Both the position numbers and the translations under genes were made by a program. From Candidatus Eiseniibacteriota bacterium (GTDB lineage Bacteria > Eisenbacteria > RBG-16-71-46 > CAVPCR01), in NCBI GenBank assembly GCA_963823555.1, contig CAWGMA010000001.1, positions 288,001 through 352,000 of the forward strand: a stretch of 64,000 nt of DNA, read 5' to 3'. Under the pieces are notes generated by a model that was not told the origin of the DNA, did no database searches, and worked only from the letters and a program-made list of their open reading frames with translations. Position 1 is the stretch's first letter, and the number at the start of each line of letters is the position of its first letter. Shown here one piece after another: positions 1-64,000 of this stretch.

Positions 1-889
1 CGACTACTCGCCGCGGGCCTGGGTTCACTACATCGGAGGCCACCTCCACCTGGTCCGCCAGGTGATCGATCAGCGCCCGGCTCCTGTGCGTTCGCTGATC
101 GCCCATGCCGCCGGACTGTTCGTCCTGCTGCTCGTCTCTGCGCTCGCCCTCGCTCTTCTCGACCAGCCGGGAGTCAGCCGCCACGTGTTCCTGGCCGGGG
201 GTGTCGCCCTCCTCTGCCTCTCCGGGTGGGCGCTCCTTCATCTCGGTCTGCTCACCGATCTCGGTGGCCGGCCGCTACTCGGGTTCGGCGCACCCAATGC
301 GCTCACCCTGTTCCGCGGAGTGGCGGGGCCGCCGCTAATCGTGCTCGCGGCCGCAGGGGAGATCGGTCTTGCCGCCGTCGTGTACCTCCTGGCTTCGCTG
401 TCCGATGTCGTCGATGGCTTTGTCGCACGGCGGCACGGACCGGTGTCGCACCTGGGAGTCGTGATGGATACGCTGGTCGACATCGTGTGGAACTCGAGCG
501 CGATTTTGGCCTTCGTGCTGGCCGGCATCCTGCCGGCGTGGATCCTCGTGCTCGTGGGCGCGCGGTACGGCCTGCTCCTGACTGGATCGGCGGTGTTCTA
601 TCTCCTCAATACCGAAGTCCACATCCGTCCGACACGATTCGGCAAGCTCACCGGCTTCTTCACCGCCGGGGTGATCCTGCTCATCCTCGTCAATCGCCAG
701 GTGGTCGGCCACGGGCTACTCAGGCCGGGAGCGGCGGCGGAAGTGGAATCGTTGCTCGAGATCGTCCTCGGATTCCTCTTCGCGAGCACGATCATCCACG
801 TTGTCGTGCTCGGGCTCTTCAACATCCACGGCCCGCCACGGCCCGCCGAGCGCGTCGCGGGCAAGGTCGTGGGGCGGATCCGGTCATGA
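1..889 (+). CDS. CDP-alcohol phosphatidyltransferase family membrane protein (probably 5'-truncated by the window)
   Basis: PNALTLFR and the SDVVDGFVARRHGPVSHLGVVMDTLVD signature; multiple TM helices; frame is open from nt 2 upstream of GTG 62. Confidence 0.9.
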   Translation, partial: DYSPRAWVHYIGGHLHLVRQVIDQRPAPVRSLIAHAAGLFVLLLVSALALALLDQPGVSRHVFLAGGVALLCLSGWALLHLGLLTDLGGRPLLGFGAPNALTLFRGVAGPPLIVLAAAGEIGLAAVVYLLASLSDVVDGFVARRHGPVSHLGVVMDTLVDIVWNSSAILAFVLAGILPAWILVLVGARYGLLLTGSAVFYLLNTEVHIRPTRFGKLTGFFTAGVILLILVNRQVVGHGLLRPGAAAEVESLLEIVLGFLFASTIIHVVVLGLFNIHGPPRPAERVAGKVVGRIRS

Positions 890-1440
890 GCGGCAACGGC
901 AGCACGAGCAAGGATGGGCGAAACGCCATGCGGACGGCGCTGGCGGGAGACCTCGCCACCTTCCGGCCTTATGATCTCTGCCAGCTGTTCTCCCTGTCGC
1001 GCGCGACGGGGACGCTCTTCCTGCGTGCCCCCGGTGTCCGGGGGGTGATCGTCGTCGAGGACGGTGCCATCGTGAGCGTGCGGGCCCGCCCCAATGCCGA
1101 GCGGATCGGTCACTTGCTCGTCGTCCGCGGGTTGATCGCGGAGTCGGCTCTCAACGAGTCGCTGGCGCTCAAGATAGGCGGCGACCCGCGCCCGATCGGG
1201 GAGATCCTGGTCACCTGCGGCGCCCTGTCCGCCCAGGCGCTGGAGGAAGCCCTCACCGAGCAGGAGCGGGACACGCTCGCCACGCTCCTCTTGCTGCCCG
1301 CCGGTCGGTTCGCCTTTGCGCGGGATCTGCTCTTTCCCGGCGAGCGCCGTCTCGGTGGCGCCGATCCGCAGGCGCTCGTCCTGGATGCGCTGGCTCGCCT
1401 CGACGAGAGGGAGGCCGGCTCCCCACCTCCCCTCACCTAG
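886..1440 (+). CDS. DUF4388 (PatA_N-like) protein with MshEN-like internal repeats
   Basis: ALAGDLATFRPYDLCQLFSLSRATGTL...GRFAF pattern; RIGHLLVVRGLI and PIGEILVTCGAL repeats; ATG 886 overlaps the upstream stop (ATGA). Confidence 0.8.
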   Translation: MSGNGSTSKDGRNAMRTALAGDLATFRPYDLCQLFSLSRATGTLFLRAPGVRGVIVVEDGAIVSVRARPNAERIGHLLVVRGLIAESALNESLALKIGGDPRPIGEILVTCGALSAQALEEALTEQERDTLATLLLLPAGRFAFARDLLFPGERRLGGADPQALVLDALARLDEREAGSPPPLT

Positions 1441-1517
1441 TCCTACCTCCCCGCACCCGGTCCCACCCCTCCGGACCTGGGTCCCGGACGGGTGGTCCTC
1501 GACCGCAATCAGGCGCT

Positions 1518-3422
1518 CTACGGCCTGGTGGCCGCCCTCAGATTCGTGATCACCGCGTTGATCTGGTCGCGCTCCGCTCCCGGCGGGGTGAGCGTCACAT
1601 AGGCCTCGAGCGCGGCGAGAGCTTCCGGGTAGCGGCCGAGAGCCAGGTAGCTCTCGCCGAGGTCGAGCCGGATATCGGCGGCGGATGGTTCCAGCCGCAC
1701 CGCGCGGGCGAGGACCTCGGCTGCCTCTTCGTGGCGTCCAAGCTGGTTCAAGGTCATTCCGAGATTGGCGGCCGCATCGGAAAAATCCGCGTCAACCTGC
1801 AATACTTTGCGCCATTCGACGATGGCCGCCTCGGTCTCGCCGGCCTGCGCCAGGGTGGAGCCGAGATCGGTATGCGCCGCCGTATAGATGGGGGGAGGGG
1901 CGGCGAGCTGCGGATCAGGTAGACCACGTACGATCTCGACCAGGCGCATGGTGTCATCGTGTCCGAAGAAGAAGCTCGGTCGATGGCGGTCGGGAGCATA
2001 GGCGCTCAGAAACTGCCCGGTGAGAGATGGATTGTCGTACCACACGCGGAGGGCGGGGCCGTCGGCGAGCTGGAATCCGATCCAGGGCGGGATGTTCCAG
2101 AAATACACGCGCGCGCTCTCGGGAAACGCGGGATGGGTCCGCTGCAGATCGTCCCTGAAGTTCCACAGATGAACCGATGCGCGGCGGATGTTGTGGGCGT
2201 CACAAAGCGCCGGCGGATAGACGAGGGCCGCCCCCGCGCCGAGCGCGCCGGCCACGGCCACCGCCGCCACGCCCACGACCAAGCCCCCGGTGGCGCCGGG
2301 CATGCGGAGACGGGTGAACGTCAAGAGCGCGCTCAGCCCTGCGGCGAGTCCGAGCGCCGGGTAGTAGGCATAGTAGGTGAAGTGGCTGATCACCGTGATG
2401 AGGGGCAGGATTGCCGACAGCGACCACAGGAGAGCCATGAGGACCAGTGACGCTGCGCCACGCGTGATCGCGCGCGCGCTGACGCCCGATGGGCGCGGCT
2501 TGTCCTCGGCGCCGAGGAGGCGGAGGGAGAGCGCAAGCAGCGCTGCGGCGGTAAGGACCTGGCCTGTGGTCGCCAGCGGGCCGTAGGGCCAGTGAAAGCG
2601 ATCGACAGGCTCGACCATGAACAGCGAACGCACGGTGACACGCAGGGTCTCGATGTCCAGACGGCCGAGAAGACTCGCGTGCCCCGGCTCGCGAGAGTGG
2701 ATCGTCCGGCCCATCTCGTTCCAGGGCAGCCAGGGGTTCAAGAAGAGCCAGGCCGAAAAGACCAGAGCGACCGGTGCTTGGCGCCGGAGAGCCGGCCCTA
2801 GCCTGGACTCCTCGATCATCCAGTCCCAGAGGGCCAGGAGCGGGAAGAGGAACGCAGCGGTTTCCTTGCAGAGGAGCGCCCCCAGATAGAAGAGGACGTA
2901 GAGCCAGCGGCGCCGGGACAGGTGAGCCAGGATGGCGGCGAGCGCCAGATCGACGGCGAGGAGGTCCTGGATGCCGCATACCCAGGAGGCCGGTGTGCCG
3001 GCCGCCGGATGCAGTGCGAACAAGACCGCCGCCAGAAGGCCGGCGCCGGTGGCCCGGGTCCCGGAGGGCGGAAGGCGAAACGCCCCGGCCACCAGCCGGC
3101 GCGCCGCGAAGGCCATGAGGATGAGGCCGGCGGCATAGACGCCGAGATTGACGAGGTGATAGGGACCGGGCTCGTTTCCGAACAGCTTCCGCCCCGCCCA
3201 GAAATAGAGATTTCGGGTCAGCGGCCGATAGACGTTGCCGAGCGCGTCTATTGCGTTCCAGTTGTCGCTGAAACTCGCCGTGCGCGCCCGCTCGAGGAAC
3301 AGGAAGTCATCGTTGATGAACGAGATGCCTGCGGCCCATCCATAGCGGAAGAGGGCGAGGGCGACGAGGAGGGCAAGGCCCGCGGCGAAGCCGAGGGCAA
3401 CCTGCTTGGGGCTGGGCGCCAT
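1518..3422 (-). CDS. Polytopic membrane protein with C-terminal TPRs; TMTC-like/GT-C glycosyltransferase candidate
   Basis: NDDF after the first TM, YRPLT and LFALHP motifs, many TM helices, about 3 TPRs at the C-terminus. Confidence 0.7.
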   Translation of the reverse strand: MAPSPKQVALGFAAGLALLVALALFRYGWAAGISFINDDFLFLERARTASFSDNWNAIDALGNVYRPLTRNLYFWAGRKLFGNEPGPYHLVNLGVYAAGLILMAFAARRLVAGAFRLPPSGTRATGAGLLAAVLFALHPAAGTPASWVCGIQDLLAVDLALAAILAHLSRRRWLYVLFYLGALLCKETAAFLFPLLALWDWMIEESRLGPALRRQAPVALVFSAWLFLNPWLPWNEMGRTIHSREPGHASLLGRLDIETLRVTVRSLFMVEPVDRFHWPYGPLATTGQVLTAAALLALSLRLLGAEDKPRPSGVSARAITRGAASLVLMALLWSLSAILPLITVISHFTYYAYYPALGLAAGLSALLTFTRLRMPGATGGLVVGVAAVAVAGALGAGAALVYPPALCDAHNIRRASVHLWNFRDDLQRTHPAFPESARVYFWNIPPWIGFQLADGPALRVWYDNPSLTGQFLSAYAPDRHRPSFFFGHDDTMRLVEIVRGLPDPQLAAPPPIYTAAHTDLGSTLAQAGETEAAIVEWRKVLQVDADFSDAAANLGMTLNQLGRHEEAAEVLARAVRLEPSAADIRLDLGESYLALGRYPEALAALEAYVTLTPPGAERDQINAVITNLRAATRP

Positions 3423-3694
3423 GACGTCATGGTGCCACAGCCAGGCCTGCCTTGCCGACCCTGTCCTTGAGCCCGCTCCTGCCGCTGTCCCGCTCTGGAA
3501 CAGCGCCCGTTCTCACGGTCTCATCGTTCCATGGCGGCCGTCAGCGCTCCCCATCTTCCGCTGGGCATCGCCTCGGGGCCGGCCGATAGCTCCAAGTGAA
3601 GCTCGGCCATGGCCTTCGGCAACCTGGATGGAAGGACGAGACCGAGCGCGACCCCAATCCAAGGCACCCCGTCGATCAGAGCGCTTACGTGGTC

Positions 3695-6600
3695 ATGATG
3701 AGACGCAGATTGCGTGCAGGCGTCAGGGTACTTGCCCGCGCTGGGCGCGCCCGCGCCAGGATGTGGTTCCGCGCCGAGGCCACATCCGCATCGGCGGTTC
3801 TGCTGGGCGCCGCCGTGATTCTCGCCGCGGGAGCGGCTCATGCCACCCCGGGCAGCGGCACTGCGACCATCGCTCCCTCCGAGCCCGTCGCGGCGGGCAG
3901 CACGGGCACCTGGACGATCGACTATGTCGCTGCCGAGTCGTTTCATCCTTCACGCGGCGGGTTGATCATCGTCACCATCCCGGAAGGCTGGAGCCCACCG
4001 GGATCCGGCCCCCTCATCGCCCCCGGCCACGTCGTCGTGAGCGGCCCCGGTTCGAGCATCGATTCGGTGGTCGTCAACGGGCGGGACATCCGCGTGTATG
4101 CCGGGAGTAACGCTGGCGACCGTGTCCTTGCCGGGGACCACCTCCTCGTGGGCTATGGCGAGCCCGCGCCCGCGGGTGCCGCCCAGGTGCCGATCCAGGC
4201 TCCGGCGACCGCCGTCTTCAGCGTCGCCAGTGACCCCGATCGGGATGCCCCGCAGCCCTTGAGCGCGGGATCCCCGGAGCTCCAGGTCGTTCCCGCGGCT
4301 GCGCTCTACCTGGTCTGGGAACCGGCGAGCTTCGGGCTCGTCGCCGGCGTGCCGGCGCCGGTGCGTCTGTCCCTGCGCGACGCGTTCGGCAACCCGGCGG
4401 CGCCGGGTGCCGATCAGCTCATCAGCGTCACTGCGGCGTCATCGACGCTCCGCATCCTGAACGATGGCGCTCCGGCCTCCGAGATCGTGATCCCGGCGGA
4501 CTCGACGGGAGTGGAACTCGACGTCGTCGAGACCACGGTGGGCACGGGGGTCTCGATCCGGGCTGCGGACGGCGACGGCGTGCCGCCGGCCTTGACCGCG
4601 GCGGTGGCCCAGGTCACGACGTCGCCAGGGGACGCCGCACGATTCCGGGTCTCCGGAGTCCTGGATCCGGTGGAGGCTGGTGTCCCGGTGAGTGTTGTCG
4701 TCGAGGTGCAGGATGCCTTCGGCAACCGGGCGGTGGAATATGGGGGAACCATCGGGTTTGCGACCACCGATCCCGGTCCCGAGGTCCTGCTCCCGGCCGA
4801 TTACACCTTCAACCAGGCCGAAGCTGGCATTCATGTGTTCGCCGGTGAGGTCGTGCTGGTGACCGTCGGAGAGCACACGCTCTCCGTGGTCGATCGCGCG
4901 GACCCGCAGATGCTGGGCCAGCAGGAAGGGATCACGGTCACTTCCGGTCCGGCTTCAGCGCTCGTTGTCTCCGGCATCGTTGATCCCGGCGTCGCCGGCG
5001 TGCCGGGCGATGTCGTGGTCGAGGCCCGGGACGCCTATGGCAACCGAGCCAGCGACTATCTCGGCACGGTGACCTTCTCGACGAGCGATGGTCATCCCAG
5101 CGTCATCCTGCCGGCCGACTATGCGTTCGTGCCGGCCGACTCGGGGTGGCATCGCTTCACCGCTGGGGTCACGCTCATGAGCGCCGGCTCGCAGCTGGTC
5201 GCCGCCGACGACGTGGGCGCCGGCCTGCGCGGTGAGCAGACCGGGATCGATGTCATCGCCGGTTCTCCCCACATCGCCGTTCTCCTGCCCCCGGGCTCCA
5301 TCCCGGTGACCGCCGGCGGCGAGCAGCCGATCCTGCTCGTGGTCGAGGATGTGGCTGGCAATCCGGTGCCGGGAGAAGCGGCCACCATCGCCGTCGTCGA
5401 TGCTGCCGCCGGCCGCCTCGAGCCCGATCCATCTCATCCCGGCGGGACGCAGGGCTCAGGCACCGTGCAATCCGGTCTCACCGACGGGGGAGGCCGGCTC
5501 ACGGTGCGCTACCTGGCTGCGGGATCCGCCGGTGAGATCGATAGTCTTGACGGCTGGACCGCGACGATTGGCGCCGGCGAGGTGGATGGCATCGAGATCG
5601 TGACCACGGCATCCGGCGCCACGAGACTCGTCTTTGTACCAGCTACGGCCATCACGGATACGGCCATGGCCGCCATTCCGCTCACCATCGAGGCGCATGA
5701 CAGCTACGGCAACGTGGACCCGACCGCCGCCCCGCTGGTCCGCCTCACCGCCGATTCGCCGACCGCGCAGTTCTCGGTGGACGGTGGTGCCACGTGGTCG
5801 GCGACCAGCGCCGATTCTCTCGTCCTCGCCGCCGGAACCAGCGCCGATCGCATCCGCTTCCGTGATACCAGGGCTGGTATGCCCGGAGTGACCGCTCGTG
5901 ATACGGCGGGCTTCCTGGCCCAGGCCATGCGCTCGGACCTGACCATCATCCCGGCACCGGCCGCCGGTTCGATCGCTCTCTCCGTCGTTCCCGATCTGCT
6001 GACCGCCGACGGTCAGAGCGAGGCCCAGGTTTCGGGCGGGCCGGTCACCGATCGCTACGGGAATCTCGTTGTCGATCGCTTCGTGACCGTGAGCACATCT
6101 CTGGGCACGCTCGTTGCGGTTGACGAGAGTCCGGCTCCGGGGATGCAGCGCCGCACCGATCTCGCAGGTCGGTTCAGTCTTGCGGTCCAGGCAGCAGACA
6201 ATCCCGGACAGGCGCAGATATCCGTGATCAGCGGACCGGGCTCCGACGCGGGCTCCGCGGCGGGAGCTGCTGGGCTCACCTTCCTGCCCCGAGTCCAGTG
6301 GGCACTGATCCCCAACACGCTCCAGCCGTCAAGCGCGGTTCCTGGCGACACGGTTGCCTTCACCGTCGCCGTCCAGAACCTGGGACCCAGCGCGGCGACA
6401 CTTGGCGCCGGTTCGACCATCCGCTGGGCCGAGCCCGGGGGAGCGAGCTATGTGAGTGCGCTGAGCGCTCCGGTCATGGTGTCGGCGGCGGGTTCGGGCG
6501 AGCTCCAGTTCACCGGCGCGCGTATCGATCCCGGTCTACCTGCCGGGCAGTACACGCCGCTCTATGCCCTGCGCGGAACGGACGCCCATGGCTCGGCGAT

Positions 6601-9600
6601 CGATACGCTGGTGGCGGGCGATGTCGATGGCCTGAACCTCGTCGGCCTCGCCCTGGGCGCGGTCACGGCTCCGGCCCGCGTGGCCCGCGGTCAGAACGGC
6701 GTCCTGGTCGGGGTCACGGTCCAGAACCTGGGGTTCGGCGAGGTCGTGGTGAGCGGTGTCGACCTCAACTTCTCGGCCCCCGCGTATGCAGAGCGCGGGG
6801 TGGCGCCCACGCTTCCCTACACGCTCGGCCCGCGTGCACAGCACACATTCGTCATCACCGTGGATGTCGATCCACTGGCGAGCCTGGGTCCCGTTCAGAT
6901 CGATGCCAGCGCCGTGTTCCAGAGCGGCAGCGGGCTGCACGGGGTTGCCGGAGCCACGCCTGCGACCTGGACTGTCGACACCGCGGCTCTGCTCAGCGCC
7001 TTGCCAGGAGGCTTGACGCCCACTCTCGCATCCAGCGGGCAGACGCATGAAGCTGCCGTCGTGGTCGCCAATCAGGGATCGGCGGGCGTGGTCCTCGATG
7101 CAGGAGGCACCCGCCTCATCGCCGGGCCGTCCGGGTCCGAGCTCATCGCCGCCCTCCCGGCCCCGGCCCTGGTGGCGGGGAACGGCCAGACCGCGCTCCG
7201 TCTCTCGGACCTCGTGGTTCCGGGCGGCTATCCCGCAGGCCGATGGCCGGCCCGGCTCGAGCTCCGCGGCACGGAGAACGGCGCTCCCTACGCCACCCAG
7301 CTCAGCCTCCCCGACTCGCTCACCATCGTCGCCCCCGCCGCCCTCGCGGTCGCGGCCGGCAGCATGGCTCCCGACTCGGTGTCGCTCGGCCAGCTCCGCA
7401 GTTTTTCGCTTGAAATGATCAATAATGGCGGCGCCACCGTCACCGTGCGCGAGGGCTCTCTCCTGCGACTGAGCGGCGGCACGACCGTGGATCTCGGCCT
7501 CACCGGCGGGGAGCGCTCCATCGCTCCGGGTGCCCGCATGGCTCTCACCTTCGGCCCGGGTGAGATCCCCGCCGCGCTCGGCGCCGGAGCTGCGAGCGTG
7601 TCGGTCGTGGCTCTGACCCGGGAGAATGGGCTCGAGGGTTCGGTGATCGCCTCGGTGCCGGAGCCACTCCAGGTCGACCGCCCGGCGGCACCGCGCTGGG
7701 TGGGCGGAACCCTGGCCCCGGATCGGGTCACTCGCGGGCAGAGCGCGGCTTTCAGCCTTGCTCTGACCAATGACGGCGAAGCCGCCTTCTCGCTGCTGGC
7801 GGGGAGCCGGCTTCTGGTCACCGATGGCGTGCACGAGCTCAGCATCACCTACAGCGGTCCGACCCGGGTGCTCGCCGGCGGCGAGGTCCAGACCCTCGCC
7901 TTTCCCGAGACCCAGGTTCCAGCCGACCTCGCGGCTCAAGCCTATGGGCCGGCGCTCCACCTGCTGGCGGTCGAGCACGGCGTGGCCGGCACCGCCGTGG
8001 TCGACGCCCCGGAGGGGGAACTGACCGTCGAGGCTCCATCCGACCTGCGCTACGTGCGGGGGACTTTGACCCCCGATCTGGCGGTGGCGGGACAGACGGT
8101 GGCCTTCCAGGTGGTGGTCGAGAACCGCGGCGGCGCAGCGATTCACCCCGCCGCGGCCACCGTGTTCGAATTCGACGGTTTCTCGATCGGTCTCGATATG
8201 TTGCGGACATCAGCGACTATTCCCGCAGGGGCCGTGGATACCCTGTTCTTCGCCGAGGCGCCGGTCACGGTCCTGACGACCGGTTGGCAAACGCCGGCGA
8301 TCGATTTCAACGGCAGCGACTGGAACGGCGAGCCGCTGGCGTTCGGCATCGATCTCGCGCCGGATCAGGTCGAGGTCGTGACCGGATCCGCCCTGCGCGT
8401 GGTCGAACTCGTGAGCGAGGCTCCCCGTGGCGCGCGCGTCAATCGCAGTCAGCGCTTCCCGTTCCGTCTCCGCGTCGTCAACGTGGGGGAGGAGGAGGTG
8501 GCGGGAGCGACGGCCACGATCGCCGGACCCGGCCTCTCGGCGCCGGTTCAGTTGCCGCTGGGTGCGCTCGCGGGCGGGGACACGCTGACCTATGAGCTCG
8601 AGGCGATCGCCGCCGGGAGCACGGGCTCGGCGCTCGCCAGCGCCACGCTGGCAGGCGGTCACGGGATCATCTCGGGCCGACCGCCGACCTTCCTGCCCGC
8701 CCTCGACGACACGCTCCGGCTCGCCATCGAACGCGAGGCGAGACTGGCGGCCCGGGTTGCGATCAGCGGCCCGGCCGGGGCTGCCGATGGCGTCGCCTCG
8801 TCGGGCTCGCTCCTCGACCTCGAAGTCCACGTCGACAACCAGGGCGATGCTCCGATCGGCGCCGGGGGCACGGTCGAGCTCCGGGTCCCCTCGGGTTACG
8901 GCATCCTTGGCCCGACCCGGCAGAGCTTCCTGGCCGGCTCGCCCGTCCCCTTCGCCGTCGTGGCACCACCTTCCGCGGCCGCTCGCGACTCCTTTGTCGT
9001 CACGATCCACGATGTTCCGCTCGACTTGAACTCCGGCGGTGATGCGCAAGTCATTGCGCCAAGGACGGCGGTCGCCATCGAGACCGTGAGCGCGGCCGAG
9101 CTCGAGGTGGCTCTGGCCATCGTTGAACCCGAGAACGCGCGTGCAGGGACAGCGCTCCCCGATCAGGTCGTCACGGTTGAGGCCCGGGTGACGAACACGG
9201 GAACGGCGGCGGTGATCGGGACCGGGCTCCTGACGCTCACGCTCGGCAGCACCGAGCTCACGTTGGCTCCGGGAGAAGCTGCCGAGCAGCCGTTCACGGT
9301 GGGCGAGACGGTTTCCTTCCGCGTCGTTGCCGCCGGGCAGACCGGTCCGCCCTTTGCCATCTCGGCGCGTATCGCCGCGGCACCGCCGGATGAGAACACC
9401 GGAGCGGCCGCGCTCGTAGCTCGCTCGGAGGCCACGGTCAGCCTCGCCACCCAGGCGATCGCCGCCGAGCTCGCCGGCGCCGCCTTGGCCCCGGCCGCGC
9501 CCGCATTCCTCCGCGGTGGAACACCGGTTCCGATCGTCCGCTTCACGGTGGCCAACGTGGCTCCACCCGGGCATCCGCTCGTCCTGACCGGCGTCGAACC

Positions 9601-10273
9601 GGCCCTGATGCGCCTCACCGTCGAGGATGCCGGGGCCGCGCGGGCCGGGAGCGGGCTCGCCCGCGTCGGACCGAGCGCGCTCATGCCGATCGCGGAAACT
9701 CTGGCCCGCATCGAGCTGCGCCGTGATGGCGAGAGCGGGGACCTTGCCGCGGTCTGGGAAGGGGAGGGGGAGCCGGTGCTCGCTCTCGCCGACACCCTCG
9801 CCGGCCAGGAGACGCGCACCTACGTGCTCGCCGTCAGCGTGGCGGCAGGGGCGCCGGCCGGCACCTACCGTCTCGAGCTGGGCCACCCCGGGACGCTCTG
9901 GCTCGGCGACCCGGTTTCCGGCGAAGCGGTGCCGTTCGTGCTCGCCGAAGGCCTCGTCGAGTCCGCCCCGCTCACCCTCTTCGAGCGACCACTGGCGGCT
10001 CCCAATCCCTTCGCGCCGGGCAAGGCGGCGACCCGGATCACCTACGTCCTCGACGCCGATGCCGGCGTCGATATCGAGATCTTCACGCTCTACGGCGATC
10101 GCGTCTGGAGTCAGTCGCTCTCGAGCGGCGGTGCCGGCGGCCGGGCCGGGATCAACCAGGTGGCCTGGGACGGTCGCAATGACAGCGGGCAGGCGGTTCG
10201 CAACGGAGTCTATCACTGTCGGATCCGCGGCGGCGGCATCGACACTACGGTGAAAATTGCGGCGATCCGCTAA
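3695..10273 (+). CDS. Giant secreted Ig-like repeat protein with C-terminal FlgD-Ig/T9SS-like domain (start uncertain: 3695 or 3761)
   Basis: Signal-like VLLGAAVILAAGAAHA; repeated D-x-[FY]-G-N beta-sandwich units; C-terminal PNPF...WDGRNDSGQAVRNGVY...KIAAIR. Confidence 0.85.
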   Translation: MMRRRLRAGVRVLARAGRARARMWFRAEATSASAVLLGAAVILAAGAAHATPGSGTATIAPSEPVAAGSTGTWTIDYVAAESFHPSRGGLIIVTIPEGWSPPGSGPLIAPGHVVVSGPGSSIDSVVVNGRDIRVYAGSNAGDRVLAGDHLLVGYGEPAPAGAAQVPIQAPATAVFSVASDPDRDAPQPLSAGSPELQVVPAAALYLVWEPASFGLVAGVPAPVRLSLRDAFGNPAAPGADQLISVTAASSTLRILNDGAPASEIVIPADSTGVELDVVETTVGTGVSIRAADGDGVPPALTAAVAQVTTSPGDAARFRVSGVLDPVEAGVPVSVVVEVQDAFGNRAVEYGGTIGFATTDPGPEVLLPADYTFNQAEAGIHVFAGEVVLVTVGEHTLSVVDRADPQMLGQQEGITVTSGPASALVVSGIVDPGVAGVPGDVVVEARDAYGNRASDYLGTVTFSTSDGHPSVILPADYAFVPADSGWHRFTAGVTLMSAGSQLVAADDVGAGLRGEQTGIDVIAGSPHIAVLLPPGSIPVTAGGEQPILLVVEDVAGNPVPGEAATIAVVDAAAGRLEPDPSHPGGTQGSGTVQSGLTDGGGRLTVRYLAAGSAGEIDSLDGWTATIGAGEVDGIEIVTTASGATRLVFVPATAITDTAMAAIPLTIEAHDSYGNVDPTAAPLVRLTADSPTAQFSVDGGATWSATSADSLVLAAGTSADRIRFRDTRAGMPGVTARDTAGFLAQAMRSDLTIIPAPAAGSIALSVVPDLLTADGQSEAQVSGGPVTDRYGNLVVDRFVTVSTSLGTLVAVDESPAPGMQRRTDLAGRFSLAVQAADNPGQAQISVISGPGSDAGSAAGAAGLTFLPRVQWALIPNTLQPSSAVPGDTVAFTVAVQNLGPSAATLGAGSTIRWAEPGGASYVSALSAPVMVSAAGSGELQFTGARIDPGLPAGQYTPLYALRGTDAHGSAIDTLVAGDVDGLNLVGLALGAVTAPARVARGQNGVLVGVTVQNLGFGEVVVSGVDLNFSAPAYAERGVAPTLPYTLGPRAQHTFVITVDVDPLASLGPVQIDASAVFQSGSGLHGVAGATPATWTVDTAALLSALPGGLTPTLASSGQTHEAAVVVANQGSAGVVLDAGGTRLIAGPSGSELIAALPAPALVAGNGQTALRLSDLVVPGGYPAGRWPARLELRGTENGAPYATQLSLPDSLTIVAPAALAVAAGSMAPDSVSLGQLRSFSLEMINNGGATVTVREGSLLRLSGGTTVDLGLTGGERSIAPGARMALTFGPGEIPAALGAGAASVSVVALTRENGLEGSVIASVPEPLQVDRPAAPRWVGGTLAPDRVTRGQSAAFSLALTNDGEAAFSLLAGSRLLVTDGVHELSITYSGPTRVLAGGEVQTLAFPETQVPADLAAQAYGPALHLLAVEHGVAGTAVVDAPEGELTVEAPSDLRYVRGTLTPDLAVAGQTVAFQVVVENRGGAAIHPAAATVFEFDGFSIGLDMLRTSATIPAGAVDTLFFAEAPVTVLTTGWQTPAIDFNGSDWNGEPLAFGIDLAPDQVEVVTGSALRVVELVSEAPRGARVNRSQRFPFRLRVVNVGEEEVAGATATIAGPGLSAPVQLPLGALAGGDTLTYELEAIAAGSTGSALASATLAGGHGIISGRPPTFLPALDDTLRLAIEREARLAARVAISGPAGAADGVASSGSLLDLEVHVDNQGDAPIGAGGTVELRVPSGYGILGPTRQSFLAGSPVPFAVVAPPSAAARDSFVVTIHDVPLDLNSGGDAQVIAPRTAVAIETVSAAELEVALAIVEPENARAGTALPDQVVTVEARVTNTGTAAVIGTGLLTLTLGSTELTLAPGEAAEQPFTVGETVSFRVVAAGQTGPPFAISARIAAAPPDENTGAAALVARSEATVSLATQAIAAELAGAALAPAAPAFLRGGTPVPIVRFTVANVAPPGHPLVLTGVEPALMRLTVEDAGAARAGSGLARVGPSALMPIAETLARIELRRDGESGDLAAVWEGEGEPVLALADTLAGQETRTYVLAVSVAAGAPAGTYRLELGHPGTLWLGDPVSGEAVPFVLAEGLVESAPLTLFERPLAAPNPFAPGKAATRITYVLDADAGVDIEIFTLYGDRVWSQSLSSGGAGGRAGINQVAWDGRNDSGQAVRNGVYHCRIRGGGIDTTVKIAAIR

Positions 10274-10301
10274 CATCTGCAGAGCCCAAGGGCTCGAACC
10301 G

Positions 10302-12167
10302 ATGGATCATCCTCGGCAGTCATCGCTTCCTCCTCGCGGCTTCCCGGTGCGGACCGGCACCGCTCGGCATGCGGGTAGGCGCCGGTTGGACCGCTCCCTG
10401 GCGGCGGTGCTGGTCGCGAGCTCGATCCTGGCGGTCCTCGCGGCGGGCCCGGCGCTCGGCGCCGCAGGCGAGTCCGATCTCCTGGCGGAAGGGATCGGTG
10501 CGCGCGAGCGGGCACTCGGCAGCGGCCTCGTGATCGCCGAGCCCGGCGTGGCCTTGTTCTGGAATCCAGCGCGACTCGCCCTCGCCGAGGGCACCACGGT
10601 GCACGCCCATCTAGCGCCGTTGCCGGAGGGGGCCAGCCTCGACGCCGTGGGCGTGGCCTGGCCCTTCGGGCCCGGTGTGCTCGGTGGCGGTCTGGCGCGC
10701 ATCGGGGTCGGCGATATCGAGACCTACGACGTCACCGGGGTTCCCACCGGAGCCGTCTCCTTCGGCGATGTCGAGCTCAGCGGTGGGTATGCCCTCGGTT
10801 TCGCCTGGCCGTTTGGCATCGCTCAGCCGAAGGGCGCTGAGGGTGGCTCGATGCAAGCGCAAGCCGGCTCCGCCTTCGATGTGGGCGTTGCCTTCCGCAT
10901 CCGGAGGCAGAGCTTCGCCGACCGGGCCGCCACCGGTTTCGGCATCGACCTCGGCCTCTCCGCCCGCCCCCGGCCCGCGCTCGAGCTCGGGCTCCGGGCA
11001 CGGAATCTACTGAGCCCGTCGCTGACCGTGGGCAGCGAGGCGGAGCACCTGCCGCGATCCCTGCACCTCGGGGCCGCCTACACCCGCGCCGTGGCCGGAC
11101 GCCCGTTGCTGCTCACGGCCGAGACGGGCTTCGGCGGGGGAGTGGCCTCCCTGGCCGGGGGCGCCGAGTTCCCGATCACCAGCGCTCTCAGCGGGCGGGC
11201 CGGTATCGCCGGCGGCACGCCACGCTTCGGAGTCGGCTTCGCCGCCGGGTTCCTCGCCTTCGATTACGGCCTCGAGTCGCATGATCTGGGGCTCGTTCAC
11301 CTGGCCTCGGTCACCGTTCGCTTCGGGGAGGGGGCGAGGGACCGTGTCGAGCGCGCGGAGTCGGCCATTGCCGCCGAGCGCGACGCGGCTGCGGCCCGCG
11401 CTGCCGAGGAAGCGCGCTCCCAGGCCGCCGCGGAATTGCGGTCCCAGGCCAGGGCCACCGCGGACAGCGGCGACCCGCTGGCGGTGCGCGCCGGCTGGCT
11501 CGCGCTCCTGGCCCAGCATCCGGGCGATGAGGAGGCGATGTCGGCGCTCGCCGAGATCGAGGCGCGCGAGGCGGCCGCGGTTCGTGATTCGCTCGAGAGG
11601 CGAGAGCAGCAGCACGCAGCCGAGATCGAACGGCTCCGCGCCGAGGCGCGGCAGCACGAGGCCTCGGGCGACCCAGCGGGAGCCGCCGTGGCCTGGGGGC
11701 GGGTCCTCATGATCGCTCCGAGCGATCCCGCGGCCACGGCCAGTCTTGCCCGAGTGCAGGCCGAGCTCACCGCCACCGCCGACAGCCTGGCTCACACGCG
11801 TGCCAATCTCGGAGAGCGCGACGCCGAGCTCATGCGCATTCGTCTCTTCGTGCGTGCGCTCGAGGCGCACTCCGCCGACGATAACGAACGGGCGCTCGCC
11901 ACCCTCGACTCGCTGCTCGTCATCGCTCCCCACGATGAAGCGGCGCTCGATCTGCGCCGGCGCATCGCGCCTTCGAGTACCTTGAACGATCCTCGGGTAC
12001 GGGAGGAGGCACGCCAGCTCTACATCGAGGGCATGCGGCTGTTCAACGCCGGCGACTACGCCGGAGCTATCCGCTACTGGGAGGAGCTTCTGGCTCTTGA
12101 TCCGGGGAACGCAGCCGTCCGGCTCAACCTCGAGGAAGCGCGACTCCGCCAGAGGCGTGGACCATGA
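10302..12167 (+). CDS. PorV/PorQ-like outer-membrane beta-barrel fused to a helical/TPR C-terminal region
   Basis: GIGARERALG...ALFWNPARLA N-terminal motif, amphipathic strands ending FDYG...HLASVTVRFG, TPR-like tail LYIEGMRLFNAGDYAGAIRYWEELLALDPGN. Confidence 0.75.
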   Translation: MDHPRQSSLPPRGFPVRTGTARHAGRRRLDRSLAAVLVASSILAVLAAGPALGAAGESDLLAEGIGARERALGSGLVIAEPGVALFWNPARLALAEGTTVHAHLAPLPEGASLDAVGVAWPFGPGVLGGGLARIGVGDIETYDVTGVPTGAVSFGDVELSGGYALGFAWPFGIAQPKGAEGGSMQAQAGSAFDVGVAFRIRRQSFADRAATGFGIDLGLSARPRPALELGLRARNLLSPSLTVGSEAEHLPRSLHLGAAYTRAVAGRPLLLTAETGFGGGVASLAGGAEFPITSALSGRAGIAGGTPRFGVGFAAGFLAFDYGLESHDLGLVHLASVTVRFGEGARDRVERAESAIAAERDAAAARAAEEARSQAAAELRSQARATADSGDPLAVRAGWLALLAQHPGDEEAMSALAEIEAREAAAVRDSLERREQQHAAEIERLRAEARQHEASGDPAGAAVAWGRVLMIAPSDPAATASLARVQAELTATADSLAHTRANLGERDAELMRIRLFVRALEAHSADDNERALATLDSLLVIAPHDEAALDLRRRIAPSSTLNDPRVREEARQLYIEGMRLFNAGDYAGAIRYWEELLALDPGNAAVRLNLEEARLRQRRGP

Positions 12168-14917
12168 TGCCGCTCCTCAGGCGCCCCCAGGGTCCGCGGC
12201 GGGCGACGCTGAGCGTCGATGCCCGCCCCGAGGATCTGCCGCAGGTCCGCACCTTCATCGAGGATGCGCTGCGTGCGACGCCCCTGGGCGAGCGGTCGCG
12301 CCGCGAGGTGCGTCTCGGCGTCGATGAGGCCTGCGCCAACATCATCGAGCATGCCTATGCCGGACGAGCGGGCACCATCGGTGTCGAGATCGTCACCGAT
12401 GGCCATCAGGTGGCCATCACCCTCAACGACAACGGCAAGGCCTTCGATCCGCATGCGGTCGGCACGCCCGACTTGAGCCGCTATGTCAAGACCGGGAAGA
12501 AGGGTGGCTTCGGCCTCTACCTCATCCACAAGACCATGGATGAGGTCCGACATGAGCGCGCCGGTGACGAGAACCGACTCACCCTGGTCAAACGCTTCGA
12601 GCCCGGTCCGCAGGGCCGGGGAGCCAAGGTGCTGGCCTGGCTCCAGTCCAGGCTGCGCACGCGCAGCCTCCGGCTGCGCTTCTTCATCCAGGCCAGTGTG
12701 CTCCTCGTGGTTCTGCTCTCCGGAGCCGCGGCCGTGTTGCTGGGACGCGCCGGGGCGATGGCCAAGCGCGAAGTGATCACGAGCGGGGTGGCTCTGGCCA
12801 CCAGCCTGCGCGCGCAGGCTCTGGATCTCCTGCTCAGACCGCAGGCCTTCGGGCCCAAGCAGACCCAGCTCAACGCAGCGGCCAAGACGGCGGTGTCGCG
12901 CACACAGATCGCCAGCGTCATCGTCACCGATACCACGGACACGATCTGGGCGGCGAGCGATGAGGATCTGCTGCTCAGCTTCTTCGAGCCTCCAGCCAAC
13001 GTGCTTCGCGTTCCACCCGAGGCCGACGCCAAGGCGCTCGCCGATCACGCGACGCCGATCGGCGATCGGTACCTGATTGCGCTGCCGATCGCGGCTCCCG
13101 GTGCGCCGGCGGAGCGTGGCCCCGACCTCGGCGTGCTCTATGTCGCCGTTCTGGAATCCACGATCGACCTCCAGGCCGCGGCCGCCCGCCGTGACATCCT
13201 GGTGGTTACCCTCATGATCTTCGGCGCCGGGCTCGCTGCGGTCGCGCTCCTCGTGCGCCTGATCGTCAAGCCGATCCAGCGCTTGACCGAGGGGGTACGC
13301 GCCATCGGCACCGGGCAGGAGCAGCGCCTCGAGGAAGCCGGCCTCGAAGAGCTCGATGCCATCGCCCGGGCGTTCAACGACGTGACCCGGAAGTTCCGCG
13401 ATGCGCAGACCAGCCTGGTCGAGCGCGAGCGCTTGCAGCAGGAAGTCGAGGTCGCCAAGTCGATCCAGCACTCGCTGCTACCGCGCGCCCTGCCGGAGAT
13501 GTCGGGTTTCGAGATCGGCACCATGTACCAGGCCGCCAAGGAAGTGGGTGGCGACTACTATGACTTCGTGCATGTCGGTGAAGAGACCTGGGGTCTCGCC
13601 GTCGCCGATGTCTCGGGCAAGGGGGTGCCGGCCTCGCTCGTCATGATGATGATCCGGACGGCCCTCCGACTCGAGGCCCGGGGCGAGCGCGCGGCGGCCG
13701 AGGTTCTCGATCGGGTCAATCGCTTCGTCACCGCGGACATGAAGAAGGGCATGTTCGTGACGATGTTCTACGTCGTGCTCGATTCGAAGGAGCGGCTCAT
13801 CAGCTACGCCTCTGCCGGGCACAATCCGATGATCCTCTATCGCGCCGCCACCGACGAGACCTACTTCCTCAAGCCGAAGGGGTTCCCGGTGGGCATCGAT
13901 CTTCCCGACTCGAGCCTATTTGCCCGCTCGATCGGGGTGGAGAGGGTGGCGCTCGAGCAGGGTGATCTCCTGGTCATCTACACGGATGGCATCACCGAGG
14001 CCATGGATGCCCAGATGCGGCAGTTCGGCACCGAGCGGCTCCTCCAATCCATCAAGCGCAATGCCCACCTCTCCCCTCAGGACTTTTGTCTTCAGTTGGA
14101 GCGGGAGCTGGCCGAATTTACTGGCGACACCCCGCAAAACGACGACATCACCCTGGTGGCGATCAAGGAGCGGATGTCCGCCCCCGAGCTCATGCTGGAA
14201 GCCCGGGAGCGCCTGCTGAGTCGCGTGGAGGTAGACCGCGTGCCGGTTCAGCAAGCGTGCGATGAGACCGGAGTCTCCACCTCGACCTACTACCGGTACC
14301 GGCGCCTGCGGGAGACGGCCGGCCGCGAGGGGCTCCGGGACCGGCGCAAACGGCCGGAACCGGCTCGCCTCTCCAATGAGCAGGAGAAAGTCCTCAAGGA
14401 TCTGATCCGCGAGGATCCCGATCGCGGTGCCAATCGTCTCGCCGAGGCGCTGAGCACCGCATCGGGTCAGATCATCAAGGCCAGTCGCGTGACGTCGTCC
14501 CTGCGCCGCCTCAAGCTCAGCAGACGGGCGGCCCGCCGGGAGTTTGCCGGGGTCGCGGCATCCACACCACGTTCCGCAGCGCGGCCCCGACCCGCGGCGG
14601 CGAAGACGGTAGACCCGATCCCTGCGGCCGGGCCGGAGGAACGGGAGCCGTCGGCAACCGAGGGTGTGGTCGAGGAGCCGGTAATAGCGGAGGCCGTGGG
14701 AGAGGAGCCGACGACGGCCGAGGGCTCCGAACTGGAACCCATGGCGCCATCGCCGGTCGCCATCGACGGCGTTGGCGGACGGGATGATGTGATCGTTCAA
14801 GGCGAGAATGCGGACCGGCAGGAGGCGCCGAGCGAGTCGGTGCGGTTCTTGCCATTGCCCAAGTCCAGAGATCCAATGGAGTCCGACGAGGACGAACTCG
14901 ACCTCACCGGGAGCTAG
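12164..14917 (+). CDS. Fusion protein: RsbW/SpoIIAB-type HATPase + 2 TM + HAMP + SpoIIE/PP2C phosphatase + HTH
   Basis: DEACANIIEHAY, DNGKAFD and GGFGLYLI kinase boxes; VGGDYYD, ADVSGKG, YTDGITEA and DDIT phosphatase motifs; ACDETGVSTSTYYRY HTH. Confidence 0.9.
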   Translation: MMPLLRRPQGPRRATLSVDARPEDLPQVRTFIEDALRATPLGERSRREVRLGVDEACANIIEHAYAGRAGTIGVEIVTDGHQVAITLNDNGKAFDPHAVGTPDLSRYVKTGKKGGFGLYLIHKTMDEVRHERAGDENRLTLVKRFEPGPQGRGAKVLAWLQSRLRTRSLRLRFFIQASVLLVVLLSGAAAVLLGRAGAMAKREVITSGVALATSLRAQALDLLLRPQAFGPKQTQLNAAAKTAVSRTQIASVIVTDTTDTIWAASDEDLLLSFFEPPANVLRVPPEADAKALADHATPIGDRYLIALPIAAPGAPAERGPDLGVLYVAVLESTIDLQAAAARRDILVVTLMIFGAGLAAVALLVRLIVKPIQRLTEGVRAIGTGQEQRLEEAGLEELDAIARAFNDVTRKFRDAQTSLVERERLQQEVEVAKSIQHSLLPRALPEMSGFEIGTMYQAAKEVGGDYYDFVHVGEETWGLAVADVSGKGVPASLVMMMIRTALRLEARGERAAAEVLDRVNRFVTADMKKGMFVTMFYVVLDSKERLISYASAGHNPMILYRAATDETYFLKPKGFPVGIDLPDSSLFARSIGVERVALEQGDLLVIYTDGITEAMDAQMRQFGTERLLQSIKRNAHLSPQDFCLQLERELAEFTGDTPQNDDITLVAIKERMSAPELMLEARERLLSRVEVDRVPVQQACDETGVSTSTYYRYRRLRETAGREGLRDRRKRPEPARLSNEQEKVLKDLIREDPDRGANRLAEALSTASGQIIKASRVTSSLRRLKLSRRAARREFAGVAASTPRSAARPRPAAAKTVDPIPAAGPEEREPSATEGVVEEPVIAEAVGEEPTTAEGSELEPMAPSPVAIDGVGGRDDVIVQGENADRQEAPSESVRFLPLPKSRDPMESDEDELDLTGS

Positions 14918-14944
14918 CGGGAACCGACCCGCGCGGAGGACACG

Positions 14945-15340
14945 ATGCGAGGAATCGATGTCATTGTTGAGGAGACGGGGCCGAACAGCGAGATCGCCGT
15001 CGTGCGGGTTACCGGCTACGTCGATACCACCACCTCGCATGAGCTGGAGAAGAAGATCAACTCCATCCTGGAGCGCCGGATCTACAACATCGTGGTCGAC
15101 TTGACCGGGGTGGACTATGTCTCCAGCGCCGGCTGGGGGATCTTCATCGGTGAGATCCGGGAGATCCGCGAGCAGCATGGCGACTTGAAGCTCGCTGGCA
15201 TGTCGCCCGATGTCTACGAGGTGTTCGAGCTCCTCGAGTTCCAGAACATCCTGGAAGCCTATCCCTCGGCTGCCGAGGCGGTCGAACGCCTCGAATCGGA
15301 GCTCGCGGGCCGGGGAGCGCGGCGCGTCGCCGAGGCGTAG
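14945..15340 (+). CDS. STAS-domain anti-sigma factor antagonist (RsbV/SpoIIAA family)
   Basis: GYVDTTT, IVVDLTGVDYVSSAGWG with the conserved Ser, VYEVFELL; GGAGG RBS. Confidence 0.92.
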   Translation: MRGIDVIVEETGPNSEIAVVRVTGYVDTTTSHELEKKINSILERRIYNIVVDLTGVDYVSSAGWGIFIGEIREIREQHGDLKLAGMSPDVYEVFELLEFQNILEAYPSAAEAVERLESELAGRGARRVAEA

Positions 15341-15410
15341 GAGATCCCGGGACCTCCCATCGTCCAGCCAGGACAGCTCCCGATGCCGTCGTTCCCGGCG
15401 GCTTTCCCTT

Positions 15411-15454
15411 CGAACGGGCCTCGACCGGGGCCCGTTCGCCATTTCCGGTTTTCT
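15411..15454 (+). terminator. Putative intrinsic terminator after the STAS gene
   Basis: CGAACGGGCC/GGCCCGTTCG 10-bp stem followed by an interrupted T-rich tract. Confidence 0.45.
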
Positions 15455-15817
15455 CACGTGTCATGCCCACGCCCGTGACATGATCGTTCACTCCGTTGCC
15501 GATCTCCGGACCCTTCGCAGCTGACGAGGGAGCGAGTGGAACGGACCCTGAGGGCTCCGTCGGCGCCTTCGGCGCGAGCGCGCCCGATGGCGATGGGGGT
15601 GGCTATCCTGGCCCGGGCTATGCTATTCGGACGTGCGGTGTGCAGCCTGGAGGGAACCAGCGGGGCCAGGCCGGGTGAAGGACGGGGGCCCACCCGCGGT
15701 GGCACTCGGCCCGGGATCGGTGCTCCCGGCAACCCCCGGGTTGGCCCTGGGACAGCCCCCGGCGCAGTCTAGAGGCCCCCGTCCGCGGACTGAACTCGAA
15801 CCCGGTGTGATCTTCCT

Positions 15818-18082
15818 ATGTCCTGGCCCATCAAATCGATATCCCTGGGCGTCGGCGGTGCCTGGATCGCCCTGTTCTGGCTCGGCCTGGCTGCGGCGCT
15901 GGCGCTTGCGATCTGGGCCTATCGCGCGCCGGTCCCGCCCCTGCCGCGAACGAGCCGGATCCTCTTGGGGGCGCTTCGCTTCCTGTCCCTCGGGCTGCTC
16001 ATCCTGACCCTCTTTCAGCCCGTGATCACCGTGGCTGCCAAGGCCGGGAACCGACCCCTGGTGGCCGTGCTCGTCGATCTCTCGAGCAGCATGGCCTTGC
16101 CGGCAGTCAGCACTCAGGCCGATACCACCAGTCGTTTCGAAGTCGCGCGCAGCGTGGTCTCCGGGCTGCTCCCCCATCTCGATGGGGAGTTCGACGTCGA
16201 GCTCCATGGGTTCGGAGTGGATGTGACCGGGATCGAACCCGGTGACAGATCGGTGCTCGAGGATGCAGTTCCCGGCGCGCCGGCCACCGCGCTGGCCCCG
16301 GCGCTGAGCGCCATTCTCAATGGCGAAACCCAGCGCCCGGCCGCGGTCGTGCTCATCTCGGATGGTGGAGTGAACAGCGGGAGGGATCCGGTGGCGCTCG
16401 CCGAGCGCTCGGCCATTCCCATGATCACCATCCCGACCTCGCTCGACTCCACCGTCCATGACGTCTGGGTGGCGGAGTGTCTGGCCAATCGCTCGGCGCA
16501 TCTGGGACAGGAGACTCTGATCTCGGTCACTCTCTCGAGCAATCTCACGGTCGCTACACGCGTGGGTGTCGTTCTCCGGGAGGAAGACCGCATCTTGACC
16601 CGCGAGCAAGTGACCTTGCCCGAGGGCCCGGCTCGCGTACCGGTCGAGGTCCGCTTCCGCCCGGATCGGCTGGGGGCTCATCGCTACTCGGTCGAAGTGG
16701 AGGCGGTCCCGGGCGAGCTGACCGCGGGGAACAACTCCCGGTCATTCCCGATCCGAGTCGAGGAGGAGCGCCTGCAGCTGCTTCTCATCGCCGATCGGCC
16801 GACGTGGGATTTCACCTTCATCCGCCGTGCGCTGGCTGCCGACCGGACGCTGGCCGTGACGGCGCTCATCAAGAAAGGCCACGAAGGGGATGGCTTCCAG
16901 CCCTTGAGCGGCGCGAAGCTCGGATCGTTGCCCACTCGTGCGCGAGAGATCGCGGCCTTCGGCGCCGTCGTTCTCGTCGATGTGGACATGGCGCAGCTCC
17001 CGGCAGACACGCGCACCGCGCTGGCAGGCTTCGCCCGTGATGGCGGAGGCCTTCTCATCGTGAACCCCAGGGAGAGTGGTCGCAGCGTGAGCGCAGGCTC
17101 CGAGCTGGAGCGCATACTGCCGGTGCGTCCCGCCCCCGCCGCGGCCCCACCGGTGCTCGTCACGCCGCGCCTCACGGTTTCGGGATCCGTGCACCCGGTC
17201 ACCGCCTTCGGCGAGTCGCCGTCGCGCGCGGAGCAGATCTGGGCGGAGCTACCTCCGGTGCGCATGGCGTCGCCGCTCGAGGTCGGGCTCGCCGGCGATG
17301 TGCTGGTCGAGGGGCTGGGCGCGGGTAACCCAGTGCCCTTGGTCATCGCCGGGCGCACGCCGAGCGGTCGTGCTCTCATCGTCAATGCCGCGCTGGCCTG
17401 GCGGTGGAGTTTCCTCCTGGCCGGGACCACGGGTGATGACCTGGTCCACCGTCGTTTCTGGAGTGAGGCTGTGACCTGGGTGGCCCGAGGGCAAGGCGGC
17501 GGCAACCTCGAGGTTCATGCCGATCAATCCGTCTTTCTCCAGGGGCGAGAGGTCACGCTCGGAGCCCGCCTCACCGATGACGAGCTGAAGCCCATGGGCG
17601 ACGCGGAGGTCGCGATCGAGATCGAGTCCCTCGAACGCATGCCGACCGGAGCCGGCGCCGGATCCCCACCCGGATTGCCGGAGAAGCGGCGGGTGGTCCT
17701 GGGTCCGGCCGAGGCGCTCGGCAGCTACTCGGGCGCGGCGGGATATCTGCCGCCGGGGCTCTATCGCCTGCAAGGAGACGCCAAGCGCGGCCCGGCGGAG
17801 TGGAAGGCGGAGGGAGCGCAGTTCCTCGTCGACCAGGCCAGCGTCGAGGCGGCAACACCGGATGCCAATCCCGATCTCATGCGGCGGCTTGCCGCGCGCA
17901 CGGGGGGGGCCTTCGTGCTGCCCGATGACGTGGTCGACTCGGTGCGGAAGATCGCCAGGGAACAGGCCATGGCCGAACACACCATCGAGATCAAGCTGTG
18001 GAACCACGCTGGGTTGTTCATCGCCTTCGTGTGCTGTGCCTCGCTCGAGTGGTTTCTCCGGCGCCGGCGAGGTCTCGCCTGA
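15818..18082 (+). CDS. Membrane-anchored VWA-domain protein with GATase-like middle domain
   Basis: Two N-terminal TMs, MIDAS-like VLVDLSSSM and LISDG, C-terminal TM ending EWFLRRRRGLA. Confidence 0.8.
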   Translation: MSWPIKSISLGVGGAWIALFWLGLAAALALAIWAYRAPVPPLPRTSRILLGALRFLSLGLLILTLFQPVITVAAKAGNRPLVAVLVDLSSSMALPAVSTQADTTSRFEVARSVVSGLLPHLDGEFDVELHGFGVDVTGIEPGDRSVLEDAVPGAPATALAPALSAILNGETQRPAAVVLISDGGVNSGRDPVALAERSAIPMITIPTSLDSTVHDVWVAECLANRSAHLGQETLISVTLSSNLTVATRVGVVLREEDRILTREQVTLPEGPARVPVEVRFRPDRLGAHRYSVEVEAVPGELTAGNNSRSFPIRVEEERLQLLLIADRPTWDFTFIRRALAADRTLAVTALIKKGHEGDGFQPLSGAKLGSLPTRAREIAAFGAVVLVDVDMAQLPADTRTALAGFARDGGGLLIVNPRESGRSVSAGSELERILPVRPAPAAAPPVLVTPRLTVSGSVHPVTAFGESPSRAEQIWAELPPVRMASPLEVGLAGDVLVEGLGAGNPVPLVIAGRTPSGRALIVNAALAWRWSFLLAGTTGDDLVHRRFWSEAVTWVARGQGGGNLEVHADQSVFLQGREVTLGARLTDDELKPMGDAEVAIEIESLERMPTGAGAGSPPGLPEKRRVVLGPAEALGSYSGAAGYLPPGLYRLQGDAKRGPAEWKAEGAQFLVDQASVEAATPDANPDLMRRLAARTGGAFVLPDDVVDSVRKIAREQAMAEHTIEIKLWNHAGLFIAFVCCASLEWFLRRRRGLA

Positions 18083-18136
18083 GGATCCCAGTATTCCCCT
18101 GAACCGACCCCTGACCGAAAACTCGGGCGACCGGAG

Positions 18137-19894
18137 GTGGTGGCCATGTGCCGCAACCGGAAGTCGTCCGGGCCCTGCCCAGCCGTTCTGCCTTCCGCCG
18201 GTCCTCCCATCCTCTGTCGCATCCTTCTCGTGGCGGCCCTTGCTGCTCCCGGATCAGGTAGCGCCGGTCTGTTCCTCAATGAGGTGCTCTATGACCCGAT
18301 CGGGGTCGACGACGGACTCGAGTTCGTCGAGCTCTACTCGACCGGGCCGGAGCTGCTGGATCTCGGGCGAGTCGCCATCGAGCGCGGCAACGGGAACCGG
18401 CCGGGCGACTGGCGGGAGGTATGGCATGGAACGTCAGGCGACAGCCTAGCGCCGGGCGTTCCCTTCGTTGTGGGCGGCGAGCGAGTCTCACCGGAACCTG
18501 GCGCCGTCGCCCAGCTCAACCTGCAGAACGGCCCGGACGGGTGTCGCCTGCTTGTCGACGGCACCGTGGTGGATGTCCTGGGTTGGGGTGACCTCACCGG
18601 CGCTGAGTTCTTCGCCGGCGCTCCGGCTCCGGATGTCGCCGCGGGATCGAGTCTCGGGCGGGTGCCCGACGGCCACGACACCGGGCGCAACGACCTGGAT
18701 TTCCACGCATTCACGACGCCCAGTCCCGGCAGGCCGAACCGCAGGCCGCCCCGGCTCAAGCTCGGAAGCCCGGGGCACAGGAGCAGCGCCGAAGCAAACC
18801 CACGGCTGGAGGTCGAGTGGGTGGTGACGGCGGATGAAGAGCAGAGTGTTGCTTCATTCGAAGTCCGGGCTTTCCCCTGCTCCATTCCCGAGATGCGCGT
18901 CGCCGCGCAGGCCCGGCTGACGGATGGCGAGGCGAGCGGGGTGCTGGTCCTCGGTCCGCTCCGCCCGGGTCCCTTGGAGATCTGCCTCGTATGTATCGAA
19001 TCCGTACCGGGTGGAATCCCCGAGGAGCATCTCCCCGATACCCTGCGTGTGGTCGCCCGGGCCGGCCCGGGTCCGCTCCGCGTGAACGAGTTTCTCTACC
19101 GTCCGGCGGCCGGGGAGACCGAGTGGATCGAGATCGTCAATTGTAGCCTCGACACCCTCGCCATCGCGGACTTCGCCCTGGCCGACAGCCGGAGCCAGCC
19201 GGTCGAGCTGGCCGGCGCCCCCATGATCCCGCCCGGCGGCTTGCTCGTGATCTCTGCCGATCGGCTGCCGGCTCCGGTCGCGTCCCATGTGGTCGGCTCG
19301 CGATGGCCGGCCCTCAACGATGCCGGGATGCCCTTCGCCGATCGGATCCGACTCCTCGATGCTGAGGCCCGCACCAGCGATGACGTGGCCTACGGTGCCG
19401 ACTGGGCTCCAGCCGGCGTTTCAGTCGAGCGAGTTTCAACCGATCTGCCAAGCGGGGACCGCGCCGCATGGAGTGCATCGGCGGCCGGATCGTCGCCCGG
19501 CATCCCGAATGCCGTGGCGCTGGAATTGAAACCAGTCCGTGGATTCTTGAATGTCGATCCCGATCTGGTGCGGGCTGGGACTGAACAAACGATCGTCGTG
19601 CAATTCGCTCATCCGCTCCGGCGCGGTGTGCTCACGGTCCATGCAAGCGACGGGCGGTTGGTCCGCCGTTTCGCGGAGGAGGAGCTCATGGGCCGGCGGC
19701 TCCTGGTGTGGAACGGTCGAGGCGGATCCGGAGACCTCCTGCCGCCGGGGCTCTACTTGATGACATTTGCCGGAGAGGAGGGGGAGGCGGCGTCCATGTC
19801 CCTGGGTGTTGCCGACGAGGACGACCGCAGCATGGGGCAGGGGACGGGGTCCGGCAGTCGAGTCATCCGGACCACGCTCGTGGTCGCTCCATGA
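18137..19894 (+). CDS. Secreted protein with two lamin-tail domains and a degenerate FlgD-Ig-like CTD
   Basis: LNEVLYDP...EFVELY and VNEFLYRP...EWIEIVN repeats with PSPG/SSPG..N ends; C-terminal DGRLVRR...WNGRGGSGDLLPPGLY. Confidence 0.8.
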   Translation: MVAMCRNRKSSGPCPAVLPSAGPPILCRILLVAALAAPGSGSAGLFLNEVLYDPIGVDDGLEFVELYSTGPELLDLGRVAIERGNGNRPGDWREVWHGTSGDSLAPGVPFVVGGERVSPEPGAVAQLNLQNGPDGCRLLVDGTVVDVLGWGDLTGAEFFAGAPAPDVAAGSSLGRVPDGHDTGRNDLDFHAFTTPSPGRPNRRPPRLKLGSPGHRSSAEANPRLEVEWVVTADEEQSVASFEVRAFPCSIPEMRVAAQARLTDGEASGVLVLGPLRPGPLEICLVCIESVPGGIPEEHLPDTLRVVARAGPGPLRVNEFLYRPAAGETEWIEIVNCSLDTLAIADFALADSRSQPVELAGAPMIPPGGLLVISADRLPAPVASHVVGSRWPALNDAGMPFADRIRLLDAEARTSDDVAYGADWAPAGVSVERVSTDLPSGDRAAWSASAAGSSPGIPNAVALELKPVRGFLNVDPDLVRAGTEQTIVVQFAHPLRRGVLTVHASDGRLVRRFAEEELMGRRLLVWNGRGGSGDLLPPGLYLMTFAGEEGEAASMSLGVADEDDRSMGQGTGSGSRVIRTTLVVAP

Positions 19895-20817
19895 TGGCGC
19901 TTGCTCGCGGTGGATCACCGCTCCGCTCGATGAGCAGGGTGGTGGCCCGATTCCTGGACGTCCGTTCCCGGCGTGAGACGGCAGGAATCCTCGGTCTCAC
20001 CCTGGCGATCATGGCTGGGACGGATCTCCATCCCGTCGCGGCAGCCTTCGAATGGGATCCCCTGACTCCGCAGAGTCTCATCCTCGGGGATTCGGCGGTC
20101 CGGTGGCCGGTGGCTGGTTCCGGACCAGGGTTCTGTGCCGATGCGCTGGTAGCCCGTCCATTCAACTGGCCCGGAGTCATGGCGAATGGTCTTCGCGTGG
20201 CCACTGCTCACGATGCGTTCGGCCTCGGATCGAGCTGGTCGCTCCTGCAAGCACCGGCCTACCGCGAATCGCGCCTCGCGATCGGGATCTCGCATGGTGG
20301 CGAATGGCAGCGGCTGGGTCTCGTGGTCAACCTCCTGCACGTGGCGGCGGGTGACGCCGTCCGCCGCGCGGAGGGCGGCGCGGCCCTCGATCTGGTCTGG
20401 GACCTCCATCTCTCCCCGCTTGACGTGGGCGCGCGCGTTTCCGGCGCTCTCGAGAGCCGGGGCGCGCGCCACCTGGGCGAACCACGGGAATGGAAACTCC
20501 GCGCATGCGTGCATCTGGCTCCTCTCGATGCCGAGCTCCGGATCGAAGAGGGGTCCCGCGGGCGCAGGGCCGGCATGGGTGTGATTCTGCGGCCATGGCC
20601 GCCGCTGGCCGTTGGGGTGGGATGGTCCACGACCGAGTTGCCGCTGCGCCTGTTCATTGAAGTCCGGCGGCAATGGGTCGCCATCGGCTGGGGCACCGCC
20701 TTCCATACCGAGCTACCGCCAACGCCGGTCGTTGCCCTGTCGCTCCTCCCATCTCGAGTCGAGGGGGATGGCTCACCGGGGGTGGGGGAAACCAGTGTGG
20801 TCGAGGGGTCTCGCTGA
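19891..20817 (+). CDS. Putative outer-membrane beta-barrel (divergent PorV-like)
   Basis: Start overlaps the upstream stop; AFE...SLILGD N-terminus, alternating hydrophobic strands, ends FHTELPPTPVVALS. Confidence 0.5.
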   Translation: MMALARGGSPLRSMSRVVARFLDVRSRRETAGILGLTLAIMAGTDLHPVAAAFEWDPLTPQSLILGDSAVRWPVAGSGPGFCADALVARPFNWPGVMANGLRVATAHDAFGLGSSWSLLQAPAYRESRLAIGISHGGEWQRLGLVVNLLHVAAGDAVRRAEGGAALDLVWDLHLSPLDVGARVSGALESRGARHLGEPREWKLRACVHLAPLDAELRIEEGSRGRRAGMGVILRPWPPLAVGVGWSTTELPLRLFIEVRRQWVAIGWGTAFHTELPPTPVVALSLLPSRVEGDGSPGVGETSVVEGSR

Positions 20818-22139
20818 TGCGATCCCCGGTCTTCGCATTGATCGCGTTCGCCATGGCCGGGCTGGTCCCCGCCGTGCTTGTCGACGCCGCGGCTCCTGTC
20901 GTCCGTGGGCGGACCACCATCGACTGCGCCCGCGGCGCGCATCCTCGGCTTTCATTCGACTGGAGGGTGGGTCGGGGCCGATTGCTCGGTTCTCTGCGCG
21001 GCGGGCGACTGTCAGCGATACGGCTCACCATGCCGGGCGTGGGCGCCGTCGAGACCATGAGCGCCGGCCGACTTGCCATTCACTGGGGAGGTGGGGCCTC
21101 CTCGCTTGGCCGTTCTCCCACCGGTGCTGCCGTCGTGGCCTCCGGGGGTCCGAGCGCCATGAGCGGTGGGGCGATGACATGCCGCGTCGCCGGGGGAAAG
21201 CTCCTTCTCGCTGCGGGGCAGCACGAGATCGACGCTGCTGCGGGGCAGCGATCGCATCGCGCGCCACGGCGGACGACGGCGATCGTTGCCTGGTCACGGT
21301 GGGGAATGGGTGCTCTGGCCGGGATCGAGGACGGCCGGACGATCGGCACCATCTACTGGAGCCTCAGGTCTCCTTCGAGCCGCTGCGAGCTCGAGCTCGC
21401 GCCATGGGGCGAGAAGCGTGGCTTGGCCGCCCGGCTGGAGACCGACGCGGAGGGCATGGCGGCGCTGATCGACCTTCGATTTCGCGCCGCGAACCATCTG
21501 GCCCCCGGTGCAGCGGCTCGCCGTGGTGATACCGATCTTGAATTCGCTCTCCGCCGTTCCCTGGCCGGACTGCCGGCGATTCTCGGCGCCGAGATCGATC
21601 TCGCCGATACGCGGCACTCGGACTTTCCACTCACGCTCCTCGATGATCCACCAGCCGCCGCCACGTCACGAGCCTGGATCGAGCTCGCCATTCCCGACTG
21701 GGTTGACCGCGCCCGGGTGTCGCTCAAGGCCGAGCTGCGGCGTGCCGCGGGTCTGGACCAGAGCCGTCTTCATGCCGCCATAGCCACCGTCCCGGCGCGG
21801 GTGGCGCTGGACTGGACGGCCGGGGGTGGGCTCCTCATGAACCTCCGCCATCGCTGGGAGCTGCCGTTTGAACTCGGGATCGAAGCCGGCGCTGCCGCCT
21901 GGAGCGGTCCCCTTGCCGGGACCGGAACGACCATCGATTTGCCGCATGTTCCGGGTCAGGGGTTGCCGGCCCGGTTCGCCGCCCGAGGGCAGGAAGCCGG
22001 CTTCCTATTGGACTGGCAGCTGGCGCAAGTTCGTGTCAGACTGGGACTCGTGACCAGACGGTCGCTCGATGACGTCCCGGATGTTCGCGTCGCCTCACGT
22101 GTCGATCTGGCCTGGCCGCTCGCCGATCGAGGCTCGTGA
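20817..22139 (+). CDS. Hypothetical exported protein, probably beta-strand-rich outer-membrane protein
   Basis: TGATG coupling to the previous gene; signal peptide MRSPVFALIAFAMAGLVPAVLVDA; C-terminal strand RVDLAW. Confidence 0.5.
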   Translation: MRSPVFALIAFAMAGLVPAVLVDAAAPVVRGRTTIDCARGAHPRLSFDWRVGRGRLLGSLRGGRLSAIRLTMPGVGAVETMSAGRLAIHWGGGASSLGRSPTGAAVVASGGPSAMSGGAMTCRVAGGKLLLAAGQHEIDAAAGQRSHRAPRRTTAIVAWSRWGMGALAGIEDGRTIGTIYWSLRSPSSRCELELAPWGEKRGLAARLETDAEGMAALIDLRFRAANHLAPGAAARRGDTDLEFALRRSLAGLPAILGAEIDLADTRHSDFPLTLLDDPPAAATSRAWIELAIPDWVDRARVSLKAELRRAAGLDQSRLHAAIATVPARVALDWTAGGGLLMNLRHRWELPFELGIEAGAAAWSGPLAGTGTTIDLPHVPGQGLPARFAARGQEAGFLLDWQLAQVRVRLGLVTRRSLDDVPDVRVASRVDLAWPLADRGS

Positions 22140-22164
22140 GTGACCGCTCAAGGAGGCTTTAGGC

Positions 22165-23334
22165 ATGCAGCTCGCACAACGCATGCGGAACCTGGGAACG
22201 GAAACCGCCTTCGATGTCCTGGCCCGCGCCCGCGCCCTGGAAGCCCAGGGACGGAAGATCATCCACCTCGAGATCGGCGAACCGGACTTCGATACGCCGG
22301 GAAACATCACGGAGGCCGCCATCTCGGCCCTCAAGGGGGGGTATACCCATTACGGGCCGGCCGCCGGGTTGCCCGAGCTACGGGAGGCCGCAGCCAAGAG
22401 AATCGAGCGCACGCACGGTCTCAAGGTGGATCCGGCGCGGGTGGTCGTGACGCCGGGCGCCAAGCCCATCATGTTCTTCACGATCCTCGCGCTCATCGAC
22501 CCCGGCGATGAAGTCATCTATCCGGATCCAGGATTCCCCATCTACGAGTCCATGGTCTCGTTCATCGGCGGCGTCCGGCGTCCGATCCGTCTGCGTGAAG
22601 AGCGTGGGTTCCGACTGGATGTCAACGAGCTTGCCGATCTCGTCAACGACAAGACACGCCTCATCATCCTCAACTCTCCACAGAACCCGACGGGAGGTGT
22701 GCTCACCAGGGACGACATGAAGGCCGTCGCCGAGGTCGTGAGCCGCAGCAAGGCCATGGTGCTCTCGGACGAGATCTACTCCGAGATCATCTACGACGCC
22801 GAGCACTGCTCGCTGGCTTCATTTCCCGGGATGTTCGAACGCACCATCATCCTCGACGGGTTCTCCAAGACCTACGCCATGACCGGCTGGCGCCTGGGCT
22901 ATGGCATCTTCCCCGACTGGTTGGCCCCCCAGATTGCCAAGCTCCAGATCAACGCCACGTCGTGCACGGCCAGCTTCACTCAGCGCGCCGGCGTCGAGGC
23001 GCTGAACGGGGCGCAGGATGGGGCGCGGGCCATGCTCGCCGAATTCCGTCGCCGCCGTGACGTGATCGTCAAGGGCCTGAATCAGATCCCGGGTATCAGC
23101 TGCCTGACCCCGGAGGGCGCGTTCTACGTCTTCCCCAACATCACCAAGACCGGCAAGACATCGCAGGAACTGGCCGATCTCTTGCTTAACGAGGCGGGCG
23201 TGGCGACTCTGCCTGGCACGGCATTCGGGCCGGCTGGGCAGGGATACCTGCGGTTCTCGTACGCCAATTCGGTCGAGAACATCCAGAAGGCGCTCGAGAA
23301 GATCACCGAGGTGCTGAGCGCCATCAGGGCCTGA
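22165..23334 (+). CDS. PLP-dependent class I/II aminotransferase (aspartate aminotransferase family)
   Basis: GEPDF, NSPQNPTG, SDEIY and GFSKTYAMTGWRLG (PLP lysine). Confidence 0.95.
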   Translation: MQLAQRMRNLGTETAFDVLARARALEAQGRKIIHLEIGEPDFDTPGNITEAAISALKGGYTHYGPAAGLPELREAAAKRIERTHGLKVDPARVVVTPGAKPIMFFTILALIDPGDEVIYPDPGFPIYESMVSFIGGVRRPIRLREERGFRLDVNELADLVNDKTRLIILNSPQNPTGGVLTRDDMKAVAEVVSRSKAMVLSDEIYSEIIYDAEHCSLASFPGMFERTIILDGFSKTYAMTGWRLGYGIFPDWLAPQIAKLQINATSCTASFTQRAGVEALNGAQDGARAMLAEFRRRRDVIVKGLNQIPGISCLTPEGAFYVFPNITKTGKTSQELADLLLNEAGVATLPGTAFGPAGQGYLRFSYANSVENIQKALEKITEVLSAIRA

Positions 23335-23456
23335 TCGCTCCGAGCGGCGGCATAGGCGGAGAAGAGGACAGGCTCGGACGCCGCCAGGGCGGAGGCCGGT
23401 ACCGGCCTCCCGTGCTCGAAACGGCGGAGATTCCGCGCGGACTTCCCGATCCCAAG

Positions 23457-24425
23457 ATGATTCGACCCCGTTGCCTGCTTTTGGCCCTTGGCGGCAATGC
23501 CATCATTCCGCCCGAGGGAGCAGGTACCATCGAAGAACAGGTCGCGATCACCGAGACGACCATGACCCAGGTCGTGACGGCGCTGGGGCCGGCCACGCGT
23601 CTCGTCCTGACGCATGGCAACGGTCCAGTGGTCGGGAACATCGTGCTGCGCAATGAAGCGGCCCGGGACACGATCCCGCCGATGCCCCTCGATATCTGCG
23701 GAGCCGATTCGCAGGGTGGCCTCGGCTACATGATCCAGCAGGTCCTGCGCAATGCGTTCACGCGCGCAGGCGAGGAGCGTGAGGTTGTCACCCTTGTCAC
23801 CCGGGTGCTTGTCAGCGCGGAGGATCCCGCCTTTGCGCACCCGACCAAGCCGATCGGTCCCTTCTATCGTCGCGAGGCGGCCGACCGGCTCCGGGCCACC
23901 CGTGGCTGGCGCATGATCGAGGACTCAGGGCGCGGGTACCGGCGTGTCGTGCCCTCGCCGCTACCGCGCGAGATCGTCGAATCGGCGGCGATCCGGAGTC
24001 TGGTCGAGACCGGGGTGGTGGTCATCGCCGCGGGAGGGGGCGGCATTCCGGTCGTGCGGCGAGAGGACGGCTCCCTCCATGGAGTCGAGGCAGTCATCGA
24101 CAAGGACCGTTCGGCCGCCGTGCTGGCGCGGACGGTCGGGGCCGATGTTCTCGTCATCGTCACCGGTGTCGACCGTGTGGCCATCGGTTACCAGACCCCC
24201 CGGCACAAGGATCTCGATGAGCTTCGCATCGATGATGCCCGACGCTATCTGGATGCGGGCGAGTTCCCCTCCGGTTCGATGGGACCGAAGATCGAAGCGG
24301 CGATCGACTTCATCCATGGAGGTGGACGCGAGGCCATCGTGACATCACCGCGCGTGCTCGGGCAGGCGCTTGCCGGCCGGCACGGAACGCGCATCATCCC
24401 GGCTGCCGGCGCGATCAGGACCTAG
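23457..24425 (+). CDS. arcC: Carbamate kinase
   Basis: ALGGNA, THGNGPVVG, PTKPIGPFY, GYRRVVPSP, EAVIDKD, GSMGPKIEAA. Confidence 0.95.
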   Translation: MIRPRCLLLALGGNAIIPPEGAGTIEEQVAITETTMTQVVTALGPATRLVLTHGNGPVVGNIVLRNEAARDTIPPMPLDICGADSQGGLGYMIQQVLRNAFTRAGEEREVVTLVTRVLVSAEDPAFAHPTKPIGPFYRREAADRLRATRGWRMIEDSGRGYRRVVPSPLPREIVESAAIRSLVETGVVVIAAGGGGIPVVRREDGSLHGVEAVIDKDRSAAVLARTVGADVLVIVTGVDRVAIGYQTPRHKDLDELRIDDARRYLDAGEFPSGSMGPKIEAAIDFIHGGGREAIVTSPRVLGQALAGRHGTRIIPAAGAIRT

Positions 24426-24519
24426 CTCCCCGCTGTCCGCAGTTCCTCCCCCGCGCCTCGAGGCGTGTCCCCGCCATTCAACCTCCCCGGCACCTTGCCG
24501 CTCCCCGGCCGAGGTTCCA

Positions 24520-25191
24520 ATGAAGACCGATTCATGCCGCCGGTGCCGGCCCGGATCTGTGACCGGCATCCTCCTCGTCGGCACATCGCTGATCCTGGTT
24601 GGGGTGACGGGCGTCACGCTGGCCAATCCACAGGTTGTTCTCAACGAGTTGCTGGCCGACCCGGCTCGCGACTGGAACGGGGATCTCACGGTCGATGCGA
24701 CCGAGGACGAATGGGTGGAGATCGTGAACGTGGGAAACGTACCGGCGGATCTCACCGGTCTCCGCATCGGCGATCTCGATCGCGCCTGGGCCTACGGCTT
24801 CACCGGCATGCTGCCGGTGGAGGGCCGGATCGTCGTCTTCGGCAGCGATGCCAAGGGCTGGCAGCAGGCCAATGGCGTGGGCGCCTTTGGTCTTCGCTTC
24901 GCCAACACCGGCGATACCGTCGCGCTGTGGATGGTCACCGCGACCGATACGGTTCTCATCGACCAGTACACGTACGCCGATCATGAAGCCGATGACGACC
25001 GCTCCTCGGGGCGGCGGCCGGATGGCGGGGCGACGTGGGAACTGTTCGATGCTCTGAATCCGTACAGTGGGGGCGCCGTGCCCCAGGGCAACGGGTGCCC
25101 CCCGACGCCCGGTAACTCCAACCACTGCGCGACGGCGGTCGAGGATGTGACGTGGGGACGGGTCAAGGCGCGGCACCACCAGCAACCATGA
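24520..25191 (+). CDS. Secreted lamin-tail domain protein with C-terminal TWG tail
   Basis: Signal peptide; VLNELLADP...EWVEIVN; PTPG; ends AVEDVTWGRVKARHHQQP. Confidence 0.8.
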   Translation: MKTDSCRRCRPGSVTGILLVGTSLILVGVTGVTLANPQVVLNELLADPARDWNGDLTVDATEDEWVEIVNVGNVPADLTGLRIGDLDRAWAYGFTGMLPVEGRIVVFGSDAKGWQQANGVGAFGLRFANTGDTVALWMVTATDTVLIDQYTYADHEADDDRSSGRRPDGGATWELFDALNPYSGGAVPQGNGCPPTPGNSNHCATAVEDVTWGRVKARHHQQP

Positions 25192-25346
25192 CGGGTGGAG
25201 CAGGTGCGGCGGGGATCCCGGCGTTCCCCGCGTGCTGAGATCCGGACCGTCACCAGCAGCCGAGCGGCAGGCGCTGGATCGCGGGGTCTCCTCCCGACCC
25301 CCGATCCCGCCTGCCGCTGCGGCAGGTCGGCATGATCACCGGTGAG

Positions 25347-25874
25347 TCAGAAGAGTCGTCGCTCGAACTCGAGCTCGTCGCGGATGGGGACGCCGTCGAT
25401 CCCGAAGACGGGGATCTCCGGCTTGAGCCGCCGTGCCAGAGCGACCGCCTCCTCATGCACGGCGACACGAACATAACCCCTCCCGGCGTAGAACCTCATG
25501 GCCGGGAAGTTGTCGTTGGTCGTGACCAGCCAGATGCGTTGGCAGGCACGCGCCCGCGCGAGCTTCTCCGCGGCCGTCAACAGGGCGGTGCCGATGCCGC
25601 GCCGTTCGCAGAGGGAGTGCAGCAGCACGATTTCGAGCGAGAGCGGAGGTGGCGTGCAATGGAATGCGTAGAGCAGAATACCGAGCCGGACAGCGCCGTT
25701 CGCCGCTACGAGGCCGGGCAGGAGATCAGCGCGGTGGACCTGCCCGCGCGTGACCATGACGGGCGATCCCCAATGCTGAGGCAGGAACGAACGGAGCCAG
25801 GCGCGATCGCCCGGGGCGAGCCCGCGCAACGCGAAGGCCCGCGTACCATGGGCCACGTCACCGTCAGTATTCAT
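25347..25874 (-). CDS. GNAT family N-acetyltransferase
   Basis: RRGIGTALL acetyl-CoA motif; WLVTTNDNFPAMRFY; ARRLKPEIP..GIDGVPIRDELEFE. Confidence 0.9.
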   Translation of the reverse strand: MNTDGDVAHGTRAFALRGLAPGDRAWLRSFLPQHWGSPVMVTRGQVHRADLLPGLVAANGAVRLGILLYAFHCTPPPLSLEIVLLHSLCERRGIGTALLTAAEKLARARACQRIWLVTTNDNFPAMRFYAGRGYVRVAVHEEAVALARRLKPEIPVFGIDGVPIRDELEFERRLF

Positions 25875-25918
25875 CCGGGATCCAGGCGTCGACCGGGGCG
25901 CTGGGAGAAGGGGGAATT

Positions 25919-26005
25919 TGGTGCGGAAGGGGGGACTTGAACCCCCACGAGCTTGCGCCCACTAGACCCTGAACCTAGCGCGTCTACCAATTCCGCCACT
26001 TCCGC
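25919..26005 (-). tRNA. tRNA-Leu(CAG)
   Basis: Reverse complement GCGGAAGTGGCGGAATTGGTAGACGCGCTAGGTTCAGGGTCTAG...GGTTCAAGTCCCCCCTTCCGCACCA; long variable arm, encoded CCA. Confidence 0.96.
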
Positions 26006-26218
26006 ACCGACGGATCACGGAGTATAGGAGCCGCCGTTCTTCCTGTAAAGAGCGACACGCAAGCGGGCTGCCGGCCGGGGCGCCGCCGGCGAGGAACGGC
26101 GCGTGCCCCTTGCCGCCCCGCGGGGCGGGTGCTAGCTTCCACCGGGTCCGGACCGCGCCGGTCCCGGGATGGGACCGGCGGTCGGAGCGAAAGGTCCTCG
26201 CCAGGAAGCGCGCCATCC

Positions 26219-26752
26219 ATGCCCCGTACTGCAACCGCTCCCCCCGATGCCCCGCGGATCAAGCTCATTGCCACCAACCGCCGCGCGAGTCATGAGTACC
26301 ATCTCCTCGAGCGCTACGAGGCCGGTGTCGAGCTCGTCGGCACCGAGGTCAAGTCCTTGCGGCAGAAGGCGGCCAGCCTGCAAGACGCCTATGGTGCGGT
26401 CGAGGGAGAGGAGATCTTCCTCTGCAACTGCCATATCGCTCCCTACGAACAGGGGAACCGCTTCAATCATGAACCGCGCCGCAAGCGGCGCTTGCTCATG
26501 CACAAACGAGAGATCCTCCGCTTGAAGGGCAAGATCCTCGAGAAGGGTCTGACCCTGGTGCCGACCCGGATGTACTTCAAGAATGGTCGGGTGAAGCTCG
26601 AGCTGGCCATAGGACGCGGGAAGCGGCTCTATGACAAGCGTTCGGACGTGGCGAAGCGCGATGCTGACCGTGAGGTCGAACGCGCCGTCCGCGGCCGCCA
26701 GCTCGGAGCGGGTGGGCGGCGCGGCGGCCGGAGGGGAGCCAGCGATGACTGA
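26219..26752 (+). CDS. smpB: SsrA-binding protein
   Basis: NRRASHEY, EAGVELVGTEVKSLR, NHEPRRKRRLLMHKREI, GKRLYDKR. Confidence 0.97.
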   Translation: MPRTATAPPDAPRIKLIATNRRASHEYHLLERYEAGVELVGTEVKSLRQKAASLQDAYGAVEGEEIFLCNCHIAPYEQGNRFNHEPRRKRRLLMHKREILRLKGKILEKGLTLVPTRMYFKNGRVKLELAIGRGKRLYDKRSDVAKRDADREVERAVRGRQLGAGGRRGGRRGASDD

Positions 26753-28046
26753 GGAACGCCGCTGCCCTGCGGCGAGCCCCGCACGGACAATCGCCCTTCT
26801 CTTGCTCGTCCTCTCCGCGTCCGGCACGCTCACCCAGGCCGCGCCTCGCCAGCGAGCGGACGCGCCGAGCGATCGAACCATCGTGGTTCTGTTCGGCGAT
26901 GGTCGTGGCCAGCGACAGGTTGCGGTGCGAGCCCTGGATGGCGACACCGAGGCTCTGGCCGCCGGGGACCTGGCCGAGATCCTGCAGGCAACTTCCTATT
27001 GGCGTAGCGAAACCAGGAAGCTCCTGTTCCGAGTCGAGGAGCATCGCCTGACCTTGAGCGCGGACAACACGTTCGTCATCCTCGACAACCAGGTGCGCCG
27101 CCTCCCGTCGCCGCCCCGTTTCCTGGCCGGGCAGCTTTGGGTACCGATTGCGGTCTTCGACCTCCTGGCCGCTGAACACGTGGTTCCCGGGGCCTGGAAT
27201 GCGGAACGTCGCGAGCTGGTCCTGGGTAGCGGACAGGCGGCGATGGCGCCGCGCTCCGGCGATTTCCGGGCGGCGCCCCTCACCCCGGAGCCGGGATCGG
27301 AAACGTCTCCATCGGTCGCCGAACTGCGTCGCGGGTTGGTCGCCCTCGATCCCGGGCACGGCGGCGAGGACGCGGGGACACGTTCGCCAGGAGGCCTGAT
27401 CGAGAAGCACATCACGCTCGAGCTAGCGACTCGTGTGCGCCGCCACCTCGAACGCGACGGCTGGTTCAAGGTGATGCTCGTGCGTGAGCGCGACGAGGGC
27501 GTTCCAGTGCCGCGGCGGGTGGAGATCGCCAACAGCGCGGGCGCGGATCTTCTTGTCAGCTTGCACATGGACCTGGTGGTCGAGCCCTCTCCGTCCCGCT
27601 TCCGTCTGTCGGTGCGGCCGGGCAGCAGCCGCGTCGTCTACGAGGATCTCAAACCCTTCGTCGCGGGAGCCGTGGCGGCTTCAGAGGTTCTACCGACCGC
27701 CAGCTTCAGGCGATGGGAATCCGCGGGGGTCGAGCGCGGGTCCGAATCCTACGTATTCGCGCAGATGATTGCGAAAGAGCTCGAAGGTCGCCATTCCGGC
27801 GAGTCGGCGACCGTGCACCGGCGTCCCGTGTGGACGCTGGAGGGAGCCACCATGCCCGCCGTGCTCGTCGAGATCGCTCCGTCCCGCGGTGCCTCCGGGG
27901 AGAGCCTGACCCGGGGCGAAGCGCTCGAGGAGCTGGCCGCCGCCCTCGCTGGCGGTATCCGCAGCTACTGGCTCGGCACCGGGGGGGCCAAGCCGGCGCC
28001 CGCTCGTTCCCGGTCCAATGCCGAGCCCCACGGAGTGGAACGGTGA
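26745..28046 (+). CDS. N-acetylmuramoyl-L-alanine amidase (Amidase_3), divergent
   Basis: Signal peptide; DPGHGG, EK, SLH and MPAVLVE zinc/catalytic motifs. Confidence 0.8.
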   Translation: MTEERRCPAASPARTIALLLLVLSASGTLTQAAPRQRADAPSDRTIVVLFGDGRGQRQVAVRALDGDTEALAAGDLAEILQATSYWRSETRKLLFRVEEHRLTLSADNTFVILDNQVRRLPSPPRFLAGQLWVPIAVFDLLAAEHVVPGAWNAERRELVLGSGQAAMAPRSGDFRAAPLTPEPGSETSPSVAELRRGLVALDPGHGGEDAGTRSPGGLIEKHITLELATRVRRHLERDGWFKVMLVRERDEGVPVPRRVEIANSAGADLLVSLHMDLVVEPSPSRFRLSVRPGSSRVVYEDLKPFVAGAVAASEVLPTASFRRWESAGVERGSESYVFAQMIAKELEGRHSGESATVHRRPVWTLEGATMPAVLVEIAPSRGASGESLTRGEALEELAAALAGGIRSYWLGTGGAKPAPARSRSNAEPHGVER

Positions 28047-28636
28047 GGGCGGCGCGAAAGCCCGTGGCAAGACCCCAGGGCCGGAGCCTGCGCCTCCTCA
28101 TTGCGGGGATCGGATTCGTTCTCGCCCTGGGCTTCATCATCGCCGGCGTGCGCCACTTCAATATGCGCTCGCGCCCCGGCGAAGTCGCTGCGGGTCCCGG
28201 GCAGATCACGCGCTCGGTCGTCCTTCATTTTCTCGATGCAAGCGGACGGCTGGAGAGCGAAGTGCGCGAAGTGGCGGGCAAGGCGACGCTGGCTGCCCAG
28301 GTCGAGGCGGTGCTGGCCGAAGAGCTCGCCGGATCGATGAGCGATCTGGAACCCGCCATTCCGCCCGGCACCAGGCTGCTCCATGTCTTCGTCGGGCCTG
28401 GCAGCAACATCACGCTCGACCTATCACGCGAGATCGTCCGCAACCAGCCGGGAGATGTCGAGCGTGAATACGCGACGCTCGCTGCGCTCGTGCGCACGGT
28501 CCGTCTCAACTTCACCGAGATAACGACCCTGCAGATCCTGATCGAAGGTCAGCCGGAGCCCACTCTCGCCGGTCACTTTGCCATTGCGGGCCCGCTCGTC
28601 GCCGACGACTGGGTCCACGATGGTGCGGGGGACTAG
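28043..28636 (+). CDS. GerMN domain protein
   Basis: N-terminal TM; IPPGTRLLHVF...LDLS...LVRTV...LQILIEG...TLAGH; usual position between amidase and murI. Confidence 0.85.
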   Translation: MRAARKPVARPQGRSLRLLIAGIGFVLALGFIIAGVRHFNMRSRPGEVAAGPGQITRSVVLHFLDASGRLESEVREVAGKATLAAQVEAVLAEELAGSMSDLEPAIPPGTRLLHVFVGPGSNITLDLSREIVRNQPGDVEREYATLAALVRTVRLNFTEITTLQILIEGQPEPTLAGHFAIAGPLVADDWVHDGAGD

Positions 28637-29539
28637 ATGATGGACGGAGCGAAGCGCGCGGCGGAGTCCACGGCCGCGGCAGCGGGGCATCGCCCGATCG
28701 GCGTCTTCGATTCAGGAATCGGCGGCCTCACCGTGGTGCGCGAGCTGATCCATCGCTTCCCCGGCGAGAGCATCGTCTACTTCGGCGACACGGCCCGCCT
28801 GCCCTATGGCACCAAGTCGGCGGCCACGGTGCGGCGGTTCTCCGTTGAGAACACCCACTTCCTGCTCAATCAGGGGGTGAAGCTCGTTGTGGTCGCCTGC
28901 AATACGTCCTCGGCGGTCGCGCTCGACATGCTCAAGCGGCAGTTCGACGTTCCGGTCCTCGGGGTGGTCGAGCCAGGGGCGCGAGCGGCGGCGGCGGCCA
29001 CCAGAAGCGGCCGGATCGGGGTCATTGGCACCTACGCAACGATCGCGAGCGGCAGCTATGAGAAGGCGATCCGCGAGCGCATCCCGGATGCGCAGGTGAG
29101 CGCAGTCGCCTGCCCGCTGTTCGTGCCGCTGGCCGAGGAGGGATGGCTCGACCACCCGGTGACCAGGGCGGTGGCCGGCGAGTACCTCGCGCCGCTGCGT
29201 GCCGCTCATGTCGACACCCTCGTGCTCGGCTGCACTCACTACGGAGTCCTCCGCTCGGATATCGAGAGCGTCTTCGCGGGAGAGGAAGTCGTGCTCGTGG
29301 ACTCGGCGGCCGAGGTGGCGCGCGAGGTGGCGGATCACCTGAGCCCGGCTGCCGCCGGGACTTCATCGCCCGTCCGCCGCTTCTTCGTCAGTGATATCCC
29401 GGCTCGTTTCCGGGACGTGGGCGGGCGGTTCCTGGGCCAGCCCCTCGCCGACGTGGCCATCGTGGACCAGACCGATCTGCCGTGGTTCGAGCGAGAACTC
29501 GTGCCGGAGCGCCTGGGGGGGCCGCCGAACGGCTCTTAG
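28637..29539 (+). CDS. murI: Glutamate racemase
   Basis: IGVFDSGIGGLTV, PYGTKS, VACNT, LGCTHY. Confidence 0.97.
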   Translation: MMDGAKRAAESTAAAAGHRPIGVFDSGIGGLTVVRELIHRFPGESIVYFGDTARLPYGTKSAATVRRFSVENTHFLLNQGVKLVVVACNTSSAVALDMLKRQFDVPVLGVVEPGARAAAAATRSGRIGVIGTYATIASGSYEKAIRERIPDAQVSAVACPLFVPLAEEGWLDHPVTRAVAGEYLAPLRAAHVDTLVLGCTHYGVLRSDIESVFAGEEVVLVDSAAEVAREVADHLSPAAAGTSSPVRRFFVSDIPARFRDVGGRFLGQPLADVAIVDQTDLPWFERELVPERLGGPPNGS

Positions 29540-29599
29540 TCTGACGTTCGGCCGAGCTCACCCGGGGGGCTTCCTCTCCCCTGAGAGAAAGGCATTGAA

Positions 29600-30418
29600 A
29601 TGGCGACCAAGAAAGTCGGATCGAGCCGCAAGCCCGCCGTCAAGAGCACGGAGCCGCGGCGACCCCGTGCCGCCAGGAAGGTCGTGGCCGAGCGGCCCGG
29701 CCTTCGCGGGGCCGCGGAACTTCGCCCGCTCAAGCTCTGTCCTGGGTACCTGCGCTTCGCCGAGGGTTCCTGCCTGATCGAGCTCGGGTCCACGGTGGTG
29801 CTGTGTGCGGCGACGATCGAGGCCCGGGTGCCTCCGTTCTTGAAGGGTACCGGTCGCGGCTGGATCACGGCGGAGTACGGCATGCTGCCCCGGTCGACCC
29901 AGGCGCGGACTCCCCGCGACATCTGGCGCGGCAAGGCTGGCGGGCGGACCCACGAGATCCAGCGTTTGATCGGGCGCAGCCTGCGCGCTGTCGCCGACCT
30001 AGCCGCGCTCAAGGAACATCAGATCATCATCGACTGCGACGTGATCGAGGCCGATGGGTCGACTCGAGTCGCGGCGATCACCGGCGGGTTCGTGGCCCTG
30101 GCCGGTGCCGTCCAGCGGTTGCGCACCGCCGGCATCGTCAAGGACCAGGTGCTCAAGGACCATGTGGCGGCGGTCAGCGTCGGCATGGTCGGCGGGGCCC
30201 TCGTCCTCGATCTCGAGTACGCCGAGGACTCGATCGCCGGCGTCGACATGAACGTGGTCATGACGGGAAGCGGTGCCCTCGTCGAGGTCCAGGGCACGGC
30301 CGATACCGCCCCGTTCTCGGCCGAGGAGCTTGCCGCCCTGATCGAGCTCGCCCGCGGCGGGATCAAGAAACTGATCACGGCCGAGCGCCGCGCTCTCCGT
30401 CTCACCGAGCTGCCGTGA
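29600..30418 (+). CDS. rph: Ribonuclease PH
   Basis: GWITAEYGMLPRST, GRTHEIQRLIGRSLR, DCDVIEADG, EVQGT. Confidence 0.97.
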   Translation: MATKKVGSSRKPAVKSTEPRRPRAARKVVAERPGLRGAAELRPLKLCPGYLRFAEGSCLIELGSTVVLCAATIEARVPPFLKGTGRGWITAEYGMLPRSTQARTPRDIWRGKAGGRTHEIQRLIGRSLRAVADLAALKEHQIIIDCDVIEADGSTRVAAITGGFVALAGAVQRLRTAGIVKDQVLKDHVAAVSVGMVGGALVLDLEYAEDSIAGVDMNVVMTGSGALVEVQGTADTAPFSAEELAALIELARGGIKKLITAERRALRLTELP

Positions 30419-30473
30419 CTCGAGGTCCATTCACCTTCTTGCCATTGCCCGCTGGAACCAGCCGAGGGCCGAA

Positions 30474-31127
30474 ATGCGTCGGGGCGATAAGCTGCTGATT
30501 GCGACAAGAAATCACGGCAAGCTGGAGGAGATCCGGGCTCTGCTCTCTGATCTGCCATTCGTCATCATCGGTAGCGATGAAGCCGAGGCCACCGGCGTCC
30601 ACTTGCCGGCCGTGGAAGAGGATGGGGAGACCTACGCCGAGAACGCACTCGCCAAGGCGAGGGCGGCGGCGAGGGCGGCGGGCATGGCCGCGCTGGCCGA
30701 TGATTCGGGGCTGGAGGTCGATGCCCTCGGCGGTGCGCCCGGTGTGCGCTCGGCGCGCTTTGCCGGGGCGGGCGCCAGCGACGAGGCCAACAACCGGTTG
30801 CTCCTGGCCCGTCTGGCCGGTGTGCCGGAGGCTCGCCGGACGGCCCGCTTCGTGTCGACCGTCGCCCTCGTTCTCCGCGATGGACGCGAGATCGTGACCC
30901 ACGGCAAGGTCGAGGGGAGGATCATCGGGGCGCCGCGCGGTGACGGCGGGTTCGGGTACGATCCGCTCTTCTTCTACGTTCCCTTCGGCAGCACGTTCGG
31001 CGAGGCGGCCGCGGCCGCGAAGAACGACGTCAGTCATCGCGCCGGTGCGCTTCGCGCCCTGGCCGCGGAACTCAGAGCGTTGCTCGAAGAGGATGAGGGC
31101 GGTCCGAAGGGTGGGGGAGGTGCCTGA
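30474..31127 (+). CDS. rdgB: XTP/dITP diphosphatase (Ham1/RdgB)
   Basis: ATRNHGK, ADDSGL, PGVRSARF, GFGYDP, SHR; follows rph. Confidence 0.95.
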   Translation: MRRGDKLLIATRNHGKLEEIRALLSDLPFVIIGSDEAEATGVHLPAVEEDGETYAENALAKARAAARAAGMAALADDSGLEVDALGGAPGVRSARFAGAGASDEANNRLLLARLAGVPEARRTARFVSTVALVLRDGREIVTHGKVEGRIIGAPRGDGGFGYDPLFFYVPFGSTFGEAAAAAKNDVSHRAGALRALAAELRALLEEDEGGPKGGGGA

Positions 31128-31170
31128 GCCCGATCTCAGGCCTGCCGCTGCCGGCGCGTGAGGCAGTTCA

Positions 31171-31247
31171 TGGGGTGGACGACGGGGATCGAACCCGCGA
31201 CAACCGGATCCACAGTCCGGTGCTCTACCAACTGAGCTACGTCCACC
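31171..31247 (-). tRNA. tRNA-His(GTG), including G-1
   Basis: Reverse complement GGTGGACGTAGCTCAGTTGGTAGAGCACCGGACTGTGGATCCGG...GGTTCGATCCCCGTCGTCCACCCCA. Confidence 0.96.
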
Positions 31248-31346
31248 ACCTCAAATGACTCGCGGGAATGCCTCGCGGCCCAGGAGCCGGCCCGCTTCAT
31301 GCAACGACGAGCCGTGTCCGGAGTGGTCCCGGCGCCTGTTGGAAGC

Positions 31347-31423
<77 letters not shown>

Positions 31424-31424
31424 A

Positions 31425-31501
31425 TGGTCGGGGCGAGAGGACTTGAACCTCTGGCTCCCTGCTCCCAAAGCAGGTGCGCTACCGGGCTGCGCTACGCCCC
31501 G
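31425..31501 (-). tRNA. tRNA-Pro(TGG)
   Basis: Reverse complement CGGGGCGTAGCGCAGCCCGGTAGCGCACCTGCTTTGGGAGCAGG...GGTTCAAGTCCTCTCGCCCCGACCA. Confidence 0.96.
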
Positions 31502-31719
31502 ACGAGGTGCCCGTTAGGCGCGCGCAGTGTAACGTACCCCTCAAGGGGTGTCAAAGATCGGCGGAGAGGGGGCCGGCGCCAGGCCGATGGGGCCCCTCCG
31601 GCCGACCCAGGGCGAAGAGGCGGACGGGGCCAACTTCACCAACCCCGGACCCTCTGGGAACCGTTAGCATGGAGGCGGCGGGAAGGAGCCCGCCGCGGGA
31701 ACGCGAGGAGGATATTTCG

Positions 31720-32154
31720 ATGGCAGGTGTCAACAAGGCAATCCTCATTGGCAACCTGGGGAGCGATCCGGAGCTCCGCCACACGCCCAATGGGACCCCG
31801 GTCGCGAACTTCAACATTGCCACGACCGAGCAACGCGGCGGGAAGAACGGTGAGCGTACCGAGTACACCGAATGGCACCGGATCGTGTGCTGGGGGCGCC
31901 TGGCGGAAATCGCCAACGAGTACCTGTCCAAGGGTCGCCAGGTCTTCATCGAGGGACGGATCCAGACCCGCCAGTGGGAAGACCGGGACGGCAACAAGCG
32001 CTATACGACCGAGATCGTGGCGCAGAACATGCAAATGCTGGGTCGTCCGGGCGAACGGGCTCCGGTCCCGGCCGGCGGTGGACCGAGCTACGAGAGCGAG
32101 GCCTATCCTGATCCCGGAGCAGGGACGGGCGGTGACGACGACGTTCCCTTCTAG
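31720..32154 (+). CDS. ssb: Single-stranded DNA-binding protein
   Basis: [30 protein letters not shown], acidic tail DDDVPF; GAGGAG RBS. Confidence 0.97.
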
Positions 32155-32279
32155 GGGGCAGCGCGTTTGCCAAGACGGTGCTGCCGGGCGCCAGGGGGCA
32201 CCGTCTTGACCCTGAACCCTCCACGGTGGTAGCGTCTCGGCCCCTCTGTGGACTCTGGCCGTTTCGACGGAGAGAACGT

Positions 32280-32355
32280 GCGCCGCTAGCTCAATTGGCA
32301 GAGCAAGTGACTCTTAATCACTGGGTTCGGGGTTCGATTCCCTGGCGGCGCACCA
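32280..32355 (+). tRNA. tRNA-Lys(CTT)
   Basis: GCGCCGCTAGCTCAATTGGCAGAGCAAGTGACTCTTAATCACT...GGTTCGATTCCCTGGCGGCGCACCA. Confidence 0.96.
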
Positions 32356-32553
32356 TCCTCCTCCACTTTGCCTCCCATTCGCCCGTCTCCTCGGCCGCGC
32401 GGAGGAGCGGTGCTTTCTCCTGCTGACGCAGGATGTTACGGCGCCCGGCGCGGGCCCTGGTTGCCGGGATGCCGCCACGGGGCGGCCAGCCCCATTTTCC
32501 TTGCAGCATCCGCCACCCGGGCCGAGTAGTCTTATCATTAGCCATGGTCGTCT

Positions 32554-32912
32554 GGGGGCGACTGGCTTCGACGGGGATGGTCGAAGCGAGGATGGCGTGC
32601 CGAGGACCCCGTGATCCTCGTAAATCCCGCGGGAAAAAACCAAACGCCAATACTGAATTGGCTCTGGCTGCCTAACTAAGGCAACCCGTTCGTCGCTCCG
32701 CCGTCCGTCGCGGGGATGATGAACGACTGATTAGGCGGACTGGCCTTGAGTCCTGTCCGGGGGCTCCGGGCGAGATGATACCCGGGCTGGCTGAGCACGG
32801 ATCCCGCCGATCGGAGCCGTGGGAGGCGAGACAAAAAAAGGTCTGGCTACGCACGTAGAGGTCTTCGTCGAGGCATCTTCGGACGCGGGTTCGATTCCCG
32901 CCGCCTCCACCA
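32554..32912 (+). ncRNA. ssrA: tmRNA; tag reading frame ANTELALAA* at 32646-32675
   Basis: 5' GGGGGCGACTGGCTTCGAC pairs with 3' GGTTCGATTCCCGCCGCCTCCACCA (G3:U alanine identity pair); internal tag ending LAA-stop. Confidence 0.96.
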
Positions 32913-32919
32913 ATACTCG

Positions 32920-32980
32920 AGCCGGCATTCGCCTTCCATCCAAGCTCTGGATCAGGGAGATTGCCGGCTTTCGTTTCTCT
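32920..32980 (+). terminator. Hairpin/terminator downstream of ssrA
   Basis: AGCCGGCA...TGCCGGCT stem followed by TTCGTTTCT. Confidence 0.55.
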
Positions 32981-33069
32981 CCTCGGATCCTCGTTTCCGC
33001 GCTCATCGGCTGATCCCGTGCCCATGCTGGCCTTGGTCACGCGATTCGAGTAGCGTTCCGCGCGCAGGG

Positions 33070-33837
33070 TTGCGGTTGGAGATCTATCTGTTGGAGCCGG
33101 ATCTCGAGAATCTCGTCGCGCAGGTGCGCGCCCGACATGCTTCCGTCATGGAGACGATTGCTGCTTCGGCGCTCCGGGCCGGCCGTGATCCGGGCCAGGT
33201 CTCGGTGGTCGCGGTGACGAAGGGCTTCGGACCGGAGGCGTGTCTTGCGGCGGCGGCGGCCGGCATCGAGGCCATCGGCGAGAACCGCGTCCAGGAGGCC
33301 CGCGACAAGAAGCCCCTCGTGCTTGCGCAGCTGGCTCGCGAGCCGGCGCATGCGGCGCCGATCTGGCGGCTCATCGGGCATCTGCAGGGCAACAAGGTCC
33401 GGGCGGCACTTGCGATCTTCGACTGGTTCGATGCGGTCGATTCGCTGGCCCTGGCCATGGATCTGTCGCGGCGCGCCGCCGCCGAGGGGCGGCGGGTGCC
33501 GGTGCTGGTGGAAGTGAAGGTCGCTCCCGAGGCCTCGAAGCACGGCATCGCCCCGGCGGACGCCCATGAGCTCGTACCCAGAATCGCCGCGCTCCCCGGC
33601 CTCGATATCCAGGGGCTGATGACCGTGGCTCCGCTTCATGCTCCAGCGCGTCCCGCCTTCAGGACCCTGGCTGCGCTGCGCGATCGGCTCGTCAGCGAGG
33701 GCGGCGTCGCCCTCCCGCACCTCTCGATGGGGATGAGCAGCGATTTCGCCGAAGCCGTCGAGGAGGGTGCTACTCTGATCCGCCTGGGCACGGCGCTCTT
33801 TGGCCCCCGGCCGGCCACCGGCAGGGGGGCCGCGTGA
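33070..33837 (+). CDS. yggS: PLP homeostasis protein (YggS/PLPBP); start uncertain
   Basis: VAVTK, IGENRVQE, LIGHLQGNKV, LSMGMSSDF, GATLIRLGTALFG. Confidence 0.95.
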   Translation: MRLEIYLLEPDLENLVAQVRARHASVMETIAASALRAGRDPGQVSVVAVTKGFGPEACLAAAAAGIEAIGENRVQEARDKKPLVLAQLAREPAHAAPIWRLIGHLQGNKVRAALAIFDWFDAVDSLALAMDLSRRAAAEGRRVPVLVEVKVAPEASKHGIAPADAHELVPRIAALPGLDIQGLMTVAPLHAPARPAFRTLAALRDRLVSEGGVALPHLSMGMSSDFAEAVEEGATLIRLGTALFGPRPATGRGAA

Positions 33838-33948
33838 GGGTCCAGGAAGCCTTGGACTTGACGCGGTGGGGCAGGCAGAGTATTCGGGCGCAAGGGCTAC
33901 AGGTGGCACCGCCGTCGGAGGCGGATGCCGGCTCAACCAGGAGAAGCG

Positions 33949-34524
33949 ATGAGTCTCACCCCTCTCGATGTGCGAAAGCAGCAGTTCAAGAAGGCGCTGA
34001 GCGGTTTCGATCCCGACGAGGTCAAGGCCTTCCTGGGGCTGGTCGCCGGCGAGATGGAGCGGCTCCTCAAGGAGCATTCGGAACTGACCGAGCAGGTCAC
34101 CGCCCAGCGCAGCCGCATCGAGGAGTACCAGACGCTCGAGCGCAGTCTGCGCGACGCCGTGGTCGCCGCCCAGGGGATGCGGGACGAGTCGCGCCGGCAG
34201 GCGGAGCGTGAGGCCGAACTCATCCTGGCCAAGGCCGAGCTCGAAGCCGAAGGCCGCCTGCGGCAGAGCGAGATGCGGCTCGCCGACCTGCGCCGGGAAC
34301 TGACCGAGCTCAAGAGCGAACGGCAGAACTACCTCATTCGCTTGCGTGCCTTGATCGACACCCACATGCGCATGGTGGAGGCCAGCGAGGCGCGCTACGA
34401 GGCCATGGAGCGGTCGCCTGCTCCCGGGTCGGGGGCGGCGGCGGGATCGGAGGCGGAGCGTTCCCACACGCCGGGAGCGGGCGGGGCCTTCCGCCCGGTC
34501 GAAGCTCCCGGACCACGGCTATAG
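33949..34524 (+). CDS. divIVA: DivIVA domain protein
   Basis: MSLTPLDVRKQQFKKALSGFDPDEVKAFL followed by coiled coil. Confidence 0.9.
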   Translation: MSLTPLDVRKQQFKKALSGFDPDEVKAFLGLVAGEMERLLKEHSELTEQVTAQRSRIEEYQTLERSLRDAVVAAQGMRDESRRQAEREAELILAKAELEAEGRLRQSEMRLADLRRELTELKSERQNYLIRLRALIDTHMRMVEASEARYEAMERSPAPGSGAAAGSEAERSHTPGAGGAFRPVEAPGPRL

Positions 34525-34537
34525 GTGCCCATCTGCC

Positions 34538-34843
34538 GTGCCCCCCGGAGTCACGCTGACCTTCGCCGTGCGCGTCCGCCCGCGGGCCGGTCGCTCGGTC
34601 ATCCTCGGCCGGCGCGCCGATGGCAGCCTCGAGGTGGCGTTGCGCGCCGCCCCGGAAGGCGGCAAGGCCAACGCGGAGCTCATCCGGCTCCTGGCCAAGG
34701 CCCTGGCGGTTCCGGCCAGCGACGTGGCCATCGTGCGCGGCGCCGCCGCGCGCGCCAAGATCGTTCGAGTCATCGGCGCCGATCCGGGACGCGCCGCCGC
34801 CTTCGGACCGGCGGCAGCGATTTCGCCTGCGCCCGAGCAATAG
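34538..34843 (+). CDS. DUF167 (YggU) family protein
   Basis: VRVRPRAGRS, AAPEGGKANAELIRLLAKAL, IVRGAAARAK. Confidence 0.9.
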   Translation: MPPGVTLTFAVRVRPRAGRSVILGRRADGSLEVALRAAPEGGKANAELIRLLAKALAVPASDVAIVRGAAARAKIVRVIGADPGRAAAFGPAAAISPAPEQ

Positions 34844-34873
34844 AAAACAGAGCGCATCACTCAAGAGGAGATC

Positions 34874-35731
34874 ATGAGCCCTACCCCGACTTCGACTACC
34901 CGCGGGACGACGTCCCGGCTCAGCGCGGAGATCGAGGCGGCGGTGTCGAGCCTGCGCGCACGTACCGCCCTGGTTCCCGACGTCGCGATCATCATCGGTA
35001 CCGGGCTCGGCGCGCTGGCCCGCTCGATCACCGTCGAGGCCAGCGTGCCCTATCGGGAGATCCCCTACTTCCCGGAGTCGACCGTCGAGAGCCACGCCGG
35101 AGAGCTCATGTTCGGCCATCTCTCGGGGAAGTCCATCGTGGCCATGCGCGGGAGAGTGCACTTCTACGAGGGCTACACCATGCAGCAGGTGGGCTTCCCG
35201 GTGCGGGTCATGCGCGCCCTGGGGGCGCGCACGTTGATTGTGTCGAACGCCGTCGGCGGCATGAATCCGCTGCTCGACCTCGGTGTCATCTTCCTCACGG
35301 TCGATCACATCAACCTGATGGGGGCCAATCCCCTCATCGGTCCCAACGATGACACCCTCGGTCCGCGGTTTCCCGACATGTCGCAACCGTACGATACCAA
35401 GCTGATCGAGCTCACCGAGCGCGTGGCGCGCGATGAGCGGATTCCGCTCGCCAAGGGTGTCTTCGTCGCCGTGGCCGGGCCCAACCTCGAGACGCGCGCC
35501 GAGTACCGCTTCTTGCGCGCGATCGGCGCCGATGTGGTGGGCATGTCGTTGATCCCGGAGAACCTGGTGGCGGTGCATGCCGGCATGCGCTGTCTCGCCT
35601 TGTCGGTGGTGACCGACATCTGCCTTCCGGACGCCTTGCGTCCGGCCAACCTCGAGGAGATCCTGGCGGCGGCCGCGCGCACGGAGCCGCATCTCACCCG
35701 CCTCATCGAGCGGGTGGTGGCAGCGATGTAG
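34874..35731 (+). CDS. Purine nucleoside phosphorylase (trimeric PNP family)
   Basis: [36 protein letters not shown]. Confidence 0.95.
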
Positions 35732-35800
35732 AAGGGAGCCCGGAGCCGCTCGCGCGTGGACGCGGGTGATCCCTGAGGCACAACCGCGATCGAGAACCCC

Positions 35801-38800
35801 ATGTCGATGACCGATGCCAACCGCGGCGTCTTCGCCGCCGTCGAATCCGAGGTGGACTTCCCGGCCATGGAGGCCGAGATCCTCGCCTTCTGGGACGACC
35901 ACGACACCTTCAAGAAGAGCCTCGAGCTGCGCCGCGAGGGGCCGCCTTTCGTTTTCTACGACGGGCCGCCGTTCGCCACGGGGTTGCCGCACTACGGGCA
36001 TCTGCTGGCCGGCACCATCAAGGACATCGTCCCCCGCTACTGGACGATGCGCGGACACTACGTCGAGCGCCGCTTCGGCTGGGACTGCCATGGGCTCCCG
36101 GTCGAGGTCGAGATGGAACGCCAGCTCGGCATCTCCGGGAAGCGTCAGATCGAGGAATACGGCGTATCTCGCTTCAACGAGTCCTGCCGCTCGATCGTGC
36201 TGCGCTACGTCGAGGAGTGGCGAGAAGACGGTTCGCCGCATGGGTCGCTGGGTCGACTTCGACAACGACTACAAGACCATGGAGCCTGACTACATGGAGT
36301 CGATCTGGTGGGTCTTCAAGCAACTCTGGGACAAGGACCTGATCTACGCGGCTACACGGTGCAGCCCTACTGCCCACGTTGCTCGACACCGCTCTCCAAT
36401 TTCGAGGTCAACCAGGGGTACCGTGACGTCCAGGATCCATCGATGACCGTGCGCCTGCGCGCAGCCGGGGAAGGCGATGCGCGCACCTATTTCCTGGTGT
36501 GGACGACGACCCCGTGGACGCTGCCCGCCAACCTCGGGCTCGCCGTCGGTCCCGACATCGACTACGTCCTGGTCCAGGATGGGCAGGATCGCTACTGGCT
36601 GGCCAAGGACCGGGTGGCCGCCGTGTTCCGGGAGGAGGAGCCCGAGGTGCTCGCCACCCAGAAGGGGGCGAGCCTGGTCGGCCGGCGCTACGAGCCGCCA
36701 TTCGACTACTATCTTCACTACGCCGATCGCGCCTTCCGGGTCGTGCCGGCCGATTTCGTCTCGACCGAGGAGGGGACCGGGATCGTGCACATGGCGCCCG
36801 GCTTCGGCGAGGACGACTTCACGATCGGGAGTCGCGAGGGTTGGCCGGTGGCCATGCCGCTGGACGCCGAGGCTCGCTTCACCGAGGAGGTTCCCGACTA
36901 CCAGGGCTGTTCGTCAAGGATGCCGATCCGCTCATCATCAGACGTCTCCGCGAGGAAGGGAAGCTCGTCCACCAGACGACGCTGCAGCACGCCTACCCCT
37001 TCTGCTACCGCTGCGACTCACCGCTCATCTACCGGGCCATCGATACGTGGTTCGTGAACATCGAACCCGTGAAGCCGGCGATGCTCAGGGCCAATCAGCT
37101 CATCAACTGGGTGCCGGACCATCTGCGGGACGGCCGCTTCGGCAACTGGCTCGAGGGTGCGCGCGCCTGGAACCTGGGCCGCAACCGTTACTGGGGTACA
37201 CCGATTCCGGTTTGGGTGTCCGAGGACGGCGAGGAGCTCGTGTGCGTCGGCAGCCGGGAGGAGCTGGCGCGCCTCTCCGGAGTCGCATCCCGCCGACCTT
37301 CACCGCCACTTCGTCGATGAGATCACCATCCCCTCGGCTCAGGGCCGAGGGGCCCTGCGGCGCGTGCCGCAGGTGCTCGACTGCTGGTTCGAGTCGGGCT
37401 CCATGCCCTATGCCCAGAACCACTACCCATTCGCGAACAAGGAGGCATTCGAGTCCAGTTTCCCGGCCGACTTCATCGCCGAGGGACTCGATCAGACCCG
37501 CGGCTGGTTCTACACGCTGATCGTCCTCTCGGCTGCGCTCTTCGATCAGCCCGCTTTCAAGAACGTCGTCGTCAACGGCCTCGTCCTCGCCGAGGACGGC
37601 AAGAAGATGTCCAAGCGGCTCAAGAACTACCCCGAGCCGGAGGAGATCCTCAACCGCTACGGCGCCGATGCGCTGCGGGCCTATCTCATCGATTCTCCGG
37701 TGGTGCGCGCCGAGGATCTGCGCTTCTCCGAAGCCGGCGTCCGCGAGGTCATGCGTCAGGTCATCCTGCCCCTGTGGAACGCCTACTCCTTCTTCGTCAC
37801 CTACGCCAACATCGACGGTTGGACTCCGGATCGGCCGCCGCTCGAGCCCTCGGGTCGGCTCGACCGCTGGATTCTCTCGGTGCTCCATGCCCTCATCGAA
37901 GAGGTCAACACGCAGATGGATCGCTACAACCTGTACCGGGTGATTCCGGCGCTCGAGCGATTCATCGATGACCTCACCAGGTGGTACATCCGGCTGTCCC
38001 GACCGCGCTTCTGGAAGGAGGGCGAGGATGCCGACAAGGAGGCGGCCTACCAGACCCTGTACACGGTGCTCACCACGTTCTCGCGGATGCTGGCTCCCTT
38101 CCTGCCCTTCGTCTGCGAGGCGATGTATCGAAACCTCGTGGTCCGCGCCGGAGCGCCAGGTCCCGAGTCGGTGCATCTGACGGACTACCCGCAGTCCGAT
38201 CCCGATCGCCGCGATCTAGTGCTCGAGCGGGAGATGGCCCTGGCGCGCACCATCGTCGGTCTCGGGCGCGCGCTTCGCGAGCGTCACAAGGTGAAGACCC
38301 GACAGCCGCTTCGCGAGGTCGCTGTGGTGGCGCGCACCGCCGAGGAGCAGGCGCTCATCCGCGACCTCGAGGACATTGTCCTCGAGGAGCTCAACGTGAA
38401 GGAGCTGCGCTTCACCGAGCGCGAGGAAGACCTGGTCACCGTCAGCGCCAAGGCCAACTTCCGCGTCTGCGGGCCACGCTTCGGTCGCGAGATGCGGCGT
38501 GCCTCCGAGGTCATCCAGGGCTTCGATCTCCTCACCATCCGCCGCCTCGAGGCGGGAGGTGAGATCGAGGTCTGCGGCCAGCCGATCACCATCGCCGACA
38601 TCCTGATCGAGCGGCGGGAGCGCGAGGGTCACGCCACCGAGACCGAGGCCGGCGTGACGGTGAGCCTGGACATCGCGGTCACGCCCGAGCTCCGGGCGGA
38701 AGGCAATGCGCGCGAGGTGAAGAACCGCATCCAGGCCATGCGCAAGGAGGCCGGGTTTGCGGTCGACGACCGGATTCGAGTGATGATCGACGCGCCCGCC

Positions 38801-38968
38801 GACTTTGCCGCTGCGCTCGATACGCACCGGGACTACCTCAAGGCGGAGACGCTCGCCGTGGGGCTCGATCTGGTGGGAACTCCGGATTTCACCGCCGAGA
38901 TCGAGCGCTCCTGGGAAATCGACGGGCAGCGGGTGGCGATCGGGATCCGCCGCGCGGAGCGCCCGTAG
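35801..38968 (+). CDS. ileS: Isoleucyl-tRNA synthetase, type 2, broken by four apparent 1-nt indels (~36221, ~36348, ~36906, ~37285)
   Basis: [61 protein letters not shown] and KMSKR spread over five frame segments. Confidence 0.93.
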
Positions 38969-39187
38969 CGAGAGGCAAGTTCCGAGGGGGCGGCCGTCCC
39001 TTCCTCGCGGTCAAACGCCGCCAGATCCCGGTCACCACTCGCCGTGGAGTGGGGACTTGTCAGCGGCCGGTCCGGATCGTCTTGTGGCCGCCCCGGAGGC
39101 TGGCTATACTCGACGGCCACGCGCGGAGGGCTCATGCCTCTCCGCGCGTCGCCCACGGGTTCGTGGGGGAAACGAGGAGGGACGGCC

Positions 39188-39565
39188 ATGAACTCCCAGC
39201 AGCTCGAAACGTTGCGCGCCAGGCTGGTGACGGAGAGGGACCGCATCATGAAGGAGCTTGGCTACATGGAGACCCGGTTCCTCCGTTCGACGCCCCGCGA
39301 TTCCTCGGGAGACCTCTCGGGGTACGTCTTTCACCTTGCCGATGTCGGCACCGATGCCGACGAACGCGAGAAGGCCGTGCAGCTAACGTCCGCCGAGGGC
39401 CGGCTGCTGACGGCCGTGAATGCCGCTCTCGACCGTATCGAGGGCGGTAGCTACGGCACTTGTCTGAGTTGTGGTGGCGAGATCTCGATCAAGCGCCTCG
39501 AAGCCGTGCCCTCGGCCACGCTCTGCATCGAGTGCCAGGAAAAGGAGGAGCGGAACTCCCGGTGA
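39188..39565 (+). CDS. TraR/DksA family C4 zinc-finger protein
   Basis: HLADVGTD coiled-coil tip; YGTCLSCG...RLEAVP.ATLCIEC; GAGGAGG RBS. Confidence 0.92.
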   Translation: MNSQQLETLRARLVTERDRIMKELGYMETRFLRSTPRDSSGDLSGYVFHLADVGTDADEREKAVQLTSAEGRLLTAVNAALDRIEGGSYGTCLSCGGEISIKRLEAVPSATLCIECQEKEERNSR

Positions 39566-39597
39566 GCCGGTGAGTTCCGCCCAGCGGCCAGCACCCC

Positions 39598-40047
39598 TTG
39601 CCCACCCTGATCGTTACCGCAGTCCTCGTCGTCGCCTGCGACCTGGCGACCAAAGCCCTGGCTTCACGCTTGCTCCTGCCCGGACGTCCCATTCCCGTCA
39701 TCGGTGATTTCGTGCGTCTGACCCTCGTTCACAACTCGGGGGCGGCATTCGGTCTGTTCCCCGGGAGTCGTGTTGCCTTCATCATCTTCTCGCTCCTGGC
39801 GATCGGCGTCATCTTCACGCTCTTCATCCGTCTGCCCGGGCGCGGGCGGGCCGAACTCGTGGCGCTCGGAGCTCTCCTCGGGGGCGCTCTCGGCAATCTC
39901 CACGATCGAGTGAGAGCAGGATTCGTCGTTGATTTCATCGAGGTCGGCATTGGTCGCTTCCGCTGGCCGGTGTTCAACGTCGCCGACATCGCGGTGACCG
40001 GTGGCGTGATCCTCCTGCTCTTCGCCCTGGCGCGCCGGAAGTCGTGA
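39598..40047 (+). CDS. lspA: Lipoprotein signal peptidase II
   Basis: DLATK, NSGAAFG, GALGNLHDR, VVDF, FNVAD. Confidence 0.95.
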   Translation: MPTLIVTAVLVVACDLATKALASRLLLPGRPIPVIGDFVRLTLVHNSGAAFGLFPGSRVAFIIFSLLAIGVIFTLFIRLPGRGRAELVALGALLGGALGNLHDRVRAGFVVDFIEVGIGRFRWPVFNVADIAVTGGVILLLFALARRKS

Positions 40048-41041
40048 GCGGATCGCGCCAGGATCCATCCCCCTCGCCGGCGCGTATCGTCATGGTTCCA
40101 CCGGAGCTCGCCGGTGAACGGATCGATCGCGTACTGGCCCGTCTCGTCCCGGAATGGTCTCGAGCTCAGGTCCAGCGCTTGATCGAGCGTGGGCTGGTCA
40201 GGGTGGGAGGGGCGGACATCACACGATCGTCGCACCGGACGGAAGCCGGCGCGGCCATCTCGGTCATGGTCTTGCCCGAGCCGCCGGGGCCGCTTCTGGC
40301 CGAGCCCATCCCGCTCGACGTCCGTTACGAGGACGACCATCTCGCCGTGCTCGTGAAACCGGCTGGGCTCGTGATGCATCCAGGTGCCGGGGCGCGGCGC
40401 GGCACGCTCGTCGCGGGGTTGCTCGCCCGCTATGGCAAGCTCCCCGGAGATCCGGTACGGCCTGGCCTGGTTCATCGCCTGGACCGCGACACGACCGGCC
40501 TCGTCCTGATCGCCAGGGACGCGCTCGCGCTCCGGCGCCTGGCGGCGGCCGTCGCGGCGCGCGAGGTGGAGCGTAGCTACGAGGCTCTGGTCTGGGGTCT
40601 GTTGCGGGAACCCTCGGGGTTGATCACGGTTCCCATCGCCCGCAGCCGGCGCGATCGCACGCGCATGGCGCCCGCGCGGCGGGGGGGAGGAGCGCCGAAA
40701 CCGGCTATCGAGTCGTGGAGTCTCTGGGTATAGCAAGCCGACTCGAGATCAGCCTGCGCACGGGGCGCACGCACCAGATCCGGGTCCACCTCCAGCACAT
40801 CGGACATCCGGTGGTCGGTGATCCCACCTATGGGGGCCGCCCGCGGAGCTTGATTGCGGTGCCGGCATCCGAGCGGGGACGTGCGAAGCAGATGCTCGCG
40901 GTCATGCGCCGCCAGGCCCTCCACGCTTTCCGGCTCTCCTTTGTGCATCCGGTGAGCGGGGAACGGCTCACCTTCGAGGCCGCGCTGCCGGCGGACATGA
41001 CCGCTTGCCTCGAGATCCTGCGGCAGGGAGCAGGTCGATGA
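40044..41041 (+). CDS. rluD: RluA/RluD pseudouridine synthase with a frameshift in the G7 run at 40681-40687
   Basis: S4-like N-terminus, KPAGLVMHP, VHRLDRDTTG; TGRTHQIRVH, GDPTYG and RQALHA continue in another frame. Confidence 0.9.
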
Positions 41042-41577
41042 GCGGGAGGCGATTGCTCGGTATCGACTATGGGGAGCGCCGGGTCGGAGTCGCCTTGAGC
41101 GATCCCACCGGGACCTTGGCCTCGCCCCTGACCGTGATCGCCCACGAAGGAGGGCCGGAACTCGTGGACCGCCTGGTCGAGCTGGTTCAGAATGAGGGTG
41201 CGGTGGGCATCGTGATCGGTGATCCGCGACGGGCGAGCGGCGAGCGGAGCCCAGGCTCGGAGCGCGCCGAGACCCTGGCCCACGCCCTTGCCGGGCGTCT
41301 CCAGCTTCCGATCTGGCTATGGAATGAATGGGGATCTACGGTGCTCGCCGCCGAGAGGCTCTCGGCGGTCCGTCCTGCCCGTAGGGGCCGGGGCGCCGAC
41401 GCGGCAGCCAGACGCCATCGCGATGCGCGGCGGATGCGCCAGCAGAGGCTCGATCGAGCCGCCGCCGCCATCATCCTGCAGGACTTTCTCGATGCTCACC
41501 ATGATCGCGAGCTCCCGGCTCCGCTAGCGATTCAGGGGATGGATGCGAAGCCGGAGGGTCCTCTCGACACCGAGTGA
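41038..41577 (+). CDS. yqgF: YqgF/RuvX pre-16S rRNA nuclease
   Basis: LLGIDYGERRVGVALSD, IVIGDP, LDRAAAAIILQDFL. Confidence 0.9.
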   Translation: MSGRRLLGIDYGERRVGVALSDPTGTLASPLTVIAHEGGPELVDRLVELVQNEGAVGIVIGDPRRASGERSPGSERAETLAHALAGRLQLPIWLWNEWGSTVLAAERLSAVRPARRGRGADAAARRHRDARRMRQQRLDRAAAAIILQDFLDAHHDRELPAPLAIQGMDAKPEGPLDTE

Positions 41578-41611
41578 CCTGCCCGCTGGAGATCGGAGGA
41601 GGAACGACTGC

Positions 41612-42751
41612 ATGCACCTGCCTGCCCGGCTCCGGACCGTGGTCCGCTTCCTGGTGACGGGTGCCGTCTTGATTGCGCTGGCCGGGCTCCTGGTGTGGAC
41701 CCTTGGGCCAGGGCCACCCCGGGCCGTGAAGCTCCGCGTTCCGGAGGGGGCAACCCTGCGCCAGATCGGGAGCATGCTGGCCGACTCGGGTGCTGTGCGC
41801 TCGCGTGTTGCCTTCGAGCTGGTCGGCCGCACGATGGGCGCACAACACAGACTGCGTGCGGGGCCTTTCACCGTGCCGCCGAGTTCGACGCCGTTCGATG
41901 TGATCAGACTCCTGGTCTCGGGTCCCATGGACCAGAATCTTGTCACCATCCCCGAGGGGCTCACACTGTGGGAGACGGCGAGCATCCTCATGCGTGATGC
42001 GGAGATCGACTCCACCGGGTTCGTCAAGGCGGCGACTGACAGCGTACAGGTCCAGGCCTTCGGCATCTCGCGGCCCACGCTCGAAGGCTACCTCTTCCCC
42101 GATACCTATGACATCCGCCCCGAGGAGTCGCCATCGGTCGTGCTCTCCACCCTGGTTGCCCGTGCTCGATCTGTGCTCGCCGAGGTCACGGCGGGACAGC
42201 CGCCGCCGCCCCCCCTCGGTACGGATGGGGAAGAGATGGTCATCCTGGCTTCGATCGTCGAGGCCGAGGCGCGGTTACCTGGCGAGCGTCCGCGAATTGC
42301 TGCGGTATATCTCAATCGGTTGCGGTACGGGATGCGTCTCGAGGCCGATCCGACCGTGGCCTACGCTCTGCGCGCCCGGCGCAGGCTCTACTACAAGGAT
42401 CTGGAGATCGACTCGCCATGGAACACCTATCGGGTGCCAGGCCTGCCCCCGACGGCGATCTGCAGTCCCGGGCGCGGGGCCCTCGAGGCGGTGATGGCCG
42501 CTTCGGGCATGGCGGAGGTCCGGGATCTCTACTTCGTCGCCCGCGGTGACGGCAGCCACATCTTCTCGCGCACGCTGGAGGAGCATGCTCGAGCCGTGAA
42601 CCGGGTCCGCTCACGCCGTTCCGCGGCCGGCCGGAATGGAGGCGACGAGGGTGGCCAGGGGGCGAGTCAAGGGACCGGGCAGGGGAGTCGCTTCCCCGGC
42701 GGCGGGGACGGCGCGGCCGGATCCCAGACCGTGGGGCCCTCCGGGCGCTAG
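41612..42751 (+). CDS. mltG: Endolytic murein transglycosylase
   Basis: TIPEG, LEGYLFPDTY, ASIVEAEA, NRL...EADPT, SPWNTY...GLPPTAICSPG, LYFVARGDGSH. Confidence 0.95.
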   Translation: MHLPARLRTVVRFLVTGAVLIALAGLLVWTLGPGPPRAVKLRVPEGATLRQIGSMLADSGAVRSRVAFELVGRTMGAQHRLRAGPFTVPPSSTPFDVIRLLVSGPMDQNLVTIPEGLTLWETASILMRDAEIDSTGFVKAATDSVQVQAFGISRPTLEGYLFPDTYDIRPEESPSVVLSTLVARARSVLAEVTAGQPPPPPLGTDGEEMVILASIVEAEARLPGERPRIAAVYLNRLRYGMRLEADPTVAYALRARRRLYYKDLEIDSPWNTYRVPGLPPTAICSPGRGALEAVMAASGMAEVRDLYFVARGDGSHIFSRTLEEHARAVNRVRSRRSAAGRNGGDEGGQGASQGTGQGSRFPGGGDGAAGSQTVGPSGR

Positions 42752-42856
42752 GCGCTTAGGGAGGCTCCTGCCCGTGTCGGATATTGCCGGATGGCGCAGT
42801 CATCGTGCCAACCGGTCGCCAGAGCTGTGGCGCTCTGCTAGTCTCGCGATCACCCC

Positions 42857-43783
42857 ATGGAACCAACCCGTGACATCATGTTGAGTCCTGACTCCAGCTC
42901 GCCCGCGGCGGGCCGCTCTCCCGGCGGCGGTCCGGAAGAAGCCGTCGCGGCGGATCTGGCCCGGCTCGAGGCGGTCCTTGCCTCGCTCGGGCGAGTGATC
43001 GTGGCCTTTTCCGGCGGGGTCGATTCCACGCTCGTTCTTGCGGTGGCTCATCGCGTGCTCGGCGAGCAAGCACTTGCCGTGACCGGCGTTTCGCCGAGTC
43101 TCGCCGCCAGCGAACGGGCCGAAGCCCGATCCCTCGCTCTCCGGATCGGAGCGCGCCACCGCGAGATCGAGACCTACGAACACCTGGATCCTCGCTACAT
43201 GGCCAACGCGGGCGACCGCTGTTATTACTGCAAGTCAGACCTGTTCGACCGCCTCCGCGCGATTCAGCAGGCAGAAGGCTACGAGGCCATCGTCGATGGC
43301 ACCAATGCCGACGACCTGGGGGATACTCGACCGGGGCTCCGGGCTGCGGCCGAGCGCCAGGTCCGGCACCCACTGGTAGAGGCCCAGCTCGACAAGGACC
43401 GTGTCCGCCAGCTGTCCCGCCACCTCGGGCTGCCTTCCTGGGACAAGCCGGAGATGGCCTGCCTGGCGTCGCGCCTGCCCATGGGAACGCCGGTGAGCAC
43501 GGAACGGCTCAGACGGGCGGAGCGGGCCGAGGCCGCGGTGAGGGCTCTCGGCTTCCGGCAAGTCCGGGTGCGAGACCATGGGGATCTCGGTCGGGTGGAG
43601 ATCGCGCCGGAGGAGATGAACAGGATCCGCGGCGGGGATCTCGAGGTCAGGATCCGAGCCGCAGTGGTTGCCTCCGGATTCGCGCGGGCGATGGTTGATC
43701 CAGACGGCTACCGCCGGGGGGGCGCAGTCCGCTCGGCCGGCGGGTCGGAGCGGGAATCGAAGCAGGCAGAGGGGGGAATCTAG
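42857..43783 (+). CDS. larE: LarE-family ATP-dependent sulfur transferase
   Basis: AFSGGVDS PP-loop, RCYYCK, DGTNADD..D.RPG, CLASR, QVRVRDHG. Confidence 0.88.
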   Translation: MEPTRDIMLSPDSSSPAAGRSPGGGPEEAVAADLARLEAVLASLGRVIVAFSGGVDSTLVLAVAHRVLGEQALAVTGVSPSLAASERAEARSLALRIGARHREIETYEHLDPRYMANAGDRCYYCKSDLFDRLRAIQQAEGYEAIVDGTNADDLGDTRPGLRAAAERQVRHPLVEAQLDKDRVRQLSRHLGLPSWDKPEMACLASRLPMGTPVSTERLRRAERAEAAVRALGFRQVRVRDHGDLGRVEIAPEEMNRIRGGDLEVRIRAAVVASGFARAMVDPDGYRRGGAVRSAGGSERESKQAEGGI

Positions 43784-43785
43784 CC

Positions 43786-44130
43786 ATGGCCGATGCCGAT
43801 CGCAGTCGGAAGCGAGGTCGTGACCGGACCGAGACGCGCGCCGATAGGCGGCGTGTTGCCGCGGACGGCCGCAAGAAGCGCGGGAAGGTCGATCAGGATC
43901 ATCTCCCTCTCGAGCGCGCCAACCTCATGCTCTTTGCCCTTGCGCTCGCCGTGATCGTAATCGGCTATTTGACCCTGGCCGCGGGGTCGATCACTTTGGC
44001 CCCTATTCTGCTTGTGCTCGGCTACTGCGTCCTGATCCCGGTGGCCATCGTCTTCCGACCGCGGACCCGGCGGATGGCGGATACCGGGGCCGGGCCCCTG
44101 GAAGCACGACCTGGTTCGGGGGGCGAATAG
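43786..44130 (+). CDS. Small two-TM membrane protein (DUF3098-like)
   Basis: PLERANLMLFALALAVIVIGY...SITLAPILLVLGYCVLIPVAI; stop codon lies inside tRNA-Val. Confidence 0.75.
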   Translation: MADADRSRKRGRDRTETRADRRRVAADGRKKRGKVDQDHLPLERANLMLFALALAVIVIGYLTLAAGSITLAPILLVLGYCVLIPVAIVFRPRTRRMADTGAGPLEARPGSGGE

Positions 44131-44197
44131 CTCAGCTGGTCAGAGCGCTTGCCTTACAAGCAAGAGGTCACAGGTTCGATCCCTGTTTCGCCCACCA
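44121..44197 (+). tRNA. tRNA-Val(TAC)
   Basis: GGGCGAATAGCTCAGCTGGTCAGAGCGCTTGCCTTACAAGCAAGAGGTCACAGGTTCGATCCCTGTTTCGCCCACCA. Confidence 0.96.
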
Positions 44198-44335
44198 GCC
44201 TTGACTCCTCCCCATCCCGGACGGCCTTGCCCCCCCCGGGGGGGGCCGGAGCTCACCGGGCCCCCGCGGAGATGGCCCCGAGGGGGCAGCAAGCCCCTCC
44301 AGCCGCCCCGGGCCTTCCAGCCGCCCGAGGTGGCG

Positions 44336-44364
44336 TTGACAGGAGGAATGGATGTTGCTAAGCT
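44336..44364 (+). promoter_or_regulatory. sigma70-type promoter (distal) upstream of the dockerin-like gene
   Basis: TTGACA-17 nt-TAAGCT with TGn extension, in a GC-rich background. Confidence 0.6.
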
Positions 44365-44520
44365 ATAGTCAGTGGAGAGCTTCCGTGAATTTCCATGCTC
44401 TTCTGCTCGGGGTCCCCGGATCCACGGAACGGACAGCCGGTGTGGGCCGTTTGAACCAGGAGCACCATCACCCGATTCCCGCTACCGTGCGCTGCCCCAG
44501 ATATTTGCGGAATTTGCGCA

Positions 44521-44550
44521 TTGACATATCGGGCCCGTCGGTGATAACCT
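44521..44550 (+). promoter_or_regulatory. sigma70-type promoter (proximal)
   Basis: TTGACA-18 nt-TAACCT with TGn extension; ATTTGCG direct repeat just upstream. Confidence 0.55.
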
Positions 44551-44681
44551 TTTGACTGGCGTCAGAGATTCCGCCGTGTCCGAAAGGGGGTGCTCGACGG
44601 CGCACGGTATGCCCGATTCGGGCCAAGCTCCTGAAAGCTTTTCGCTCTAGGCAACTCAGGATTCTCCTTAGGAGGTGTGTA

Positions 44682-45305
44682 ATGTCGCGTTTCCTCGTCA
44701 GTGCCCTCGGAGCGGCGATTCTCCTGGGCGCCCTCTCGACGCTGGTTCTTGCCGGGCAGCCAGACCCCAATCAGAGCACGTGGGGCAACCTGGTCGGATG
44801 CAGCCCGAAGAACACCACGGCGCCCGTGAATTCCCGATACAGCTTCGTGGGCACCATTCGTGACGGCGCCGGGGCGCCGATCGCGAATTTCCCGGCGAGC
44901 CAACTCGAGCTCGATTTCGGCGATTGCAACGAACCGAGCACGCGGCCGTCGGATCAGATCCCGGCCGACGGTGACAGCAACATCAATGGCCAGGTCACCT
45001 GGAACGTGAACCTCAATTTCGGCGGCAAGGATCCGTGCGCGGTCCGCGTCCTCGTGCAGAACGTGGTCTTCAAGACCCTGGCTGATCATCAGGGATTGCC
45101 GAATGCCCAGATCGACGGTGGCGTGCGCTCAACCGATGAGACGGGCGACGGCCTGGTCGCTCTTGCGGACCTCGGCCAGTTCCAGCAGGAGTTCGTGAAC
45201 ACCGGCACGCGTCGCGACTATGTCGGCGACCTGGGCCCGAACTTCGATGGTCTCACGGCTCTTGCCGACCTCGGTACGTTCCAGCAGCACTTCACCGCTC
45301 CGTAA
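44682..45305 (+). CDS. Secreted protein: Ig-like domain plus C-terminal dockerin-like duplicated Ca-binding motif
   Basis: Signal peptide; DETGDGLVALADLGQFQQEF and GDLGPNFDGLTALADLGTFQQHF; AGGAGG RBS. Confidence 0.75.
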   Translation: MSRFLVSALGAAILLGALSTLVLAGQPDPNQSTWGNLVGCSPKNTTAPVNSRYSFVGTIRDGAGAPIANFPASQLELDFGDCNEPSTRPSDQIPADGDSNINGQVTWNVNLNFGGKDPCAVRVLVQNVVFKTLADHQGLPNAQIDGGVRSTDETGDGLVALADLGQFQQEFVNTGTRRDYVGDLGPNFDGLTALADLGTFQQHFTAP

Positions 45306-45608
45306 GCGGTGGGGGCCAGTCCCGGGGTCTTGATACCCCCGGCTGGCAGGTAAATTGCAACGGTGTTTGACGGTGTAGGTACTGGGGATCCGTCCCCTGG
45401 CGGGTCCCCAGTACCGAAAAGAGGGTGAGGGGTGGCGGAAAGGCTCTCTCTCACCTGAGAATGTCCGAATCGGCCGCGGACGGGAGGGCGAGCGGGGCCA
45501 AAGCGAACGTCAGCAACTGACGGGGGAAATCCTCCAATCAGCTTTGCTTCGGAACCCGACATCTCGACCAGCCAGGAACCTGCAGCTCTTGATCAGGAGG
45601 TAAACAGA

Positions 45609-46232
45609 ATGCGTTACGCGCCCGTAGCGATGGCCTTGTTGGCGCTCTGTCTCACGACGACCGCCTTTGCCGGCCAGAACCCGAACGTGACCCTGCCGAT
45701 GCACGGCAAGACCTCGACCTTCGAGGCTTGCGACGGCTATCTGCCGGTCGATTGCCTCAGCAATCGCCCGACGGTGAATCTTCCCGCTGGTCCCATCACG
45801 GTTTTCCTCTTCGTGATGAACTACGACTGCGTGGCTGGTGTGCAGACCGCATTCCAGCCGGCTGCTACGTGGACCTTCGGGTTCGGCCTCTGGGATTGCC
45901 AGCCGGGCCAGCTGAGCGCCGTGACCCCGGCCGCGCCCTTCGGGCCGACCAGCGGTACGATCACGACGGCCTTCAACTTCCTCAACGGTCCGGCTCTCGG
46001 AGTCGTCGGCCGCATGGTTTTCGTGAACACGGTTAGCGGCTGCGTCGAGCAGGTCCAGTCCAGCTATCCGTTCGAGAACCACGTTCTCGACTGCCAGCAG
46101 GGCATCGACCAGGTGGTCGAGGGTGCTCGCATGGGCAAGATCTGCGTCACCGAGGGTGGCGTGGATGCCTGTGAGCCGCTCGTGGCGGTGGAGCCGGCGA
46201 CCTGGGGCGGCATCAAGGCGCAGTACAACTAG
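45609..46232 (+). CDS. Secreted Cys-rich beta protein with TWG tail (paralog of 56378-57010)
   Basis: Signal peptide; WTFGFGLWDCQPGQLSAVTP; ends AVEPATWGGIKAQYN; AGGAGG RBS. Confidence 0.85.
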   Translation: MRYAPVAMALLALCLTTTAFAGQNPNVTLPMHGKTSTFEACDGYLPVDCLSNRPTVNLPAGPITVFLFVMNYDCVAGVQTAFQPAATWTFGFGLWDCQPGQLSAVTPAAPFGPTSGTITTAFNFLNGPALGVVGRMVFVNTVSGCVEQVQSSYPFENHVLDCQQGIDQVVEGARMGKICVTEGGVDACEPLVAVEPATWGGIKAQYN

Positions 46233-46283
46233 CTCTCCGAGAGCCGCGGGTAGCCTTCCCGGCTCGGCCGGATGATCAACGAT

Positions 46284-46325
46284 CGAGGGCGGCTTCTTTC
46301 GGGAAGCCGCCCTCGTCGTTCTTTG
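46284..46325 (+). terminator. Intrinsic terminator
   Basis: 13-bp perfect stem CGAGGGCGGCTTC/GAAGCCGCCCTCG followed by TCGTTCTTTG. Confidence 0.75.
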
Positions 46326-46425
46326 CCTTGGAGATGGGACACCCGGCGTGGGGTAGTACGCCTTGCCCTCTCGGAGCCCGAGCGCTAGAATCCCCCGTCA
46401 TTCTCCCTCGCCGGCTGCATGGCTC

Positions 46426-47315
46426 ATGGTGATCAATCAACGGACTTCCATTCTCCTCCTGGGTCTGTGACCCTTTCGCTGGTGCTTTGCGCCCCGACCG
46501 CGGCTCCGGGCGGCGGTTCCGAATCGCCCCTGACGTCGGCTACGGCCGCGGGCGACTCGGCTCGTGCCGGCATCGCTCCCGGCGGCACCCGCATCGGGAC
46601 GCATGAGCTCCCGCCGGAGGCGCCCGATCCGCGTGCCTACCGGGACACGACGCTCACCTACGAAGAGCAATCGAAGCTCGATGAGAGACTCCGGCACGAG
46701 CGCAAGCTGGCAGCGATCGATTCGCTGGATCTCAACCACCATGTCACGCTGGCGCTGCATGCCGCTCCGGCGAGCGAGCGCCGCACCCCATCCGAGATTG
46801 CAGCGCTTGCCCGCGACTGTGAGCATCTCGTCACCGCCGTTGCACCCGGGGACTGGGACATCTTCCTGATCGCGAGGGGGTTCGATCTCCTGAACGGGGT
46901 TTCGTTCACTCTGGCCTGGCCCGAGGACTGGATCGTCCGCGGCTTCAGCCTCAACCCCGAACTGAAGGTGCCCTTCGCCATGGGCGATGTCGGCGCCGGA
47001 TCGGCGCGTCCCTACATGGTCGTCTTCAATTGTGTCGCCCACCCGGAGCGGGAGCCGATGGTGCCGAAGGGTGTCCTGTACACGACCGGCGACCGGGTCG
47101 TCATCGGTCATCTCGAGGTCACGGCAATGAGTCCGGGGTCGCTCACGATCGAGGACAGCGCGAATCCGGACTACGGTCCGCCTGAAGTGTCGAACTGCTG
47201 GAACACGACTCAGGACATACCCGTCACCGCCCGCGGCCGCATCGATGTCGGCTCGGGCCCGGGACTACGGCCCTGCGACGCCGTCCGCCCGCCGGCCGCC
47301 GAAGGGAAACCCTAG
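46426..47315 (+). CDS. Secreted protein distantly related to the 45609/56378 family, without TWG tail; probable 1-nt deletion at ~46467 in the signal peptide
   Basis: VTLALHA...DIFLIARGFDLLNGVSFTLAWPEDW...GRIDVG..PCD parallels the paralogs; MVINQRTSILLLGL joins VTLSLVLCAPTAA if one base is added. Confidence 0.7.
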
Positions 47316-47341
47316 TCGAGGCTCTGCCGCCGGAAGTGCCC

Positions 47342-49108
47342 ATGAAGTCAAGAATGTCCTTTCCAGTCATGGCTGCGTGCCTGTTCGCTCTGTGTCTCGG
47401 GGCCGCCACGATCGAGGCGTGGGGATCCGGGCCGGCTTCGGGAGCCGCTCCGAGCGGGGCGCCGACCGATGTCGTCGCCCGCATCGGTGACGTCGCCATC
47501 GATCGAGCGACCTTCGAGGCCGAGTTCGCCCGCAGCCAGCGCGACACGACCAAGCCCAGGAGCGATCTCGAGGCCCGACAGGAGTTCATGGAGTCGCTCG
47601 TGAACCGCTACCTCCTGGTCGCGGCGGCGCGCGAGGCCGGCTACTTCGAGCCGGATTCGACCCGCGACTACATGATCAAGGGCTTCGAGGATTCGCAGCT
47701 CATCACCATGGTCCGCGACCGGGAGGTGCGCTCGAAGATCGAGGTCACCCCCGAGGAGGTCGAGGCCTACCACGCCAAGTCGGCCGAGCTCTTCGACATG
47801 AGCCAGATCATCGTCGCCACTCGCGAGGAAGCGGAGGCGGTGATGAAGCGGTTCGATGCCGGAGAGGACTTCGCAACCGTCGCTCGCGAGGTGTCGCTCG
47901 ACATCAAATCGTCAGACAAGGGGGGGCAGGTCCCGCCATTCGCCTGGGGCATGACGAGCCTGTCTTTCCTCGCTGCACTCGACGAGATGAAGCCCGGTGA
48001 GATCCGCGGCCCGATCGAGAGCGAGGCTGGTTACCACATCATCCAGCTCCACGGAATGCAACGCAATCCGAACTACGAGCCGCTCAACGATGGACAGCGG
48101 CCCTATGTCGAGTATCGTTGCCGCCTGTTCAAGGAGATGGAGCTCACCAACGAGTTCTACGCTCAGCTCAAGGAGCGTTATCATTTCTCGCCCAACTGGC
48201 CTGCTGTCAATGCGCTGGCCCGGATCTTCCGCGATGCTGTGGCCGCCGCGGTGGAGAACAATCCGCACGCGAGCCGGGAGGATCAGGAGGAAATCGCCAA
48301 GCGCAGTGTCGTCCTCGAGGATTCCCTGCTGCGGCAGCCGATCGCAACCTGGGATTCCGGCTACTTCCTTGTCTTCGAGGACTGGCAGTTCGTGAGCCAG
48401 CTCCCCGGCCTGGCCATCGTCGACCGGCGCAACCCGCACTTCATCGTCGGTGATGCAGCCGCCGACTTCTATCGCGCGGCTCAGGCCATGGAGGCCCGGG
48501 CCAAGGGCTACGACAAGGAGCCGGAACTTCGGCGGGGGGTCGAGCGGAAGCGGGAGGAGATCGCAGTCTCCCAGTTCTACACAACCGAGATACTGGGGAA
48601 GCCGCAGTTCACTGCTGCCGAAGAGCGGGAGTACTACGAGCAGCATCCCGATCAGTTCATCATCGAATCGCAGGTCAAGCTGGCCTGCCTGCAGTACCAG
48701 GCCGATCCGGCGGCGGCAGCGGCCATGGAGGACGCTTTACGGGGGTCGGCGAGCCCAGATTCCCTGCTGAAGGAGCACATGGCACGGGGACTCATCCGGA
48801 CGCAGACCCCGGAAGGCAAGTGGTTCAACGACCAGCAGCACCCCATCATCTTCGGCAAGGCCTGGCCGATGAAGACCGGTGAGATCGGTCGCGTGATCGA
48901 TGAAGAGGGATACTGGACTGTGTTCGTCGTGCTCGACCACCAGGAAGGCCGAATGGCTGCCTTCGATGAGGTCAAGAAGACGGTGCAGACATCGCTCCGC
49001 AACATCAAGGCCGATGAGATTCTCAAGAACATGCTCGCAGATCTGCGTGTCAAGTACCCGGTGTGGGTCGATCCGGCATATGTCCGGAACACGGGAGGGT
49101 CGGAATAG
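47342..49108 (+). CDS. Exported parvulin-type peptidyl-prolyl isomerase (SurA/PpiD-like)
   Basis: Signal peptide; VVARIGD..I, GEDFATVAREVSLD..S.DKGG, GPIESEAGYHII. Confidence 0.88.
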   Translation: MKSRMSFPVMAACLFALCLGAATIEAWGSGPASGAAPSGAPTDVVARIGDVAIDRATFEAEFARSQRDTTKPRSDLEARQEFMESLVNRYLLVAAAREAGYFEPDSTRDYMIKGFEDSQLITMVRDREVRSKIEVTPEEVEAYHAKSAELFDMSQIIVATREEAEAVMKRFDAGEDFATVAREVSLDIKSSDKGGQVPPFAWGMTSLSFLAALDEMKPGEIRGPIESEAGYHIIQLHGMQRNPNYEPLNDGQRPYVEYRCRLFKEMELTNEFYAQLKERYHFSPNWPAVNALARIFRDAVAAAVENNPHASREDQEEIAKRSVVLEDSLLRQPIATWDSGYFLVFEDWQFVSQLPGLAIVDRRNPHFIVGDAAADFYRAAQAMEARAKGYDKEPELRRGVERKREEIAVSQFYTTEILGKPQFTAAEEREYYEQHPDQFIIESQVKLACLQYQADPAAAAAMEDALRGSASPDSLLKEHMARGLIRTQTPEGKWFNDQQHPIIFGKAWPMKTGEIGRVIDEEGYWTVFVVLDHQEGRMAAFDEVKKTVQTSLRNIKADEILKNMLADLRVKYPVWVDPAYVRNTGGSE

Positions 49109-49110
49109 AC

Positions 49111-50880
49111 ATGGCATCCGCTACCAAGGCTCATCGCTCGAACAAGCTGATCCGATTCGTCGCCATCGCTGCCGCCCTGGCCACTGTCGCCTCGTGCAAC
49201 AGTCAGCGCAACATCGTGGCCAAGATTGGTGATCGCACGATCACCCGCACCGAATTCGAGGAGCAGTGGGCCAAGACCACGGTCATGCCCGGGACCAACG
49301 CTGATTCCCTCCGTGATGCTCTCTACGAGTCGCTCATCCACAAGGAGCTGCTCGTGCTCGCGGCCGATAAGCACGGGTACTTCGATGCGCGTGTCGACAG
49401 CATCGCGACCCGCTTTGGAGAGGACCTCCTCCGCAGCAAGGTCCGGCTCGACGAGTCGCACATCGACTCGACCGTTACCGAAGAACAGATCGCAGAGGCG
49501 TTTGCCCGGTCGCACAACGAGATGCGCATGCGTCACATCATCCACTGGGCCGAATCGTCGCTCGACTCCGCGCGTCAGCGCATCGATGGCGGAGAACCGT
49601 TCGCCCAGGTGGCGGCGGATGTCAGTCTCGATCAGCGTAGTGCCGCGGACGGCGGGCTCCTGCCCTGGCTCACCGATCGCCAGCTCATTCGCCAGTTCCG
49701 GGAGACTCTGGACCCGGTGACGATCGGGAAGGTGGTGGGACCTTTCGAAAGTCCGTACGGCTGGCACCTGGCCGTCGTGGACTCGATTCGCGAGCGGGAG
49801 GGTGCCGATCTCGATGCCGAGCGTGAAGGGATCCAGGCCGACATCCTTGCCGAGCGGCAGCTCGAACGGCGTACTGCGGCGCAGCAGGAGTATCGTCGCA
49901 AGTACGATTACAAGATCGACACCGACGCTGCCATGGCCACCCTGGCCGAGGCCGGAGCAGCATTCGAGAAATCGGAAGCCGACTCGGTGCTGCGGAACGC
50001 CCCACTCCACGAGCGTTGGATCCCGTCCGCTCCGGATCGCGAGCTCGCCGGATACAAGGGCGGCAAGATCACCGTAGCCGACTACGAGGACGCTCTCGAG
50101 GCCGGCGGCATTCAGTTTCTCGCTCGCCGGCTTTCACCCCAGGGAATCCTCAACGATCTGAACGAGATCTTCTACCAGGAAGCCCGACTGCGCGAAGCGC
50201 GGGCGCGTGGATACGACAAGGACCCCGAATGGAAGGAGCGCGGTGCGCTCAAGCGCGAGGAGCTGGCCGTCGACCGTCTCTACTCCGAGGATGTCATGAA
50301 GGGAGTCGCGTTCAGCGAAGCGGACTTGAAGGCCTACTACGACGAACATCCCGACCAGTTCCAGCAGCCGGAGGTGTTCCGCTACTCCTTCATCCAGGTC
50401 GATGACGCTTCGGTTGCCCAGTGGCTCGTCGGAGAGATGAAGCCGATCTCGAGGCTGGCTTTCAACCAGGAGGTCACGATCGATGAACGAAGGGAGGCGT
50501 CGGCGCTCTTCGACAGCCTCGAGGTCGAGGTCGGAAACACCGGTCATCTGCTGCGAGCGGTGCGGGATTCAGGGCGGCGCGAGGCCTCGACAGCCGGCGC
50601 CGTGGCCGAAGCCGCCCGCACGATGAAGCCTGGTGATATCGGGCATGTCGTCGAGGCCTACGGCGCACACACCGTCTTCATTCTCATCAGCCACGAGCCC
50701 AAGGGCACGCTTCCCTACGAGAAGGCCCGGGAGCGCGTGGAACGGACGATGATCAACGCCGAGTCCGAGTCCAGGCTGAAGACCCTGCTTGAGGACCTCG
50801 AGGCCGAGTTCGGGGTCGAGCGGTACCCGGAGCGGCTCGGGCCGTCCGCGGGTGCGGGAGAGGCCCCGAGCGGCGAGTAG
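49111..50880 (+). CDS. Parvulin-type PPIase, probable lipoprotein
   Basis: Lipobox-like VASC; RHI, GEPFAQVAADVSLD..SAADGGLL, GPFESPYGWHL; paralogous to the upstream gene. Confidence 0.88.
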   Translation: MASATKAHRSNKLIRFVAIAAALATVASCNSQRNIVAKIGDRTITRTEFEEQWAKTTVMPGTNADSLRDALYESLIHKELLVLAADKHGYFDARVDSIATRFGEDLLRSKVRLDESHIDSTVTEEQIAEAFARSHNEMRMRHIIHWAESSLDSARQRIDGGEPFAQVAADVSLDQRSAADGGLLPWLTDRQLIRQFRETLDPVTIGKVVGPFESPYGWHLAVVDSIREREGADLDAEREGIQADILAERQLERRTAAQQEYRRKYDYKIDTDAAMATLAEAGAAFEKSEADSVLRNAPLHERWIPSAPDRELAGYKGGKITVADYEDALEAGGIQFLARRLSPQGILNDLNEIFYQEARLREARARGYDKDPEWKERGALKREELAVDRLYSEDVMKGVAFSEADLKAYYDEHPDQFQQPEVFRYSFIQVDDASVAQWLVGEMKPISRLAFNQEVTIDERREASALFDSLEVEVGNTGHLLRAVRDSGRREASTAGAVAEAARTMKPGDIGHVVEAYGAHTVFILISHEPKGTLPYEKARERVERTMINAESESRLKTLLEDLEAEFGVERYPERLGPSAGAGEAPSGE

Positions 50881-50975
50881 GGCTGCCAGGTGTGCCGGGA
50901 TGGGACAGGAAGTCCGGATCGAGACGGTCGCTGGCTCGGGAGCCGCGGATCCCCGCGGCTCCCACATCTCTTGAC

Positions 50976-51027
50976 TTGACTTAACCGGGTCGCTTCACTA
51001 TAGTTACAGCGTTAAGGACAGCTTAAC
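50976..51027 (+). promoter_or_regulatory. sigma70 promoter plus palindromic operator upstream of the C25 peptidase
   Basis: TTGACT-17 nt-TATAGT (50976-51004); GTTAAG-N5-CTTAAC (51011-51027). Confidence 0.7.
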
Positions 51028-51293
51028 CGCCTGCCCTGAGCCGCGCTGCGCACAACCCCCAAGCGGTCGGACCTCCTCCGACCCAGGAAAACACCGCATC
51101 GAACCTGGCTAACGATCTCGAGCACAACAGGGATTCCGCCATCTTGAGGCGGCAACCCAGGTTCCTTTTCCTCGAGCGGTCCGGAAACTGACTTTGATGT
51201 CCTGCTACCCAGTCCGCCCTGGGTGCTGAACACCTATCGAGTGGAGGCTCGTCTCCGAGTCTCCCGCATCGGACCCGAGGCGGGTCCGGAGGA

Positions 51294-54200
51294 ATGAGCA
51301 TGCGGTTCCACACCTCGTGCCTCCCAGCGCTTGCCGCAGCCCTCATCCTGGCGGGGATGTCGCCCCCCGGAGCGGTGGCTTCTTCCTGGTCCCCTCGAGT
51401 GAGCGGAGATCCCGCGTTCGCCCGGATCACCGTGGAGTTCGAACCCGGCGACGTTGGTTTCAGCGCTCAGAGCGAAGGCCTGGAGATCGCCGAGGTCCTG
51501 ACCGCCAACGACCGCTGGCACTTCCCGGGGGCTCCGGACCTGCCCATCCTGAGGCTTGTCGTCCAGGTCGATGACGATTTCCGCGTCGAGGACGTGTTGA
51601 TCAGGAGCGAGGACGAGGTCTCGATGGGCAGGCATCCTCTGGCGCCCGCCGCGGCGGACGGGGGCGGAGAGCGTGTGGCCGATCCTGCGTTCTACGGGAG
51701 CAATGACTTCATTCCCCCGCGCGCGGCCGAGGTCGCCGGAGAGGCCTGGTCGAGAGGACGCCGCCTGGCCTACGTCACGATCTATCCCCTGCGCACGAAC
51801 CCGGTGAGCGGCGAGGTCATGCTATCGACCCGGCTCACCATCGAGCTCACCGGTCGCAGAGACGCCGCCGTTCACGGCCGGCGCCCGCGCCCGGTGCCAT
51901 GGGAAGCCAAGGTCGATGAAGCCCTCGGGCGGATCGCCGTCGACCTCCGCAGCTCCCCGGGCGCGAAGTCGGCGGCGCCGATGACAGGCGAAGTGGAAGG
52001 TTTCTGGAGCCCGACCTACCGGCCCACTCTCGATGGCAGCCCCGTCGAGTACGTGATCATCACCTCGGCCGCTCTCGAGCCGGAGTTCCAGGTGCTCGCC
52101 GACTGGAAGACCAAGAAGGGCGTGCAGGCCGTCGTGCGTACCCTCGAGTGGATCACGACGTCGTACCCGGGCGTCGACCGCGCGGAAAAGCTCAGGAACT
52201 TCGTCACCGATGCCTACGAGAACTGGGGCACGCTGTGGGTGCTTCTCGGTGGAGACTCCGATCAGGTGCCCTTGCGGTATGCGAGTCATGCCCTGAACAC
52301 ACCGCCCGAACCGATTCCCACGGATCTCTACTTCTCCTGTCTCGACGGCAACTGGAACGCCGATGGTGATGCCGTCTTCGGCGAAGGCATTCCCCCGGGC
52401 TATCCCGCCGGCGGGGATTCGGTCGACCTCGCGCCCGAGGTCTTCGTCGGTCGCGCCCCGGTCTCGACTCCCGCCCAGGTCGGGGTATTCGTCAGCAAGG
52501 TCATCGACTACGAGCAGGCCATCTTCGCTTCCAATCGCTATCCCAGCTCCGCGCTGCTCCTGGGTGAGCGGCTGTCCCCGTCATCGGACGGCGGGGCCTA
52601 CTGCGAGGATGTTCGCCAGCGCCTTCCCGCCGGCATGCGCGTCGTGCGGATGTACGAGGAGTATCCAAGCTATCCCGGCGCCTTGCCCGAGCTGCGCGTC
52701 ACCGTGATCGACTCGCTGAATGCCGGGTTCGGCCTGGTGCATCACGTCGGTCACGGCTACCGAAACACCATGTCGGTCGGCGACGGCACCCTCTCCAACG
52801 CCGATATCGACAACCTGACCAATGGCGGCCGGCAATCCGTGGTGTATGCCATCAATTGCTCGTCGGCCGCTTTCGACTACGCGGCCATCGGGGAGCGGTT
52901 CCTCAGGAATCTGAACGGCGGCGGCGTGGCCTACATCGGCAGCTCACGCATCGCCTCCTCGGGAGACTCTCGACCGTTCCAGAATGAATTCTACGAGGTC
53001 GTGTTCCAGGACAGCGTCACCTCGGTAGGGAAGGCGGTGGGATACTCCAAGCTGCCGTTCATTCCCGGCTCGCAGTCAGAGACATCCTACCGCTGGGTTC
53101 AGTTCTCCCTCACCTTGCTCGGCGATCCCGAGATGCCGATCTGGAGACGGGGGCCGACTCCGATCACCGTGACGAGCTCGCTCACGCATCCCCTCGGTAC
53201 GGCGAATTACACGGTCACGGCCACGGCCGGCGGCTCACCGCTCCCCGGAGCCCGTGCCACCTTGTGGAAGCAGGGAGACGCGTTTGCCACGGGGTTGACG
53301 CAGGGCAACGGTGTCGCCACCTTGCCGTTTCTCCCATCGTCCACCGGGAGCTTCCATGTGACCGTGGCGCGGCCGGACTATGCTCCGTCCCAGAAGGACG
53401 CGAACGCGGTCGGCGCCAGCAGCGCTTTCCTCTACATCACACAGGTCACGATCAACGACGACGCCATCCCGCCGAGCTCCGGCAACGGCAATGGACAGCC
53501 CGATGCCGGGGAGCGGGTGGAGGTCACGGTGCGTCTCCGCAACGACGGCAGCACGACGGCGACCAACGTGAACGGCATCCTGTCCGTTCTATCGGGAGGC
53601 GCTCACGCTACCATCTTCCAGGCCAACGCGAGCTACGGGACCGTGGCCGTGGGTGGGCAGGCGGTGGGGACCTACGTCATCGACCTCGACCGCGCGGCTC
53701 CCGACGCCTTCCAGCCGACTTTCCAGCTGGCGATCACCACCGGCCAAGGGGCCTTCAGCGACAGATTCGTACTCCCCGTGCGCGGCCATGACATCGAACA
53801 CTACGCCCATGTGCTCTCGGACCCGGCGCCCGGGGGCAACGGCAACGGAGTGCCCGAGCCCGGCGAGGCGCTCAGCTACCGGGTGACGGCGCGCAACAAC
53901 GGGACCGGGCGTGCCGACCAGGTTTCGTTCACCCTACGGGTCCTGAACCGCTTGACGTTGCTTCCCGATCCACAGGTCACGATCACGGACGCCAATTCGA
54001 GCTTCGGCAATCTCCTGTCCGGTGCCACCTTCCAGGGCGATGCTGTCGCCTTCACGCTCGCCGGTGGTGCCGTGGTCAACGATCTCCTGCTCGAGATCTC
54101 CTGGCGCGACGCGCGCGGCGCGCTGCATCTGGATCTCTGCGATCTGGTGCCCCCGGATCCGGTCGAGGAGATCCGGGCGGAGGGCCGAGTCTCGAGCATC

Positions 54201-56090
54201 ACGCTCGAGTGGACGGCGCCCGATTCGAGCGATGTCGCCGGCTATGATATCTACCGATCAACGAATGCCCAGGGCGGCTTCTCACGCATCAATGCTTTCA
54301 CCGCTCTCGGATCCGCCGTGTACGAGGACTCGAATCTGCCCTCCCTGACGCGATACTACTACTACGTGGTGGCGCGGGATCGCTCCTTCAACGAGAGCAT
54401 CGCTTCGCCGATCCTCTCGGCGACGACCACGCCGCCGATCGCCAGCGGCTGGCCGATCGAGATGGGACAGCAGACAGCAGCAGGTGTGGTCATCGATGAT
54501 CTCGATGGAGATGGTGACCTCGAGGTCGTGACCGGGGCCGATGCGATCTATGCCTGGCACAATGACGGCACCGAGGTGCGCGACGGCGACTCGAACCCGC
54601 TCACTTCCGGCGTCTTCGCCACCGACGGCCAGAACGGAGCCTTCGGATTCCATGCCACCCCGGCCATCGGGGACCTCACCGGCGACGGCGACATGGAGAT
54701 CGTGGGCCTGGCCTGGCGCGAGGCCCGGGTCTATGTGTGGAACATCGACGGCTCGCTCGAGCCCGGCTGGCCGCAGACGATAGGCGGCGACTTCAACTGG
54801 GCATCGCCCGTCATCGAGGATCTCGACCTCGACGGCGACATGGAGATCGTCGCCCCATCGGGCATGACCGGCCGCATCTTCGCCTGGCACCATGATGGTA
54901 CCGAGGTGGCCGACGGCGATTCCAATCCCGCGACACAGGGCATTCTCTTCGTGACCGGCAGTTCCTTCCTCTACTCTTCGCCGGCGGTGGGCAACATCGA
55001 CGCAGACGCCTATCCGGAGATCGTGTTCGGCACGCAGAGTTCAGGAGGATTCGTCTATGCGATTTCGGGCATCACGGGCGCCGTCAAGCCCGGCTGGCCC
55101 CGTGAGACGCACAGCCAGGTGACCGCATCGCCCGCGCTTGCCGACTTCGACAATAACGGGTCCCTTGAGGTCGTGATCTGCTCCGAGTCCGACTCGGTCT
55201 ACGTGCTCCGGGGCAACGGGACCGACTATCCGGGCTGGCCCCGCCCCGCCGTCGTCAACTCCGACTTCGGACACACGAGCTCGCCGGTGGTCGCTGACAT
55301 CGACGCGGACGGGTTCCTCGATGTCGTCTTCGCCGCGAACGATGGCCACATGCATGTGTGGAAGCGCGATGGCTTGGTGGTGTCCGGATGGGCCAATGTT
55401 CTCTTCGCCCAGGACGCCCTCAATGCCGATGTGACGCAGTCGACGCCGACCGTGGCCGATCTGGATTCGGACGGTCGGCTCGAGATCGTGGTCGGCGCCG
55501 AGAACGGGCTGATCTACGGCTGGAACCACGACGGGACCTCGTTGGCCGGGTTCCCCATCAGCATCGGCGGCGAGCAGCGAAGCGCGGTCACCCTATGGGA
55601 TGTCGACCAGGACAACTTCGTCGAACTTCTGGCCACCTCCAACGACCGCAATTTCTATGTCTGGGATCTCGCCGGCGAGTTGCGCGCCGATAGGATCCCG
55701 TGGCCGTTCTTCCGTCATGACTCGCGGAACACCGGCCGCTTCGATGCGAAGTTCACGTCGATCGGCATCGCCGACGCCGAGCCGGTCCCGGCGGTGCTCC
55801 AGACCCCGGTCCTCCTCCCGGCCTTCCCGAACCCGTTCAATCCGGCCACCACCATCCGTTTCGTCGTACCGGGAGAGCGGGCCGGTTCGCGGCGGGTCGA
55901 GCTCCGGATCTACGACGTCGAGGGACGGCTGGTCCGGAACCTGGCCAGTGGCCCCTTCGAGACCGGGGAGCATGCGGTCGTCTGGGATGGGCGGACGGGA
56001 GCCGGAGGCCGGGCTGCCAGCGGGGCCTATTTCATGAAGCTGGAAGTGGATGGGGAGGTTCGCACCGGGAAGCTCACCCTTCTCCAGTAG
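51294..56090 (+). CDS. Gingipain-family (C25) cysteine peptidase with propeptide, Ig/FN3 domains, FG-GAP repeats and FlgD-Ig CTD
   Basis: YVIIT, WKTKKG, VLLGGD, TDLYF, VGRAPV, HVGHG and AINC dyad, LLGDPEM; repeated DxDGDG..EIV/GWP; PNPFNPAT...WDG...SGAYF. Confidence 0.92.
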   Translation: MSMRFHTSCLPALAAALILAGMSPPGAVASSWSPRVSGDPAFARITVEFEPGDVGFSAQSEGLEIAEVLTANDRWHFPGAPDLPILRLVVQVDDDFRVEDVLIRSEDEVSMGRHPLAPAAADGGGERVADPAFYGSNDFIPPRAAEVAGEAWSRGRRLAYVTIYPLRTNPVSGEVMLSTRLTIELTGRRDAAVHGRRPRPVPWEAKVDEALGRIAVDLRSSPGAKSAAPMTGEVEGFWSPTYRPTLDGSPVEYVIITSAALEPEFQVLADWKTKKGVQAVVRTLEWITTSYPGVDRAEKLRNFVTDAYENWGTLWVLLGGDSDQVPLRYASHALNTPPEPIPTDLYFSCLDGNWNADGDAVFGEGIPPGYPAGGDSVDLAPEVFVGRAPVSTPAQVGVFVSKVIDYEQAIFASNRYPSSALLLGERLSPSSDGGAYCEDVRQRLPAGMRVVRMYEEYPSYPGALPELRVTVIDSLNAGFGLVHHVGHGYRNTMSVGDGTLSNADIDNLTNGGRQSVVYAINCSSAAFDYAAIGERFLRNLNGGGVAYIGSSRIASSGDSRPFQNEFYEVVFQDSVTSVGKAVGYSKLPFIPGSQSETSYRWVQFSLTLLGDPEMPIWRRGPTPITVTSSLTHPLGTANYTVTATAGGSPLPGARATLWKQGDAFATGLTQGNGVATLPFLPSSTGSFHVTVARPDYAPSQKDANAVGASSAFLYITQVTINDDAIPPSSGNGNGQPDAGERVEVTVRLRNDGSTTATNVNGILSVLSGGAHATIFQANASYGTVAVGGQAVGTYVIDLDRAAPDAFQPTFQLAITTGQGAFSDRFVLPVRGHDIEHYAHVLSDPAPGGNGNGVPEPGEALSYRVTARNNGTGRADQVSFTLRVLNRLTLLPDPQVTITDANSSFGNLLSGATFQGDAVAFTLAGGAVVNDLLLEISWRDARGALHLDLCDLVPPDPVEEIRAEGRVSSITLEWTAPDSSDVAGYDIYRSTNAQGGFSRINAFTALGSAVYEDSNLPSLTRYYYYVVARDRSFNESIASPILSATTTPPIASGWPIEMGQQTAAGVVIDDLDGDGDLEVVTGADAIYAWHNDGTEVRDGDSNPLTSGVFATDGQNGAFGFHATPAIGDLTGDGDMEIVGLAWREARVYVWNIDGSLEPGWPQTIGGDFNWASPVIEDLDLDGDMEIVAPSGMTGRIFAWHHDGTEVADGDSNPATQGILFVTGSSFLYSSPAVGNIDADAYPEIVFGTQSSGGFVYAISGITGAVKPGWPRETHSQVTASPALADFDNNGSLEVVICSESDSVYVLRGNGTDYPGWPRPAVVNSDFGHTSSPVVADIDADGFLDVVFAANDGHMHVWKRDGLVVSGWANVLFAQDALNADVTQSTPTVADLDSDGRLEIVVGAENGLIYGWNHDGTSLAGFPISIGGEQRSAVTLWDVDQDNFVELLATSNDRNFYVWDLAGELRADRIPWPFFRHDSRNTGRFDAKFTSIGIADAEPVPAVLQTPVLLPAFPNPFNPATTIRFVVPGERAGSRRVELRIYDVEGRLVRNLASGPFETGEHAVVWDGRTGAGGRAASGAYFMKLEVDGEVRTGKLTLLQ

Positions 56091-56377
56091 GTCCGGACGA
56101 GCTTGCCCCCCGGGGGCCTTCCCAGCCCCCCAGGAGGCGGGCCTCCCTCCGGTCCTGGGCGGGGGTCCCAGACTCCGGGGGAATGGGGCAAGTGCAATCC
56201 CTGAAGCTCCTTACGCGGTTCCGGGCAAATGTCCCTTGACCCCCCGTCCGTGGCCCGTGTAGCCTCCGCCGCGACCATCCCAGAGGGGGGTGTCGCACCA
56301 GGGGACGTGAAGGACTCTGTAACTTGGCGCGGGGTCCAGTTTCAGTTTGTCTCCAGAGCCATGGAGGGTAAGGCGTG

Positions 56378-57010
56378 ATGCGCTTCGCTTTTGCAGCGGT
56401 GGTCCTGGGTGTCCTGCTCGGTATGAGCGGGATGGCCCTTGCTGAGAACAATGACTGCGTGACGGTTGTGCTCCATGCCGCTTCCGGCATCGACACCGAC
56501 TGCCAGACCGATGTCGATTGCACCGCAGTGCAGCCGACGACTCGGATCGACGGCCCGGTCGGTCTCTACACCGTCGTCATGTACCTCCGGAACTACGACG
56601 AAGTCAACGGCGTGCAGGTCGCATTCGATTGGCCAGGGACCTGGTCCTTCGGCTTCGGCCTCTGGAACTGCCAGACGGGCCAGCTCTCCGCTGTCACCCC
56701 GACCGCACCCGGCCCGCTGTCGGGCAGCATCACCACCGCGTTCAACTTCATCACCGGTGGTGCGCTGGCTCCGGTCGGCGTCATGGTCTTCAACTCGCTC
56801 GGCGTGGACGGCTGCCTGTCCATCATCGAGTCGGAGTATCCGTTCGGGAATCACGTGATCAACGGCAACGTGACTCCGCCGGAGACCGCGATTCGCGACG
56901 AGAACGAGGGCAAGATCTGCGTTGCCGCTGATGGTTTGAACGCTTGCGAGTGCGTACCTGAGGCTGTTGAGCCGGCCACCTGGGGGCAGATCAAGGCCAC
57001 GTACCGCTAG
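56378..57010 (+). CDS. Secreted Cys-rich beta protein with TWG tail (paralog of 45609-46232)
   Basis: Signal peptide; WSFGFGLWNCQTGQLSAVTP, YPFGNHV, GKICV; ends AVEPATWGQIKATYR. Confidence 0.85.
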   Translation: MRFAFAAVVLGVLLGMSGMALAENNDCVTVVLHAASGIDTDCQTDVDCTAVQPTTRIDGPVGLYTVVMYLRNYDEVNGVQVAFDWPGTWSFGFGLWNCQTGQLSAVTPTAPGPLSGSITTAFNFITGGALAPVGVMVFNSLGVDGCLSIIESEYPFGNHVINGNVTPPETAIRDENEGKICVAADGLNACECVPEAVEPATWGQIKATYR

Positions 57011-57249
57011 AAGAAAGACCTCGCCCGGCTCTAGACAAGTCTGGCGGGGCATTCCGGCGGACGGTGTGACTGGGTAGCTCCCTGCTGCCGGCATGTCCCC
57101 ACGGCGGAGGGAGACGTCGATTCCGTTCATCGGGAGCCTTGAGCCTCGATGGGTACCTGCGTGCCATCCACGTGCTACGCGCGGCCTGAACGACCGTGGC
57201 GGGTGCGGGGTGCGGAGGCGGGACCCCCCTCACGAATCAGAGGGACTTG

Positions 57250-57290
57250 AGAAGGCCGAGAGCCTCGAGGCTCTCGGCCTTCTTGCTGTT
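57250..57290. terminator. 34-bp perfect palindrome, probable terminator
   Basis: AGAAGGCCGAGAGCCTCGAGGCTCTCGGCCTTCT (57250-57283) followed by TGCTGTT. Confidence 0.6.
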
Positions 57291-57387
57291 CTCCTGGCGC
57301 TCGCAATCCGCCTGGAGAAACCCCCGAAGACAACTCTGAGATTGCTCCGCTGGTCCCCCGGCCAGCAGGAGGGAGGGATCAGTACCC

Positions 57388-60015
<2,628 letters not shown>

Positions 60016-60024
60016 GGCCCGCTC

Positions 60025-61365
60025 CTAGGCCGGGGCGACGCGCATGTCGCGGCGTTCGTGCGGCCGGAAATGAACCCGGTTCTTGCCGTGGGACTTGGCG
60101 ATGAGAAGGGCCTCGTTCGCCCGCCGCCAGAGCTCGTCGGCGGCGCCGCCGTCGTCGGGAAAGATGGCGCCACCCACCGAGATCGTGACGCTCGTGCGGT
60201 GCTCCTTACCGTCGAGCCCGGGGATGAGGAAGGTCGTCTGCTGCACGGCCCGCCGCAAGCGGTCGAAGATGGTGCGCGCATCCTCCGGCTCGACCGGCGG
60301 GGCCAGGACGACCGTGAACTCCTCGCCGCCCCAGCGGGCCACGCAGTCGAAGGGACGAACGAGCCCCTTGAGAGTCTGGGCCACGCGCAAGAGCACCTGA
60401 TCGCCTCCGACGTATCCGTAGCGCGAGTTGAAATTCCTGAAGTCGTCGACGTCGATGATGGCGAGGGCCAGGTGCCGGCCTTCACGCCGGGCGCGGGCGA
60501 GGAGATTCTGGAACTGGATCTCGAAGAAGGCCTTGTTGAAGATCTGGGTACGCGAATCGATGAAGACGAGCTCCTGCAGGCGCGCCACGTTGAGGAGCAG
60601 CTCGCGTCCGGTGTCGGCGATGAGCTCGAGAAGAGCCAGTCGTTCCCGCGTGAAATGACCGGGACGAGCTGAATAGACCTCGATCATCCCGCGCACCCGG
60701 TCACCAGCGCGCCCCAGCCCGATGGCCGCTCCCGTGCGCATGCTGTCCCCGACCCCCGCTTCTTGCCGCGCGTCGGCGGTGAGCTCGCGGAGGAGATAGA
60801 CATAGCTGCGCGCTGGTTCCCAGTCGCCGGCCACCACCGAGGCGAAGGGCGAGCCCGAGCCGGCGAATGGGGTGAAGCCGTCGTGCTCGTCGCGCTCGAT
60901 GGCCAAGTAGCGGACCTCGTCGCAAGCCAGCACCTGGCGGGTGAAGGAGAGGAGAAGAGCGATGAGAGGCTCGGTCTCCGCCACCTGCGTGCCATCCTCG
61001 GTCAGGATGCGGCTGGCAAGGACCAGGAGCTCCCGGGTGGTCTCGATGCTTGCCGGGCTGCCGCCGGGCAGCACGGGCAGCGGAATCGAGACGATGGCAT
61101 CGATCGGGTCGGCCGGGAGGTGAACCGTGATCGTGGCGCCCGTCGCCAGATTCCGGTAGCGACGGCGGCGCTCGCCAGCCTCCTCGGAGCGCACGAGACC
61201 GCGGACCTCGAGCTCGCGGAGCACATCGGCGGCGACCAGCTCGGCCTGCTCGAGGTCTCCCGCCGCCAGCGCCTCACGCACGCGCTCGCGAAGCTCAGGG
61301 GAGAGCTCCTGGGTCGGCAGCACGCGCTGCAGTAGTTCGAAGAAGTTGATCTCTTGCGTGCGCAT
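60025..61365 (-). CDS. GAF-like sensor diguanylate cyclase
   Basis: DVDDFRNFN..YG..GGD; RPFD I-site five residues before GGEEF; TISVG, AKSHGKNRV; upstream GAF-like GMIEVYS..PGHFT. Confidence 0.9.
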   Translation of the reverse strand: MRTQEINFFELLQRVLPTQELSPELRERVREALAAGDLEQAELVAADVLRELEVRGLVRSEEAGERRRRYRNLATGATITVHLPADPIDAIVSIPLPVLPGGSPASIETTRELLVLASRILTEDGTQVAETEPLIALLLSFTRQVLACDEVRYLAIERDEHDGFTPFAGSGSPFASVVAGDWEPARSYVYLLRELTADARQEAGVGDSMRTGAAIGLGRAGDRVRGMIEVYSARPGHFTRERLALLELIADTGRELLLNVARLQELVFIDSRTQIFNKAFFEIQFQNLLARARREGRHLALAIIDVDDFRNFNSRYGYVGGDQVLLRVAQTLKGLVRPFDCVARWGGEEFTVVLAPPVEPEDARTIFDRLRRAVQQTTFLIPGLDGKEHRTSVTISVGGAIFPDDGGAADELWRRANEALLIAKSHGKNRVHFRPHERRDMRVAPA

Positions 61366-61494
61366 TCGACAGCTGTGGTGGGCGGTGGATTGCCGGCGCT
61401 CGTCGTCCCTCCTCGACTTCCTGGGGCACTTCGCGGCGCCGCGGACTTGGGCCACGAGGATTATACCACCGCCGAGAGAGGGTGCCCACCCTGT

Positions 61495-64000
61495 CTAGTC
61501 GCGCGAGCGCACCAGCCGGCCGGTGAATTCAGCCTCATCGAGCGGCCACTTGGCCGTGAGCCGGTAGACATAGGTGCCGTTGGCCACCTGGTCGTGGTCG
61601 GCATCGAGTCCATCCCACACGATCTGCGAGTAGCCCACGTTGCGCGGTGCCGTCAGCTCCTGGATCTGGCGGCCGGTCACGGTGTAGATGCGGACCACGA
61701 CCTCATCCGCCGGACTCGTGAGCTGATAGGTGATGGCCGTGAACTGGTCGAAAGGATTGGGATAGGCCGCCACCTGCTCGAGGCTGAATCCACCCACCTG
61801 TACACTGACGCCGCTCGTGAGCGCGAGGATCCCGTTGTGCCTGATCTCGAGGCTCAGGTCGTGGGCCCCCGTGCCGAGGATGACGGGCGCTCTGAGCTGC
61901 CAGTCCTTGCCCAGCGGATCCCTGCTTTGCCCGCTGAGCCCGGCCACCGGGGAGCCATCGAGGAGCAGGCGGAAATCGCCCTCCGTCACGCTCACCGGCG
62001 CATGCACGTTGATCTCGATGGTGGTGCTCGAGGCCACGAAGTCGCCGCTGCCGAGCGCCACGCCATTGGCGCGCCAGCTGACATCCGTGCGCACGGCGAG
62101 CGGGAACTCGATCGTGCGGTTGTTGGCGTCGTTGGCGACGACGACGATCTCGTAGTTGTCGGGACGCAGCGGTGCGCGGTAGGTGAGCCGCCGTTGCCGT
62201 TCCTCGGTGCCCGTGACCTGCCACAGCGCCGGATCCACCGGGATCGGCCCGGCATCGCTGCGCTCGATCACCTCTGTATCCGCGATGCGCACCTCGTCGC
62301 GGATGTCGGCTACCACCAGTACCGTATCAGAGCCCGCGGCGAAGCTCTCGATGCGCGCGCCGGGAGCCCGAGTGGTGTCCGCCGCGGTGACCGCGAAGAG
62401 CGGCGGGATCGCATCCATGCGGAGACCGGGATCCCCGAGCGTGCAGTAGGTGAAGATCGGCCCCTTGAACGCGTCCTGCTGGTTGTAGAGCTCCTTGGCG
62501 AGATTCGTCACCTCGCCCAGGATCCAGCGCGCTCCCACCGGCTCGCCGCGCGGATTCTCGGTGGGCGGGGTCAGGAAGAAGGCGTCCCACTGCGGCGTGT
62601 TGAGGTCGTACTGGTAGGGCGGTCCCTGGCTGCTTCCCGCCGGCAGCCATTCGAAGCCCGTCGAGCCGATCGCGGCCACCAGGCCCCGGTTCTCCAGCGA
62701 TACCAGGAGCTCGCCGAGCCCCCGCTCGCGCCCGCCGACGACGTTCCCGATGCGCTCGTTGAGCTCGTTCAGGTGGTTGGGATGGCAAGCGTAGATGAAC
62801 CAGATCCCGGGGCGCCCGAGGTTATTGAACGAGTTCTGATCACGATCGAACTCGGAGGAGAAGATGCGTTCGTGCGCCATCAGGTGCCGGTTGGCATGTC
62901 CCTGGTAGTTCATGATCAGGTTCCCCTCGGAGATGAGCTGGTAGAGGATCGGGGAACCGGTGGCGTCGAACGCCGCCTGCGCCTCGCCGGGCGTGTGGGT
63001 GCCGGGGTCATCGGGTGGGGGTGGTCCGGGAAGGGGATCGGTGTAGGTCGAGAGACGTATGGCGCGCGTATCGATGAGATCGCCGATTCCCGACCGCTCC
63101 TCGATCATGGCGTCGATCGAATCGCAGATCGCTCCGAAGATGACCTCGCTCGCTCGATACCGGTACTGGGCGCTGAAGCTGATGGTCGAGGACCAGGCAT
63201 CATCGGCGATGGTCAAGGTCTTGGCCCGCCAGCGGTCGCCGGGGTCGAACTGCTCGTAGCGGATCGTCTTGTCGACCATGAGCCCGAACTCGGCCGCCGA
63301 CTGCGCCGGCAGCCGGCCGACGGCCATGTCGAGGTGCACGTCGAACTGTTCTTCCTCCGGGGCGAGGCCGGAGACGTACCAGGTGTCGCAGGACACGAGC
63401 TCCAGATCCACATCGCCGAACACCGGACCGAAGATGGTCTGGCTCGGGATCACATCGAGCCCGGTCGGCACCTTGTCCCGGTAGTCGTCCGAGGCGTCGC
63501 CCGCCAGGAGGAGGTACATGGGCGGTTGAGTCCAGTGGGCAAAGGCATAGCGCAGGTAGTTGCGAATGGCGTCGGGGCCATGGAGGCCGCCCGCGAACTC
63601 ATCCTCGATGTCGGAGAGGAGGGCGATCGCCGCCTGGTGGCCATGCAGCTCACGATGCTCCTTGAGCCGCGTGGCCACGGCGGGGAAGTCGTCCAGCGCC
63701 CCGTCCCCGTCGATGTCTGCGATGTCCGGCACGACGATGATGTAATCGGGCTCGATGGCCGGGCTGGCCAGCGACGAGGGACGATCGAGGGCGATCGCGG
63801 CATCGGTCAGCGTCAGCTCGCCCAAGCCCCGCGCGAGGGCGATGTAGGAGCGGAGGCCGGTCACCTCGTCGCGGAAGCGCACCTCGTAGGGCCCGCTACC
63901 GGTGACCTGAACGCCCGTCAGCACGGTCGGCGCGAAGTAGTTGGTGACATCCAGGACCACGATGTCCGCCGCGCTGAAGCCGCCGATCGCGAACTCGGTG
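61495..64000 (-). CDS. C25-family peptidase (PorU-like) with FlgD-Ig CTD; 5' part lies outside the window
   Basis: DYIIV, DIEDEF.GG...PDAIRNYL, LLLAGDAS.DY, VGRLP, NYQGH and YAC dyad, LGDP; YPNPF...WDG.D....VANGTY. Confidence 0.88.
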   Translation of the reverse strand, partial: TEFAIGGFSAADIVVLDVTNYFAPTVLTGVQVTGSGPYEVRFRDEVTGLRSYIALARGLGELTLTDAAIALDRPSSLASPAIEPDYIIVVPDIADIDGDGALDDFPAVATRLKEHRELHGHQAAIALLSDIEDEFAGGLHGPDAIRNYLRYAFAHWTQPPMYLLLAGDASDDYRDKVPTGLDVIPSQTIFGPVFGDVDLELVSCDTWYVSGLAPEEEQFDVHLDMAVGRLPAQSAAEFGLMVDKTIRYEQFDPGDRWRAKTLTIADDAWSSTISFSAQYRYRASEVIFGAICDSIDAMIEERSGIGDLIDTRAIRLSTYTDPLPGPPPPDDPGTHTPGEAQAAFDATGSPILYQLISEGNLIMNYQGHANRHLMAHERIFSSEFDRDQNSFNNLGRPGIWFIYACHPNHLNELNERIGNVVGGRERGLGELLVSLENRGLVAAIGSTGFEWLPAGSSQGPPYQYDLNTPQWDAFFLTPPTENPRGEPVGARWILGEVTNLAKELYNQQDAFKGPIFTYCTLGDPGLRMDAIPPLFAVTAADTTRAPGARIESFAAGSDTVLVVADIRDEVRIADTEVIERSDAGPIPVDPALWQVTGTEERQRRLTYRAPLRPDNYEIVVVANDANNRTIEFPLAVRTDVSWRANGVALGSGDFVASSTTIEINVHAPVSVTEGDFRLLLDGSPVAGLSGQSRDPLGKDWQLRAPVILGTGAHDLSLEIRHNGILALTSGVSVQVGGFSLEQVAAYPNPFDQFTAITYQLTSPADEVVVRIYTVTGRQIQELTAPRNVGYSQIVWDGLDADHDQVANGTYVYRLTAKWPLDEAEFTGRLVRSRD

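Follow-up and report, generated by a model that had tools for sequence, protein, structure and literature searches.

The window, a 64,000-nucleotide stretch of a Candidatus Eiseniibacteriota genome (4.62 Mb, 67% GC, 4 contigs), encodes three + strand proteins that end in closely similar short motifs, here called TWG tails. The first is a lamin-tail-domain protein (24520..25191; PF00932, E=5e-9) whose tail occupies 25135..25191 including the stop codon. The second, an unannotated 207-aa protein (45609..46232), carries its tail at 46185..46232, again with the stop codon included, and the third is its 211-aa paralog (56375..57010), with the tail at 56963..57010. The conserved Thr codons of the three tails lie at 25150, 46200, and 56978 on the + strand, and the motif stands 10-13 residues from the stop. 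A sequence-only reading of this DNA had reported these three tails, and all of them are found where it placed them. A signal-peptide-like N-terminus, read directly from the sequence, is present on all three carriers, and none of them matches PF18962, PF13860, or TIGR04183. The 45609 and 56375 proteins are 47% identical and belong to one unannotated family with 10 copies in the genome; the carriers do come from two unrelated families, as had been stated. A cohesin-like fold for the 45609 protein may be taken as a lead only, the Atlas score of the match (0.80) being under the Atlas reliable range. The window protein at 46419 was considered as a tail-less member of this family and rejected, showing no BLASTP similarity. 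Public RNA-library contigs span 45364-46269 and 45345-46238 with letters identical to the genome, and because they reproduce tail 2 and its stop codon without differences, neither is an assembly error. The RNA-library contigs cover 44568-46269 and leave 46278-47750 uncovered; contigs of this kind say nothing about transcription and give no basis for ranking genes.

With 105 C-terminal seeds as its basis, a profile describes the tail in this genome as [AP]-V-[ED]-x-x-[TS]-W-G-x-[IV]-K-x-x-[YF], a length of about 15 residues. It gives 108 matches of at least 12 bits in 49,444 six-frame ORFs, and 107 of these, including the three in the window, lie within 25 residues of a stop; since the seeds were picked as C-terminal, what counts here is how rarely the profile matched internally. 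The sole internal match lies in a protein that also bears a terminal copy, and reversed ORFs gave no profile matches, so the profile scan that had been suggested as a check of terminal position came out in favor of it. A looser pattern matches 169 times in six-frame ORFs, 114 times within 20 residues of a stop. The proteins end 3-5 residues past the conserved Lys in 83 of the 107 cases. A Cys shortly before the tail, which had been named as part of the motif, precedes only 60 of the 107 tails genome-wide and is not a feature of it. No Pfam or NCBIfam model covers the tail itself (87 and 82 representatives, respectively), which agrees with the earlier view that it is not assigned to a characterized family. 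The tail is real and non-random.

The 107 carriers fall into 59 passenger clusters, and the tail is modeled as a helix with a mean hydrophobicity of about 0.02, which supports the proposal of a portable helical tag without a transmembrane segment on unrelated proteins. The passengers include beta-helix, PKD, CHRD, and choice-of-anchor D and P types and a homolog of a PEP-CTERM protein; Pfam matched 17 of 87 and NCBIfam 8 of 82 tail representatives, always on the passenger. By our own heuristic, which is not a trained predictor, a signal peptide is present in 77 of the 86 carriers of at least 150 aa versus 687 of 2599 other called genes, the co-occurrence that had been expected; the same heuristic finds one in 171 of 240 proteins bearing the C-terminal domain (CTD) of T9SS (type IX secretion system). 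The FlgD-type CTD was found in 261 ORFs with a genome-derived profile. None of the 261 also has a tail, and none of the 107 tail proteins matched this CTD profile. Thirty-nine carriers have a CTD-bearing paralog, and in 25 of these the homology reaches both junctions; after removal of one spurious pair, 24 pairs swap the tail for the CTD at the same junction, 13 of them from one beta-helix-type cluster. The mutual exclusivity of tail and CTD, which had been proposed as a point to check, holds across the whole genome. Tail genes also lie near CTD genes (44 of 92, versus a random mean of 20 and a maximum of 33 in 500 draws). The tail carriers are smaller than the CTD proteins (median 220 versus 596 aa, with imperfect start calls), and a strict size limit on the cargo was discarded after tails were found on open frames of 800-1700 aa elsewhere. 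Because the tail proteins lack a CTD, the tail would have to bring them to the surface if that is where they reside. SprA, PorV-family (11 matches), and C25 (21 matches) genes are present in this genome, and GldM gave no match in it. A 1151-aa SprA-like protein and DUF5683 proteins are also encoded beside porU-porV.

The tail profile matches 119 of the 121 genomes of the window's phylum. It matches 975 protein representatives, and among the 150 listed, 143 have the tail at most 14 residues from the end. P0117, a phage tape-measure-like protein with similar repeats, is a false profile match. Beyond the phylum, genomes from across the FCB group carry the tail, many of them only once. A DNA-pattern scan, which samples breadth and gives no counts, returned at least 120 stretches, 80 of them listed, with matches in records of Ignavibacteria, Kapabacteria, Chlorobiaceae, Rhodothermaceae, Calditrichota, KSB1, Marinimicrobia, Zixibacteria, Latescibacterota, Krumholzibacteriia, Handelsmanbacteria, and Poribacteria. 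Nine of the 80 listed stretches are not at the end of an ORF of at least 50 aa, and one match, in the membrane protein L089, looks like chance. Among 39 such genomes, 22 have one match, 2 have two, 12 have 9-41, and 3 have none; one of the 22 single matches is due to chance, leaving 21 genomes with a single true match. The usual single-copy carrier is a signal-peptide protein of 130-140 aa, modeled as an FN3-like sandwich with a C-terminal helix. It has 3679 homologs, and the best 120 of these are named 'hypothetical' or bear unrelated automatic labels. The sole carrier in Zixibacteria has another small domain, and that of one family in the window's phylum (G022, G031, and G094) is an ortholog of the lamin-tail protein of the window, which also has orthologs in G042 and G055 (42% identity to the G055 copy). 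The tail is retained while the passenger changes between lineages. The tail is not a marker of a motor-less T9SS, GldM being present in all five tail-positive Bacteroidia tested; GldM was not found in any of 30 non-Bacteroidia genomes searched, 29 of them tail-positive.

Outside the window, at C2:173417-176930 of the same genome (G000), lies a locus encoding a predicted barrel and two putative lipoproteins, A and B, the B gene starting at C2:173417 and its neighbor A at C2:174327. The lipoprotein status of A and B is read from their Cys-led signal sequences. The family has five members in this genome. B is the tail-less family gene, A ends in a degenerate tail-like helix, and three family genes have a tail after each domain, with five B-type domains in all. 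Tails thus sit on some lipoproteins as well, also in tandem: the B-type lipoproteins P0002, P0006, and P0057 bear 2-4 tandem tails, and B is fused to a tail in two Latescibacterota-type loci (L187 and L193). A is homologous to B (HH probability 99.3) and is modeled as an NTF2-like protein whose terminal helix has a pLDDT of about 96. The Trp of this helix is invariant in 20 of 20 rows, and A keeps a Glu and an Asp equivalent to the pocket residues of B, so that the helix of A may fill the same pocket in A itself. In B, Phe70, an acidic residue at 90, and Asp192 are kept in 18 of 18 tail-less rows. None of 28 B rows has a significant Pfam, NCBIfam, or PDB match.

In the FCB genomes examined, the genes for A and B usually lie side by side. 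In G000, G055, G125, G131, and others, they are directly preceded upstream by the barrel gene, which in G000 encodes 663 aa with a signal peptide and belongs to an unannotated family of 600-700 aa. The barrel assignment is based on weak Pfam matches, terminal residues, and a crude strand count: the G000 protein matches only weak generic barrel families in Pfam, and 20-24 strands are counted versus 14 in a wrong-frame control. None of the 7 barrel rows matched an NCBIfam model, and no PDB sequence matched the barrel. A search for it succeeded in all 7 module-positive genomes tested and in none of the 7 module-negative ones, and the contrast holds in a positive/negative sister pair (G285/G291). 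In this 14-genome comparison, the first profile missed one positive (G160), two positives (G304 and G129) later entered the second profile, and two negatives (G294 and G140) were searched with the weaker first profile only.

The tail, A, and B are also kept or lost together. All 61 Marinisomatota genomes have SprA, whereas 33 have the lipoproteins and 32 the tail; all 32 are among the 33, and none of the 28 lipoprotein-negative genomes has a tail. Of 121 Bacteroidia, 7 gave a tail match and 8 a lipoprotein match, and the eighth lipoprotein-positive genome has an FN3-tail protein just below the cut-off, giving 8 of 8. The losses are few independent events, not 61: two module changes were counted in Marinisomatota on a FastTree SprA tree with an imperfect root that covers 38 of the 61 genomes, and at least one loss is counted in Bacteroidia. 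In the window's phylum, B is matched in 111 of 121 genomes and 9 tail-positive genomes have no B match; retesting 5 of the 9 with an A profile recovered A and a B-like neighbor in 2 and nothing in 3. Exceptions in the other direction are G023 and G310, which have B-like lipoproteins but no tail match, and the Poribacteria B match is weak (E=7.5e-4). Taken together, a C-terminal tag with a co-inherited four-part module (tag, A, B, and barrel) is well supported. In several groups the tag comes and goes together with A, B, and the barrel, so these three likely form an undescribed protein-export route.

The same comparisons bear on whether the module merely assists the T9SS, with B handing CTD-less cargo to SprA/PorV, the barrel acting as a scaffold or shuttle, and PorU perhaps cutting at the junction and anchoring the passenger. 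A SprA match was found in every module-positive genome searched for it, all of them genomes other than the eight positive Bacteroidia; the Poribacteria match lies under the cut-off. The search turned up no FCB group without SprA, all 61 genomes of one set and all 41 of another having it. Gene order also fits, with A-B following porV-porV in two phyla: three Marinisomatota loci have a sprA-cargo-porV-porV run that ends with A-B, three module-negative loci have the same run without A-B, and in one Latescibacterota genome A-B follow porV-porV. However, the whole module has disappeared from 28 of the 61 Marinisomatota, all of which retain SprA, and it has a barrel of its own. The PorU site is described as PT/GI, with a preference for small residues at +1 (PMC11969387). 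The x-[AGS]-[VI] junction of the tails resembles this site; the same pattern is enriched in the CTD linkers of the genome (59 of 211, versus 24.6 in shuffled sequences) and, taken loosely, stands before the tail in 21 of 25 single-copy carriers. The FN3 domain of the single-copy carrier also matches many large Bacteroidia proteins. On the other side, while [GASP][VI][ED] forms the junction in 79 of the 107 tails, Pro occupies the putative +1 position in 45 of the 107, the junction residues border the predicted B interface described below, and tails also occur on lipoproteins and in tandem. We consider such an accessory role unlikely, though it is the strongest competitor of an independent export route.

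The T9SS could also act on the tail directly. The sequence-only reading had suggested that the tail is possibly handled by a C25 enzyme or a shuttle of the PorV type encoded in the window, and the 11 PorV-family and 21 C25 matches in the genome and the junction resemblance are in keeping with this. PMC11969387 predicts that known T9SS CTDs, even the short ones of 43-55 residues, bind PorV by way of the beta-strand motifs B, D, and E. The tail is without these motifs, and a different protein tracks and co-folds with it, which makes direct reading by PorV or C25 very improbable.

We examined the pairing of B with the tail by co-folding residues 14-196 of the G000 B protein (28-row alignment) with the last 30 aa of the 56375 protein (22 rows). 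The co-fold reached an ipSAE of 0.90 (0.91, 0.90, and 0.86 in the individual runs), whereas the best of three controls reached 0.02. Of 157 solved complexes, 116 pass the mark used for ipSAE, as do 2 of 215 mismatched pairs; with alignments of our own these figures are approximate, and proteins closely related to a true partner may pass as well. The runs share at least 97% of contacts, with a partner pLDDT of 70-72. The predicted interface consists of tail residues only (16-27 and 29-30 of the 30-mer), so that the residues of tail 3 make up the entire predicted interface with B. In the model, the first tail residues pair with a B strand, the tail Trp and Gly contact the invariant Phe70 and Asp192 of B, and the tail helix lies against B residues 89-97, including the conserved acidic residue 90. 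The interface as a whole shows no excess of conservation over other B positions (P=0.23). Neither B nor the tail has a sequence match in the PDB, and recall of a similar complex is therefore not evident. The pairing is a prediction with strong circumstantial support, and we consider it highly probable that the tail binds B.

A specific receptor would not be needed if the tail were a generic amphipathic membrane-binding helix. Its mean hydrophobic moment of about 0.40 would suit such a helix, as would the scoring of the tape-measure-like P0117 as a false match. Trp, Gly, and Lys are nevertheless near-invariant across phyla, which is partly due to pattern selection; the distribution of the tail follows particular genes, and its co-fold was specific. 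We give this explanation very little credence.

Bound to B, the tail might only tether, serving as a non-covalent anchor that keeps passengers on B at the outer membrane's periplasmic face; an ancestral barrel-A-B-FN3 complex would then not be for export, and some phyla would have reused its docking site. In many lineages there is one carrier and one B per genome (the 21 single-true-match genomes), the sole carrier varies among FN3, another small domain, and lamin-tail, like a structural subunit or plug, and tandem tails suggest avidity or cross-linking. The situation in this genome argues against a tether, with 107 carriers facing a single tail-less B gene and with passengers that are T9SS-CTD cargo families, including choice-of-anchor domains. 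A tether alone seems improbable, and rather more so than the accessory role.

The reading that we favor, at about even confidence, is that a pilotin-like receptor and a dedicated barrel export the tagged proteins. The passenger would cross the inner membrane by Sec and then fold, B would capture the tail in the periplasm in the manner of a pilotin, A and B would dock on the barrel, and the cargo would pass through the barrel and so reach the cell surface, in parallel with the type IX system. The tail may then be cleaved off, perhaps by a C25 sortase, or stay bound as an anchor. In its fullest form, which we put forward more tentatively and at somewhat less than even confidence, this would be an ancient system of the FCB superphylum that is independent of SprA, in which a barrel gated by a self-plugged and a receptor NTF2-like lipoprotein exports folded tagged proteins, with about 100 substrates per genome in Eisenbacteria and neighbor phyla.

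Pilotins offer the closest functional parallel. According to PMC3542185, a pilotin is a small lipoprotein that catches a short C-terminal segment of its secretin, which folds to a helix on binding, and the secretin S-domain is transferable and co-occurs with its pilotin. As with PulS/OutS and PulD/OutD, or AspS and GspD, a lipoprotein is here predicted to capture a short C-terminal helix. The client of a pilotin is one secretin, whereas the tail system serves up to about 100 unrelated passengers, none of them secretins, and its receptor, unlike pilotins, is modeled as NTF2-like and comes with a presumably self-plugged twin and a barrel. The 28 B rows show no homology to PulS-OutS or AspS in Pfam, NCBIfam, or PDB. 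With the T9SS CTD (TIGR04183/PF18962, PF13860, and the short Prevotella intermedia CTDs), the tail shares its C-terminal position, its cargo with predicted signal peptides, its passengers, and the position of the junction, which is similar in sequence. The CTD, however, is a beta-sheet domain of at least 43 residues, whereas the tail is helical, has about 15 residues and none of motifs B, D, and E, has another predicted partner, and is lost while SprA stays. Judged from sequence, the tail system would thus work like a pilotin/S-domain pair and stand in for the T9SS CTD, yet it falls outside both at the sequence level.

Two further comparisons concern the barrel and the tag. LPXTG, PEP-CTERM, and GlyGly-CTERM signals combine a transmembrane helix and a basic tail with a dedicated protease. 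They too are short portable C-terminal tags on choice-of-anchor-type passengers, but the tail is without a transmembrane helix and no co-inherited protease was found. In type XI secretion (DUF560/Slam), described in Proteobacteria, an outer-membrane protein moves soluble proteins and lipoproteins across the outer membrane (PMC8406197). The tail system would resemble it in having a dedicated outer-membrane protein, here the predicted barrel, and differs in that two lipoproteins accompany this barrel and a short peptide serves as the signal on the cargo. The G000 barrel has no Pfam match to DUF560, and the seven barrel rows have none in NCBIfam.

We found no description of the tail motif or of such a system in the open-access literature. 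The receptor, the twin lipoprotein, the barrel, and the FCB-wide single-copy carrier are newly proposed parts. A named candidate receptor with named pocket residues makes the question of what a tag of about 15 residues does directly testable. If the proposal is true, four conserved families that are so far unannotated would gain a role, about 3% of the genes of this genome would gain a destination, and it would represent a new way to cross or decorate the outer membrane in a large, mostly uncultured bacterial branch.

The lamin-tail protein encoded at 18137-19894 (+) of the window shows a weak FlgD-type (type IX secretion) C-terminal match, and it has its lamin-tail passenger domain in common with the TWG-tailed protein starting at 24520, while their C-terminal signals are different (FlgD-type, on this weak match, versus TWG). 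The two unannotated ORFs that follow 18137-19894 (19708-22139) gave no match in a Pfam search.

Immediately 5' of the gene for the TWG protein 45609, which is possibly cohesin-like, lies a gene for a signal-peptide protein (44682-45305, +) that ends in a weak, below-cut-off match to a GC-type dockerin (NF041540, E=0.012). The 44682-45305 product could be a dockerin protein that a TWG-tagged cohesin at 45609 holds. Locus L038 may have a comparable dockerin-like/TWG gene order.

The isoleucyl-tRNA synthetase gene (35814-38968, +) is apparently broken across several frames, probably by assembly indels, and some of the short tail ORFs of this genome may therefore also be fragments. Tail-like ends also occur in other phyla. 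In a Latescibacterota genome, a small lipoprotein of a different kind (L220:15611-16147) ends in a tail-like helix, and in Poribacteria (L201, genome G149), large proteins with open frames of 700-1170 aa end in an FN3 domain and a tail variant.

The product of 10257-12167 (+) fuses a PorV/PorQ-like barrel N-terminus to a coiled-coil/TPR region, and the preceding gene encodes a protein of 2225 aa whose end is of the FlgD type. At L021, a porU-porV gene run is closed by a protein of ~1150 aa (L021:8666-12187 = G000:C1:709731-713186) that matches SprA weakly and gave no match in a Pfam search.

Alignments A5 and A6 show that the residues immediately C-terminal to the Cys are conserved as N-P-F-x-P in lipoprotein B, the predicted tail receptor, and as F-x-x-R-x-P in its homologous neighbour, lipoprotein A. 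The motif of lipoprotein B is similar to the beginning of FlgD-type CTDs, and both post-Cys motifs are candidate segments for docking to the barrel, the co-inherited predicted outer-membrane protein.
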